Source: Mobula birostris (Eukaryota). Taken from it: DNA of 64,000 bases. This document shows, piece after piece, positions 1 through 64,000 of this stretch; position 1 is the first letter of the stretch, and every line of letters starts with the position of its first letter. The notes beneath the pieces were generated by a model, which worked only from the letters and a program-made list of their open reading frames with translations, did not search any database and was not told the origin of the DNA. Both the position numbers and the translations under genes were made by a program. The stretch spans positions 97,966,865 to 98,030,864 of the forward strand of contig NC_092377.1 of NCBI RefSeq assembly GCF_030028105.1, written 5' to 3'.

Positions 1-135
1 ATGTGATCTTGCTCTGTGCAAGTTGGCTGCCGCATTTCCAGCATTACAACTTAACTGTGACTGCACATCAAAAGTTGGCTGCAAAACATTTTGAGGTGAA
101 CTGAGGCTGTGAATGATGTGATGGAAATGCAAATC
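1..135 (+). mobile_element. Ancient Deu-SINE-type (SacSINE/AmnSINE-like) 3' part
   Basis: gatcttgctctgtgcaagttggctgccgcatttcc...cattacaac...aaatgcaaatc resembles the Deu-SINE 3' region; related minus-strand remnants near 42170, 51520 and 54740. Confidence 0.65.
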
Positions 136-199
136 ACTGTTTCTTGTAGACAAATGGCAGTAGAAGTAAGAAGCATTTTATGGAGCTATTGCAGACTCA

Positions 200-1055
200 C
201 ACTCAGTGGCCACTTTATCAGTTACCTCCTGTACCTAATAAAGTGGCTTCTGAGTGTATGTTCGTGGTCTTCTGCTGCCGTTGTCCATTCACTTCGAGGT
301 TCGACATGTTGTGTGCTCAAAGATGCTGTTCTGCACAGCACTGTTGTAATGCATGGTTGTATAAGTTACTGTTGCCTTCTTGTCAGGTGGAATCAATCTG
401 GCCACTCTCCACTGACCTCTCTCATAAATGAGGTATTTTTGCCCACAGAATTGCCATTCACTGGAGTTTTTTTTTGTTTTTTGCACCATTCTCTGTAAAC
501 ATTAGAGACTGTTATGTGTGAAAATCTCAGAAGATCAGCAGTTACTCAAAGCACCCCATCTGGCACAAATAATCATTCCATGATCAAAGTCACTTCAACC
601 ACTTTTCTTCCCCATTCTGATGTTTGATCTGAACCACAACCAACCTTCTTGACCATGTGTGCATGCTTTATGCATTAGGTTGCTGCCACATTGACTGACA
701 GACTAGATATTTGCATTAATGAACAGATGTACTTAATTACTGGGCACCATGGTAGAATCGTGTTTAGTATGACGCTATTACAGCTTGTAGCATTGGAGTT
801 CAAAGTTCAATTCTAGCATCCTCTGTAAGAAGTGAGTAAATCCTACCTGTAAGCACATGGGTTTCTCCAGGTGCTCCAGTTTCTTTCCATAGTCCAACGA
901 TGAACCGGTCAGTAGGTTAATTGGTCATTGTACATTGTCCTGTGCTGAGACTAGGATTAAATAAGCGTGTTGTTGGGTAATGTGGCTTATTGGGCTGGAA
1001 GGGCCTGCTGTATGCTGTATCTTTAAAATAAGTAAAATAAATAGCTACTGAGTGT
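200..1055 (-). mobile_element. Non-autonomous Tc1-like element (transposase N-terminal remnant), one TIR split by a SINE
   Basis: TIR cactcagtggccactttat; ORF 289-489(-) SSEWQFCGQKYLIYERGQWRVARL is a Tc1 DNA-binding-region remnant; other TIR split into gtacttaatta (~729-739) and agctactgagtgt (~1043-1055). Confidence 0.8.
741..1042 (+). mobile_element. HE1-like V-SINE (tRNA head, V domain, CR1/HER1-type tail)
   Basis: A/B-box-like head, V domain gggtttctccaggtgctccagtttctttccatagtcc, tail gggctggaagggcctg...tgctgtatct with A-rich end. Confidence 0.85.
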
Positions 1056-2419
1056 CTGTCAACACTCTTTCAGCTTTTCCACTTTTGCTTTGCCTGTTCT
1101 TGGAGCAATACCTCCACCACTTTCCTGCCACTACTACTTCCTAGTGCCTCCTGAGCATCTGTTTGGAGGCCTCTTGTGTCTCTGGAAACACTGGAGGTCT
1201 CTGATCTCTATTATCTGACCTCTTGTTCATTGTCAGGAAAACTAGGTATTTGGTCTCTCATATGTTCAGCTCTTCCTCACAGTACGTCACTTCTTATACT
1301 ATCTCTTCTATGCTGTGTACATTCCTGTGGAAGTAAAGGGATTGGTACTCATTCAATGAACTGTCACAGGTACAATGGACTGAGCAGCATCTACAGCTGC
1401 TGTACCATCCACTGACTCTATAATTGTGTATTAACTGTAGATGCTCTGAACCAAACAATTTAATGATTTTAATGTGAATTGCTCTCATGTTGTTCATGAC
1501 TTTTTATTTACATAGGCATAAAGTACATTTCAACTGACAGTTTTCATTAGTTTCTGCTGCGTTTCTTCTTCATATGCAGGAATAACCTTCCTTTATTGCT
1601 TATGGTGACAGAAGAAATTGCTCACAGTCCAAAATATTCATAGCAAGTTGGCCTTTTGACCTCATGTAAAATCAAGTGATTTTTGTAAAATATTAGCATA
1701 ATGGAACACTTTCAAAAAAGTAATGAATTACATATGATTTGGAGGATATGAAATACAAATGTGTAAATTTATTGTATTCAAGAAGCAAGGGACAAAATCT
1801 TCTTTGCTTGATTGTTAAAGTGCTGATGAGAATAATGCTATTTTCACCTTATAGGCCTGCTTTAAGATTCATTCAGAAGAGATGTGCTTGCTAATAGCAT
1901 TTGCATTTTGGGAATGGTTGTCTACTTTGTCTTAATTAACTGTCGAAAATATGTCTAATTATCTGATTGTTACTGCACTATTCATGCAAATTGCAGACTG
2001 CAGCCATTTGTTCCCTCCCTTGTGGAGTTCAGCTATGTGTCCCTGTAGAAGGGGCATACTGGTAGGTCAGGAAATGCATCACTTCTTAAGGCCGTAGTTA
2101 TTTAAATTCCATTAACTTAGATCTGACAGCTTGCCTCCTCAGTCTGTGTCGGCATTTACAGTAGTTACAAATTTAATTCCCTGCAGCACAACAGAATGTT
2201 GACTTTCCATAAAAGAGCCTGTCACCAGGGCAGTAAGGGCACTAGGAATGAACTTAGCTGGGAAAACTAAATGCAGTGACAAGAAATTATTTCTGCCTTA
2301 TGGCAGCAGGAACACACCTCTAATATTCCTTGAGGTGCAACTATCAATGAACCACAATGAAGCTGATGATAAAATATAAAGATAACAAATAATATTTTTT
2401 TCCAAGGAAGCATTCATTA

Positions 2420-2703
2420 ACCATGTTGGTGACCCATCACCCAAGCATTCATCCCCTCCACTACCAACGCAAACTACTAACACACTGCAAGTTCAGTAGT
2501 ACCTTTGTGACCTAGAAATAAATTGCTGTCCCTACTTCAGCACTGAGTCTACATGCTGGAGTTCCCTTCTCAACACTGTTATGGATGTACCTTCAGTAGA
2601 AGGATTGCAGTGATTTGAGACGGTGATTCAGCATCATCTTCTGAAGGGTGGCTAGAGATGGCGGTACATTTTAGCCTTATCAGAGATGCCCACATTCTGA
2701 AAA
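2420..2703 (+). mobile_element. Old CR1/L2-group LINE 3' end
   Basis: Degenerate ctggagttcccttctcaacactgttatgg...catcatcttctgaaggg...gatgcccacattc; same family on the minus strand at ~45240-45890. Confidence 0.55.
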
Positions 2704-3067
2704 AGGAGTGGGGGAAAATACGTTGAATCTGCTGTACACTGTCATGACATTTCAGAGACCAATATCTTTGAACCTAATAACTATACACAAATCAGTTTTG
2801 GTTTACACTTGTGCAGAATACTTGATCAATTAGAAAGGGCTCAAATTAAGTAAATCCACTGGTATGATGGTTTATGACTGAAAATAGTATGGCATGTGAA
2901 AATGCACGAGATGTTGATTCTCATGAGTGAATACAGTTGAGTAATTATCAGTTTGGAAAGCAAGACAACAGCAAAATTTCAGCCATTAAAAGTTATCACT
3001 CTATGCTTCAAACTTCCAGATTAAAGAAAGCTTTAAAATGCCATATCTCTCTCTCTCTCATTTTACC

Positions 3068-4340
3068 AGACAGAGGAGCAGAATTAGATCATACAACCCA
3101 TCGAATCTGCTCCACCATTCCATTATGACTGATTTATTATCCCTGCAACCCTATTTTCCAGCCTTTTCCTCAAAATCTTTGCCATCCTTACAAATCATGA
3201 ACCTTTCAACCTCCGCTTTAAATATACCCAGTGACTTGATCTCCAGAGCCAATTGTGGCAATGAATTCCACAGATGCACCGCCCTCTGACCAAAAAAAAA
3301 TTGCTTCTCATCTCTGTTCTAAAGGGACATTCTTCTATTCTGATGAGATACCCTCAGGTCCTAGATTCCTCCACTATAGGAAACATCCTCTCCACATCCT
3401 CTCTATCTAGGCCTTTCAATATTCAATAGATTTCAATGAGATCCCTTTCATTCTTCTGAACTCAAATGAGTACAGGCCCAACATCATGGAACATACCTCA
3501 TGTTCCCCTTTGATTCTCAGCATCATTCTAATGAACTTCCTCTGGACCCTCTCCAATGGCAGCATATCCTTTCTTAAATAAGGGGCCCAATACTGCTCAC
3601 AATATTCTTTATCACAAACAAGAGAAAATCAGCAGGTGCTGGAAATCTGAGCAACAAACACAAAATGCTGGAGGAACTCAGCAGGCTAGGCAACATCTAG
3701 GAAAAGAATACAGTTGATGTTTTGGGCTGAAATCCTTCATTTTTTTCTGGGCACCAGACCTAACCAGTTTCCTTCACCACCACTCTCCTATCTGGTGTGA
3801 GGAGTGTGGTGTGAAGAGAGTGGTGATGGAAGGAAACTGGTTATGTCTGCTGTCCAGAAAAAAACCCCGAAGGGTTTCAGCCCAAAACGTCGACTGTTTA
3901 CTCTTTTCCTAGATGCTGCCTGGCCTGCTGAGTTCTTCTAGCATTTTGTGTATGTGGCACAATACTCTGAAGTGCAGTCTGAACAATGCCTTATAACAAC
4001 TCAGCATTACATCTGTGCTTTTACGTTCTAGTCCTCTCGAAATGAATGCTAACTTTGCTTTTGCCTTCTTTAACACTGACTCAACCTGCAAGTTGATTTA
4101 AGAATGGGGTGAAGAGAGAAATGGATCAGCTACTATGAAATGGTGGAGCAAGTTTCATGGGCTGAATAACCTAATTCTGCTGCTATGTCTTATGTTCTTA
4201 TGATAAGTTAACCTTTAGGGATTCCTACAAGAGGACTGTCAAGTCCCTTTGTGTGTCTAATTTCTGAATTTTCTCCCTATTTAGAAAATTGTCTACACCT
4301 TTATTCCTTCTACCAATGTGCATGACCATACACTTCCCTG
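3068..4340 (-). mobile_element. CR1 (HER1-like) LINE 3' fragment with two nested insertions
   Basis: Minus-strand ORF2 remnant (KKAKAKLAFISRGLERKS); CR1 tail at 3068. Interrupted by the Penelope palindrome 3609-3957 and a + strand CR1 tail ~4095-4204 flanked by aagtt. Confidence 0.9.
3609..3957. mobile_element. Palindromic Penelope terminal-repeat insertion with an extra internal inverted repeat
   Basis: Arms aaaatgctggaggaactcagcagg and cctgctgagttcttctagcatttt; TSD cacaatattct (3598-3608) / cacaatactct (3958-3968). Confidence 0.85.
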
Positions 4341-4557
4341 GATCTAAAAAATCTTCAGTAATGGCCTGAGGCCCACTTAGCACCATTCTCTGCACAAATG
4401 GCAGGTCATTAGCAATTAAGCAGAATGGTGAGGCTCAAGTTGTAAGTATATTTTGCCTCTTCCCATGTTATCATTGCATTCCTTAGCCTGAATCTGTAGT
4501 TCTGACATGGTGTTTGTCTCCCTCTCCTTTAAGGTGATGTTGTGGGAAGTTCTGGAG

Positions 4558-4768
4558 ATAGAGAGTCATCGAACACTACAACACAGAAGCAGTCCCTATT
4601 GCCCATCTAGTTCTTGCTTGAACTATTAATCTTCCTGGCCCCATTGATCTGCTCGTGGACCGTAGCCCTCCATATCCATCCCATCCATGTACCTATCCAA
4701 ATTTTGCCTAAATGTTGAAATCGAACCCGCATCCATCACTTGCACTGGCAGTTTGTTCCACACACCCA
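4558..4768 (-). mobile_element. CR1 3' tail fragment
   Basis: acaacacagaagcagtccctattgcccatctag...ccatgtacctatccaaatt; second copy at ~46400-46565. Confidence 0.75.
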
Positions 4769-4867
4769 TGGATATAAAAAGTAAATCAGAAAAGTTTTCA
4801 GCAGAATAAATGGTTTTAGAGAGTGGGGGTGTGAATCACAAGCTGCTTGCCTAGTTCTTGACCAGAC

Positions 4868-5322
4868 TCTTCTTCTTCTCAGGCACTACCTTTGGAATCA
4901 AGGATGACTCTTTCCTTTTTAGTTATGAAATAGCTGATGAGGCCTAAGAGGGGACAGAAAACTCTTTTGTGAATGGGGCCAATGATAGTCAAGGGGATAG
5001 CCAGGCACGTAGTTTATGAGATGGTGCACATCTTCTACCAGTGATGCAGGTCTCTGTGCTCTGCTTTTGAACGGACTCGGGGTTCCCAATATCATCCTGA
5101 GTGCTCCATCTCCGCTGTGAATGATCAGTGCCAGGATCCCCACGAGTCGGTGGTCATATTAATTGTCCTGGATCTTTTAATTGTCCAGCAGGTAATTTCC
5201 CATATCAAAGCTTGGAAGAGAGGCCTGTTTCAGGAATGTTGTGAGGGGAAAATGAACAACATGGTCTGTCCAACTTAGCCGGCTGAGTGGAACTGTGGAT
5301 ATTGGCTTGGAGGCGACACTTC
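4868..5322 (-). mobile_element. RTE-clade LINE 3' fragment
   Basis: (ttc)n tail then aggcactacctttggaatcaaggatgac...gctgatgaggcc, typical of the RTE C-terminal/3' end in antisense; same family at ~48625-49095. Confidence 0.65.
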
Positions 5323-5367
5323 CAAGGTTTGTCCATTGTCATCGATGAAGACCTCGACACCATGAGT

Positions 5368-5507
5368 ACTTTTTTATGAGGTTGAGTTGCTAGCTCGATG
5401 CTCAACCCAGCACGGATGGAGAGCGTGCAAGGGAGCTGACCAGATTCGAACTCGGGACCTCTCGCCCCGCAGTCCAGCGCTGATGCCACTACGCCACCAG
5501 CTGGCTG
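5368..5507 (-). mobile_element. Short tRNA-derived SINE nested in the RTE-derived element
   Basis: Minus strand: A box TGGCGTAGTGG, B box GTTCGAATC, ~60-nt body, A-rich end. Confidence 0.8.
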
Positions 5508-5820
5508 GATGGTGTTGAGACTAGTGCTTGATCTGGATTTAAGTGAGGGAGAGTTGCTCAGCGTCAGCCTCACTCTGTCTTCCCAATTCCCATCTGGATC
5601 CAGTGGCAAGACAAGAGTCAAGACGGCTGGAGATGGGACTAGGCGCAGTGGATGACCAGGACATCTTCAGTGTCTAGTCGTGCTCTACACGTTTCACGAT
5701 GCTTGCAGAGACCGCCTTCTTGACTGTTGGACCTTCTATCCGCTCAATCCTCCGGAGTCTGTCTTCACATGCTGGGATAGACAACTCCCTATCTCATTGA
5801 AGGTTTGAGACCTGTCGGCT

Positions 5821-5999
5821 ACCCTCACCTGGTTTAGCCGGCTTGTCGAAGCCGTTGCCCGGGGTGTGGCCACTGTCGCATGCAAACAGGAGCCACAGAT
5901 GAGAGCTGAGTGCCAGGTGGGGACTAAAGGTGGACTAACCGCCCTGAAAAGGACGCAACATGCTCCCCCATCAGGGGTGCTACCCCTCCCTGACACCCC
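5821..5999 (-). ncRNA. HDV-like self-cleaving ribozyme (predicted)
   Basis: P1 GGGGUGU/ACACCCC, P2 GCUCUCAUCUG/CAGGUGAGGGU, P3 GGC/GCC, L3 starting UCC, P1.1 CC/GG, P4 CGGCUU-CGAC-AAGCCG, J4/2 GCUAAAC, all in canonical order. Confidence 0.8.
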
Positions 6000-6034
6000 A
6001 TACACCCTAAAGAAGGGCACCTAAGGGTGACCTT

Positions 6035-6268
6035 ACAGAGATATAAAAAAATCATGACCTATGTAGATGCGGTGGATAATCATGGTCCTGACTTTTCCTA
6101 GGGTAGGAAAATATTTAAAGAGCAAGATGTGAGGGAAAAAATTTTCACACAGAGGGTAGTAGGATATGGAACAAGCTGCCAGAGGAAGAGGTAGAGGTTG
6201 GTTGAGTTCCAACATTTAAAAGACATTTGGACATATAGTAGCTAGGAAAGATCTAGTGAGATGTAGGA
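6035..6268 (+). mobile_element. CR1 3' ORF2/UTR fragment
   Basis: ttttcacacagagggtagtaggatatggaacaagctgccagaggaag (FFTQRVVxxWNKLP) and catttaaaagacatttggac. Confidence 0.8.
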
Positions 6269-6662
6269 TTGCAGTAATAATGAAGTTTGCAATAATTTTT
6301 TACTGAAGCAATTGAAAACATAATTTTAATTTGGAGCTTGTTTAAGTAGGTTTTGTTGCAAACTGGGAAAGATATGAGATGGCAAACACAATTCCAACCT
6401 ATAGTGTTCTTTCCTTCTGATGCTTGAATCTTTTATATTGAGAATTGCAACATATCATTACCATCAGCCAATAATAAAACTAAAATAAACACTTATAATA
6501 TCCAAAGCAGCATCACATTCGCTGTCATTAAATAGAATTCTAGCACAGGTATTTCACAAGAGGAAGAAGAATGAAGTTTATTTTGCTTCCCTTCTCTGCT
6601 GGATGCTACATGATGGTACAATGAACACTTCTTCCACCTTTGACCACTTGATGGATTCACAC

Positions 6663-6892
6663 TAAGTGCTGGAGGAACTCAGCAGGCCAGGCAGTATCTG
6701 TGGAAGAGAGTAAACAGTCTATGTTACAGGCCAAGACCCTTCAGCAGGACTTCATTAGCAGGCCTAATAAAGGGTTTTGGCTCGAAATGTCTTCTGTTTA
6801 TTCTTTCCCATAGATGCTGCCTGGTCTGCTGAGTTCCTCCAGCATCTTGCGTGTGTTGCTTTGGATTTCCAGTGTCTGCAGATTTTCTCCTG
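6663..6892. mobile_element. Palindromic Penelope terminal-repeat insertion
   Basis: Two inverted arms of the tgctggaggaactcagcagg repeat, both with decayed hammerhead cores. Confidence 0.85.
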
Positions 6893-7073
6893 CACCTGAT
6901 GACTTTTCTCTGTTCTGATGACACCAAACCAGTTACTGTGAAGTTACTTGCTGCTGCATTTTGTCTTCACTTGGAATTTCTGCCTAGAGGCATATCCAGA
7001 TCTCCTGGTTAGCTGTAGGTAAAAGTGGAAAGGATGGGATTATGTACCAGTGGTGGCTGTATTAGCAGGTGCA

Positions 7074-7757
7074 CGTTCAGATTCATTTATTTATTGAATG
7101 TACATTGAAATGTGCAGTGAAATGCCATGGTTGTATTAACAACCAACACAACCTAACGGTGTGCTGGCACAGCTCACAAGTATCACCACACATTCCAGCA
7201 CCAACATACATGCTCACGTTCAACAATGAACAGAACACAGCAAGCAACAAAAGAAAAGAGCAAAACAAGCCCCTTTCCTCCCTCCCACCCAGACTCATAG
7301 ACAGTCCTCCAAATTCAGGGCAGGCCTCCAGTCTCCATTCTCCAGGCATTAGATATTGGGCTTTGACTTCCAGACTTCAGATTAACTTTTGGGCTTCAGT
7401 TTTCAATATCAACCCCTGGACTAGCTGGTGATGGGACCCCAAACTCCAGGCTTCGAACATTGATTCACTGGCCTTTGTCCCTCCTGCTTCCACAGACGTC
7501 TGAAAACCCCCCATCGAGACAGCTGATCTTCACCAATGTCCTTCATCACACAACCATGTTGCTGGCCTTTGAGCATGGAGCGGAGGCCTAGACACCAGCC
7601 TGATCCCTAACTTCTCCTCCTTCTTGTCCCTAAACACTAACCTGACCCCTAACTCCCCTCTCTGACCACACAACTATCCCTATGAGCTTAAAGAATAGCT
7701 AGTTCTAAACCACGACTTCAGTAGAAACCACAACTCGATGCCATCTTGACTGGAAAT
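7074..7757 (-). mobile_element. Non-coding Rex1/Babar-type non-autonomous element
   Basis: 5' end ttccagtcaagatggc (minus); 3' tail shared with the SINE at 50325-50460; 5' part repeated at ~41860-42105. Confidence 0.55.
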
Positions 7758-7923
7758 GTTGGCCCCAGTCAAACCAAGCCAAGATGAAGCTGGAGTGAGC
7801 AGGCCCTCCATTTTGCCTCTTCAGCTGTCTCCTTCAAGTACAGAGTCCCACATAAAACACATACACCTGGCAATCAGGTAAGACTCTATCATGCAGGAAC
7901 TTTATAAATGCATAATAGTTTTT

Positions 7924-8020
7924 GTTCTAATGAAGGGTCTTGGCCTGAAGCATCAACTTTTTATTCCCCTACATAGATGCTGCATGACCTGTTGAGTTCC
8001 TCCAGCATTTTGGGTATTGT
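7924..8020 (+). mobile_element. Single-arm Penelope terminal repeat
   Basis: ctaatgaagggtcttggcctgaagcatc...catagatgctgc...gagttcctccagcatttt. Confidence 0.75.
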
Positions 8021-8164
8021 CAGTTATACACAACTGATCTGTGGCCGTAAAGGATTCTTAGATGCATGATAAAACCTGTCATGATGCCTGAATGATCTGT
8101 TATGATCATGAGGGCTGTCTCTGGGGAGAGATAGGATAGCCAGATCATGTGTGACTGAAATAAG

Positions 8165-8419
8165 GCAATTAGTAGGTGATTTTAATTTTCAACATATTAA
8201 CTGGGACTCCAATACTGTAAAATGATAGGATGGAACAGAGTTTGTCAAATGTGTTCAGGAAAGTTCCCTTAATCAATATATAGGGGTGCCAACTAGAGAC
8301 AGCATGCCACTGGACCTCCCGTTAGGGAACGAGCAGGACAAGTGACAGAAGTATGTGTAAGGGAGCACTTTGTGATCATACTTCCATTAGTTTCAAGATA
8401 ATTATGGAGAAGGATAGGG
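8165..8419 (+). mobile_element. CR1 endonuclease-domain fragment
   Basis: VGDFNFQHINW...FVKCVQES...LGNE, colinear with the CR1 endonuclease at ~36210-36470. Confidence 0.8.
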
Positions 8420-10300
8420 TGCTGTGATTAGCAAACAAGAAACAACCTACCCTGATGCCTTTTATATCATGGATGGGAACTTCAATCAGACTTGTTTGAT
8501 GAAATTGCTGCACAAATATCATTAGCGTGTCACCTGCAGCACCAGAGGTCCCAACACATGTAACCACTGTTATACTATGATTAGGAATACCTACTGTTCG
8601 ATCCCTGGACTGCATTTCAGGAAGTATTATCATCTGGCTGTCCTCTTCCTACCCCTATACAGGCAAAGGCTAAAGAGCAAGGCTCCAGAGATAAGGACAA
8701 AAAGAGGTAGTTGCAAGGCAGAGAAGCGGCTATAGGATTTATCAGAGGATTTGAACAAATATACCGCAGTTGTCATGGACATTATAAAGATAAGTATTTC
8801 CCCACAAAATCATCCAGAGTCTTCCCCAACCAGAAGTCGTGGATAAGCCAAGAGATCCGTGATCTGCTGAGGGCCAGATCACTGCTGTTCAGGTCTGGTG
8901 ACCAGGTTAAATACAAGAGGTCCAGGTCCAAATTCTGGAAAGCCATCTCACATGCAAATTCTGGACCAAACTTGAATCACTGAAGGATGTTTGACATCTG
9001 TGGCAGGGCTAGAATGCTATCAACTCCTACACAGTGAAACCAAGCAACATAGATGTGAACAAGGTTCTGTTCCCAGATAAGCTTAATGCCTTTTATGTTT
9101 GCTTTCACGAACTCCCACAGCATCTGATAACCTTGTGATTTCAGTCCCTGATGCCGATGTGAGAACACCCTTCAGGTGGGTGAACCCACAGAAAGCATCT
9201 GACCCAGATGGGGTACTTGGCTAAGTACTGAAGCCTGGGCTATTCAACTGGCTGGTGTGTTCACTGATATCTTTAACCTCTCATTTTGGCAGTCTGAGGT
9301 GCCCACCTTCTTCAAGCAGGTTTCAATTATACCAGTGTACAAGAAGAACATGATAACCTGTTTCAAAGACTATCATCAAGTAACACTTACATCCACTGTG
9401 ATGAAGTGCTTTCAGAGGCTGGTGACGAAGCATATCAACTCTTGTCTGAGAAGTGACTTGGATCCGCTCCAATTTGCCTAAAATCACAACGGGTCAACAT
9501 CAGATGCCATTTCACTGACTTCTCACTTACTTCTAGAACATCAGGACAGCGAAGATGTATCCATCATCCATTGACTACAGCTCAGCATTCAGTACTGTCA
9601 TCTCCTCAAACCAAATCAATAATCTCCAACATCCAGGCCTCAGTATCATCTTAAACAACTAGTTCCTTAATTTCCTCACTTGCAGTCCCCAGTCAGTTCA
9701 GATTGGCAACATCTCCTCCACAATCTCCATCTGCATAGGTAAATCACAAGGCTGTGTGCACAGCTTCCTGCTCTACCTATTTTATACTAATGACCATGAG
9801 ACTAACTACAGCTCCAGTGCCATATTTAAGTTCGCTGATGACACTGCTGTTGTGAGCCAAAGCAAAGGTGGTGATGAATCTGTGTATAGGACTGAGTTTG
9901 ACAATCTGACTGAATGGTGCCAGAACAACAACCTGTCACTCAATGTCAGCAAAACCAAAGAGCTGATTATTTACTACAGGACATAGAAACTGGTGGTCCA
10001 TGAGCCAGTCTTCATCAGTGGAGAGAGCCAGTAACATTAAATTCCTCAGTGTTATCATTTCAGAGGATCTGTCCTGAGTTCAGCACATAAGTGCCATCAC
10101 AAAGAAAGCACAAAAGCCTCTCTACTTCCTTTGAAGTTTGTGCAGATTCAGCATGTCATTTAAAACTTTGACAAACTTCTATAGATGCATGGTGGCCAAC
10201 GCACATACTCAACATTTTACGAACACCTTCTTCCCCACCACCATCAGATTCCTGAATAGACAATGGACCCATGAACACTACCTCAGTATTTTTATCTTTG
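8420..10300 (+). mobile_element. Degenerate Rex1/Babar-type LINE (endonuclease end, RT, 3' end)
   Basis: FPNQKSWI, FTDIFNLS...IIPVYKK...DLDPLQFA, IFKFADDT...LNVSKTKEL, KTLTNFYRC; many stops and frameshifts. Confidence 0.9.
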
Positions 10301-10310
10301 CTTTCCTTTT

Positions 10311-11175
10311 GAATCAAAATCAGGTTTAATATCATTGGCATATATTGTAAAATTCGTTGACGTTGCAGCAACAGTACAATGCAATACATAATAGAGAGAG
10401 AAAAACAAACTGTGAATTACAGTAAATATACTATATGTATGTGTGTGTGTTAAATAGTTAAATAAGTAGTGCAAAAATAAAAATAATAAAGTAGTGAGGT
10501 AGTGCTGATGGGTTCAATGTCCATTCAGAAATCAGATGTCGGAGAGAAACAAGATGTTCCTGAATCATCTTCAGGCTCCTGTACCTCTTCCCACAAGAAG
10601 CAATGAGAACAGGGCATACCTTAGATGATGTGGGTCTTTGATGATGGATGCTGCCTTTTTGAGGCATCGCTCCTTGAAGATGCCTTGGATACTTTGGATA
10701 CTAGTGCCCATGATGGAGCTGACTAAGTCTACAACTCTTTGTCGTTTTGTTAGTTGTTCAATCCTCTACAATAGCACATCCCCAGCCCACCCCCCAAATA
10801 GCAGACGGTGACGCAGCCAGTTAGAATGCTCTCTGCAGTACATCTATAGAAATGTGTAAGTGTGTGACCGCAGGCTCCTGTACCTCCTCTATGATGGTAG
10901 CAATGAGAAGAAGGCATGTCCTGGGTGATGGGCTCCACCATGATCGATGCCGCCTTTTTGAGGGATCATTCCTTGAAGATGTCCTGGATGCTAGGGAGGC
11001 TAGTGCCCATGATGGAGCTGACTGAGTTTACAGCTTTCTGCAGCTTATTTCAATCCTTTGCAGTGGCCCCTCTATACCAGACTGTGATGTAGTCAGTTAG
11101 AATGCTGTCCACGGTACATCTGTCGACATTTGTGAATGTCTTCAGTGACATACCAAATCTCCTCAAACTCATAAT
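10311..11175 (-). mobile_element. Cluster of Rex1/Babar 3' fragments
   Basis: Minus-strand FYRCTAESILTGC and HP-type C-terminal remnants; at least two overlapping copies. Confidence 0.8.
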
Positions 11176-11330
11176 GATATATATGGTATGTGTGTGAGTA
11201 TATATATATTGTGGAAATATATCTGTAACCCTGAAGTTTTTGTGAATTTGTTACTTTTGTAAAATGTAGTGTGACAAAACGGGACCTGTGAGATCCCAGA
11301 GTTCTCTGCTGGTTTGCTGGCTCACAAGTC

Positions 11331-11331
<1 letters not shown>

Positions 11332-11379
<48 letters not shown>

Positions 11380-11400
11380 ATATGTGTGTATCTATGTGTG
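11332..11400. repeat. (TG)n / (TATG)n microsatellite
   Basis: Directly visible tandem repeat. Confidence 0.95.
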
Positions 11401-11420
11401 TTTTAGCAAGATGTTATGGA

Positions 11421-13272
11421 CAGGGCTGGATTAAGCAAGTGCAGGGCCTGTAGCTTATGTTATAAAGGGGCCCTAAATTTAAAAAATGCACCTAAGTATT
11501 AAAACATAAATTATTTACTTGCATAGTAAAGTAATTCAATTTTTTTATTTGCTATACAGCCGGATAATACAACAGATGTCTGACACTTCAGTAATAGTAT
11601 TACTTACATGTAGGTATCAATTTCAAATGCCAAAAGTAACAAATCTACAATTTAAAAGTTACATTTTCTAGATTTAGCATGAGCAAATTTGTTGATGATA
11701 CTTGAAATGTCTATTTCACGCAGAAGTTCATGTTCAATGTTCATTAGAGTGAGATTGTTCAATCTGTTTTGACCCATGGTGCTCCTTAGTTCATTTTTAA
11801 TCCTTTTCAGTTTTGAAAATGAGCGTTCTCCACTGCAGTTCATAACCATGAGTGACAAATAGATGCGCAAGGCATTTTCTCCATTTGGAAAACACGACTC
11901 CAATTCTTCATCAAGACTTTCTTCCAGATCTTCCGGATATGATTTAATAAGATTTGATGACCTCTTTACGATCTCTTCAGGTGTAAGCAACTGTAACTGA
12001 TGAAGGAATCCAAAAACACCATTCACTTTTAGATAAGCTTAATGCCTTTTTTTGACAGGGCAGAAAGCAAGCTGTCAATAATGGCAAGAAATGTTTGGCT
12101 TTTAAACTTCTGAGAAGGCGTTTCAGATTCAACAAGTGGATCAAGAGTGCTGGAACCACTGAAATCATCATATGCATGATTTTGCTTGTGTTTTCTTCAA
12201 GTTTGCTGTTGATAATCTTCATACTTCACACCTTGGCTTTTTGCTCAGTGTCTGAAAAAGTAGACCGCGTAACTTGCATATATCCATGCAAGGATTCATA
12301 GAGTGCACAAGCTGTTTTCAAGTCTTGGCCAGAAGATTGCAAAGAAGCACTGGTCATTTGAAAACGCTGTAATAGTTGATCCCACAATATGACCATTATT
12401 CCTGTTCCCAACTTCATCATGGTTGGAAGTAGTCCACGAGCCTGTTGTCGACACTCTGCCTTCTGATCATCGTTATTTGAAATGTCATCCAAGACTTGTT
12501 TTATGCAGAAAAGCTGTGTAAAAGTGCTTTTGTTGCATCTGCACGAGCTGACCACCTGGTATCTGACATTCTTTTCACAATGGGCAAATGAGCACCACCA
12601 TCAGAAAATGCAGCAGAAAGGAGATCCCACCGATAAGTAGAAGCAGAAAAAAATGTGTACAGGCTTTCTACAAATTGAAAGAAAATTAATGCTTCTTGAC
12701 AACATTCAGCAGCGCATTTTCAACTAAATTTAGTGAATGTGCAAAACGTGGAATGTAATCCGCAAACTCATTCAGCTCTTTAATTCATGCTTGTAAGCCA
12801 CTATACTTGCCACTCATGTTGCTGGCATTGTCATAACTTTGACCACGGTAGTCTTTCATATCAATGTCATTTTCCTTTAAAAAGTCAAGTAAACTTTGAG
12901 TGAGCTGTTCAGCACTATGACCTTCCATATCCAAAAACTTCACAAATCTTTCAACTGATCCAGACGGCAAAACATAGCGCACAAAGTCAGCAGTGCAACT
13001 TCCAGCAGTGTAACAGCGCACGCTGCAGCAGCTTGGGAGCGTGGGAGATAGCGCAACAGTCACCACGACACAGCAAGGAGCCAACACACGCCTGCACACA
13101 CATACCATGCAGCTCTCCTGACACGAAAACAACAGCGTTGCCAGATCATCGTGAGAATACGGTGAGATGCCGATTTCACCAGACTGCAGCTTGCAAGCAT
13201 TTAGTGCAGGGCCGTCGAAAATGCGGGGCCTGTAGCATAAGCTATTTTTACTACTAGGTTAATCCGGCCCTG
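11421..13272 (-). mobile_element. hAT (Tip100/ZMYM1-like) DNA transposon, internally deleted
   Basis: TIRs CAGGGCTGGATTAA / TTAATCCGGCCCTG; perfect 8-bp TSD GTTATGGA (11413-11420, 13273-13280); minus-strand remnants RGQSYDNASNMSGKYSGLQA, DTRWS and CSGERSFSKLKRIKNELRSTM; frameshifted, N-terminus absent. Confidence 0.95.
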
Positions 13273-13555
13273 GTTATGGAATGAAACAACCTAATTACTG
13301 TTCTCTGTAAAAAATATAAAAGTGGTTTGTCTGAGCTATAAGATTGAAGCTATTCTCCAATGATAATGTATGGAGGTAGCTCTCCTTGCGAGTAAATAAT
13401 AAGTGCACCTATAATTTGATCCACCCTGAATTTGCCGTAGTTTGTTATCTTTTATCAGAAGACCTAGCTTAATGGTACATGACAATTTTTAAATTGTAAT
13501 TTATAGTTTTTCTCATTATGTATTTCAATTTATTGCTGCCTCAAAGGACTCTTGA

Positions 13556-13888
13556 ACCATCAGGCTCTTGAATTAGTGTGGATAGCTTCACTCACCCCAA
13601 CAATGGACTGATTTCACAACCTATGGACTCACTTTTAGGACTCTACAACTTGTGTTCTCGATATTCATTGTTTATTTAATTTTTTTTCTCTTCCTTTTGT
13701 ATTTGGCCTATTTGTTGTCTTTTACACATTGGTTGTTTGTCCTTCTATGTTGTGTGAGGTTTTTCATTGATTCTATCGCATTTGTTTTTATTTACTGTGA
13801 ATGCCCACAAGAAAATGAATCTCAGGATACTATATGGTGATACATATGTACTTTGATAATAACTTACTTTGAACTTTGAACCTTGAAC
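13556..13888 (+). mobile_element. Rex1/Babar 3' UTR fragment
   Basis: ccatcaggctcttgaa...cttcactcacc...tttgataat ending in (ctttgaa)n. Confidence 0.8.
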
Positions 13889-14192
13889 AGCAATCTCTGG
13901 AGCTTTCAGAGAATGTGAAAAATAAAAGATTCAGTGAGTGGCAGTTCTGTGGAGGAAAATGCCTTGTTAATGAAAGAGGTCAGAGGAGAATGGCTAGACT
14001 GGCTCAAGCTGACAGGAAGGCAATATTAATTCAAATACCACACATTACTACAGTGGTGTACAGAAGAGCATCTCTGAACACACAAAACATTGAAACTTGA
14101 AGTGTATGGGCAACAGGAGCAAAGAAACAGACATACCTTCAGTGGCCACTTTATTAGATACCCCCTATACCTAATAATTTGGCCTCTGAGTG
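13889..14192 (+). mobile_element. Truncated copy of the Tc1-derived element
   Basis: SEWQFCGGKCLVNERGQRRMARLAQADRKA; ends in paired TIRs 14136-14192 followed by TA. Confidence 0.8.
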
Positions 14193-14289
14193 TACATATC
14201 AAAATGTGAGCTAAGATATGTATGCTGTTGATACTTCCTTTTTGGAGAGATGCTTGGAAATAAATTAACTGGTTGAAATCTACTATAAA

Positions 14290-14718
14290 CCAGCATTCAT
14301 CATCAAGGATCCCCCACCATTGAGGCCACGCTTTCTTTAAGCTGCTGTCATCAGGAAGGAGGTACAGAAACTCCCGGCCCAACACCACCAGGTTGAGGAG
14401 GAGCTTCTGAACCAGTGTAGATAACTTCACTCACCTCAACAATCTATGGACTCACTTTCAAGGACTCTACAACTCATGTTCTCAGTATTATTTGTTTGTT
14501 TATTTATTTATTATTATTAGGTTTTCTTTTGCATTTGTAGAGTTTTTCTTTTGCATATTGGTTGTTTTTTAGTCCTTATGTACAGCTTTTCATTGATTCT
14601 TTTCTATTTCTTTGTTATACTGTGAATGCCTGCAAGAAAATGCATCACAGGGTTGTCTATAGTGATATACGAACTCTGCTAATAAATAGACTTTGAACAT
14701 TGAACTTTGAACTCTGAA
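14290..14718 (+). mobile_element. Rex1/Babar 3' fragment abutting the PRKN exon acceptor region
   Basis: IIKDPHH...LLSSGRRYR remnant, UTR and (ctttgaa)n tail ending ~35 nt before the exon. Confidence 0.85.
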
Positions 14719-14753
14719 GGCTGTCCTTTCATTTGTCCCCTTTTATCTTCCAG

Positions 14754-14872
14754 GTTCAAGCTGCTACCACCGTTTTTATGTCTATTGCAAGACTGTGTGC
14801 AAGGCTGTGCAGCCTGGGAAGCTAAGAGTACGATGCAATACTTGTAAGCAAGGAACATTGACTTTAGCAATG
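14754..14872 (+). CDS. PRKN: Parkin (RBR E3 ubiquitin ligase) internal coding exon, equivalent to human exon 4 (N-terminal part of RING0)
   Basis: Pyrimidine tract and acceptor (tttcatttgtccccttttatcttccag), donor ATG|gtaaga. 119 nt, phase 1 in and phase 0 out. Translates [40 protein letters not shown], matching human parkin [40 protein letters not shown] as recalled. Zn-ligand cysteines and the K161/R163 equivalents are conserved. Confidence 0.96.
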
Positions 14873-15011
14873 GTAAGATGCAATACTTTGTTTGTATAAG
14901 TGGCTGTAAATAGCATTTCAAAATGTTACATTTGACATTGTGGTGCCACACTCTTCAAGAATTCTTGAAGGTGTATTTCCCTTTAAAAAATTGTCTCAGA
15001 ATTGTTTGTCA

Positions 15012-15230
15012 GTAGTCAGTGTAAGTAAAAAGTGAATAGAACAGAGGGATAAACACACAGCCTTGTGCTGCACCTGTTCTAATGTTGATTGTGAAGGAAA
15101 TGTTGTTGTCAATCCCAACAGACTGGTGTCTGCAAGTGAGAAAATTAAAGATACAATCACATAAGGAGAGATCAAGATGTGGGTTTTAGAGCTTATTGAT
15201 TAGTTTCGTGGGGTAGATAGTGTTGACAGC
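15012..15230 (-). mobile_element. Rex1/Babar RT fragment
   Basis: Antisense of FLTCRHQSV...GAAQGCV; colinear with ~9590-9790. Confidence 0.7.
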
Positions 15231-18188
15231 TGTTATGGCGGGCTGAAACAACTAACGTCTATTGGTCAGCTGATAATCTATCCCAGGGATTATTTAGCTT
15301 CACTGATTGATTGACTTTCACTAATTGATTGTTGTTCCAATCAACATCTTGAATGTTCTTTGGGTAGACCATGCATTGGGATTGGATTTTTGAGATTTTG
15401 TAGTTTCTTGGTTTTTACGGAATAAAGGAGTATTCTGCATTCTAGCTTAGTCCTGTCTCCTGGCATCTGGTCTCATCAGTAGTTATAGGTGAGCAAACAC
15501 AACAAATTGGCGACCATGTGCTGTATTACAACAACATGGCAATGTCAGCAGAGGACTTGAATGGAATTCTACAACAGCAACAAGCTCAATATGAGGCAGC
15601 CCAGCTGAAGTTAGTTGAAACCTTGATCAGCAGGTTGTTAGTGAGCCCAATGACTTCAGTGTCAAGCACTGAACAGAACTCATGTAAGTAATTATTGTGT
15701 GTATTGCTGATTTCTAGTTTGATGCCACTTTGGGAGTTATGTTTGAATCATGGTTTAAATGTTACAAAGATATATTCTGGGTCAAGTTCACCAGTAAAGA
15801 TGGCCCATGGATGATACACACTTTGCTCCAAAAATTGGGTATTGCTGGACATGAGCATTATTTCAACTTCATTCTGGCTAAGAATCTGTGTGATCTCTCT
15901 TTTGATGAAACTGTACAACAAGTAACAAGCATTTTTGAGAATAATCATCTCTCCTCATTGTTCACTAGCCAATGCCTGAAACTCGTTAAACACGACGCTG
16001 ATGACTGTATCCCATATGCCGGTGTCATCAAGCACAAATGTGAAAAGTTCAGGCTGGGTAAACATGAGTGAATCAAATGTCTGATTTTTATTTGTGGACT
16101 TCAGGCACCTGATGATGTAAACATTCATAAATGGCTCCTGTCCAGACTGCAGCAAGACCCTGATATGATTTTACAAGCTGTCAATCAAGAATGTCAGCAT
16201 TTGATCAACCTAAAACATGATTCCAACGTAGTCGAACAGAACCATGTCAGTGTAGTTTCCAGTGGCCCAATCATCAACTCTCAGATGTTTCCAAACGGCC
16301 AAACACAGCTTGTTGGAATTGCGGTGCAGGGCATTACACAAGAAACACTGAATACTAGAAACATATTTGGAGCGAATGCCAATGCTGTGGTCACAAGGAA
16401 GGCTTTTTCCATCTTTCACTGTCTTCTAGGCATTGAAACACAAGGGCAAGAAGTTTCAAAAGCCATCTAAATTGATAAGGAATTTAATGGTTACATCCAA
16501 AGTTGACTTTCCCCCACCTCCAGGAGAAAGCACTTCAACATATTTATCAACAATCAGTTGGTCATGGTACAACTCAGTACAGTGCCAGAAATCACCATTA
16601 TCTTCAAGCACACGTGGTGGGCATTTGAGTCCCCACCAGTCAAATCAACACATCACTCCGGCTGCAGTGCATCTGGTGGATCCCTCCAGCTGACTGGCAA
16701 ACTGCACTGCATGGTGAAGCTGAACACTAACCAAGTCAATGGCATGTGTTACGGAACAGGCCAACCAGATCTGAATGTCCTTGGTATTGACTGAATGGAC
16801 AAGCTTGATCTCTGTATCACCCCTCTGGATGAGGTCTGTACGAAGACATTGGCTGGTCAAATCATGTCAGTCGATTCCACACCACTATCAGTACATGAGA
16901 CCATTCAACAGCAACTGCAATAACTCTATGCAGCAGTGTTTCAAGAAGGTTTAGGTTGCTGCACCAAACTGCAAGCAGAACGTCATCTTCATCCAGTGAC
17001 AAAGCCAGTCTTCTGTCCCAAAAGACCAGTACCATATGCAGCCTTACCAATCGTGGAGCAAGAGTTAGGTTGTCTGCAACAAGCTGGAGTGATCAAAGCT
17101 GTCAACTACTCGCTTTAGGCATCTCCCATAGTCATTATCAAGGAAGCCAATGGTACAGTGTGGTTGTGTGTAGACCTCTCATTTAGTCTCAGTGCGGCTC
17201 TGGAGATGTGCCAGTACCCATTATTGGTACCGGCAGATCCCTTTGCAAAATAGAACGGTGGTCGCTACTTTGCAAAGTTAGACTTGGCTGAAGCCTACCT
17301 CCAGGTGGAAGTGGTGGAAAATCACAGGAGCTTCTCACCATTACAACACATGTTGTTTTCCTTCCTCTGTCTGCTTTTCACGGTAAAGGCAATTCCTTCA
17401 ATATTCCAACAGATTATGGACAGCTTGCTGAATGGTATTGATGGTGTTGCTGCTTACCTTGAAGACATCATTGTGATGGACATGGATCAGACAGAACTAT
17501 GCAAACACCTGGACCACATTTTGAACAAACTGCAAGACTTTGGATTGCAATTTTGGCAGAAAAATATAGCTTCCTGATGTCTTCAATTAAGCATCTGGGA
17601 TTCATCATAGATAAGTATGGTCATCACTCAGATCCCAAAAACGTCACTGCTATCTTAAAGATGCCTCCACCATCAGATATAAGCACTTCATGATTATTTT
17701 TGGGCATGATCAGCATTTCTCCTAGCACTGCACTGGCTGAGAAAGCCACTCATTGCCCTGTTCAACAATGGTCCAAACAATGCCAAGGGGGTTTTGATCA
17801 GGTAAAGAATATGCTGTTGTCCGACCTTCCCTTAACGCATTTCAACTCAGAGTTGCCATTCGCTGTTGCAACGGATGCATCCAACTAGGGGGTGGGAGCT
17901 CTCATATCCTATATCTTCCATGATGGTTCAAAAAAAAACTGTCATACAAGCAGTCAGATCACTGAGCACAGCAGAAAGGAACTATGGACAAGTCAAGAAG
18001 GAAGCTTTGGGAATCATCTTTACTGTGAAGAAATTCCACAAGATGCATTATGGCAGAAGCTTCACTCTCCTTACTGACCACAAACCACTGTTTGGATCTA
18101 AGAAAGCCATCCCAGTGCATACAGTCAACTGTCTACAAAGGTGGACAATGATGTTATTAGCCTACAATTTTGAAATCAAGTACACATC

Positions 18189-19020
18189 TGGTTTAAGATA
18201 GAGCTGCTGAAGACAGGTGACAGCTTACTGGTGGTTGATAAAGCAAGAACTACAACTAAATACTGCATTAATAACACTTTTCTCATGGAAAATTGTGGTA
18301 AATAATCATCACAAACAATAAGCAAGCGAGTGAAGGCGAGGCTGGCTTGAGGGTCGAGGTATGCAATGCAACGGCAGAATGAGGTCGAGGCATGTTCGAG
18401 TAAGAGGGGTCATAGCCAGAGTGCGACATCGTGAAAACAGAATCAGAGTCAGAGGCAGAGTTGGAACAAGTGCGGCAGAGGAATTTCAGAGCCCATCCAC
18501 CTAAATCGGGAGCAAGGTCTGATCCATCGAAGTGCTGGGCCGATTTGGAAAGGTCGGGTATGGGATGGAACATGGCACGAGATCCAGGCCCAGAGCATAT
18601 CGATGCAGCAAGGCCCAGGTCTGAGCACGGTGAACGACCTGATGTTTGGACAATTTAAATGTTGGGTCAGATGGATTGAAAAGGCAGGGTGTTGAGATTG
18701 GAGGCTAGAGTCAGGCCAGTTCTGCTCGTTGCTCCACGACGTTTACTCTGCTGTCCACAGCACTGAGACTGAGGCTGTGGTCCTGCTCCGGCTGCTCTGG
18801 GCTTCGTGTCTATGGACTCAGTCTCGTTCAGAATGCTGTCGCTTGCTTTTATTGTTTGTATGATTTGTGTTTTATTTTCTCTCTGTGCATTGGGTGTTTG
18901 TTGCTCTTTTTTTAATAGGTCCTTTTGGGTTTCTTGGTTTGTGGCTGCCTGTAAGGAGACAAATCTCAAGGTTGTATAATTTATACATACTTTGATAATA
19001 AATGTACTTTGAACTTTGAA
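18189..19020 (+). mobile_element. Non-coding Rex1-tailed element inside Gypsy pol
   Basis: (ctttgaa)n tail; flanked by acatc (18184-18188, 19020-19024); same 3' part at ~46690-46950(-). Confidence 0.7.
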
Positions 19021-19261
19021 CATCAACCTATGAACTTTGTCAGACAGGTACCCTCTCTAAACTTAGGAATCAGCAGGTTACTGAAAATGAAAGTGCAATA
19101 TTGGCTGCAATTTCAGTGGATTCCGAAGTCCACTGTGTTTTATGGGATGTTGCTGAAAGTCTTCAAATCATGATCAACAAGATCAAAGCAGAAGTGGCTA
19201 CAGATCCTCTTTTTCAGTATATCTCCAGATACCTCATTGATAGATGGCCAGTCAAGATTGA

Positions 19262-19958
19262 GGAGGGAAGGAGAAGATGGCGGCGTCACGCAGCGCACGC
19301 TGCTGCTCCGAAATGATATTGTATTTGTAAGTAGGTACCGTGCACAATCCTGATTTGATGGAGACAGACGTGAGAAGCGCGGAGGAACACCTGGAGAAAC
19401 TTCTGAAATGCCTGCTTCGCTGCCGTTGCTACTGTGCGATCAAGAATCTCCGGAGGGAAAGGCCCTAAATCCTCGGCTTTGCCTATTGCCTGTTGCTGGA
19501 GTCGGGGTCGAAGCGCTCGGCAGAGATGGTGCTTGGTGCTCAGTGTCAGAGGGCTGGTCGGAGGCTCGAAGTTTTCGGACGGACTCAAGAGTTGGGTGTG
19601 GTCGGGTGCTTCCAGGGTGCTGCATCGGCAAGTTTGTGGCGCTGGAGGTTCATGACAGGAAGAGAGTTTCTCTTCCTTCTACTGTCTGCATGAGATAATG
19701 GGACTTTCGAGAGACTTTGAGACTTTTTTTTACCATGTTCATTGTCTGTTCTTTGTCAAATTACGATATTGTTTTGCACTGTTGTAACTATATGTTATAA
19801 TTATGTGGTTTTTGTCAGTTTCTTTTAGTCTTGGTTCGTCTTGTGTTTCTATGATATCATTCTGGAGGAACATTGTATCATTTCTTAATGCATGCATTAC
19901 TAAATGACAATAAAAGAGGACTGCGTGTCCTCATTACCTAATCTAATCTAATCTAATC
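19262..19958 (+). mobile_element. Young CpG-rich non-coding element with (TAATC)n tail inside Gypsy pol
   Basis: Starts gaagatggcggcg, ends aataaaagaggactgcgtgtcc...(taatc)n; no RT ORF. Confidence 0.7.
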
Positions 19959-21194
19959 ATACCTCACTCTCAGCTGTGGACTCCTACCTAATGCTTGAAG
20001 ACAGAATAGTGATTCACGAACACTTCATTCAAAAGTACTCAATCAATTCCATCGTGGTTACCCGGGCATTAATCAATTGAAAGCCCTGGCGAGAAGCTTT
20101 GTGTACTGGCCAGGCATAGACCAAGGTATCATATCAGTATGCAAACAATGTACTCAGCTACCTTTGGCAGCAAAGAATCCAAGTAGAGCCGATCCACACC
20201 CATTCCTCAGGCTACCAGACCTTGGAGTCGAGTACATATTGACTTCGCTGGCCCAATCACGATTCTACCTACTTTGTCCCAGATGACGCCTATTCCAAAT
20301 GGCCAGAAGTATTATTTATGAAGTCAACAATGACAAATGCTACCATTCAACAGCTGCTGCAGATCTTCAGCCGCTTTTGGGATGCCAGAAACCTTTGTTT
20401 CTAACGGTGACACTCAATTCAGTGCACAGCAATTTGCAGCATTCTGCCTGAACAGCAGAATTATTCACATCCACTCACCCCCCATATCGTCCACAGTCCA
20501 ATGGCCATGCAAAGAGGTTTGTGGATACCTTCAAATGAAAAAGGGGAAATCTAAAATCAGGAAGGGAAGGAGCGTCGGCCAAGGCTCTTGACGCATTTCT
20601 GTTGATCTGTCGAATTACACCACATCTGGGCCTCAAGAGGAAGTCACCAGCTGAAGTGCTTTTGACAAGAAAAGCGACCAACATCCAGTCCAGCAGGTGG
20701 TCAGGTGCATAAGGGCAGCCACACAGATCTTGGCTGATGGGTGAAATCATTCAAGCCCGGAGCTGCAGTGTGGGCCAAGTAGTATCACAATGGGCAAGAC
20801 CCCTGGGTCCCAGATCAAACGAATATCAAACAAATGGGGAAAGTACTTTACAAAGTTACTGTAGACAGACATCGCTGGTGTCACCGTATCATCCAGTTGT
20901 GACCATGTGCTCTCGAAGGCAGAACTAGTTTGTCTGACAGATCATCAAACACAGAGCTGGACCTTCATCTGCTCCTGGAAGGGTTTGATTTAGTTGAACA
21001 AACCAACCACCAGCATCAGCACAGCTGCAAGCAACACCACAACACAGTGAGAGCCTGCAACTACTAGAAAGGACTGATTGCAAGTGTAAGCTGGTTGTTC
21101 CAATCCAAATCAACCCTCAGCTCAAATTCTACAGGTAATAATCTTCAACAGGGAGGCATTACAGCAAACTGAAACAACCAATACCTATTGTTCA

Positions 21195-21372
21195 CAACAG
21201 GAATTCTGCAGATGCTGGAAATTCAAGCAACACACATCAAAGTTGCTGGTGAGCGCAGCAGGCCAGGCAGCATCTCTAGGAAGAGGTATAGTCGACGTTT
21301 CAGGCCGAGACCCTTCATTAGTCCTGACGAAGAGTCTCAGCCTGAAACGTCGACTGTACCTCTTCCTAGAAG
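21195..21372. mobile_element. Young palindromic Penelope terminal-repeat insertion in the Gypsy 3' LTR
   Basis: Perfect 13-bp TSD tacctattgttca (21182-21194, 21373-21385); inverted arms meet at ~21320. Confidence 0.9.
21320..21355 (+). ncRNA. Minimal type I hammerhead ribozyme motif (Penelope-associated)
   Basis: AGUC-CUGACGA-AGA[GUCUCAG]CCU-GAAA-CG-UC^GACU: helix I AGUC/GACU, full core, weakened helix II, palindromic ACGU in place of helix III. Confidence 0.7.
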
Positions 21373-21461
21373 TACCTATTGTTCAACTGATAACCAATCC
21401 TAGGCCGAATTGGTCATTGTTCCAATCAAAAGTCTTGAATGTTCCTTGGGTAAGCCATTTA

Positions 21462-21762
21462 CCATTGCGTTGGCGTATGGCCAAGTGGTTAAGGTGTCGG
21501 TCTAGTGATCTGAAGGTTGCTAGTTTGAGCCTCAGCTGAGGCAGCGTGTTGTGTCCTTGAGCAAGGCACTTAACCACACATTGCTCTGCGACGACATCGG
21601 TGCCAAGCTGTATCGGCCCTAGTGTTTTTCCCTTAGATAACATCGGTGGCATGTGGGCATCTGCTGGTCTTCCATACAACCTTGCCCAGGCCTGCACCCT
21701 GGAAAACTTCCAAGGTGCAAATCCATGGTCTCATGAGACTAATGGATGCCTATACTATAAAT
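21462..21762 (+). mobile_element. tRNA-CORE SINE with RTE-derived tail, in the Gypsy 3' LTR
   Basis: A box tggccaagtggttaagg, CORE-like gtgtccttgagcaaggcacttaac, 3' half shared with 27295-27490(-); TSD ccattta (21455-21461, 21763-21769). Confidence 0.85.
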
Positions 21763-21917
21763 CCATTTAAATAGTTGTGCTTTGGGAAGTACAGTTAAGT
21801 TTTGAGTTTTGAGATTTCGTGGTTGTGTGGTTTCACTGAAAAAAGGAGTATTCTAAGTTGTGGCTTTGGCCGATCTGGTTTTGGTCTCATCAGTAGTTGT
21901 AGGTGAGCAAACGCAAC

Positions 21918-22705
21918 TGTTACGAACCCATAGGTTTTGTTTACTGTGGACTGTCACTTTAAAAGAGTGCTTCGGTGAGGCAGGACTGTGATGTTGTTCA
22001 CTGACTGATTCACGCTTGTTTAGCTTTAAAACAAGGACACAGACAGTCAGAAGTCAGAAGAGAGAGAGAGAGGAGTAAACCTGGAAAAGAGTAGCAGCTC
22101 CAGCTTGTCGAAGCTGGGGTTTTGGAACTCTGCTATACCCATAAGGGTGGATTGATCACCGATCCAGTGCACATCAAATGTGTGGCGGTCACTTTGTATA
22201 AGCCATAGGAGTGGATTAAAGAATGTCCTGTGGGACCACTCGAAGTTAACCCTTGCCTGGGTACGTTATGTGGTAACCCCTTGAAGACGACATCCCTGTG
22301 ACAGATCACTCTGGTGGTAATTAGTATGTGGATTTGGAAAGGCTCGATGGAGGATCTTCGATAACTGATATTTATTAATTACCATCGTGGAACCTGTGGA
22401 ATTCGACGTAATTGCCTTCTCTCTACATTTACCCTGGATTACAGATATTTCTCTTGCATCATTCCTTCCGTGGATGAACTGAACTTTCCTACTTTACCAT
22501 CTTAAGACTCTGAGCTTTGTTTCCCCAAGCTTAATTTCGTTTGGGAGCTATATTACACACATATATACACATAACTCTTAACATTTGTTTATCTTGGTTA
22601 AGTTATGATATTATAAGTAGATACTAATAAAGATAGTGGTTTTAACATCAAAACTAGACTCCAGTGAGAACTCTATTGCAGCTGGTTTGTTTCTAAAATG
22701 TTACA
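21918..22705 (+). mobile_element. Solo LTR of a second LTR-retroelement family
   Basis: TGTTAC...GTTACA ends, AATAAA at ~22626, 4-bp TSD CAAC (21914-21917, 22706-22709). Confidence 0.85.
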
Positions 22706-22711
22706 CAACAA

Positions 22712-23068
22712 TACCATTCACTAGGTTTAGGAACAGTTATTACCCTTTAACTATCAGGCTCCTGAACCAACATGGATAACTTCAGTCACCTCAACTCTGA
22801 ACTGATCATTGAACAGAACCTTTGGATTCACTTTCAAGGACTCTCCAACTCATGTTCTCAGTTTATTTATTTATTTGTTTGTTTGTTTGTTTGTATTATT
22901 TTTGTATTTGCACAGCTTGTCTTCCTTTGCACATTGGTGGCTTGCCGATCTGTGTTTGTGGGTATTTTATCATTGATTCTATTGTATTTGTTTGTTCTGC
23001 TGTGAATGTTAGGGTCCTAAATAATGACATATACATACTTTGATAATAAATTTACCTTGACTTTGATT
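22712..23068 (+). mobile_element. Rex1/Babar 3' fragment
   Basis: aggtttaggaacagttattaccc (RFRNSYYP), UTR, tttgataataaatttaccttga. Confidence 0.8.
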
Positions 23069-23409
23069 TTGTTGCCCAGTGACAAAATATATTTGGATTT
23101 AACCCAGCCTGTTCTTTCAGTTCTATCCCTTGAGTGTCAACAGGTCTTTCTGTGACATAAAGGAATCAAATGGAAATCTAACCTCAAGACATCAGAAAAA
23201 GTAATAATTACCTTAACCAAATACCTTTGGGTCAGCCAGCTGTCAAACAATTATTTTGTTTAATATCTTTAATTGTTTTAAAACAATTATATTTTTATAA
23301 GAAGTTAAAAACTAAAGATAAGCTAATACTGATCAAAATAATTTAAACCTTTTAAATTTTAACATTTAAATTAAAACAGAACATTGAGTGGTCAAAAGGA
23401 ATAAAGTAC

Positions 23410-23570
23410 ATACATTTATGAGGAGGTTAGACAGGCTTATGAGGTACAGCGACTAGCTAGAGGGTTATGTTAATGGATTTATTTGAACAAAAATGGGCGG
23501 ACATATTTATAACTGGTGGAATGGACTGGTTGGGTCAATGAGCTAATATGTGCCGTATGTCATTATATAA
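23410..23570 (+). mobile_element. Old CR1 3' tail
   Basis: catttatgaggaggttagacagg...ggactggttgggtcaatgagc. Confidence 0.5.
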
Positions 23571-23679
23571 TGATATGTGAGCTTCTAAATCCTAATTTAA
23601 TAAGTCTCCAGAAATATAACAACATTTAAATTATCTTCAATCTGTCCTGTTCATATAAAGAGTCTTCACTTGAAGCATT

Positions 23680-23866
23680 GACCCTTCAGCAGGGAGGGTC
23701 TCACCTTTTACCTCTACCCCTCATCTTTTTTTCTCCAGTACTGCTGAAGGATTGCAGTCCGAAACATCAACCGTACTCTTTCCACAGATGCTGCCTGGCC
23801 TTCTGAGATCCCCCAGTAGTTTGTGTGTGTTGCTTGGATTTCCAGCATCTGCAGATTTTCTCTTAT
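23680..23866 (+). mobile_element. Penelope terminal repeat with upstream pyrimidine tract
   Basis: ccagtactgctgaaggattgcagtccgaaacatcaac (decayed hammerhead) then gatgctgcctggcc...tttccagcatctgcagattttctc. Confidence 0.8.
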
Positions 23867-24858
23867 TGGTGATTGGATGACCATATCCACTGTCAGATTT
23901 TGTTGCGAAAGCAGAAAACGGGAGAAATAACTTGAAAGTGGAGTAGCTTTTCTGCTAAAGTCAAGTGAAACATCTTGCATTTCTAGAAATTATTTCACTG
24001 GTGAAGTCTGCAATAGTAATGAACATGAAGGGGCTGAAATTGAAAATCATTGTATCCATTGCACTTTGGACAAATAAAGTTAAGCAGTGGAAGTATCCAA
24101 AACCATATTGATTCAGGACCTTATGATCATCTAAAACAAGTATTTGTCTGTAATTGTCTAAATAATATATCTATCAGTTTTGTTTAAGGATATAAATAAG
24201 CAATTGGTTTGCCTTAAACTCAGCAGGATTGGGTTCTGTTGAATATGGAATAACCACATTTCATGTCTCTAACCGGTAAACCATAAATGGGCTGACTGCT
24301 GGCAGCTTTCAGCAAAAAGGCACATTTAGTATGGAGGTACGACCACACAATTCAATCCGCTAATCCATGCCAGCACTTAAACTCCACTCAGAATAGAGAC
24401 TCTACATCAGAGTTGCAGTAAAAGTGGTGGCAATGCAATTCACAGCTCAAATTCATCCTAGAGCTTTAGAGCCTCACAGCAAATTGGTTGATATATCCCT
24501 CACCTGAATTGATAATCTGCTTCTGAGTTTCAGGTGCTTTTTGACAGAGGTTGGTGAGCTATTTTGCCGTAACATTGTGCCAGCCTCTTTGCACACTTGC
24601 AACAAGTTCTGCTCTGGGAACATAGCTGAGTCTGAGAGCAAACCCGTTTCCAGGCTGTTGGCTTTCATCTGCCGGACCAATTTATTCAATCCAAATTCAC
24701 AGCCATTTTTTATATCTCAACTTTGTAATGTGGTGATACAAGGAGAAAATTAAAATGGCACTTCTCAGGAGAAATAAAGAGTGCAAAATTCAATTCCATG
24801 GTGATTATTTAATTGGGCCCTGTAGGTGCTGATTCTCTTCAATTATGTGTGTGAACAC

Positions 24859-25502
24859 CAGACATCCCACCTCTCCCAGAAGTTCCAGCAGTCTCCCGCA
24901 TATTGATGGCAGTTCCCTAATGCCCGCAAATTATACACAATATCCCGGAAATCGATTTTTTTGAGACAGAGAGGAAGAGGAAGAGCGAGATGGAGCGGGA
25001 TCATCCTGATTGGTCTCTCTTCATGCTAAGTAGACCTATCAGTTTTCTCTGTGGGCGGGTTTTACAGTCGACCTCAAAAATAACGACAGTGTTGCTCGCT
25101 GCACTGTTTGCAACAGTGACTTTTCTATTGCCTATGGTGGGTTAAAATGTAAAAGACATGTTGAGGTGAGTTTAACAGGTGTCATTCAGTCATTAGCATA
25201 GCTAACGTTATTTAAACTAGCTGGCTAACTGCTAAGGAGCTACTCTATTGATGTCCTACGTGATGAGGCCAAGCTCCCTGCAGACTTGCTTAAAGTTGTA
25301 ATAGAATAAAAAAATGACTCCGTGATAATATAATATAAGTACATATTTTAGTGTCGCATTTTCTGCATATACTCAACTTGGTTTACAGATTAGACAAGAT
25401 CACTAAACAAAGTATTACATACACCCTTGGAGGTCGGCTGGGGGGAGGGGGCGGCGAGGGGTCTACCTCCCTGAAATGACTTTTTGCATGGTGGGATGTC
25501 TG
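24859..25502. mobile_element. Non-autonomous TIR DNA transposon (hAT-like MITE)
   Basis: Perfect 13-bp TIR CAGACATCCCACC / GGTGGGATGTCTG; flanks gaacac/gaacat; no ORF. Confidence 0.85.
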
Positions 25503-26689
25503 GAACATTCATGGGGAGGATATTAACATGGGAGTACAAATGCCCATTTTCAGGGTGCAGAGTTGGCAATGCTAACCGAAAAGCAAAAATAACACAGACC
25601 CTTGAAGTTTTGGATAAAAGAGACGATGCTTGAGTAACTCTGTGTGTCAGGCGGGATCTGTGGAGAGAGATTGGGAATTTCGGATTTATATCCAGTGACA
25701 ATAATAGAAACGTGTTAGGCTGTTGTGATACCCAGAAAAGTACTTCAAAGTTGGTAGTGAGCCTGCTGCTCTTACATGGCTTTTACACAGTGAAGGTCAC
25801 GGGTATCAAAGAATTGTTTTGTGTTTTGTCATAGTGAACATACAATGTTTAAAACGGTGGATGGGGTTACCAAGCAATACCAAGCTGGAGTACGTGTTGA
25901 TTTCAAAAATAGTTTAATCATCTTATCAAGACGTGATCTTGAACTTATAACTATCTGAGGAAATAACTCACTTCATTGGGGTCTTAGTTTGCAATGCATC
26001 CTGTGACCCAACCTGCCAGTGACACAGTGGTCTCATTATACAAAAGTTACATTATTTTCTGGCCGTAATAAGTACATACTGGCAGCACTGTGGATGACTG
26101 TTGTGGAGGAGAAATGTCAGCTCATGGCATGGTGACAAACTAGCTTTATCTAAAATCTCAAATGCCAATCTGTCAAAGTCAATAAAGCATGAAAGACTAG
26201 GGCAGAAGTGACAACAATGTTATAAAGTACTTGGTGCAGTACCTAATGGCTTGTGCCTTTTGCATGCAGCTTCCTTGTGTGTGTGCTTGAGGGGGTTGCT
26301 TCATTTCTTTCTGGTTTTCTGCTTTAGCTTGTTTCTTGGAACTGTTTTATTAGAGGGACTGGGGTTAAGAGACATAAAGTAGCTGCAATTTCTAATTAAA
26401 ATAGAAATTCTATCACCTACAATCCAAGTTTTTGAAGTTAAAATTTAGATCTCAAAATTAATTTCAGGAAGAACAGGCATGTCTTTCTGCTCACAAGAAT
26501 ACTGTTTAAAGATTGAAGACCAAGGCTGCATATTACAAAAGCTGCTGCAGATTTCCTCTTAACTACCAAATGACTCTATTAAACCAGGGTACCCAAGGGC
26601 AGTAACTGGCAGGAATGGCATTTGTCACCCTTAGTGATCTGGCACTTAATGCATTGGGCGAACAATTTATTATTTTTTTCTAAGTGTTT

Positions 26690-26830
26690 AGAATCAGGCT
26701 TATTATCACAGACGTTTGTCGTGAAATTTGTCATTTTGCAGCAGCAGCACAGTGCAGTACATATAGATTTCTTATTATATTTTACAGTATATTTATACAT
26801 TGAACAAGTAGTGCAAATAAATAAATTTAA
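26690..26830 (-). mobile_element. Rex1/Babar 3' tail
   Basis: gaatcaggcttattatcac...gtgaaatttgtcattttgcagcagcagcacagtgca; same family as 10311 and 58610. Confidence 0.7.
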
Positions 26831-27294
26831 TTAATAATTTGATAGATAATTAAATAATTAACTTAAAACATTTAAGTAAGTTATTCTTTGGAGTTCTGCA
26901 AATTTATCAAACTCTACTTCAGACAAGTGTGCTGTTCTTTTAAAATGGTTTAGCTTGAAATGGGACTGCAATTTAAAGGCTTGTCAAAATCATTCCCAAG
27001 ACGTTATGCCTCATTAAAAGCAGTTGTTTTCCAGCATTTTAGTGCACCTGCAGATATAGTTCCTGAAAAGTTATGATTCTGGCTCCATCTGTTTACCCAA
27101 GTGGGTACTTGTAGGCTTTTACAACTTTGAAATCCTTGGTCAGCACCATAAAATGGAAATCTATCACAACCACAACTTTATTTTAACAAAAAACTTGCTG
27201 CTTGCAGTTTAACAAATTCCTGGGGAGCACTGAAAGACTTATACAGTAGTTATTTGACCGGTGAATGGAGAATTAGAATTCTTTTGGGAAAAGT

Positions 27295-27874
27295 GGTGGC
27301 ATCTGTTAGTCTCGCGAGACCATGGATCTGCGCCTGGAAAGGTTCTCCAGGGTGCAGGCCTGGGCAAGGTCGTATGGAAGACCGGCTGTTACCCATGTAG
27401 CAAGTCTCCCCTCTCCATGGCACTGATGTTGTCCAAGGGAAGGGCAGGGGCTGATACAGCTTGGCATCAGTGTCGTTGCAGGAGTTGCCAGAATGAGGCT
27501 GAAAGCACAGTTGAACTGCCTTAGGGACTCCAGCTCCGGATTCGTCCTCAGGGTTTACTCCCGAAGCCTTTCCCCTGAGTGGGTATGGCCGCAAGGCAGC
27601 GGAGGTTTGAAATCAGAGTTTTCCCTCTCTTAGATGGACTGCCTTCCCAGGTTGACGAACTCCATCTACCCGAAGCACTGGTTTTAAGGCACCAGGACCC
27701 GCCTTCGCCCATTCTCCTGTCAGTAGAAACAGTTCCGCCGGGCTTAGAGGCTAAGCCACACGAGAAGGCCAGGAGTTGGACTTGGTTGTCAGAGGCTATT
27801 TGAGGCGCATGCCATGAGGAGCACTTTTAGGTAGTGGGAGCTTGTCCCCACTACCACTCCTTGGCTTGACAACC
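27295..27874 (-). mobile_element. Full-length non-coding RTE-type element
   Basis: Perfect TSD ttgggaaaagt (27284-27294, 27875-27885); structured GC-rich body; related copy ~49746-50320. Confidence 0.8.
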
Positions 27875-28337
27875 TTGGGAAAAGTAGATACTGATATAAT
27901 GACTGCTTAGTAGATTGGCAAAATTTAGCTTGGACAGCCTTCCATTTTTCACACGATGATATGTATTATATTCCAATAATGCCCTTTACATGAATTAGTA
28001 CTTAAAGTGGATACTGTGTTTTTCTGATGGGCTTGCCACAGTAAAGCTCCAATAATCTAATGTGGTTCAGCATCTCAGAATTCTCAATGGTTCAGCATCT
28101 GGCTTACACTCCACTTTCCAGACCCCAGATCATGTGCTCCCTTCCACTCACTGGGATCTGGTTCACACACACACACACACCTCCATTTGCCAGGACTTAA
28201 GTTACTGCACTCTCTGACTACTTATCAGGTTCTTGTGCTCCCTGGTCACTTGCCCTGGTTCCTGTACTTTAAAATCACCTAGTTGTTGGTTGCCATCCCT
28301 GAAATCTTGCCCATTTCTGCTTCCCCCACTCATTTTA

Positions 28338-28950
28338 AAGATCAAGGATCAACCTTATTCACCATATACACTTACATATATTAAGATTTTGCCATGGTGT
28401 GTTGGTCAGTGTACAGCATGCAACAAAATAAAATAACATTCAACTTATAAAGAATAAAGAATTATATAAAAAATAAAGTTAGAGGTATGGATATTGAGTA
28501 AAACGTGCATAAATCCATTAATGGCAGCATGCATTTACAATGTAAACAGCATTATAAAATGTGCTTTAAAGTGTTTACACTGCAGTGACTGAGGAGGGGC
28601 TAACTGATATAGTTGATCAGATTAACTGCTTGGGGGAAGAAACTTTTAAGATGGTGTGAAGTTCTGTTTTAATTATCCCCTAGCACTTACCAGAAAGGAG
28701 CTTTTGGAAAAGGCTGTTTTTACAGGGTGGGTAGCGTCTACAATGAATTATCCTGCCCGCTTTTTCATGGACACGTACAAGTCCTGCAGTGATGGTAGAC
28801 TGCAGTCAATCACCTTTTCTGCTAACCTGACAGTTGACTGTAGGGTTCTGCACCAAACCAGGCAGTAATGGCTGATATGAGGATGCTGTCTATGACGGCA
28901 GTGTAGAATTACTCCAGTATGTTCTGGTGATGAATACAGAACTCCTGAGC
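28338..28950 (-). mobile_element. Rex1/Babar-type 3' fragment
   Basis: Tail aagatcaaggatcaaccttatt; antisense FYTAVIDSILI...SFFPQAV remnant. Confidence 0.65.
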
Positions 28951-29103
28951 ATGCTAGCTTAGTGGAGTTTTACTGTAATGGTATTACTTAATGGTAATCA
29001 GTCTCTCAGATAAAATTATTTTCAATCTGATGTCAAATGGTGTCAGAGTCTTTGAAAGGCTGTGAATGTTAGTGTAACCAAGTTATGATCACTTACCCAG
29101 AAT

Positions 29104-30017
29104 TGTAGGCCGTATCTCGGGTAATGATGAGTTTGAGTACAGAGAGGAAATTAAGAACCTGGTGGCATGGTGTGAAGACAATAACCTATCCCTCAACGTC
29201 AGCAAGACGAAGGAATTGGTTGTTGACTTCAGAAGGAGTAGCGGACCGCACAACCCAATTTACATCAGTGGTGTGCAAGTGGAACAGGTAAAAAGCTTTA
29301 AGTTCCTCGGGGTCAATATCACAAATGACCTGACTTGGTCCAACCAAGCAGAGTTCACTGCCAAGAAGGCCCACCAGCACCTTTACTTTCTGAGAAAACT
29401 AGATAAATTTGGCCTATCCCCTAAAACCCTCACTAATTTTTATAGATGCACCGTAGAAAGCATTCTTTTAGGGTGCATCTCAACCTGGTATGGAAGTTGT
29501 CCTGTCCAAGACCAAAGGAAGCTGCAGAAGATGGCGAACACAGTGCAGCACATCGCACAAACCAATCTTCCATCCGTGGACTCACTTTACACTGCACGCT
29601 GTTGGAGCAGTGCTGCCAGGATAATCAAGGACACGACCCACCCAGCCAACACACTTTTTGTCCCTCTTCCCCCCGGGAGAAGGTTCAGGAGCTTGAAGAC
29701 CTGTATGGCCAGATTTGGGAACAGCTTCTTTCCAACTGTGATAAGACTGCGGAACGGATCCTGACCCGGATCTGGGCCATACCCTCCAAATATCTGGACC
29801 TGCCTCTCGGTTTTTTTGCACTACCTTACTTCCCATTTTTCTATTTTCTATTTATGATTTATAATTTAAATTTTTAATATTTACTAATTTTAACTATTTT
29901 TAATATTTTTAATATTTAATATTTGTAATCCAGGGAGTGTGAAGCGCAGAATCAAATATCGCTGTGATGATTTTACGTTCTAGTACCAATTGTTTGGTGA
30001 TAATAAAGTATAAAGTA
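29104..30017 (+). mobile_element. Young 5'-truncated Rex1/Babar LINE
   Basis: Uninterrupted C-terminal ORF (29162-29764: WCEDNNLSLNVSKTKELVVDFRR...FKFLGV...FYRCTVESIL...NSFFPTVIR); (taaagta)n tail. Confidence 0.92.
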
Positions 30018-30275
30018 TCCTTGTTCCCTAAAAGGTCAAAATTCTGACGCAGGATTGATTCTAAAAATAGAAAGCGTTTCACTCAGTGAAGTGAAAAGTT
30101 ATGTTGAACATCTGTCTCATGTAGTAAAATGGAGTCAACACAGTTTTGACACAGCTTGTTAAATTAATTTGGGAGAGACTGAATTTTATGTTCAGAATAT
30201 GGTCCCGAATCTTAACCAGGCATTGTACCTGCTGACTCAATAACTTGAATACTTCATCTTTTGCTTTTAATACAG

Positions 30276-30311
30276 GCTCCAGTCTCAGTATGCGCTGTTT
30301 GCTGTTCACAG
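30276..30311 (+). other. Candidate 36-nt cassette exon in PRKN intron 4
   Basis: Acceptor cttcatcttttgcttttaatacag and donor CAG|gtgagg; 36 nt, no stop in any frame; phase-0 reading APVSVCAVCCSQ; lies in TE-free DNA. No transcript evidence. Confidence 0.3.
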
Positions 30312-30781
30312 GTGAGGTCTTGTGATCTGCAAGTTGAATGTTTTGTTGTGCTACTGACAGCGTAACCTTCAGAGCTCTGAGCCAAAGGACTTTCACAGAG
30401 TATCTGTTTTGGGGTCCAGATCAGGTGACATACTAATTTGCTTAAGAATCCAGAGTGTAGAGCCATGCAAGATCAGCAGCGCTTGTCAACCCAATGTATG
30501 GCCAAGGGTTATGCTTTCCTCCATTAGTTTAAAAAAATACGCAGGATATCAGACCAACAACCAACAGTAGCAAATGAATAAAATCACTTTACAATCCAAG
30601 ACTAAAGGAATGCTGTAGCCTTCACAGTTGCATCTCAAAACAGTATGTGATAAATGCTGCATTTAACACACAGAAATGAGATTGGATTTTTACACAAATA
30701 CAAACAGAGCAAGAATCTATTTGGAATGTTTAGCCATTTCTTAAAGTGGAATCTCTCTCAGACATCATCTCAATGAATTGA

Positions 30782-30850
30782 TTTTTTTTGAGACACAGCC
30801 CGGTAACAAGCCCTTCTGGATCGACGAGCCCATGCTATGGTAACTGCCAA
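30782..30850 (-). mobile_element. HE1-like SINE tail
   Basis: tttttgagacacagcccggtaacaagcccttctgg. Confidence 0.55.
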
Positions 30851-30921
30851 GCTACTGTGTTCCCCAAATAGCACTTACTTCCAAATTGGATAATCACTGT
30901 GAAGAGACATTCGCTGTCCTT

Positions 30922-31050
30922 ATGAGTCCTGATGTGGGGTTTCAACCCAAAACATCGACAATTCCTTTCCTCCCACAGCAGCTCCTCAACCCACTGAGTT
31001 CTTTCAGCAAATTGTGCTTTGCTCCAGATTCGAGCATCTGCAGTCTCAAA
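30922..31050 (+). mobile_element. Older Penelope terminal repeat (single arm)
   Basis: gtcctgatgtggggtttcaacccaaaacatcgac...ctgagttctttcagca...cagcatctgcag-like end. Confidence 0.7.
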
Positions 31051-31920
31051 ACACTGCACATGAGAATGTGTCCTGGTCCCTGGGACTGGACACCTGATAT
31101 TCTCAACCTCTGATATCTATCACCATTGGATTTTTTGGTGTCAGTCACCTACAGAAATATCTCCTCCATCAGGATCTTCAGTGCAGTTTTGAAAAAAAAC
31201 TGTTGCCCACTCTATTTTCATTCTGGATTTTCCAGATCTGATTCAATTCACAAAGGATTCCTTACTGTAGTTTTCCAAAAACATTTAAATAATGAACACA
31301 GAAATTTACATTTTAAAATAGCCCAAAAGGTATCTGTCCTTTAAATTCTGCTTCTTGAGGACAGCGATTGAGTTATCTATAGTGATGTACTTGTCTTCTC
31401 TGATATGCTGGGCTGCAACCAGGCCATTTGTTGGTGAGGCACCATGAAGTATAAAAAGGGCTCTGGGGCTTTTGCGACTTTTCAGCAGTCTGCATTAGAA
31501 GCAGATTAGCCATTGTGTGAGTGGACAGTGTTAGAGTGGTTAGTCTTAGCTCAGCATGCTTAGGCAAGAACACGCAGAGATTCTATGTAAGTCTCTAGTA
31601 AGTTTTTTTTGTTAGTACAAAGCTAATGCACTGAGAATAGTCGAAAGTTAATAGTATGTTCCTTGTGTGAGATATGGGACCTCTGGGAAACCTCCAGTCT
31701 CCCTGATAACCATATCTGGACAAAGTGCACCAAGCTGCAGCTCCTTAGAGACTATGTTTAGCAACTGGAACTGCAGCTGGATGACCTTCGGCTCATACAG
31801 GAAAACGAGAAGGTGATGGATAGGAACTACAGGGAGGTAGTCATCCTTAAGTTGCAGGAGGCAGGCATCTAGGTGACTGTCAGGAGAGGGAAAGGGAATA
31901 GGTAGCCAGTGCAGAGAACC

Positions 31921-33115
31921 TTCATCACATTGATGAAGGTAAAGCCGTAGATGTAGTGTATATGGATTTCAGCAAGGTACCCCATGCAAGGCTTATTGAG
32001 AAAGTAAGGAGGCATGGGATCCAAGGGGACCTTGCTTAGTGGATCCAGAACTGGCTTGCCCACAGAAGGCAAAGAGTGGTTGTAGACAGGTCATATTCTG
32101 CATGGAGGCCAGTGACCAATGGTGTGCCTCAGGGATCTGTTCTGGGACCCCTACTCTTTGTGATTTTTATAAATGACCTGGATGATGAATGGAGGGATGG
32201 GTTAGTAAATTTGCTGATGACACAAAGGTTGGGGGTGTTGTGGATAGTGTGGAGGGCTGTCAAAGATTACAGCGGGACATCGATTGGATGCAAAACTGAG
32301 CTGAGAAGTGGCAGATGGAGTTCAATCCAGATAATTGTGAAGTGGTTCATTTTGGTAGGTCAAATAGGATGGCAGAATATAGCATTAATGGCAAGACTCT
32401 TGGCAGTGTGGAGGATCAGAGGGATCTTGGGGTCCGAGTCCACAAGACACTCAAAGTTGCTACACAGGTTGACTCTGTGGTTAAGAAGGCATATGGTGCA
32501 TTGGCCTTCATCAATTGTGGGATTGAGTCTAAGAGCCGAGAGGTAATGTTGCAGCTATATAGGACCCTGACCAGACCTCACTTGGAGTACTGTGCTCAGT
32601 TCTGGTCGCCTCACTACAGGAAGGACGTGGAAACCATAGAAAGGGTGCAGAGGAGATTTACAAGGATGTTGCCTGGATTGGAGAGCAAGCCTTATGAGAA
32701 TAGGTTGAATGAACTCGGCCTTTTCTCCTTGGAACGACGGAGGTTGAGAGGTGACCTGATAGAGGTGTATAAGATGATAAGAGGCATTGATCGTGTGGAT
32801 AGTCAGAGGCTTTTCCCCAGGGCTGAAGTGGCTAGTATGAGAGGACATAGTTTTAAGGTGCTTGGGAGTAGGTACAGAGGAGATATCAGGGGAAAGTTTT
32901 TTTATGCAGAGTGTGGTGAGTGTGTGGAATAGGCTACTAGCGGCGGTGGTGGAAGCGGAAACGATAGGGTCTTTTTAGAGATTCCTGGATGGATACATGA
33001 AGCTTAAAAAAATAGAGGGCTATAGGTAAGCCTGGGTAGTTCTAAGGTAAGGACATGTTCGGCACAGCTTTGTGTGCCGAAGGGCCTGTACTGTGCTGTA
33101 GGTTTTCTGTGTTCT
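31921..33115 (+). mobile_element. 5'-truncated younger CR1 inserted in host ORF1
   Basis: [38 protein letters not shown]; flanked by aacc. Confidence 0.9.
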
Positions 33116-34127
33116 AACCCCAGGGGCCATTCTATTCAATAGTAAGTATAATGCTTTGGATTCTATTGGGGGTGATGATCTATCAGGGGAAGCCATAGCG
33201 ACCTGATCTCTGGCACTGAGGCTGTCTCCATAGCTCAGAACAAAAGAGGGAGAAGAGGAGTACAGTAGTGAAAGGAGATTCCATAATTTTGGTAACAGAC
33301 AGCAGACTCTGTGGACATGAAAGAGATACCTGGATAGTACGTTGCCTTCCAGGTGCCAGGGTCAGGAAACTCTCGGATCAGGTCTACAGCATTTTAAATG
33401 GGGAGCATGAACAGCCAGAAGTCTTGGTACATATTGGTACCAAGGACATAAGTAGGAAAAGGGAGGAGGTCCAGAAAAGAGAATATAGGGAGTTAGGCAG
33501 AAAGCTGAAAAGCAGGCTTTCCAGTGGTAGCAATCTCTGGATTATACCTGTGGTACCTGCCAGTGAAGTTAAGAATAGGATGATTTGGGAGGTGAAGGTA
33601 CTACTGAAGAATCGGTGCATGGGACAGGGTTTCATATTTCTGGATCATTGGGATCTCTTCTGGGCAAGGTATGACCTGTACAAAAAGGATAAGTTCCATC
33701 TGAACCCGAGGGAGAACCAATATCCTTGTGGTCAGATTACCTAGAATGTTTGGGGAGGGTTTAAACTAACCTGGCACAGGGAAGGGAACCAGAGTGATAG
33801 AGTTGAAGATGGGGCAGTTGGTATACAAGTAGATGTAGTGTGCAGTGAGACCTTGAGGAAGCGCAGGCTGAAGATAGAGCAAAACTGCCGTTGGTGGGAT
33901 GAGTTACAGTGTAACAGGCGGCCAAAATTGTAAAGGGTGATGAATACAGGATTGAAGATGTGATATTTGAATGCAGGAAGTATATGCAATAAGGTAGATG
34001 ATCATGTAGTGCAGTTAGAGATAGGCAGATATAATGTTGTGGGTATCGCTGAGTCATGGCTGAAAGAAGATCTTAGTTGTGAGCTTAACATCCAAGGATA
34101 CACATTATAACGAATGGACAGGCAGGT

Positions 34128-34318
34128 AAGTCCAAAACATAAAACTAATTGAAAGAAAAACACGGAATCTGGAATAAATGTGTCTACTTCACTTTACCTT
34201 AGCAAGTCACGTACTCATATCACATGGTGGTGTGATGATATTACATACTTTTACATACTCAAAGAATGCTTGATAAAACATTATACTTATGATATTACTG
34301 AAATATTAAATACACAAT
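34128..34318. mobile_element. ~190-bp AT-rich insertion in the CR1 endonuclease (possible small solo LTR)
   Basis: Breaks gacaggcaggta|ggcagagggggt of the host, with aggta duplicated. Confidence 0.5.
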
Positions 34319-34942
34319 AGGTAGGCAGAGGGGGTGAGGTGGCTTGTTAGTAAAAAATGAAATCAAATCCTTAGAAAGAGGTGACATAAGATCGGATGCT
34401 GGAGAATCCTTATGGATAGAGTTAAGAAACTGCAAGAGTAAAAAGTCCCTGATAGGAATTACGTACTGGCCTCCAAACAGTAAACAGAATGTGGCCTACA
34501 AGTTACAAAAGGAAATAGAAAAGGCATATAAAAAAGGCAATGTGTAATTGTCGTGGGGGATTTCTACCTGTAGGTAGATTAGGAAAATGAGGTTGGTGCT
34601 GGATCCCATAAGAGGGAATTTGTAGAATGCCTATAAAATGACTCTTTAGAGTAGCTTCTAGTTGAGCCCATGAGGGGAACAGCAACTCTGGATTGGGTGT
34701 TATGTAATAACCCAGATTTGATTACGGTGCTTAAGGTAAAGGAATCCTTAGGAGTCTATAATCATAATATGATAGAATTCACCATGCAGTTTGAAGAGAC
34801 GCTAAAATCAATGTATCAGTTTTACAGTGGAGTAAAGTGAATTACAGAGGCATGGGAGAGAAGCTGGCCAAAATTGATTGGAAGGGGTCACTAGCAGGGG
34901 TGATGGCAGAATAGCAATGGCTGGAGTGTCTGGAAGCAATTC

Positions 34943-37900
34943 CGGGGCCATGGGAGACAGACAAGTGGGTCACAGTCAGGAGGGGGAAGGGAAAGAGTCA
35001 GGTACTAGAGAGTACCCCTGTGGCTGTACCCCTTGACAATAAGTACTCCTGTTTGAGTACTGTTGGGGGGTACAGCCTACCTGGGGGAAGCAACAGTGGT
35101 CGTGCTTCTGGTACAGAGTCCAGCCCTGTGGCTCAGAAGGGAAGGGAAAGGAAGAGGAAGGCAGTAGTGATAGGGGTCTCTATAGTTAGGGGGTCAGACA
35201 GGTGACTCTGTGGACACAGGAAAGAAACTTGGATGGAAGTTTGCATCCCAGGTACAAGGGTCTGGGATGTTTCAGATCACGTCCAAGATATCCTGCAGTG
35301 GGGGGGGGGGGGTGATGGAGAACAGCCAGAGGTCATGGCACATATTGGTACCAATGACATAAGTAGGAAAAGGGAAGAGGTCCTGACAGCAGACTACAGG
35401 GAGTTAGGAAGGAAGTTGAGAAGCAGGACCGCAAAGGTAGTAATCTCAAGATTATTGCTTTTGCCACACGACAGTATAGGAGTAGAATAAGGTGGAGGAT
35501 AAATGCATGGCTGAGGGATTGGAGCAGGGGGCAGGGATTCAGATTTCTGAATCATTGGGACCTCTTTTGGGGCAGGAATGACCTGTACAAAAAGGATGGG
35601 TTGCACTTGAATCCCAGAGGGATTAATACCCTGGCAGGAAGGTTTGCTAAGGCTATTGGGGAGAGTTTAAACTAGAATTGTTGGGGGCTGGGAACCGAAC
35701 TGAAGAGACTGGGGAAGAGGCAGTTGGCTCAGAAAAAGAGAAAGCTTGTAGACAGTGCGAGACGGAGGATAGGCAGGTGATAGAGAGAGACGCGCTCAAA
35801 CCGATGGTTTGAGATGCGTCTATTTTAACGCAAGGAGTACTGTGAACAAAGCAGATGAGCTTAGAGCGTGGATCAGCACTTGGAGGTATGATGTGGTGGC
35901 TATTACAGAGATCTGGATGGCTCAGGGACAGGAATGGTTACTTCAAGTGCCGGGTTTTAGATGTTTCAGAAAGGACAGTGAGGGAGGCAAAAGAGGTGGG
36001 GGCGTGACACTTTTGATCAGAGATAGTGTCACGGCTGCAGAAAAGGTGGACGCCATGGAGGGATTGTCTACGGAGCCTCTGTGGGAGGAGGTTAGGAACA
36101 TGAAGGGGTCAATAACTTCACTGTGTGTTTTTTATAGGCTGCCCAATAGTAACAGTGATATCAAGGAGCAGATAGGGAAACAGATCCTGGAAAGGTGTAA
36201 TAATAAGAGAGTTGTCGTGATGGGAGATTCTAATTTCCCAAATATCGATTGGCATCTCCCTAGAACAAGGGGTTTAGATGGGGTGGAGTTTGTCAGGTGT
36301 GTTCAGGAAGGTTTCTTGACACAATATGGAGATAAGCCTACAAGAGGAGAGGCTGTACTTGATTTGGTATTAGGAAATGAACCTGGTCAGGTGTCAGATC
36401 TCTCAGTGCGGGAGCATTTTGGAGATACTGATTATAATTCTATCTCCTTTAGAATAGCCTTGGAGATAGATAAGATCAGTCAAGTTAGAAAAGCATTTAA
36501 TTGGAGTAAGGGGAATTGTGAGGCTATCAGGCAGGAAATTGGAAGCTTAAATTGGGAACAGATGTTCTCAGGGAAAAGTATGGAAGAAATGTGGCAAATG
36601 TTCAGGGCAAATGTGGAGTTCTGCATAGGTACATTCCAATGAGACAGGAAAGTTATGGTAGGGTACAGGAACCGTGGTGTACAAAGGCTGTATTAAACCT
36701 AGTCAAGAAGAAAAGAAAAGCTTAGAAAAGGTTCAGAGAGCTAGGTAATGTTAGAGATCTAGAAGATTATAAGGTTAACAGTAAGGTGCTTAAGAAGGAA
36801 ATTAGGAGAGCCAGAAGGGACCATGAGAAGGCCTTGGCGTGCAGGATTAAGGAAAACCCCAAGGCATTCTACAAGTATGTGAAGAGCAAGAGGATAAGAC
36901 GTGAAAGAATAGGACCTATCAAGTGTGACAGTGGGAAAGTGTGTATGGAACCGGAGGAAATAGCAGAGGTACTTAATGAATACTTTACTTCAGTATTCAC
37001 CATGGAAAGGGATCTTGGTGATTGTAGTGATGACTTGCAGCAGACTGAAAAGCTTGAGCATGTAGATATTAAGAAAGAGGATGTGCTGGAGGTTTTGGAA
37101 AGCATCAAGTTAGATATAAGTCACTGGGAACGGATGAGATGTACCCCAGGCTACTGTGGGAGGCGAGGGAGGAGATTGCTGAGTCTCTGGCGATGATCTT
37201 TGCATCATCAATGGGGACGGGAGAGGGTCCGGAGGATTGGAGGGTTGCGGATGTTGTTCCTGTATTTGAGAAAGGGAGTAGAGATAGCCCAGGAAGTTAT
37301 AGACCAGTGAGTCTTACTTCAGTGGTTGGTAAGCTGATGGAGAAGATCCTGAGAGGCAGGATTTATGAACATTTGGGGAGGTATCATATAATTAGGAATA
37401 GTCAGCATGGCTTTATCAAGAGCAGGTCGTGCTTTACAAACCTGATTGAATTTTTTGAGGATGTGACTAAACGCATTGATGAAGGAAGAGCAGTAGATGT
37501 AGTGTGTATGGATTTCAGCAAGGCATTTGATAAGGTACCTCATGCAAGGCTTATTGAGAAAATAAGGAGGCATGGGATCCAAGGGGATATTGCTTTGTGG
37601 ATCCAGAACTTGCTTGCCCACAGAAGGCAAAGAGTGGTTGTAGACTGGTCATTTTCTGCATGGAGGTCGGTGACCAGTGGTGTGCCTCATGGATCTGTTC
37701 TGGGACCCTTACTCTTCGTGATTTTTATAAATGACCTGTTTGAGGAAGTGGAGGAATGGGTTAGTAAGTTTGCTGATGACACAAAGGTTGGGGGTGTTGT
37801 GGATAGTGTGGAGGGCTGTCAGAGGTTACAGCAGGACATCAATAGGATGCAAAACTGGGCTGAGAAGTGGCAGATGGAGCTCAACCCAGGTAAGTGTGAA

Positions 37901-38603
37901 GTGGTTCATTTTGATAGGTCAAATATGATAGTGGGATATAGTATTAATGGTAAGACTCTTGGCAGTGTGGAAGGCATACGATGTATTGGCTTTCATCAAA
38001 TGTTGAATTGAACTTAGGAGCCCAGAGATAATGTTGCAGCTATATAGGACCCTGGTCAGACCCCCTTGGAGTACTGTGCTCAGTTCTGGTCGCCTCACTA
38101 CAGGAAGGATGTGGAAGCCATAGAAAAGGTGCAGAGGAGATTTAGAAGGATGTTGCCTGGAGTGGGGAACATGCCTGATGAAAACAGGTTGAGTGAACTC
38201 GGCCTTTTCTCCTTGGAGCGATGGAGGATGAGGGGTGACCTGATAGGGGTGTGTAAGATGATGAGAGGCATTGATTGTGTGGATCGTCAGAGGCTTTTTC
38301 CCAGGTCTGAAATGTTTGCCACAAGATGACGCAGTTTTAAGGTGCTGGGGAGTAGGTACAGAGGAGATGTCAGGGGTAAGTTTTTTACTCAGACGGTAGT
38401 GGGTGCATGGAATGGGCTGCCGGCAATAGTGGTGGAGGCGGATACGATAGGGTCTTTTAAGAGACTTTTGGATAGGTACATGAAGCTTAGAAAAATAGAG
38501 GGCTATGGGTAAGCCTAGTAATTTCTAAGGTAAGGACACGTTTGGCACAACTTTGTGGGCCGAAGGGCCTGTACTGAGCTGTAGGTTTTCTATGTTTCTA
38601 TGT
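34943..38603 (+). mobile_element. Younger CR1 (ORF1 3' part plus ORF2) inserted in host ORF2
   Basis: TSD AATTC (34938-34942, 38604-38608); esterase, endonuclease (YFNARS, VAITE, GDSNFP), RT (MDFSKAFDKV, KFADDTK), (tttctatg)n tail; frameshifted. Confidence 0.95.
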
Positions 38604-41252
38604 AATTCAGAATGTGTAGGAAAGGTACATCCTCAGGATGAAGAAGTATTCTGAAGGAAGAATGAGACAACTGTGGTTGACAAGGGAAGTCCAAGACAAC
38701 ATAAAAGAAAAAGAGAGGGGATATAATAGAGCAAAAATTTGTTGGAAGGTAGAGGATTGGGATGCTTTTAAAAACTAGCAGAAGACAACTGAAAATAGTC
38801 ATAAAGAGAGAAAAGATGAAATTTGAAAGTAAACTTGCCAATAATATAAAAGAGAATATATAAAGTGTTTTCCAGATATATAAGGAGTAAAAGAGAGATA
38901 TCACACCGCTGGAAAATGACGCTGGAGAGGTAGTAAAGCAGAAAAAGAAATGCGGAGAAATTTAATAAGTATTTTGCGCCAGCCTTCACTGTGGAAGACA
39001 CTAGCAGAATGCCAGAAGTGTAAGAGTGTCAGGGGACAGAAGTGAGTGCAATTGCTATTGCTAAGGAGAAGATGCTTGGGAAGCTGAAAAGTCAAGAGAG
39101 TAGATAAGTCACCTGGACCAGGTAGACTACACCCAAGGATTCTGAAGGACGTAGCTGAAGAGTTTATGGAGACATCAGTAATAATCTTTCAAGAATCACT
39201 AGAACCTGGAATGGTCTTGGAGTACTGGAAAATTACAAATGTCACTCCACTCTTTAAGAAAGATGGGAGACAAAAGAAAGAAAAGAGCCCATAGTATTGT
39301 AGGCAAGGTACAAGCATGGATAGAAGATTGACTGACTAGCAGGAGGCAAAGATTGGGAATAAAGGGGTTTTCGGTTGGCTGCCTGTGAGTAGTGTTGTGA
39401 CCCAGGGGTTGGTGTTTGGATTACTTCTCTTCACGTTATATGTCAAGGATTTGAATGAAGTAATTGACGGCTTAATGGTCAAGTTTGTGGATGATACAAA
39501 GATAGGTGGAGGGGCATGTAATGTTGAGGAAGCAGAGTGTCTACAGAAAGACTTAGACAGATTGCTAGAATGGGCAAAGAAGTGGCAGATGTAATATAGT
39601 GAGGGAAGTGCATGGTCATGCACTTCGGTAGAAGGAAAAAAGTCATGGTCTATTTTTGAAATGGGGATAAAAATCGAAAATCAGAGGTGCAAAGGGACTT
39701 GGAAGTCCTCGTGCAGAGTTCCTTAAAGGTTGACTTGCAGGTTGAATTGGTGGTAAGGAAGGCAAATGCAACGTTAGTATTCATTTTGAGAGGACTAGAA
39801 GCCAAAAGGAAGGATGTAATGCTGAGGCTTTATAAGGCATTAATCAGTCTGCACTTGGAGTATTGTGAGCAGTATTTAAGAAAATATGTGCTGGCATTGG
39901 AAAGGGTGCAGGTGCATTTCTCGAAAATTATCCCAGGAATGAAACGGTTAACATATGAGGAGCATTTGATAGCTCTGGGCCTGTACTCACTGGAGTTGAG
40001 AAGAGTGAGGAGGAATCTCATTGAAATCTATCGAATATTGAAAGTCCTAGATAGAGTGGATGTGGAAAGGATGTTTCCTATAGTGGAGGAGTCTAAGATC
40101 AGAAGGCACAGCCTCATCAGAGAAGAACATCCATTTAGAACAGAGGTGAGCAAAACTTTCTTTAGCCAGTGGATGGTGAACTTGTGGAATTAATTGCCTG
40201 AGTCGGCTGTGCAGACCAGGTCACTGGGTAGATTTAAGGCGGAGGTTGATAGGCTCTTGATTAATCAAGGTGCCAAAAGTTATGGGTCAGTATAAGAGAA
40301 TGGGGTTGGAAGGATAGTAAAAGAGCCATGATGGAAGTGGCGGAGCAGATGCAATGGGCTGAATGACCTAGTTCTGCTCCTATGTCTTATGGCGGTTGAA
40401 GGTTTGAAGCAGTGTATGTGCAATAATGGCAGGGTAGAAAATTGAGATAAAAGACCTGAGTGATTCTGTCCATTTTTTTTTCCAAATAATCTTTTTTTCC
40501 CTCTCTCATAAAGATTTAACAGCTACAGAAAACATAGATGAAATGTATCACCCCTATATATTGCAAGTCTGAAATAATCAGGCTGAAATGCAGCTGCACG
40601 AAGAGCTAGAGATTTTGGTGAGAACTTTGATTAACAACCTGTGTGTTGAACTCAATTGGCTTCTTTGGATTTTTGTTTCTGATCGCCCATTTATTTTGCT
40701 GCAGAGCTGCAATGACATACTTCTCTGCATCTGACAGCTGTACATCTCTGTGAGCAGTCACAGAGACAGAATATTTCAGCAAAGTGGCTCGCCTGTGCCA
40801 GATTCTTCTCCCCAAAAGACAGGAAGCTTGGTCTCTGCATTGCACTTTATCTAATGTTCCAATCCAAAGATGAATAAGATCACCAAAGTGGCACTGGGAC
40901 GCTGTTAACTGATCATCTCCTTGAGATTTTAATGTTGCTATTTATCTGGGTTGCTTTCAATTCTACTCACTATTATTTCAGTGTAACAAAATGTGTCCAG
41001 CTGATGGATAGAGTGTATCTGGTGAGAGAGGGATATGAAATAATGTATAGATATAGCTGAAGAGCAGTGGTATTAAGGAGGTGGGGACATGAGTAAGTGC
41101 ATTGTCAGAAAAGCATCTGCAACATAAGTGATGGTGTAGACTTGAGAAGGGAAAATGAGGAATGAAATGGTGTGCTTAGTTCAATGTTGGTAAATGTGCA
41201 ACTTTTCTGAATTATTTTAGTCATTAAACTGTATCAGGTATCAAACAACATA

Positions 41253-41815
41253 CACTCAGTGGCCATCTTATTAGGTACATCTGTACACCTTCATGTTAAT
41301 GCAAATATCTAATCAGCCAATCACGTGGCAACAACTCAATACATAAAAGTGTACAGACATGGTCAAGGAATTTAATTGTTGTTCAGATCAAACATCAGAA
41401 TGGGGAAGAAATGTGATCAAAGTTACTTTAACCATGAAATGATTGTTCGTGTCAAACAGAGTGATTTGAGTATCTCAGGAACTGCTGATCTCCTGGGATT
41501 TTCACGCACAAGTCTCTAGAGTTTATAGAGAATGGTGCGATGAACAATAAATACCATGAGTGGCAGTCCTATTGGTGAAAACACCTTGATAATGAGAGCG
41601 ATCAGAGGAGTATGACCAGGCTGGTTCAAACTGAGAGGAAGACAACAGGAACACAAATTGCCACACATACAACAGTGATGTGCAGAAGAGCATCTTTGAA
41701 CACAGAACATGTCAAACCTTGGAAGTGGAACGGCAACAGCAGTAGAAGACCATGAATATACATGCAGACATCGCTTTATTAAGTACAGAAGGTACCTAAT
41801 AAAGTGACCACTGCT
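41253..41815 (+). mobile_element. Complete copy of the ~560-bp Tc1-derived element
   Basis: TA + cactcagtggccatcttattaggtac ... gtacctaataaagtgaccactg; internal SISGTADLLGFSRT HTH remnant. Confidence 0.85.
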
Positions 41816-41859
41816 AGTTCTGTGTTTCTACACTCTATGTCACCTGTCAATGCCTTTGG

Positions 41860-42105
41860 CCTTTGACCATGCAGCGAAGGGCTATTATCTTGTCGGATCT
41901 CTAATTCCTCCCCACACCTATTCCTAAACCCAGATCTGCCCTCCAGCTCCCTCATGTCCCTGTTCCTAAACCCTCAACTGATCACTAACTCCCCTCTCTG
42001 TCCTCAAAGCCTATGGGCTTAAAAACAACTAAGGGTGAACCATGACCTTGAAAGAGACTGCAGCTCGATGTCATCTTGAGCCGAAGCCACCATCTTGACT
42101 GGAAA
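41860..42105 (-). mobile_element. 5' part of the non-coding element seen at 7074-7757
   Basis: Shared taactcccctctctg...ccatcttgactggaa. Confidence 0.6.
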
Positions 42106-43674
42106 CCTGGAGTTGCTGGAGCATTACTTATAAAAAAGGATTGCCACATGACAGAAAAATGCCTGCTTTGGAAAGAAAAGACATGTATTTAAATAGTCCT
42201 CTTCATGATGCCAGAATATCCCAAATCATTTTACAGCTAATAAATTAAACATGGAAAGCAGGCAAGCTTGATGCTGACAAAGTGGGCAATAGTGCTAATA
42301 TAGGTGTAGATAATTAAAATTCTCCACTGTATATTCAAGGATTGGGATCAGAAACGAAAGCTTTTCATCCAATTTCCCTTCAATTTACGTTAATCAGTTG
42401 CCCAATTTATAGCCTGATTTTAGTTGGTGTCTCCAGGAAGATTCAACTGCATATATTTTTGCTTTTTAGTTTTCTTGTAGAAGTCTCATCAAATGAATTT
42501 TCACTTAATGAAAGGGGCTGTTGCTTTGCATTTATTTAAACCTTTGTACCATTATTATTCTTAGCATGGAGAATCAGATAAGATTTTTTGTCAGGCGTAG
42601 GTTTTGATCAGACATTGGCTATATAATATTTATTAAGATATTTCATACAGACATTAAACAAAGATTCATAATAGGTTCATGCTTCATAAATGAACAAAAA
42701 ACATTGTATTATATATTATAGCAATATATGAACAATCTTTCAAGTATTTGAAGCCGTAAAGATTTATGTTTATTAGATTCACTGAAAGTCAGCAGAACTA
42801 AATTTTACTTTGATTGCTCTTTGACCAGATTTCTCATTGAATTTCTTTCCATATGTTACCCCTTTTTTGTTATCAAAAATCATTGATGTATTTAATGAAA
42901 ATGACTGCTTTCGTTCTATATTTGGAACTATTAAATCTGAGAAATATTTTTGAAAGTTGCAAGTGACATCTAATCCTTGTAAAAGAGCAAGTATCTTTGG
43001 TTCAGTCCATTGTTACAACACTGTAGCAATTTGAATTCCTAATAAATACTCCAACAGAATGAACAGAACAAGTTATAATTGGAAAACTCTGGAAAAAGTG
43101 ATGCCGGGTTAACTCACTCCAGTTAGTACAAGCGAACAACTGGAGGCCTATGCTGATGTAGGCCTGGCCTAAAACATTAAAGAGGGCGGAGGGATAAGAG
43201 CCTGCCTGGTGCCTCCAGTCATTACAGATATCATTACAAAACGATGAGAATTTTTCTGATGCCCATAACAGAAAAAGGTAAAGAACAACTACCCTGATTT
43301 TCTTTTATGGCTCTGGACATCCTAGCAGATGAGGTGGGGAGACTGAGAGAAGTTACTTAAGCAAGGATACACATGATACACAATGTGCAAGGGCATCTCT
43401 GATGAGGTCAGTGACAATGTAGCCAGGGTACGAATGCAATGTTGGAAAAGTTTAAGGGCCTTACTGATCTGGCTGGAAACAGTGAATAATAAAGTATCCT
43501 CTTTCTGAACAACTACATTACTTGTCACAATCACTGCATCGCCCACATCATTCACCAAACAACAATTTCTATTGATCAGGACTCCTACTTAGAACCACTC
43601 CAGCACTCACATTTTTATCTGAGCTTTCACGCACTCGCAGCCATTCAGTATCACCTCGACAACTGCAACAAAGT

Positions 43675-44315
43675 TAACATGAGAAAGTCTGCAGATGCTG
43701 GGAATCCAGAGCAACACACACAAAATGCTGGAGGAATTCAGCAGGTTCGGCAGCATCTATGAAATAGAGTAAACAGGCTGAGACCCTTCATCAGGACTGG
43801 AAAGGAAGGGGGAAGGGAAGGAGGATAGGTGAAGTCAGGTGGATGGGACAGCTAAAGTGCTGGAGAAGAAGGAATCTGATAGGAGAGGACAGTGGACCAT
43901 AGGACAAACGGAAGGAGGAGGGGACCCAGGGGGAACTGATAGGCAGATGAGAAGAGGTAAATGGTCAGCATGGGGAATAGAAGAAGGGGGAGGGAAAAGA
44001 AATATGTTTTCCGGTGGGAGAAATCGATATTCATGCCATCTTGTGCCAAGGTGTTGCTTCTGCGCTCTGAAGGTGGCTTCATCTTGGCACAAGAGGAGGC
44101 CATGGACCAACAGGTCTGAACAGGAATAGGACTTGGAATTAAAATATTTGGCCACCAGGAAGTTCCACTTTTAGCAGATGGAGCTGAGGTGTTCGACAAA
44201 GCGATCCTCCAATTTACGATGGGTCTCACCAGTGTAGAGGTGGCTGCATCAGGAGTACCAGACACAATAGACGATCACAGCCAATTCACAGATAAAGTGT
44301 TGCCTCACCTGGAAG
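43675..44315 (-). mobile_element. Penelope-like element 3' end: GIY-YIG endonuclease remnant plus terminal repeat
   Basis: Minus strand QVRQHFICE..VIVYCV...LYTGET...DRFVEHL...FNSKSYSCSDLLVHGL...DGMNIDFS, then ccagtcctgatgaagggtctcagcctg and the repeat shared by the palindromes. Confidence 0.9.
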
Positions 44316-45239
44316 GGAGGATGTGAATGGGCAGGGGTCTGAGACAGTTTTCTGGTTGTCCAGAGCGGGGTCCTCTTCGAGGGGTAGGTATGAAGAGGTG
44401 TCTGAGAGTTGCTGCCTGGACTCAGCAAGGTAGAGTTCAGTGTACTACAATACAACACTACCTCCCACTGTGAGGAAGCTAGCTCCATTGCAATACATTT
44501 GAATCCACCCATTATGCAACATTTGATTGCCAAGGTCCTGGCAAACACGTGAACGTCTCAGTGCTGCACTGGAAGCACTGGTTACCTCCACAGTGAAGCT
44601 CAGACTGTTGCCATCCCTACTGCTGATGTAAGTACTTAATTAGACTTTGAAAAACTCCAACAGAGCGCTGATGCATTGTCCAAGAAGGGCAGTGTCCATA
44701 TGGAACGGGAGTTGGAGGTTCTCTGTTGGAATGACAATCTTCTTGATCCCACATAGGCAAGTCCACCAGCGCCCTTAGTGTTGCCTGCCAATCAACTAGC
44801 TCAAAGTGCCACTGTTCTTTCTGAGACGGCGCAGTCCAAAGCGCCACTTCGGTGAACTACCACCTCAAAGAAAGATGTAGGCTCTGAGACACTCAAAGCC
44901 GTCCTTCACTACCATTTGCAGTCTCTTCCACTGCAAAGAGACAGGCTTCTATCAGCCTAGAAGCAGCCATAAAGGAGTACAATGCAGAAGCAATTGAATA
45001 GGCAAAACGATAGACAAGATAACAGAGTACAGATGTCACCAGATAGTCTTTACATGATGTTATTCTTCACTGAAATACTGAACTGATTTAGTTATATATT
45101 CACGATATGAGGAGGAACTGATGTTGAGATGATTGGAAGTAGGGTGAGTGTGATATCAGAACCATCGTGCAGTGAGGCATCTTTGTTAACAATGATTACT
45201 TAAGGGACGTAGCTGTAACTGGCAGGTCAACAGATAAAG

Positions 45240-45890
45240 AGAATCCCTTACTGGCCTTGAGAAGGTGGTGAGGATGTGCTTTTACAATGAAGGTATTCCT
45301 GCAATACTGTTAGGTAGAGACTGTGAAGATTTTTACCCTGCATCAAGTAAGATGTAGAGATACACTTAACAGTACAGGTTGACAGTACAGTTATCACAAT
45401 TTGTGGATTTTTGAGTTGTTTTCAAAGTTGTTGGTGAAGTCCTGCTGTGCGTATTTTGTAGCTGATACACACTACACCCTCAATGCACCAGTGGTAGAAG
45501 GAAATGTTCAGGCTCCCAATCAAGCAGGCTGCTTCCTACCGAATGATGGCAGGTTTTTACCAAGTTGTTGAAGCTACACATCCATGCAGGCAGAGACTGG
45601 ATAGCCTTGTGTATAGTGGGAAAACTTCTTGGAGCCTGAAGATGTCTCTTGCTGTAGAATGTCCAATGTCTAAACTTCCCCTAGAGCTACAATAGTTATG
45701 TATCTGGGTTTGGATAGGTTTCTGCTCAATGAATGCAACCTACGGTTTAATTGATATTTAGGATGATTTGGTGATGGTGGTTAGTGGAAAGTTGTTAGAT
45801 TTTTTTTTTGTCAGAGAAGGTCATTTGCAGCTATTTTGCCCAACCCTGAATGTTGTGTAGTCTTTGGCTCAGGAGAGGACAGGCTGCTTG
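45240..45890 (-). mobile_element. Old CR1/L2-group LINE 3' portion
   Basis: ccttgagaaggtggtg..., antisense of the family at 2420-2703. Confidence 0.55.
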
Positions 45891-45934
45891 ACTCTGTGCT
45901 CACACTTCTAAATAAAACCCCAGTGTGGTTGATT

Positions 45935-46088
45935 ATACCTACAGACCAAAGATGTACTTGTTAGGCAGTTAATTGGTCATTATAAATTGTCCTGTGATGA
46001 TCCTAGTATTAAAATAGGTCGATTACCTGGTGGCATGGCTCGTTGGCTGGAAGGGCCTGTCCTGCCCAGTATCTCTAAATAAAATTCA
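45935..46088 (+). mobile_element. HE1-like V-SINE 3' half
   Basis: ccaaagatgtac...ttaattggtcattataaattgtcctgtga...ggaagggcctg...tctctaaataaaa. Confidence 0.75.
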
Positions 46089-46095
46089 GTAAAGT

Positions 46096-46300
46096 AAATG
46101 CTGGAGGGACTCAGCAAGCAGGCAGCATCTATGGAGAGGAATAAAGGGTCAAGCTTTCAGTCGAAGACCCATCACGAATAGTCTCAGCCTGAAACGTCGA
46201 CTGTTTATTCCTTTCCATAGATGCTGCCTGGCCTGCTGAGTTCCTCCAGCATTCTGTATGTGTTGCTTTGGACTTCCAGCATCTGTAGAATCTCTTGTGT
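46096..46300. mobile_element. Palindromic Penelope terminal-repeat insertion
   Basis: Inverted arms; right arm keeps gtctcagcctgaaacgtcgactg but has lost the CTGANGA box at the junction. Confidence 0.85.
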
Positions 46301-46399
46301 TGATGCAGTTCTACACCTTATCCATGGGAAGCCTCTTGTCATTGGCACTTTACTCCCTCCTGTTTTATTCTCTTGTGATACAAGGGTGTGCAACAGTTT

Positions 46400-47130
46400 C
46401 AGAGTCACAGAGGACTAAAGCACAGAAACAGGCAGTTCAGCCCATCTAGTCCTTGTCAAGCTATTATGCTGCCTAGTCCCATCAACCTGTATCCATACCA
46501 GAACCCTCCATAACCCCTCCCCCAATCGATGTATGTAGCCAAATTTCTCTTATATGTTGATATTACTTGTTTAAGAATGTGGTGTCTACATAATACCTAG
46601 CTTCTGGACAATGACTGAAACAAAGGATTCAGGAACATAATGATATGAAACACCACATTCTTAAACAAATAATATCAACATATAAGGGAAATTTCAAAGA
46701 CTTGAAGTATATTATCAAAGAATGTATAAATTATACAACCTTGAGATTTGTTTGCACACAGGTAGCCTCAAAGCAAGAAACCCAAAAGACCCCAGTTAAA
46801 GAAAAAAAAAGACCAATACCTGATGTGCAATAGAAAGAAATAAAAAACAAATCATGCAAACAATTAAAGCAAACAACAATAATCTGAACCTAAATTGAGT
46901 CCTCAAATCTGAACCCCGGATCAATGCGGAGTAGGCCCAAAGCCTTGCTTAATAGTGAGGCTGATTAAATTTGTCTTGGTACATGGATATGAGAGTGTTA
47001 GGGAGCAGAAGTGAGTGTAGTTGCTTTACTAAGAAGATGCTTGGGAAATTGAAAGGCTTGATGGAATGCTGGAGTAGAATCGATGGGCTGAATAGCCTAA
47101 TTCTGCTCCTAGTCTTATGGTCTTATGTAC
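46400..47130. mobile_element. Cluster of short LINE-derived fragments (CR1 tail -, Rex1-tailed element -, CR1 +)
   Basis: 46400-46565 matches 4558-4768; 46690-46950 is antisense of ~18780-19020; 46990-47127 ends in a CR1 tail. Confidence 0.65.
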
Positions 47131-47289
47131 CTTCAGACTAATCCAGGTTTCAAGCATTTGTTCTTTTTTGGAAATGTCCACCAGATTATTAACAACTTTC
47201 ATTATGAGAGTACTTCGCTCTTGCTGCTAGAACCCCGACTGAGGACAGAGTGGAAGGATAGGAGAAAAGGATAACAAAGTGATCAGATT

Positions 47290-47580
47290 TGGGGGGGGGG
47301 GTGAATTTCAGAGCTTAGAATCTGAGGAATTGAAATGGTGGAGTGCTGAAATCATGCGTGAAGTATTGGACGACTGCAAAGGTCGCTTTAGATTAGTGGC
47401 TGGAACAGACACAAATGGAATGAAGGGAGAGGAAATGTAGGAACTAAAATACCATATTGAGAATGTTTCAGTGATTCATTGCTGGAATGAGAACCACTGT
47501 GGCTTAGAGATTGCAAGGTAATTGTTGCAACATTTTAGATAAACTCTGGTTTGTGAAGGTTTGGTGGGCAGGCTAACGTA
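47290..47580 (-). mobile_element. Ancient L2 LINE remnant
   Basis: gggtgaatttcagagcttag...aaatggtggag resembles degenerate L2 3' ORF antisense. Confidence 0.45.
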
Positions 47581-48129
47581 TTACTATCAGACCCAGACAT
47601 GCCTTTGAATTTTACATTTTAGTTTCAGCCTTGTCTAAATTCTTGCTGCCCATCACACGTAATTAAAATGCTTGATGGAGCTCCATTTGGGGTGATGACA
47701 TTGGGGCAGTGATCATTGGTTGCCAGGTAACAGAATGTGCACATACAATTCTTTGAAAGCTTGTCAAAAGAGAACCAAGCTGTCTGTGATCCACGTCTCT
47801 GACCAACAAGCTGTTGTTCATGATTGGTCAGGAATGATGTAATGATTTGTAGTTTTTATTTAAAAAATTCTTAACGAAGCATTTCCCACGATTCCGATGC
47901 CAGAAGGGATTGTGGAATGCTTTCTGGGTTCATCTTAAGAGTCCAGTGAAAACAATCACTATTGTGTAACTTTTCAATGGAGTACTTTTTTGATTACAGC
48001 CCTGCCTGAAAATGTTCAAATTTACTCTTAGACCTTAAATTGAAAATTAACGGATGTTGAGAATATCTAATTAAGATCAAAATTTTGAGGCAATTCCGAA
48101 GGTGTGCGAGGGAAGACAGAATTAGGCTT

Positions 48130-48255
48130 AGAGACACAAGAGACTGCAGATGTTGGAATCTGGTTCCTCCACCTACCTGCTGGAGGAACTCAGCAGGTCA
48201 GGCAGCAAATATGGAGGTGGAGAACATCTCAGGTTGAGACCCTGCACCGGTCCTG
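48130..48255 (-). mobile_element. Penelope terminal repeat (single arm)
   Basis: acacaagagactgcagatgttggaatc...tgctggaggaactcagcagg...gagaccctgca. Confidence 0.75.
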
Positions 48256-48485
48256 CAGCAGTTTATTTTCTGCTTGCTTCAGAATCAGATTTGGTTGAGT
48301 TGATCAATTTGTGAAAAAGCTTCTGGGGCCGTAGTGCCTTGCCTTAAAACATGATTTGATTTGTGTCAGGCATTGGAGCGTTTGCTAGTAATAATGGAAC
48401 TCCTTTGCAGTATAAGCTTCGACCTTTGGGGAGAAGCAGGATAACGGAGAACTGTATTGAAAGCTAGTTGTTGTTTCTTCTAATG

Positions 48486-48564
48486 CAGGGTTCCCATCCT
48501 GGGTTCCACAGATCCCTCGGTTAGTGGTAGGGGTCTATGGCATGAAAAAGGTTGGGAACCCCTG
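48486..48564. mobile_element. 79-bp hAT (Charlie-like) MITE
   Basis: cagggttcccatcct / aggttgggaacccctg; 8-bp TSD ttctaatg/ttctaatt. Confidence 0.8.
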
Positions 48565-48624
48565 TTCTAATTCAATGCTTGTGCAGGGCTGGGATTATTT
48601 ATTGACAATGAAGCCTTTTAACAG

Positions 48625-49095
48625 TAGCTCCTTCAACAGCCAGCCTTGGAGTCAAAGATGACTTGCCTCCACTTCAGTTTTAAAGTGGCCAGTGTGGGAC
48701 CTGCAGACTCTGTCACCTGATGCAGGAGAGTATGGTTGTTGGGTGTGTTGCTTTCGAAGTGCTCTGATCTTTGCATTGTTTTTGCTGAGCCTCTGCATGC
48801 TCTCATTGAAGAGGTGTAGGATACTCAGTGTCTTGTGAACAGTCAAAAGCCAGGGATTCCCAAAAGGTTACAAGAGGTTTTGAGAATACCTTGAAGTGTT
48901 TTGTCTACAAGTCTCTAGCTGTAAAGGAGCTTGCAGTAGAGTGCCAAATTCATGAGCCTGGTTTCAGGCCTGTAAGAGTACATGTCCTACCCACCAGAGA
49001 AGCCTGATCCTTGCTACTGGAATTGTTAGCCCAAGAGAGGGTATTGACATTCATTCCTTAATCCTACCAATGAATTTGGATGGTTTTGTGGAACA
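48625..49095 (-). mobile_element. RTE LINE 3' fragment
   Basis: ccttggagtcaaagatgacttgcctccact...; same family as 4868-5322. Confidence 0.6.
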
Positions 49096-49109
49096 GCTTT
49101 GTATTTGTA

Positions 49110-49350
49110 AATTTATTTTTATTTATTTTAGAGATACAGCGCCCAATGAAACACACCACCCAGCAGCCCACCTACTTAATACTAACCTAATCACAGTACA
49201 ATTTATAATGATCAATTAACCTACTAACTGGTATGCCTTTAGACTGTGGGAGGAAACTCACGCGGTTCACTGGGAGAACTTAAAAAATCTTTACTGATGG
49301 TGCTGAAATTGAACTCCATACTCCGGAACACCCAAGCTGGAATTGTTGTG
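49110..49350 (-). mobile_element. HE1-like V-SINE
   Basis: tttatttagagatacagc...aattaacctactaac...tgtgggaggaaact...ttgaactcc. Confidence 0.75.
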
Positions 49351-49554
49351 CTAGGTTGCCAATGGCACTGTAGATACAAGATGGCATTGATCACTCACTG
49401 CTGCCCGGTAGGCGACAATCTTTGTACTGATGTCATTGTCTTGATCTTAGAATGCTGTATTCCTCTCTCATTCAAGAGCTGTTTTGGTGCAGTGAAGGTG
49501 CTGGTGAATTTGTTGTACATAATGGAAAGAGGTCCTTTGTCTCACTGAGCCCAT

Positions 49555-49712
49555 GGTGATAGCAAGCACCCATTTTACACTGATCCTGTTTTATTCTCCC
49601 CATATCTTCATCAACTCCCACACACCATGATCCATCAACTGACCAACCTACTCGTATTTGGGATGTGAGAAGAAGCCTGAGCATCTGCTGTAAACCCAGA
49701 CGGTCACAGACA
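49555..49712 (-). mobile_element. V-SINE fragment
   Basis: tttgggatgtgagaagaagcctgagca...aaacccagacggtcacag. Confidence 0.55.
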
Positions 49713-50658
49713 GATCAAGGATGAGCTTTATTTGTCATATATCCAAGGCTTCCATCAGTCAGAGTCGACAACTGATGTTGCATCCTAGCTGTATAGATAC
49801 GCAAGCCAGGACAGTACAATATGCAGATGGATCTGTTGCCCGTGTAACAAGCTCCCTCTCTCCACACATCTGATGAACCCAAAGGAAGGGCAGAAACCAA
49901 CACATTTTGGCACTAGAAGTGTCACAGGAGTTGTCAGTCGGCATTGAACTCAACGTAGGACTGTTTCCGACTTCTCCCTCGGGGTTTACTCCCGAAGCCT
50001 TCACCGAGGGTGGGTATAGCCGCAAGGCAGTGGACGTTTGAGATAGAGTTTTCTTTCTCCTGGGTGGGTGAGCTGTCAACCACGGCTGATGAGCCCCATC
50101 TGCCCAAAGCGACTGGTTTTAAGGCACCCATAACCCACCTTATCCCTTAACCTGTCAGTAGAAATGGTTTCACCAAGCTTAGTAGCTAAGCCAGACGTGA
50201 AGACCAGAAGCTAGACTTAGTTGTCAGAGGCTATTTGAGGTGCACACCACCGGGAGCATTTAACAGTTAGTGGGAGCTGATCCTCATTAGCACCCCCAGC
50301 TACTGAGTAACAACCTTAAGCACCCATATGTACATTGAAACATTGTCATATGTACATCAAAACATTGAAACATGCAGTGAAATGCATAATCTGCATCAAA
50401 TCAAATCACCGAGGATAGTTTTGGGGAGCCCACAGGTGTCACCATGCATCCGGTGCCTGTATGGCATGGCCACAACTCACTAACCCTTACCTGTACATCT
50501 TTGGAGTGTGGGAGGAAACTGGAGCACACGGAGCAAACCCACATGGTCACGGGGAGAATGTACAAACCCCTGACAGGCAATGGCAGGAATTGAACCCCGA
50601 CAGACGAAATCTGGCAATGTAAAACAATCCACTAACCTCTATGCTACCGTACTGCCCC
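49713..50658 (-). mobile_element. V-SINE with Rex1-type tail, interrupted by an RTE-type element
   Basis: tRNA head ~50570-50658, V domain ctttggagtgtgggaggaaactggagcac, tail shared with 7074-7210. Confidence 0.75.
49746..50320 (-). mobile_element. Non-coding RTE-type element, second subfamily
   Basis: Colinear with 27295-27874 (gggtttactcccgaagcctt, gttgtcagaggctatttgagg, caacctt) with a divergent 3' part. Confidence 0.8.
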
Positions 50659-51919
50659 TTAGAGGATTTGTTTGGAAGAGAATAAATGGTAATGAAAGAG
50701 CCAATTTTGAAATAAACACAAGAATTTGAAAGTCAAAGATTTGAAGAGAACTGGAAATAAAAGTCTAGGCAACGGAATGAAGAAGGCATGAAAACTGACA
50801 CTGGAGAGAGGGCATCTTCTCTGAGTCCATTTGGATTGTCCATGGAGAGGGAACCCTAGACTAGGTGCTGTGAGCCTCAGGAATGAGATAAAAGCATTAA
50901 ATTAAAACAAGAATGATCCTTTTGCAAGCTAGTGAGATACTTTGGTCTGTGAGCTGTAGGCCCAAAGTGATTAGTTATGTTGCTCAGTGGAGACAGCCAA
51001 AAGTTAAAATGCTACTCGCATTTTGGAAAGCTCAGGGAGTTAACGAGACATGATATATGTAGAAGAGCGCACCATAATTAATTACATAAGTTTTCAGTTG
51101 TGATTCTGATAGAGATAATTTTTCTGCTTGGTTCTAGAGGTTCAAGCATGGAGCTATGGAAATTTGGGTATGAATTTGGTAGGGAGAGGAAGACTACTTT
51201 AGTGACCAGGATAATATAATGTTAAGGGGGTTGAAAATGCAGTATTTTTGGAGGAGTAATTGTGGCTTTGAATAAATAAAGATTTTTCATAGTTTTTCAA
51301 ATCAGTTTTTCATAAACTCTATTGTATTTCTTTATTTTACTGTTAATGCCTACAAGAAAATAAATCTCAAAGGTAGTCTTAGGTAACATATACTGTAAGT
51401 ACTTTGATAATAAATTTACTTTGAGTATTGAATTTTTGAATAAATGTTGAATGTTCCAGTTAACAGGTAACACATAATTGTAACAATACCCTTTCCGAGA
51501 AGCAAATGGAATAGAAGGAATAATTTGCATTGAAAATGCGCCTTTCACAACCTCTGGAAGTTTCAAATGAAGTATTGTATATTTAAAGTACTAATGAAAT
51601 ATTGTTATGATTAACTTACAATCATTCATACATCAAAACAGCAATGTAATATCGACCAGATAATGGACCATAATTTTCTGAACCACTGATGTCATGCTGT
51701 ATTCCATAATTAAAATTGTTCATGATTTAAGATTTGGGGAATTCATAGCAACTTCCAAAATCTGAACATTTATTCTACTTCTAGAACCACGTAACTGCAG
51801 GGATCTAATAAGTCTCATCCTTCTTATTAATATCTTGAAAACAAAAAAAAAATGCAAGTTCTATGTGATCCTCTTTTGCATCAAATCCTGATCTCTTGAA
51901 GCCTTGATCTCAGCAATAT

Positions 51920-52332
51920 TATGAAGGATCTTATCCCCTCTCATGGACTGTTTGTCCCACACCCATTGCAGAGGAAGCTGTGTTGCTTCCACACCAGGAT
52001 CACCAGACTCAAAAACAGTTCCTTTCCCCAGGCAGTAAAACTGATCAACACTTCCACCCACCAACTCACCTCCATCACCACTACTTTATCATTTCTTGTC
52101 AGAGTCACCTTACGTACAGATACTCCTGTGCCTAGCGACACTTTATGGACATACAATCAATCTGTGTATATAAGCTATCTTATGTGTATATATTTATTGC
52201 ATTTTTATTACTGTGTTCTTTATCTTATTGTGTATTTTTTGTGCTTCATTGAATATAGAATAACAATTATTCTGTTTTCCTTTACACCTGTGTTCTGGAA
52301 ATGACATTAAACAATCTGGATTCTTGAATCCT
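51920..52332 (+). mobile_element. Rex1/Babar 3' fragment
   Basis: TRITRLKNSSFPQAVKLIN and (cttgaat)n-like tail. Confidence 0.8.
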
Positions 52333-54734
52333 CAATCACTGGCCATGCTTTCTTTTGGCTAGGAAATTCACCATCTCCCCAAATCTTTGATTTTCCTATT
52401 TGTCATTGGCTTAACTTCAGCTTTTTAATCAGTGATCTGCCTTCTGTGTTGATTGACTTTCTTTATGTGAGGTGTGACTGGTCACTGGAGTGTTTTCCCT
52501 CTGATGAATATTCACTTCAGTTTTACCAAAGTTCCTTAATGTCACAATCTTTCATGCTGTCTCGATGCCTGGGGAGAATAGTCCCCACTTTGCCTCTGAA
52601 ATTCAGCTGTTTGATCCATGGATCTAAAGCCAGGTGGTCTTGTGAAATCCAACTGGCATCAAAGAAGTGGTGCTTGTTAGCATTATTGATGACTTTCTCA
52701 ATGACTGAGTATAGACTGACTGGGAGTTATCCCTATGATGTTGCTGAATGTAACATCCCACTATTTAGACCAGCCATGAAGAAGAAACAGCAAAATATTT
52801 CCAAATCAGGTCAGCTTGCATCTGAAGGGGTGTACCTGGTACCCCATGTACCAGGATCCCTTTTCCTTACTGAAGTAACCAGAAGAATAACTACATTCCT
52901 TCTGGATTGTACTTCCATTAACAACATCCAATTAAGATATAAAGTTGATTGCCAACTTTCATTCTGTTGGCAAAGTTAAGCCTAACTTTATGTGAAGCTG
53001 TATAATTGCATGTGGAGATGTTTAAGCAGCAGTTGTGCATGAGCGTCTTGGACAGCCTTAGAGCTATTAAGTCTCTTTCCCCAACATTATCAGAACTGTT
53101 GCTCGATTTTTCATGTACTCACTATAAAAAATAATTATCACGGTGGCCCAGTGATCTCAGATAAGATTTTGAGTCAAAACCAAAGATTTCTCCTCTGCCT
53201 TAGTGAAATGAGAAAATGCTAAGAGAGCAGTTTAACCTTATGTACTTATAATAATGTACTACGTGCTTCATCTGTCATGAGTATCATCATCACTGATACA
53301 CATAGCTTGCACAGGCACTCTGTCAAGGCTGGTGTAATTTGTATTCTTTTGGCAGAAGCAATAAGGATGTTGCCACACTAGTAGTAGGGGTGGAAAAAGC
53401 TGGTTGTTTGGTGTTGAGTGATGATCTGACAAAATATTATCTCACCTTTTTTATCTAAGGACTGGGCTTGTAGAGAGGAAAGCCAATGGTCTTTTCCTGA
53501 GCAATATCCTTGTTAATGTGTCTTATTGATCCATGCAGTGGGGCTATCACTAATTGGATGATTAGAATAATAAAAAATTAAAGTATTCTTCCTAGGTAGT
53601 GATAAATGTCTGGGTATATACATAGTGTAACATGTTATTCCAAAAGTGTCCTGCTTTTTTACCTTCTTTGTTTGAAAGCAGTAATCTAGGTTATCGTTAC
53701 AACGTCCACAAGCTTCCAACAACCCCTGTCCACAGCTGTATGATTTTTTTAAATTAACCCTCTGTGGTCTCGCTCTTTTGCAACGGGAGAACTTAGTTTT
53801 CTCTAAGAGACTTAGTATTACCAGAATCCAAGAGACTCTGGTACCACTCAAACTGGAAGGTTTTCCTTTGAGATTCATTATTATGTCACACTGTAGCTGC
53901 AACTGAGTTCATTTAACCTATTGGATGAATGTTAAATATTTTAGAATTGTTTGGATGTCTTAATAAAGACCTGAAGGTAAAGTGGGACATAGAGCAAAAA
54001 TATTTTAAATAATTCAATTTCTAAATATTCTCTAAATATGAACATTTATCACAAGATTTACAAGCATCATAGAACTAAATATTGAACTATTAATGCATCA
54101 TTATTACAAACTCCTGGATCTGTCTTGATAGTCTCTTAGATAGAGCTCAGGTCACTCTAAAATTATGTCATGTTCAAGAATATTTTAAACTGCCCAATAT
54201 TAGATTATTCAGAAGCAGAACTCATGATGAAAACCATAGAACCCCTTTTGTGATCTGAACTGGATATTGTTTCTTTATACCTTCTCTAATGTGTGTTTCA
54301 ATTTTATCAAAAAATCAAGTGTGTTCAATAAAGCAAGAACTGGTGGAAATTGTTAAGCTGCTGGATTTTTTTCAACCGGCACCAAGTAACAAGCATAATC
54401 AAATCTCACTTCATGAATGATTCAAGTAACTACAGAATCTTTCTGTAGTGCGAGAGGAACGATAAAAATACACCAGACTATTAGCGTGCTCACATCATTT
54501 TCTTCTTGCCGTTCTGATTCAGGGCTTGTAATAAGGGAGTTGCCAATCCAGAGGCTCTTAAAATAGATTTGACTACCATTATTATCTTCCTTTTCTCTGT
54601 GTTTCCCCTGGACATTTCCAAAGGAAATCCTTCATACTTCATGCATATTCAGGTTCACCATTAGTCCTGTCAATAAAACTATAGCTCCCCACCAGGTGCA
54701 TGCTTAAACCAAACATCTGCTTTAAAGAAAAATA

Positions 54735-54970
54735 GGATACTTGTAACTGTAACTGGCTTCCATTTCTTAAAATGCTCCAAGGTGATTTACAATCATAGAG
54801 TTATTTCTGAACTGAGTTATGATCATAATATAGGAAATGTGGTAGCCATTTTATGCACCTGAAGCTCCCACAGCATTACAACTGACAAAAACGGGCTGAG
54901 GCATTTACTTGTTCCCAAAATCAGATAATTTTGAGAACAAACTGTGACATGCTTTGGATGTAATATTGGT
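54735..54970 (-). mobile_element. Deu-SINE-type remnant
   Basis: taatataggaaatgtggtagccattttatgcac..aagctcccaca is antisense of 1-50. Confidence 0.55.
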
Positions 54971-55511
54971 TTAAAAAGATGGTAGTGTGTTGCATTTATA
55001 GTGCCACAACACAATCACAAATAATTTTTAATCAAACTATCCTTTATTTGGAAAGGGTAGTTTCCTAAAAGAAAGATTAATGCCGCTACTGGCTGTTAGT
55101 CACACAGCTATGACACTACAACTCCAGTAAAGCGGACCCATACAGTTCATAAAAACCGTGAGTAGGCAGAAGGCGGGTGAGGGTGTTCTCCAAGGTTCAT
55201 AGGTAGAGACCTTCCACAGTTTAGAGAAGGAATTAACAGTAGAAGAGACAACTATATTGATGAGTGGACAGAGAGCGGTGGTGGAGGTTAGAACAAGGTC
55301 ACATGGCAGGAGATTTCAGTGAACTAACGTATAGGAGTAATGCCCCCAGGAAGGTGGAGCAGTCTAAAAAAATGGACTATTACCTCACAAGATATGTGAA
55401 AGCGAGTCGTCTGTATCTTGAAGTTGCTTCTGAATGTACTATCACCCTGACTATTTAGTTACCAAGTCACACACAATGAGAACCAGGCAGTAGCCCATCC
55501 TCCCTCTTTCT

Positions 55512-56182
55512 TTCAGTTTCAAGTTTTATTGTCATTCAACCATGTACATTTATACTGCTAAATGAAACAGTGTTCCCCCAGGGCCAAGGTGCAAACCACA
55601 GTATATAAGTCACACACGGCACTTATACAGTACAAAAAAAGTAGCACAAGTCCCTGAGTGACATGGCCTGAAGATTATTGGTGCATGGGATGTTGTCCTG
55701 GAGCCATCTTTCTGTAAGAATAAGTATGCAGCAGTTCCTCACCTTGTGATGGTTCAGCAACTGAAGACGAAACAACTTGTCTCATACTGGGTCAGCCGCA
55801 GACTATCCAGCTTGTATTCCACTGAGCGAACACTGGAGAGCAGCACTGATGGGGAGGGACAGCCCCCAACCCAGAACAGATTCCAGTGCACCTGCCACAC
55901 GTTTGTTCTCTTCCACACTCCCTCTGGTGCCAGTTCGCCTTGCTGGCTGTAGCAGGTGACACTGCAGCATGAGGGTCTGCTCCACACAACAACCAAAGCC
56001 ACGTAACTCCGCCGGCGTCAGTCTCGCAAATGAACCAATGAACGGGACCTGGGGTATTTTATATGACTACTGTCCAACAAGGTCTTACAATCACGATAAA
56101 CATGTTTAAGACACACATTTGCACCATTTGTTGGAGCCGGAAAAGGCTGCTGCAACCAAGCGCGCCACCACCTTATTGGAAG
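55512..56182 (-). mobile_element. Non-coding Rex1-tailed element
   Basis: Tail ttcaagttttattgtcattcaacc (also ~62525-62700); 5' end cttccaataaggtggtggcgcg. Confidence 0.55.
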
Positions 56183-56399
56183 TAACTAATGTAACCTTTG
56201 GTAATACAGTCAAATGCAAACTACTGTGGATGAAAAGCTGAAATAATAACAGCAGAACTCGGTAGATCAAGCAGTATCTATATATATATAGCATAATATA
56301 ATTATATTATATATAATTAAATAAGAAGTGCAAAAAGAGAGCAAATAGTGAAGTAGTATTCAGCTACCTTATTCCCTATACTGTACACATTCAAATATT

Positions 56400-56788
56400 A
56401 CACCTTCAGTTCTGTATTCACCCTTTTTGATTTTGTCCACTTTTTACATCGCAACTCATCCTGTTGATTGTAATTTTTTCCCTATCATCAGCATCTCCTT
56501 GCTAGGAGTCTCATTACATCCTGCCTCTTTGTAAACCAACTACCTCGTCTTCAGCACTATCTCTCCGGTTCCCATCCCCTGCCAAATTAGTTTAAAACCT
56601 CTCAAACAACTGCAGCAGACTTACCTGTGAGGAAACTGGTCCCCCTTGGGTTCAGATGCAGCCCATCCCTTTTGTACAGGTTATGCCTTCTGCATAAGAG
56701 ATCCCAATGATCCATAAATCTGAACCCCTGCCCTCTGCACCAGTTCCTCAGCCACGCATTCACCTGCCAAGTCATCCCATTCTTATAC
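56400..56788 (-). mobile_element. CR1 ORF1 esterase fragment
   Basis: VNAWLRNWCRGQGFRFMDHWDL...DGLHLN. Confidence 0.85.
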
Positions 56789-58495
56789 AAGGCTGTGTGC
56801 TTAGCCCCCGCTCTATTTGTTTTGTACCTATGACTGTGTGACTAAATACAACTCCAATGCCTTACTTAAGCTTGCTAATGGCACCATTCTTGTTGACTGA
56901 ACCAAAGGAGGTGACGAATCGGCATATACGAGGGGTGATTGATAAGTTGGTGGCCTGAGGTAGAAGGAATCAATTTTAGAAAACCTAGCACATCTATTTT
57001 TCCTACATTTACACACTTAGTCCAACTGTCGTGGAGCATATAGATCCCTTCTTTGTAGAAGTTGGCATCTTAGACCTCCAGAAAGTGGTCCACAGCAGGG
57101 GTGATTGATAATTTTGTGGCCTAAAGTAGAAGGAGATGAGGAGAAACTTCAGACTTTCTGCATTTTCACTCAGAGTTGAAATGTATGTGCATGTAACAAG
57201 AGCTGTATAACACATCTCCTTCTACCTTAGGCCACGAACTTATCAATCACCCCTGCTGTGGACTGCCTGGAGGTCCAAGAAGCTCTCGTTACATGCATGT
57301 GCAGTTCAACTCTTTGAGTGATAATGCAGAAAGTTTGAAGTTAATAACTCATCTCGTTTTACCTTAGGCCATGGACTTATCAATCACCCTTGCTGTGGAC
57401 CACTTCTACAAAGAAGGGATCCGTATGCTCCACGACCGTCAGACTAAGTGTGTACATGTAGGAGGGGACTATGTTGAAAAATAGATGTGCAAGGTTTTCT
57501 AAAATTGACGCCTTCTACCTTAGGCCACGGAGTTATCAATCACCCCGCGTAAGAGAGAGATTGAAGTTCTGGTTGAGTGGTGCTGCAACAACAATCTCGC
57601 ACTCAACATCAGCAAAACCAAAGAGCGGATTATCGACAAAGGAAGAAGCTAAAGGTCTGTGAGTCATTCCTCATTAGGAGATCAGAGGTGGTGAGATTCA
57701 GTAACTTTATATTCCTTGGCTTTATCACATCAGATGATCTGACCTGGGACCTGCACATAAGTGTCATCACAAAGAGCCATGACAGCTTCTTTACTTTATT
57801 CAAAGTTTGTGCAAGTTCAGCATGTTGTCTCAAACTTTGACAAACTTCTATAGATGCACAGTGGAGAGTATCCTGACTGGTCGCATCACAGCCTGGTATG
57901 AGAGCACTAATGCTCAAGAACAGAAAAGTCAACAGAAAGTGGTGAGTACAGCTAACATCACAGGCCAAGCCCTCCCCACAATTGAACACATCTACAAGGA
58001 GCACGACCACAAGAAAGTAGCATCCATCATCATGGTACCCCACCATCCAGTCCATGCTCTCTCTGACTGCAGCCTTTGGGAAGGAAGTTAAGGAGCTTCA
58101 GGTCCCACAGCACTAACCTTAGGAACAGTTATTATCCTTCAGCCATCAGGGTCCTGAACCAGTGTGAATAACTTCACTCACCTTAACTCTGAACTGATTC
58201 CACAACCTACAGACTCACTTTCAAGGACTCTGCAACTCATGTTCTCAGTATTATTTATTTATTTGTTTGTTTGTTAGTTAGTTAGTTAGTTAGTTATTAT
58301 TTTATTTGCACAGCCTGATTCTTTCGCACACTGGTGTTTGCCTGTCTTTTCATATGTGTGTGTTTTTTTAAAAATTAATTTTATTGTATTTCTCTGTTCT
58401 ACTGTGAATGTCTGCAAGAAAATGAAATTCAGGGTGGTATACTGCATTGGTGACATTTACATACTTTGATAATAAATTGACTTTGAAGTTTGAAT
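56789..58495 (+). mobile_element. Rex1/Babar RT-to-3' fragment interrupted by a mariner MITE
   Basis: QGCVLSP, GGDESAY|KREIE, FYRCTVESILTG, (tttgaa)n tail. Confidence 0.88.
56929..57549. mobile_element. 621-bp mariner-type MITE with five TIR copies
   Basis: TA TSD (56927-56928, 57550-57551); TIR cgaggggtgattgataagtt.gtggcct.aggtagaagg. Confidence 0.9.
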
Positions 58496-58604
58496 TACAA
58501 GTAATTATATAAAATGCAAACAGATAACAGATAATTAATTGTTAAACTGCAAAGAAAATATCAATTAAACAATCTAATCTAAGAGTTAAACAGTCAGATG
58601 CCAA

Positions 58605-59575
58605 TAAGTATCTGGTTTAATATCACTGACGTATGTCATGAATTTGTTGTTTAGCAGCAGAAGTACGTTGTAAATCATAATAGTTAAAAACTATTGAGGT
58701 AGTGTTCATAGGTTCATTGTCCATTTCGAAATCTGATGGTGGAGGGGAAGAAGCTGTCCCTGAAACATTGGGTGTGTGCTTACAGGTTCCTGTGCCTCCT
58801 CCTTGATGGCAACAATACAATGAGGGCATGAACTGGATGATGGGGCCATAGACTCTACAGGTTTTGAGGAGATTGAGGCATGCAAGGCTTCCCACCCCAA
58901 TTCTAACAACTTGCTACAGGAACACCATCAAGAGTGTTCTGTCTGACTGCATCATTATGTGGTACAAATGGTGTAAGGTGTTGGACCACATGACCCCACA
59001 GAGGATAGTAAAACCTGCCAAGAGGGTCACCGGGGTCTCCCTCCCACTATTTGTGACTTTTACTGAGAGCATTGTATACAAAGTATTATTGAGGATTCCC
59101 TACCAGCCATCCCACAATCTCTTTGACCCACTGCCATCAGGAAGGAGGTACATGAGCGTCAGGATTAGGACTACCAGACTGGGTAGCAGCTTCCTCGCTC
59201 AGGCTGTGAGACTAATGAATGCCCTGCCACCACTGAGGTCTTGTCATAAGGACTGTGAGCTGTTCAGTGTACTGTTTACCTATGCTGCACACTACATGCA
59301 CTTTGAATTATATTTTCTTTACTTATTTGTAGTAATATTTTGTTTTATGTGTGTGATGTATGTTTTGTGGGTGAACTGTGGTTTGGAAGAATGTTGTTTT
59401 GTGTACGGTCAGACAAGAATAAACTTGAACTTGATTAGTAAGGGTGTTATAGGTTATGGGGAGAAGGCAGAAGAATGGAATTGAGAGGGATAGTACATCA
59501 GCCTTGATGGAATACCAAAGCAGACTCGAAAGGTGGAATGACCATATTTTGCTCCATTGTCATGTGGTCTATGAA
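58605..59575. mobile_element. Adjacent Rex1 (-), Rex1 (+) and CR1-tail (+) fragments
   Basis: 58605-58848 antisense tail; 58850-59432 PSHNLFDPLPSGRRY...SFLAQAVRL with (cttgaa)n; 59433-59575 CR1 tail. Confidence 0.8.
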
Positions 59576-60044
59576 TGTCTGTGAACCAGGAGGGGTACCA
59601 GTAGGAGTAACCAGTAGGGGTAAACGCTCATCCTTTCACTTGTACATTATTTAACCTTCATAATTTCATGAGATCATTTCAATTCTAAGATTTATTCAAC
59701 TATTAGTCTTTCTTTCGGAGTGGTGATTTTCATGCATGTACTCGGCAGGCAGTTTTGTGTTCCAAAAGTAAGCAAGGAGTCAAGGAGGAGAATGTTGTGC
59801 CCACGAAGGCTGTGCTTTCATCTGATCTCTCAGTGGGTCCCTTTGTATGCATTAGTGTCAATGACCAGTGGGAGTGAAAGCACTTAAGTAGTTTTTGATT
59901 ACTTTATATTTAATGTACGTATCGCAAGGTATTTTGCCTCAGAATTTTCAGGTGTCTGTGAATTTTCTGTGAGTACTCTCGCTTTACCTTCCTGATGGCA
60001 CGAGAGGGTGGGTCTTGCTGACCTTAGAGTTGTTCTATCCTCCA

Positions 60045-60925
60045 ATCTAAAGGCAGCGGCTATGAACCTCTGCTTTAAATATACCCAATACATTAGCCTC
60101 TAAAGCCATCTGTGGCAATGAATTCCACAGATTCACCACTCTCTAGTTAAAGGAATTCCTCCTCATCTCTGTTCTAAAGGGACGTCCTTCTATTCTGAGG
60201 CTATTTTGAGATGAGGAGGAACTGCTTTTCCAAGAAGGTGGTGAACCTGTGGAATTCCCTGCCTAATGGAGCAGTGGAGGCTACGTCAGTAAATATATTT
60301 CAGACAAGGTTGGATAGATTTTTGCAAAGTTGGGGAATTAAGGGTTATGTGGAAAAGGCAGGTAGGTGGAGGTGAGTCCGTGGCCAGATCAGCCATGATA
60401 TTGAATGGCAGAGTAGGCTTGTTGGGCCGTATGGCCTACTCCTGCTCCTATTTCTTATGTTCTTATGAGGCTGTGCCTTTTGGTCCTAGACTCCACCACT
60501 ATAGGAAACACCTCCATGTCCTGTCTCTCTAGGTCTTTCAAAATTCAATAGCTTTCATTGAGAACCCCTCTCATTCTCCTAAACTTACGTGAGCCATCAA
60601 ACACTCCTCATACATGAGCCCTTTCATTCCTGGGATAATTCTCGTGAACCTCCTCTGGACCTTCTCCAATGCCAGCAAGCACATCCTTTCTTAGATCTTA
60701 GATAAGAAGCATAAAACTTCTCACTATGTTCCAAGTATGGTCTGACCAATGCCTTATAAAGCCTCAAGATTTAATACTTGCTTTTATGTTCTAGTCATTT
60801 CGAAAGGAATGCTATCATTGCATTTGCCTTCCTTAGTACCAACTCAACCTGCAAGTTAACTTTTAGGGAGTCCTGCATGTCTGAATTCTTAATTTACTCC
60901 CCATTTAGAAAGCAGTCTATGTCAT
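60045..60925 (-). mobile_element. CR1 3' fragment with an opposite-strand CR1 tail inserted (60203-60465)
   Basis: Colinear with ~3190-4300; insert flanked by TSD tgaggct (60196-60202, 60466-60472). Confidence 0.88.
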
Positions 60926-61954
60926 AACATTGTAATAAATCTTACTGTTTGCCGTTTACTTTTGAAATTTATCATGGCTACATGTCTTTTAAAGCAATTG
61001 ATCCCAAATATCATAGATTATTGAAACCTGGAAGGATGGTTACAAAGGAGCTCCTTGCCATCATGGGATTGGCCTTCTAGAGAGTGATTCAAAATATAGC
61101 TGATGCCATGCACCCAGGCTGATGTGAATGAAGCCTGACATTTTGAGCAGCCATCACAGAGGAAACCATAATAGACTGACATAATGTTGAGGCACATTAA
61201 CCTTTCTGTACAATATTGTTATACTTGGGTCTATCGCTGTGTGTTTGGCAAAGTGATTTTGATTCTGCTGATAGAGGCTTACACTCTAGAAAAGCTAAAC
61301 AATGTGTTCAGTAAATGAGCAGCTCTCCAATGTTAAGTGTGTGCTTTCTAGCTTGTGCTTGTGTGATTCACCACCGGAGAATGGAAGAATGCTGCAGATT
61401 CTTTAAGATGAAGCCCATGCCAGTTATCAGGAACAAAAAGAAAGTTACATGATGCGCAGATAGATGACATAGAGTTTGCTGGAAACCATGTGTCATGAGA
61501 TTCTGTGATGTGACTAGAGGGCTCTGACAGCACACTGATGTAGGGTCACCCTTGTGCACCACAAGCCATTCATCCTCACCTCTTCCTTCTCCAGTTCCTG
61601 TCTCACTTCTTCATGCTGCATCCCCACGAGTAACGTGCCGGTTCTCCTCTTTGCTACGTTGTACAGTAAGCAGCAGATGAACTGAGACACTCTGTCTGGG
61701 GAGTACTGGAAGGTGCCCTTTGATAGCAAATCTCACATTGAGTCTAGTGGCATGCTCCATTCTTTATGGCACCTTGCTTCCATCATAATAACTCATAGCT
61801 ACTGTGATGGTGAGCATAGAGATGGCAGAAACTTAGGTAAGAAGGGGCCAAACTCTATCCATCAGGGCAGTGTGGCCTACACGCAAGACCAACAGCTGTG
61901 TCATTTTAGGAATGATAAAGTCTTGCTAGCGCCCAAGATGCCTTGCAGTCTTTC

Positions 61955-62105
61955 TAGAGTCATACAACACAGAAAAAAAACCCTTTGGCCCAACTTGTTT
62001 GATCAAGTTGCACCATTTGTCTGTGTTAGGCTCAAATCCCTCTAAATCTGTCTTATCCATGTACCTGACTAAATGTCTTTTAAATGTTGTAATTGTACCC
62101 AACCT
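61955..62105 (-). mobile_element. CR1 3' tail
   Basis: Antisense TITTFKRHLVRYMD; tagagtcatacaacacagaaa...ccctttggcccaac. Confidence 0.75.
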
Positions 62106-62734
62106 AGCTTGCAAAGACGCTGCTCCTCAGAAAGGTTGACATGGGAGTTCAGAGTCTTGATGAACCTTGGCGCACAAGTTCTTCTGTATTGAGTCCTCCT
62201 GTGCCTCTTCCCCCGAGGACCCCATCCTTGCCTGTATCCTTAAGTACCTGTAGTACAAGTCTCAGGTCATCCAGGAAAATCAGTAAGATCACCACACACA
62301 TACATACCCATTATTCATAACTTTTCTTATAACATGGAAAAAGGCCATTCATCATACCAGGTTGCTGCTGGCTTTCTGAGTAATCCCGTTAATTCCATTT
62401 CCCCACATTTCCCTGTACTCCTCTACCTTGACTCTCCCATTGGCCACTTAAATGACTATTGATTCTACTCAATTAACCAACTATCTTTGGTTAATTGATA
62501 TGTGGAAGGAAATCAGAGCCCCAATTCAATTCAATTCTAGTTTAATTGTCACTCAACCATACATGAATACTCACGAATACAGCCAAATAAGATAACGTTA
62601 CTCCAATGTCAAGATGCGAAGCGTAATACCAACAGTCATACACAGCACAAAGGAAACACAGCACGTACCAGATAGGAAGCACATATAGAATAGCAGTAAA
62701 ATACAACCCCACTATATTATTTATAAAGTATATA

Positions 62735-63560
62735 GGTTATCAAAGGTTCATTTATTCTCAAAGCATGTATCCATATGCAACTCTGAAATTCGTCTTTTCC
62801 AGATAGCCGCAAAATAAATAAAGAACATGGAAGTTGGTCAGAGAGAAACATCAAATCCGCTTCCCCCTATGCAAAAAGAACAGCACCCAATCATCAACCC
62901 AAAACTCCCTTCCTCCTGCATAAAATGAAGCAGGAACATCAATCCCCCCAAAAAACCTCTCTCCACACAAAAAAAAATACTAACAGATAGGTCATCAGCT
63001 CCCCAAACACCCTCCCTTTGTACAATGAAACAGAAAAGTACTGGGCAATAAAAACACAGAATATAAAAACTATAAGTCATAAAAAGTCCACAGACCATAA
63101 ACACAATAGTCCAGTCCATATTTGTAGAACTTCAATGCCATCCTACAATTTCACCAACATTCATCAAAAGAGAGGGGCACCGAACGAGGCGAGAAGCCTA
63201 CCCCCTGCCACAACGAGCCACACAGCAATAGGCCACTCACAGATTTCTTCTCTGACAGCGATTGAAGGGCAAGCAGTTGGCGCTGAACTCTTGCTCAATG
63301 TCTCGATTTTGCTCGATGCTTTAATCTGTGATTAATGGATGTTTTAACTGGCAAAATGGAGTCGAACATCGGCTTGCGCCCTGTCTCGAAGTTTCTTCAC
63401 ATCGAGTTAGGCCAAGCTGTAAACCACAGGCTCTAACAGTCCCAGAAAAACACTTAAGGTGAAAAACAGATGTAAAAGAAGGAAAAAAGACATTTTCTTG
63501 AGTTAGCTGGAAGATGTTGATCAAGGGAGCTTTGTACGCTGATGCCATTTTGACTGGAAG
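62735..63560 (-). mobile_element. Non-coding Rex1-tailed element
   Basis: Tail caaaggttcatttattctcaaagcatgt; 5' end cttccagtcaaaatggcatc. Confidence 0.6.
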
Positions 63561-63683
63561 AGGGATCAGGATAGGTTATGCCAGGGATAGACTAACAGTG
63601 AGAGCATGTAAGCTCCACACAGACAGCACCCATGGTCAGGATTAAAACTGGTCACTGGAGCTTTGAAAGAGTAATACTATTTT

Positions 63684-63898
63684 CAAAATGCTGGAGGAAC
63701 TCAGCAGGCCAGGCAGCATCTATGGAAAAGAGTACAGTCATCGTACAGTCCTGTACTGAGTCTGCCAAAGGGTCTCAGCCCATAACATCGACTGTACTCT
63801 TTTCCATAGATGCTGCCTGGCCTGCTGAGTTCCTCCAGCATTTTGTGTGTGTTGCTTGGATTTCCAGCATCTGCAGATTTTCTCTTGTTTGTGATTTG
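63684..63898. mobile_element. Palindromic Penelope terminal-repeat insertion inside a SINE head
   Basis: Near-perfect inverted arms; TSD aatactattttcaa (63673-63686) / aatactatcttcaa (63899-63912). Confidence 0.9.
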
Positions 63899-64000
63899 AA
63901 TACTATCTTCAACACCACTCTTGCACATGAATGGCAGCTGAAGACAGCAGTTGTCTGTGGCTAGGATACTTCAGAATGGGAGGTGCTCTCTGGACAATAA

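Follow-up and report, generated by a model that had tools for sequence, protein, structure and literature searches.

The closest described systems are the EN+ Penelope-like elements (PLEs), whose insertion units carry an inverted head-to-head copy, a tail of 30-40 bp on one arm, 5′ truncations, partial tandems and TSDs of variable length (PMC3846280; PMC8557442; PMC2377424); the inverted pLTR plus tail architecture discussed below is thus already published. Metazoan PLEs have been reported to contain many solo hammerhead motifs as well as dual ones, which lie on opposite strands at a distance of 100-700 bp (PMC4209133), and the origin of the inverted copies and tails and the role of the hammerhead are stated to be open in one of these studies (PMC8557442). 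In vitro work on the Poseidon element of Anolis carolinensis has shown two internal RT start sites that bound the tail, and extension of both target strands with a dimer being predicted, and no requirement for ribozyme cleavage in this setting (PMC11167929).

The whole 64-kb stretch of DNA analysed here (the window) contains ten repeat loci, found in a profile search with the element's 3′ end (Table 1); the reversed sequence gave no matches to the profile, compared with 318 for the real one. Positions given as 'model' are those of the profile, in which the CTGATGA box occupies 333-339 and the cut site follows 360. The search recovered every one of the ten copies listed in the initial annotation at its position, and the statement that half of these are palindromes also holds, five loci being head-to-head pairs. 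Direct repeats of 11, 13 and 14 bp are present at three of the ten loci, in agreement with the three palindromes said to have TSDs of 11-14 bp, and no direct repeats were found at the remaining seven. The arms are unequal and the junctions different in all five pairs, again as described, although the placing of these junctions at or just beside the CTGANGA box needs adjustment: for nine of the ten arms the inner end is no more than about 10 nt away from it, but the peak of ends falls 2-5 nt before the box. When read by eye, the tenth inner end, that of the arm at 63684, falls on or close to the cut site; the automatic call placed it at 374.

Table 1. Repeat copies in the window, with their positions on the profile model
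Feature	Position	Strand	Description
Pair 1, left TSD	3598..3608	+	11 bp, 1 mismatch to 3958-3968
Pair 1, tail arm	3612..3740	-	model 336-468
Pair 1, centre	3741..3868		inverted duplicate of ~55 nt from the element's own RT coding region
Pair 1, no-tail arm	3869..3958	+	model 338-428; then right TSD 3958-3968
Pair 2, no-tail arm	6658..6751	-	model 329-422
Pair 2, tail arm	6752..6892	+	model about 319-329 to 464; TSD not found
Solo copy without tail	7924..8015	+	model 330-421
Pair 3, left TSD	21182..21194	+	13 bp exact; right copy 21373-21385
Pair 3, tail arm	21193..21319	-	young subfamily, model about 335-465
Pair 3, short arm	21320..21370	+	model 329-381; entire minimal hammerhead core
Solo copy with tail	23680..23872	+	model 309-468 at 23711-23872
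Old solo copy	30917..31043	+	model 321-450, 75 % identity to profile
Longer 5′-truncated copy	43674..44340	-	broken GIY-YIG frame end, 3′ UTR, hammerhead, tail
Pair 4, no-tail arm	46096..46174	-	model 337-416
Pair 4, tail arm	46181..46301	+	model 343-463; 6-nt filler before; TSD not found
Degenerate solo copy	48131..48255	-	model 328-465
Pair 5, left TSD	63673..63686	+	14 bp, 1 mismatch; right copy 63899-63912
Pair 5, no-tail arm	63684..63744	-	model about 361-418
Pair 5, filler and tail arm	63745..63894	+	locally templated filler; arm model about 329-468

The density of the repeat in the window is ordinary for the genome: 1.3 Mb sampled outside it contains 210 loci, or 10.3 per 64 kb, so that ten or more are expected with P=0.58. 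Pairs are somewhat over-represented (5 observed, 1.9 expected, P=0.046) in a window that was picked for its pairs. A host LINE fragment runs uninterrupted across the pair 1 insert at the 3598 TSD locus, and the centre of this pair meets both arms at about the same point. A weak 14-nt inverted scrap of the core (23680-23693) lies ahead of the tailed solo copy.

Judged by its sequence, the repeat comes from a PLE of the Neptune/Nematis type, possibly Neptune rather than Nematis, and forms the end that bears the hammerhead; the window loci are short 5′-truncated end-pieces of this abundant element. The longer truncated copy joins the end of a GIY-YIG frame to the repeat and thus ties the two together, although the window's own coding remnant is a broken 3′ piece only. 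A long frame is present elsewhere in the genome (L183:3946-7059, 1038 codons without a stop), with this repeat and a TSD of 14 bp as its boundaries. It matches RVT_1 (E-value, 5.9e-5) and GIY-YIG (E-value, 0.008), both under the Pfam gathering cut-off, and the arrangement of a single frame with an RT and, C-terminally, a GIY-YIG endonuclease, overlapping the tail, is shared with EN+ PLEs (PMC3846280; PMC8557442; PMC2377424). In the endonuclease translations, the VIY and YIG triplets are separated by a stretch with two cysteines, as in the published definition of EN+ PLEs, and the linker ahead of the L183 endonuclease, C-x4-C-x2-C, fits the CX2-5CxxC pattern given there for Neptune/Nematis (PMC8557442); the motif DKG is found in L193 and L197 and DKR in L183. 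A PDB search with the RT-EN part returned 0 matches, and Pfam gave nothing useful for three short broken frames. The pLTR, partial tandems, inverted copy, tail and variable TSD of EN+ PLEs are all present in the element.

The putative hammerhead has the core boxes, helices I and II and the palindromic helix III stub of the minimal type I form, its commonest core being CTGA(C/T)GA. It resembles the minimal type I hammerheads described from metazoan PLEs, with CUGANGA and GAAA boxes, a helix I of 5 bp and a palindromic ACGU that replaces helix III (PMC4209133). An Rfam scan of the window found no hammerhead family, only sub-threshold matches to miRNA hairpins, so the assignment rests on the motif, the pairing of the helices and the minimal form known from the literature. 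Taken alone, CTGANGA exceeds chance only slightly, occurring 57 times in the window where 46 are expected, and 5 of 100 shuffles reach 57. Individual helix I pairs are intact in 36-43 of 43-47 long copies, and the helix starts at 328, with pair 328:365 found in 43/43 long copies and pair 327:366 in 1/20. Positions 328-365 form one hairpin; folding of one young copy (z=-1.3) gave a hairpin other than the hammerhead.

The copies have two classes of 3′ end, at about 425-430 and at 460-468. Of 39 pairs, 35 have the intervening tail of ~40 nt on exactly one arm (binomial test against one half, P=1.7e-7), and solo copies occur both with it (56) and without it (52). TSDs of 11-15 bp flank 19/39 pairs (swapped-flank control, 0.5 %) and TSDs of 8-17 bp flank 14/48 short solo copies (control, 1.1 %); about one in two solo loci is a short copy. 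No two of the 30 best genomic matches to the 63684 palindrome share a junction. The two arms of a pair are more alike than arms of different pairs (divergence 0.150, n=33, versus 0.205; P=1.5e-5), and yet in 17 of the 35 one-tail pairs each arm holds sequence absent from its partner, the no-tail arm extending at least 5 nt further in; in the others it is the tail arm that reaches further by this margin (11/35) or the ends are level (7/35). These 17 pairs argue for two cDNAs over a fold-back, although deletions at the palindrome centre after insertion could mimic such mutually extra sequence, and the centre of pair 1, with the same odd junction on both arms, fits a fold-back as well as it fits one RNA read twice.

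The 5′ ends of the copies are concentrated on the initial bases of hammerhead helix I. Positions -5 to -2 from the core hold the ends of 23/67 arms and 14/59 solo copies, compared with 4.1 % under a null of simulated uniform truncation, whereas the cut site accounts for only 1/67 arms and 2/59 solo copies (null, 6.9 %), and there is no enrichment of 5′ ends either at this site or inside the CUGANGA box. Since solo copies are equally clustered, the peak is not specific to palindromes. End calling is itself biased to the peak, a single reference placing 20.6 % of uniform truncations at 325-334; a raw 15-fold hazard is therefore overstated and the two-reference figures are preferred. Ribozyme cleavage as the source of the boundary is rejected on these counts, and of the suggested ribozyme-defined boundary there remains the clustering of ends at the edge of the hammerhead, without the cut site. 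Copies with C at core position 6 (19 of the 112 classed as A6 or C6, and also the tail arm of pair 5) show the same clustering, 10/19 starting at 326-330; C6 is a natural variant of hammerheads elsewhere that may still be active (PMC7151607), and the clustering therefore does not prove catalysis to be dispensable. Among young ORF-bearing copies that reach position 340, 15/17 continue upstream into the 3′ UTR, which indicates that templates run through the motif. One fixed transcription start for all copies is unsupported by the 21 ORF-bearing 5′ ends. We note that contigs of four runs cover the repeat, although with short-sided joints, and that contigs cannot show start, strand or level. No description of the helix I peak was found in the literature searched. 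Overall, the junction map, with ends peaking near the hammerhead and TSDs of variable length, supports retro-integration and, together with the differing junctions and asymmetric arms, bears out the initial annotation's reading of these repeats as products of Penelope integration. Its proposal of cDNA truncated or folded back near the hammerhead stands as to truncation, whose ends cluster at this boundary; a simple fold-back cannot yield the 17 pairs described above.

We are inclined, by a modest degree, to the view that these are truncated PLE ends piling at helix I and that the palindromes are two cDNAs joined head to head at insertion. Each cut target strand would prime one cDNA, at one of two start sites ~40 nt apart, and by analogy with anole Poseidon in vitro the two 3′ end classes may represent these two sites of reverse transcription. 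A single RNA would serve as template for both cDNAs, with the no-tail RT ahead and the tail RT following and displacing it. Synthesis would often end once the cDNA contains the whole mirror hairpin of 328-365, a stop point that would coincide with the start of the pyrimidine tract on the RNA and would involve no ribozyme cleavage. Host end-joining would link the two cDNA ends with short fillers, and a solo copy would be the result when only one cDNA is kept. Against this view, the shift of tail-arm ends behind no-tail-arm ends that a leading and a trailing RT predict is not significant (P=0.095), with 11/35 pairs opposite, and the in vitro model is Poseidon, whereas the element here has the linker motif of another clade. 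A more general scheme for paired PLE insertion, in which a protein dimer primes both strands at two start sites on one RNA, the trailing RT strips the leading cDNA and the hammerhead, instead of cutting, acts as a folded stop for both cDNAs at helix I, is put forward tentatively and may well prove wrong. If this scheme is true, the ribozyme fold would set insertion size and account for roughly 100,000 hairpin loci in the genome.

Two-cDNA integration could also give the peak in another way, if the template RNA has its 5′ end at helix I, owing to a transcription start inside the pLTR or to a 3′ splice site, and the RT, after priming at the first pLTR's tail sites, runs off the RNA end. This explanation is a possible one that we nonetheless doubt. 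The peak is sharp, some pairs have level ends, and a pyrimidine tract followed by AG at 329-330, resembling a splice acceptor, is present in 35/37 long copies; moreover, the intron of Drosophila virilis Penelope is reported to have its 3′ end at the 5′ end of helix I (PMC4209133), the promoter of the same element lies within the pLTR (PMC2377424), and here position 339 is the start of an ORF-bearing copy flanked by a TSD and position 329 that of another ORF-linked copy. However, only 2/17 ORF-bearing copies start at 325-340, and the other 15 continue upstream without a seam, so that two classes of RNA would be needed; the difference from the 28/89 solo copies with such starts is not significant (P=0.14). 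Inspection by eye found no shared spliced leader upstream of the 48 short solo copies, where a TSD often abuts the start, and starts at 329-330 outnumber those at 331. We consider it improbable that a single cDNA folds at the hammerhead stems and is copied back, with the endonuclease trimming the second arm at the no-tail site, which is the fold-back of the initial annotation and close to the self-priming proposed by Arkhipova et al. (2013), from palindromes at inverted junctions (PMC3846280). The single hairpin of 328-365, the likeness of arms within a pair, the doubled centre of pair 1 and a few pairs with the predicted ends (e.g. 316/366 and 330/368) would suit it, but a copy cannot exceed its template, as the 17 pairs with extra sequence on both arms would require, and the seven level pairs leave no loop. 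Furthermore, no-tail ends are as frequent as tail ends among the solo copies, and even in 316/366 and 330/368 the tail arm starts late, so that a tail-less cDNA cannot be its template.

The abundance of short copies among the solo loci, the possibility that pair 1 stems from a re-mobilized rearranged short copy, and the reported derivation of animal retrozymes from pLTRs (10.64898/2026.07.22.740005) could be taken to indicate a separate non-autonomous family, retrozyme-like or SINE-like, with short hammerhead RNAs produced from short masters or circles. This suggestion, also made in the initial annotation, does not hold up well and we regard it as very improbable: long, short and paired copies carry the diagnostic variants in similar proportions, the starts of the units are not at the cut site, and there is no tandem array of the unit in the window. 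Nine closely spaced clusters appear by eye to be separate insertions or local duplications without a shared spacer. Least credible of all, to the point of being negligible, is mobilization by a DNA transposase, as in an ordinary MITE with terminal inverted repeats. Short palindromic units with flanking direct repeats do recall such a MITE, but the fixed tail makes the ends asymmetric in 35/39 pairs, the arm forms the end of an element that encodes an RT, and variable TSD length (11-15 bp) and unique centres (30/30 junctions differ) refute it, in agreement with the initial annotation, which held that these are not TIR-type MITEs.

The family supplies very many natural reaction products of PLE insertion, a process that it makes open to test, and follows two countable rules, namely that a pair has a single tail and that 5′ ends lie on helix I, not on the cut site. 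In annotation, palindromes of this kind are to be treated as PLE ends and not labelled as MITEs or microRNA precursors. In L1 twin priming both target strands prime cDNA, giving an inversion within one TSD, and each cDNA is made from a different part of the RNA; in the present repeats, by contrast, both arms copy the same stretch and the product is an inverted duplication. Animal non-LTR retrozymes are likewise short, non-coding, hammerhead-bearing, pLTR-related and dispersed, but by definition consist of tandem head-to-tail units that each contain a hammerhead (10.64898/2026.07.22.740005), whereas the present repeats occur singly or head-to-head and have their starts away from the cut site. 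The element resembles Poseidon in that two 3′ end classes bound a tail lying just downstream of the hammerhead and inside the start of the frame, and the ends are not at the ribozyme cut site (PMC11167929), although Poseidon is without the CX2-5CxxC linker and the consulted parts of that report neither map 5′ ends nor explain inverted pairs. From EN+ PLE insertion units, which they match in general plan, the repeats differ in that most inverted units consist of two non-coding arms of 50-140 nt and in that their inner ends pile on helix I, a feature absent from the descriptions consulted (PMC3846280; PMC8557442; PMC2377424).

Comparison of the window with itself placed one repeat at the positions named in the initial annotation, which had counted about ten copies, with five inverted pairs and target site duplications (TSDs) of 11-14 bp at three of them. 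A 472-position profile of the 3′ end of the element, built from natural copies (CTGATGA box at 333-339, hammerhead cut site after 360, element end at about 467), likewise found ten loci, five of them head-to-head pairs; three have TSDs (11, 13 and 14 bp), and at the remaining seven a TSD was looked for and none was found. The feature is real and was correctly noticed, and the family is very abundant. In a total of 1.364 Mb there are 318 profile matches, versus none in the reversed sequence. The window count is typical of the genome, since 210 loci (6-28 in each block) and 39 pairs lie in 13 blocks of 100 kb outside it, two of them adjoining the window and the rest chosen arbitrarily on large contigs; scaled to the 4.0-Gb assembly, this gives an estimate, not a count, of ~650,000 loci and ~120,000 pairs.

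The repeat is the terminal repeat (pLTR) end of an endonuclease-positive Penelope-like element (PLE), because the copy at 43674-44340 runs upstream into a broken GIY-YIG frame and the frame at L183, a locus outside the window, is bounded by the repeat. Searching the genome at the protein level gave 150 scored matches, many within long open frames, and 20 of the longest were taken for reading. The L183 frame (1038 codons) has reverse transcriptase (RT) and GIY-YIG matches, both below the Pfam cut-off, together with CCHH cysteines and a CX4CxxC linker, a kind present in Neptune and Nematis and absent from Penelope/Poseidon according to PMC8557442; the element has the repeat at either end and is enclosed by a 14-bp TSD. 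Most of its 3′ UTR is missing. A young subfamily with long open frames occurs at L183:3866-7177 and at two further loci, L186 and L200, with 99% identity among the 40 matches listed; L200 has three element ends in tandem. The repeat carries a minimal type I hammerhead (helix I, 328-332:361-365) of the same form as that in PMC4209133.

Other repeats and broken frames in the window, with the assignments we presume for them
Position	Strand	Feature	Presumed assignment
56927-57551		element of ~625 bp with terminal inverted repeats, its end motifs also repeated in the interior; unrelated to the PLE	taken to resemble a Tc1/mariner-type MITE
192-511, 13891-14194		repeat present twice; its small terminal hairpin has weak miRNA matches	taken to resemble a Tc1-type MITE end
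46541-46694		~150-bp palindrome	
60114-60263		~150-bp palindrome; folded piece of a LINE-like repeat also at 3208-3343 and 40110-40252	
11652-13258	-	broken frames (translation)	presumably hAT-type transposase
29078-29764, 31928-33113, 33220-38596, 39660-40193, 58852-59484		broken LINE frames with endonuclease and RT motifs	presumably CR1-like and others
16072-18201	-	short broken frames (translation)	presumably LTR retrotransposon polymerase region

TSDs above threshold flank 19 of the 39 pairs (11-15 bp; ~0.5% in the swapped-flank control) and 14 of 48 short solo (unpaired) copies (8-17 bp; ~1%), and when the 63684 palindrome is matched against the genome, the best 30 hits (itself among them) have 30 distinct junctions. 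The varied TSD lengths and distinct junctions rule out a MITE reading, as the initial annotation had held of TIR-type MITEs, and each palindrome is therefore a single insertion built on the spot. The alternative offered there, an abundant non-autonomous retrozyme-like family, is not supported: diagnostic variants occur in similar proportions in long, short and paired copies and no tandem array of the unit lies within the window, which speaks against a retrozyme as defined in 10.64898/2026.07.22.740005. Several subfamilies of the element gave rise to the short copies.

The 3′ ends of solo copies and pair arms alike fall into two classes, ~425-430 and ~460-468, and the 40 nt by which they differ are the PLE 'tail' as described in PMC3846280 and PMC8557442; in Poseidon an RT start site lies on either side of the tail, and cutting and extension take place on both target strands (PMC11167929). 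Among 44 pairs found, 39 had both arms passing the score filter and were analysed: exactly one long 3′ end is present in 35, none in 3 and two in 1 (P=1.7×10−7), and 108 solo copies divide 56 versus 52 between the classes. That the palindromes are products of Penelope integration with truncated or folded-back cDNA was partly right: ends are truncated near the hammerhead, but fold-back, in which one cDNA doubles back to form both arms, fails for 17 of the 35 one-tail pairs. In these, by automatic calls, the no-tail arm extends at least 5 nt further in and each arm has sequence absent from the other, so that a single folded cDNA cannot yield them, barring later deletions at the centre; 11 others go in the opposite direction and 7 are level (automatic calls), two of the 11 (6658 and 21193) appearing level or reversed by eye. 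Fold-back is compatible with the 3612-3958 pair, whose centre, common to both arms, duplicates part of the element's own RT region in inverted orientation, although one template read twice would fit as well; self-priming on an antisense template is proposed for such structures in PMC3846280. We favour two cDNAs per pair, one for each target strand and start site, both probably read from one RNA. Arm divergence is 0.150 within versus 0.205 between pairs, a likeness that would fit a single source, and the tail arm lags behind the no-tail arm, as this would predict, as a trend only (P=0.095). Longer head-to-head pairs, each arm spanning several hundred bases, occur at seven genomic loci (L091, L142, L149, L151, L165, L187 and L199); their arm lengths look coupled, the no-tail arm often being longer, in a small sample with some ambiguous overlaps.

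Inner arm ends and solo-copy starts cluster similarly. Calling ends against a single reference inflates the cluster (20.6% of simulated uniform truncations are called at 325-334); with two references the null is 4.1% for the four positions -5 to -2 before the core, where 23/67 arms (P=10−15) and 14/59 solo copies starting within -50 to +45 (P=9×10−8) end. There is no enrichment at the CTGANGA box (10/67 arms, 6/59 solo copies; null 9.6%) or the hammerhead cut site (1/67 and 2/59; null 6.9%). Several solo copies begin directly next to their TSD, so the peak is not mere alignment loss. The hammerhead boundary postulated initially is real, but it corresponds to the first bases of helix I and is not confined to palindromes, being shared by solo copies, and many ends lie elsewhere; the proposed map of junctions and arm ends gives, for the copies sampled, a peak beside the core and variable TSDs. 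The family repeatedly shows a core variant in which position 6 is C (19/112 classed copies; 63745-63775 in the window, and loci L002-L030), and its copies have the same start cluster. A search confined to open-access papers found no prior report of PLE 5′ ends mapped to helix I or of the one-tail-per-pair count, two countable rules that bear on the PLE mechanism.

As to why ends fall at helix I, a candidate stop appears somewhat ahead of a candidate RNA start or end there. The latter would suit a peak site that resembles a splice acceptor (AG in 35/37 long copies), and in Drosophila virilis the Penelope intron ends at helix I (PMC4209133) and the promoter is inside the pLTR (PMC2377424), but no shared leader is seen upstream of short copies. 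Starts at 325-340 number 2/17 in frame-bearing versus 28/89 in solo copies (P=0.14). Positions 328-365 can form a single hairpin, whose mirror image would be complete in the cDNA exactly at the peak, and a partial stop at any passage of the motif would yield run-on and short copies from one RNA class. Among 21 upstream ends (L183 and, from a further 39 young copies carrying the frame start, the first 20), 4 begin downstream of 340, 2 at 325-340 and 15 continue into 3′ UTR, 11 of the latter past the fetched stretch; templates therefore often pass the motif uncleaved, as for Poseidon in vitro (PMC11167929).

Follow-up and report, generated by a model that had tools for sequence, protein, structure and literature searches.

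The window, that is, the whole 64,000-nt stretch of DNA analysed here, contains a 178-nt insertion at positions 21195-21372 that is flanked by an exact 13-bp direct repeat, a match expected by chance at about 8e-7 with 49 offsets allowed. The insertion lies in an intron of a gene on the plus strand, named here from Pfam family PF17976. This family matches two plus-strand exons, one in the window and the other 140 kb further on (C9:98121601), and a third exon (C9:98188287), recognised by a motif, is presumably Parkin-like as well. The RING0 exons set the orientation of the gene, and the intact-core hammerhead motif of the insertion is indeed, as had been proposed, in the sense of the PRKN pre-mRNA. 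The features are collected in Table 1. Throughout, q denotes the window position minus 21194, extended along a long family copy (L113). On this scale the ribozyme occupies q95-q132, with a predicted cut at q99/q100, and the arms are followed from the tail side inwards, in the direction antisense to the element RNA.

Table 1. Features of the insertion, of its host gene and of related copies (window positions unless a C9 coordinate is given)
Feature	Position	Strand	Remarks
Host exon, part of Parkin RING0 domain	14754..14872	+	PF17976, E 5e-11; AG/GT ends
Target site duplication (TSD), left copy	21182..21194	+	From sequence and empty site; last A possibly element-derived
Left arm, tail-bearing	21195..21318	- (element sense)	q1-q124; ends within the hammerhead core, at the A6/G5 step
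Tail, about 30 nt, left arm only	21195..21226	-	Between the two priming sites of the family
Truncated hammerhead remnant (cut-site side, helix II, A6-A9)	21281..21318	-	By comparison with read-through copies
Inversion junction	21318..21318	.	1-nt T common to both arms
Right arm, tail-less	21318..21370	+ (element sense)	q133 down to q81; private changes at 21333 and 21339
Minimal type I hammerhead, whole motif	21319..21356	+	Predicted cut after C21351
Hammerhead helix I	21319-21323 / 21352-21356	+	5 bp, one G.U
Hammerhead core	21324-21330	+	GAAA 21344-21347; ACGU palindrome 21347-21350 replacing helix III
Hammerhead helix II	21331-21343	+	Mismatch at 21333
Two bases matching neither Penelope family nor target	21371..21372	+	Likely untemplated
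TSD, right copy	21373..21385	+	From sequence and empty site
Older relatives	3619-3930, 6667-6888, 7927-8007, 23736-23864, 43682-43900, 46099-46291, 63689-63887
Unlocked hammerhead copy	C9:98041616-98041745	sense	3-bp helix I; same intron as the insert
Unlocked hammerhead copy	C9 ~98190032	sense	Full helix I

The age of the insertion was assessed by comparing contigs of four sequencing runs (X1, X5, X10 and X13) with its right junction. An empty site with a single copy of the 13-mer is present in X10 (organism C) and X13 (organism E), whose contigs reach the left flank in the window. The site is filled in X5 (organism B, a single piece with one difference), and in X1 no contig piece spans the junction. 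The insertion is young, and either lineage-restricted or polymorphic; the exact repeat and the empty site in two related organisms bear out the original prediction of a young Penelope-like insertion with a perfect 13-bp TSD. The left arm differs from the family majority at three positions in q32-124 and the right arm at 2/53 positions; the left-arm variant at q59 is found in at least 40 genomic copies. The copy is an ordinary member of its family, young and unconserved, and it is probably inert.

The two inverted segments (21275-21321 and 21324-21370) are 47 nt long with 89% complementarity, and the hairpin that they form has a folding z of -12.8, with none of 200 shuffled sequences folding equally well. 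The arms mismatch at 3/44 shared positions, differences that would fit later mutation without proving that both arms had one template. The 5' end of the right arm (q132-133) falls at the edge of a hot spot of arm ends in the family, described below. The genome holds 175 occurrences of the junction motif of the insert, most of them with a GT microhomology of 2 nt, and the junction recurs in 11 of the 30 best-matching loci; tail and internal variants differ among these 11. Because copies with the same junction fall in different subfamilies, the junction arises repeatedly and independently. Identical junction motifs are clustered at C17:31.97-32.59 Mb and C11:57.3-58.4 Mb (seven and eight, respectively, among the places listed), which suggests that large segmental duplications inflate the junction counts.

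Examination of the plus-strand motif shows the core CUGANGA / GAAA / UH, a helix I in the 4-5 bp range and a palindromic 15.2-16.2 (CG in 30/38 young copies), and thus a minimal type I motif in which the self-complementary ACGU stands in for helix III, as originally described. Helix II, including G10.1-C11.1, is intact in full-length copies, with G.U or G-C, and has one mismatch in the insert in either register; at position 11.1 most young copies have U, and 6/38 have C. The description of a full core and helix I with a single helix II mismatch agrees with both sequence and folding. The catalytic fold reaches -1.2 / -0.4 kcal/mol in the insert, compared to -5.6 / -7.0 in a full-length copy (L175), and the isolated motif prefers a non-catalytic hairpin in both (-6.1 in the insert, -11.0 in L175). 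Within the hairpin of the whole insert, the computed probability of helix I falls to about 1e-28, in keeping with the claim that the inverted partner locks the motif. Unconstrained cofolding of two motifs did not yield a catalytic dimer, and its result was not used. Because the private change at 21333 breaks helix II, the plus-strand hammerhead is probably inactive, whether locked or not.

The second hammerhead of the original prediction fared differently. Its CUAAUGA on the minus strand is a chimera of the junction, because the left arm leaves the family sequence at 21318, where the right arm begins: the left arm supplies A6-A9, and the complement of the right arm three further bases. This motif has neither C3-U4-G5 nor the 5' strand of helix I, so that its helix I cannot form and it has no complete core. 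The insert thus holds one hammerhead and not two. A strict motif descriptor gave three matches in 264 kb of the Parkin region, all in the Penelope family. An Rfam scan returned no hammerhead family at the locus, nor in two unlocked full-length copies. It gave mir-5681 at 21280-21365 (46 bits, against a gathering threshold of 88), whose consensus agrees with the arms over nine nucleotides at one end (9 nt) and at some inner positions; such below-gathering microRNA matches at the insert are likely a response to any long hairpin, an old Penelope origin of mir-5681 being less probable.

The family to which the insert belongs is very abundant. Exact matches number 78,994 for a 23-mer adjoining the ribozyme, and a 26-mer spanning the 5' half of the ribozyme has 47,907. 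A search of the 4.0-Gb genome with the insert gave 3,089 first-look candidates, and 40 of these were scored. Apart from the insert, the 29 best-matching loci are all head-to-head inverted, with variable junctions and right-arm lengths, and in most of them the duplication is visible by eye. Thirty loci picked by the tail motif range from palindromes of about 180 bp up to kilobase arms that enter the nuclease gene. Exact repeats of 7-16 bp were found at 23 of 31 arms examined, indicating a TSD of variable length. The head-to-head layout is a normal insertion product of this family and not a designed ribozyme pair.

The full unit of the parent element, derived from near-full-length copies, is about 3.7 kb (3,014 + 709 nt). 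Its reverse transcriptase (RT) frame in L113 spans 793 aa and contains a YIDD motif; PF00078 matches it with E 4.4e-5 and 23.7 bits, below the 29.6 cut-off. The C-terminal GIY-YIG nuclease is matched by PF01541 with E 2.6e-4 in another copy (L119) and 0.014 in L113, both under the cut-off. A CxxC lies between GIY and YIG, and a CX4CxxC linker finger directly precedes the nuclease. Partial tandems, in which an upstream copy of the 3' end is reached, occur in 12/40 near-full-length copies (7/25 in one set). A PDB sequence search gave no match at E 1. By these motifs the parent is an endonuclease-bearing Penelope-like element (PLE), probably of Neptune or Nematis type, a placement drawn from motifs and layout given that both Pfam scores fall short of the curated cut-offs.

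Like the Neptune and Nematis elements described in PMC8557442, the parent has one frame with RT and C-terminal GIY-YIG, a CxxC between GIY and YIG and a CX4CxxC linker finger, CX2-5CxxC being common to both clades. It also shares with them the partial tandems, the inverted truncated copy, a tail of 30-40 bp and the pseudo-LTR hammerhead. Unlike in that description, the insert retains no more of the repeat than its terminal 124 + 53 nt, and the first in-frame Met of the parent lies about 40 nt beyond the tail and not inside the ribozyme. An inverted truncated copy, a one-sided tail and a pseudo-LTR ribozyme are the textbook layout of endonuclease-bearing PLEs (PMC8557442, PMC3846280), and very short intronic insertions through 5' truncation are also known (PMC9977147).

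The ribozyme itself resembles the metazoan PLE minimal hammerheads of PMC4209133 in its full core, 4-5 bp helix I, extra base before helix II and palindromic 15.2-16.2 without helix III. It differs in a shorter helix II (3-4 bp), broken in the insert, in the U that most young copies have at 11.1, and in the truncation of the second motif. Dual minimal hammerheads on opposite strands, 100-700 bp apart, had already been noted in the same work, in which single minimal motifs did not cleave and dimers cleaved little; in PMC11167929, cleavage was seen only with protein.

Two other kinds of hammerhead-bearing sequence were considered. Like the non-LTR retrozymes (10.64898/2026.07.22.740005), the insert is non-coding, Penelope-derived and carries a type I hammerhead. 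Those consist of head-to-tail units each with a full ribozyme, whereas the insert belongs to a dispersed, head-to-head kind with a TSD; it was rejected as a retrozyme, being a single inverted insertion that does not contain two or more head-to-tail full-hammerhead units. Like the domesticated intronic hammerheads of amniotes, e.g., that of RECK (PMC6155905), its motif is of type I and in the sense of the host intron. Unlike these, which are conserved across classes, it is absent in two close relatives and already mutated, and the empty site in organisms C and E led us to reject domestication.

The way in which the insert was made was approached through a census of arms. It took the first 100 C1 matches to a motif located on the ribozyme's tail side, so that it is blind to the arm end; the motif misses starts after q70, such as q81 of the insert. 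Arm starts are bimodal, with 40/100 at or before q7 and 56/100 at q25-45. The right-arm start of the insert is later than usual; five of the 30 best-matching loci, the insert included, start after q60. In all 28 adjacent inverted pairs, exactly one arm carries the tail. Arms of one insertion agree at three subfamily sites in 80/95 comparisons, versus 64% between insertions, and by type of pair the agreement is 43/48 for short, 34/42 for long and 3/5 for mixed pairs. Arm lengths tend to be paired (16 short-short, 7 long-long and 5 mixed; Fisher p 7e-4), and their rank correlation is not significant (rho 0.28, p 0.15).

The start, tail and subfamily data fit two-site priming from both cut strands on one source RNA. 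The GIY-YIG nuclease would nick both target strands 13 bp apart, the first cDNA being primed at the tail site (q1) and the second further in, at q81 here and usually at q25-45. Both cDNAs would copy uncleaved element RNA across the cut site of the ribozyme, one halting at q124 and the other at q132-133, at the edge of the main stop zone. They would then be joined head to head at the 1-nt microhomology, and CpG decay and other changes would follow. Two-site internal priming on both cut strands has been described in vitro for an anole element (PMC11167929), and the inverted layout together with two-site internal priming on uncleaved RNA is published (PMC8557442, PMC3846280, PMC11167929). The anole Poseidon element PAc is similar in that it cuts and extends both strands of the target, has a tail delimited by two internal priming sites and uses mainly uncleaved RNA as template. 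It belongs to a different clade, Penelope/Poseidon elements being without the linker finger. A fold-back from the tail arm was rejected as the general source of the second arm, since in many pairs, as in the insert, the arm without a tail exceeds the other in length.

On this evidence we put at about 0.88 the probability that the insert is a young, short, inverted Penelope-like copy in a Parkin intron, formed by twin priming, with a hammerhead that is likely an inactive passenger. A quite different origin, by whole copying of a MITE-like or retrozyme-like non-autonomous unit from a master that was already palindromic, would account for the junction motif common to 175 copies. These stand against about 48,000 read-through arms, however, and junctions, arm lengths and duplication lengths are all variable; subfamily variants differ among copies with the same junction and often match between the two arms of one copy, and there are no tandem ribozyme units at the locus. 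We regard such a master as very improbable.

The original prediction further proposed that the sense hammerhead, one of two, could cut the Parkin pre-mRNA and may be tolerated through the lock of its inverted partner. The lock is strongly predicted by folding and the orientation is correct: in the host pre-mRNA the left arm would be made first and capture the emerging right arm, a capture predicted to keep the ribozyme from ever folding. The mismatch in helix II and the dependence on a dimer partner or on protein would silence the motif anyway. Five further young arms lie in the 264-kb Parkin region, each in the sense of the gene, together with one antisense partner arm. Two of the five, both sense and in Parkin introns, have an intact core and perfect helix II without an inverted partner. 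Because such unlocked, intact sense copies exist in Parkin introns, locking is unnecessary for persistence, and the idea that it explains tolerance is left unsupported by better-folding copies that persist in the same gene. The chimeric nature of the minus-strand motif and the failure of single minimal motifs to cleave in the experiments of PMC4209133 also argue against this proposal, which we consider very improbable. A weak genome-wide bias against unlocked copies may remain compatible with the small Parkin sample. The copies at C9:98041616 and C9:98190032 are better candidates than the insert for affecting the Parkin pre-mRNA.

The distribution of arm ends in the family is the feature that we consider of modest interest, the copy itself and its layout being of known kinds. 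In the census only 1/99 arms ends at the cut site (q97-103). At q129-132, 17/83 arms end (18 before one older-subfamily copy that diverges there was dropped), followed by 1/65 at q133-136 and 7/64 at q137-170. The ratio of end rates at q129-132 is 16 (p 1.6e-10), for a 4-base window picked after the data had been seen. Ends beyond about q200 were excluded as unreliable, with G-run indels. Genome-wide, 60,248 arms match q109-129, of which 40,938 reach q135 (32% lost) and 36,627 reach q141 (10.5% lost over an equal base count). Inspection by eye of the 36 drop-outs among the first 100 gave 24 true ends, six mutated read-throughs, five older subfamilies and one unclear case, in a sample that overlaps the census and is not independent of it. 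Tail-bearing and tail-less arms both end at q129-132. Among upstream repeats of near-full-length copies, 11/12 run past q131. The census loci among which the pile-up is seen are L071-L153 and L199-L218.

These data indicate that the templates are likely uncleaved, with about one-fifth of the cDNAs stopping where helix I begins. A template starting at the cut site was rejected: besides the single arm of 99, the corresponding symmetric junction occurs only 61 times, several of them in one C17 cluster, a rarity found although a 6-bp palindrome favours this junction. The circle model expects templates beginning at the cut site. The scarcity of ends there agrees in vivo with one in vitro study in which uncleaved RNA is the template. 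The arm-end statistics bear on the role of Penelope hammerheads and add a sharp and testable boundary. No account of an arm-end pile-up was found in the accessible portions of the literature. The available part of the PAc study (PMC11167929) reports cDNA starts and not an end pile-up; its Fig. S2 (genomic copies aligned to the template RNA) and the alignments of PMC4209133 could show one, or could include the present family.

A short transcript and a roadblock on a long one are about equally good explanations of the pile-up, and each falls somewhat short of an even chance. The former would be a minority, non-autonomous template RNA of about 131-135 nt, made up of the ribozyme and the priming tail and starting with the initial bases of helix I, with both cDNAs running off its 5' end; the insert would be one of its products. 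The drop from 17/83 to 1/65 just after q132 and the ending of arms with and without a tail, which makes the stop position-specific, are consistent with such an RNA, as is the pairing of short arms with short arms. Long arms also pair with long ones, however, so that the pairing may reflect coupled synthesis. None of the 11 upstream repeats that pass q129 ends at the stop zone (p ~0.07 if the rate were the same), a point in favour of a short template and against an intrinsic pause. The initiator-like hexamer TCAGTT at q137-132 was counted on the same side. Against a short RNA, a C templated by the cap is not in excess after q131 (16 C, 21 G and 8 T by eye, in 45 informative rows of 100). The Penelope element of D. 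virilis starts inside its own repeat (PMC2377424), as the short RNA would. That q131 is the sole 5' end of the transcript was rejected, given the 11 of 12 upstream repeats that continue past it.

With a roadblock, the template would be the long transcript and the enzyme would be released at the 5' edge of the ribozyme, by a protein-clamped ribozyme region or by splicing factors on the upstream pyrimidine tract and AG. The passage of about four-fifths of the arms through the zone is in keeping with this, and the stop coincides with the closure of helix I and adjoins a pyrimidine tract with two AG sites. Moreover, the ribozyme of the anole element folds only when protein-bound (PMC11167929), and in D. 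virilis Penelope the 5' end of helix I is also where an intron ends (PMC4209133). A template hairpin would, however, be expected to halt the enzyme at the 3' side of the hairpin, near q95, and there is no excess of ends there. The cDNA hairpin sought at the stop zone by folding is weak (-3.0 kcal/mol), not the strong one looked for. Arm ends are followed by the TSD or a few extra bases and not by an upstream exon, which also led us to reject splicing of such an exon to the AG at the ribozyme edge. In L175 and other full-length copies, a pyrimidine-rich stretch, two AG sites and the initiator-like hexamer abut helix I upstream.

We propose, tentatively and as somewhat less probable than its negation, that the hammerhead, rather than being cut, marks the 5' boundary of a template of about 131 nt, whose first base is that of helix I and which the Penelope enzyme would mobilise without cleavage; it would be the source of about one-fifth of the arms, including the insert. 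If this is true, the short template would be a SINE-like solo mini-Penelope responsible for some ten thousand arms, and cleavage products would not be templates.

Several further observations concern the relatives and neighbours of the insert. The window holds seven older relatives (72-83%), several of which are short head-to-head pairs joined near the ribozyme. The older subfamilies keep the ribozyme and diverge right upstream of helix I, whose outer pair is C-G in them versus U.G in young copies. In one old copy, the arms are separated by a spacer (3740-3868) that is itself an inverted repeat of unrelated sequence, about 125 bp in size. The N-terminal coding region of L113 contains a 183-bp direct repeat, 91% alike, that encodes a Pro/Ser-rich stretch (L113:7507-7902), and L113 is nested in an older relative, itself located between two inverted copies of another RT-coding repeat. 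About 90 bp to the right of the insert lies a different high-copy repeat (21476-21760) with very deep contig cover. ARAGORN found no tRNA gene in it, and its weakly tRNA-like 5' part (Rfam tRNA, E 1.5) suggests that it is likely a tRNA-derived SINE.
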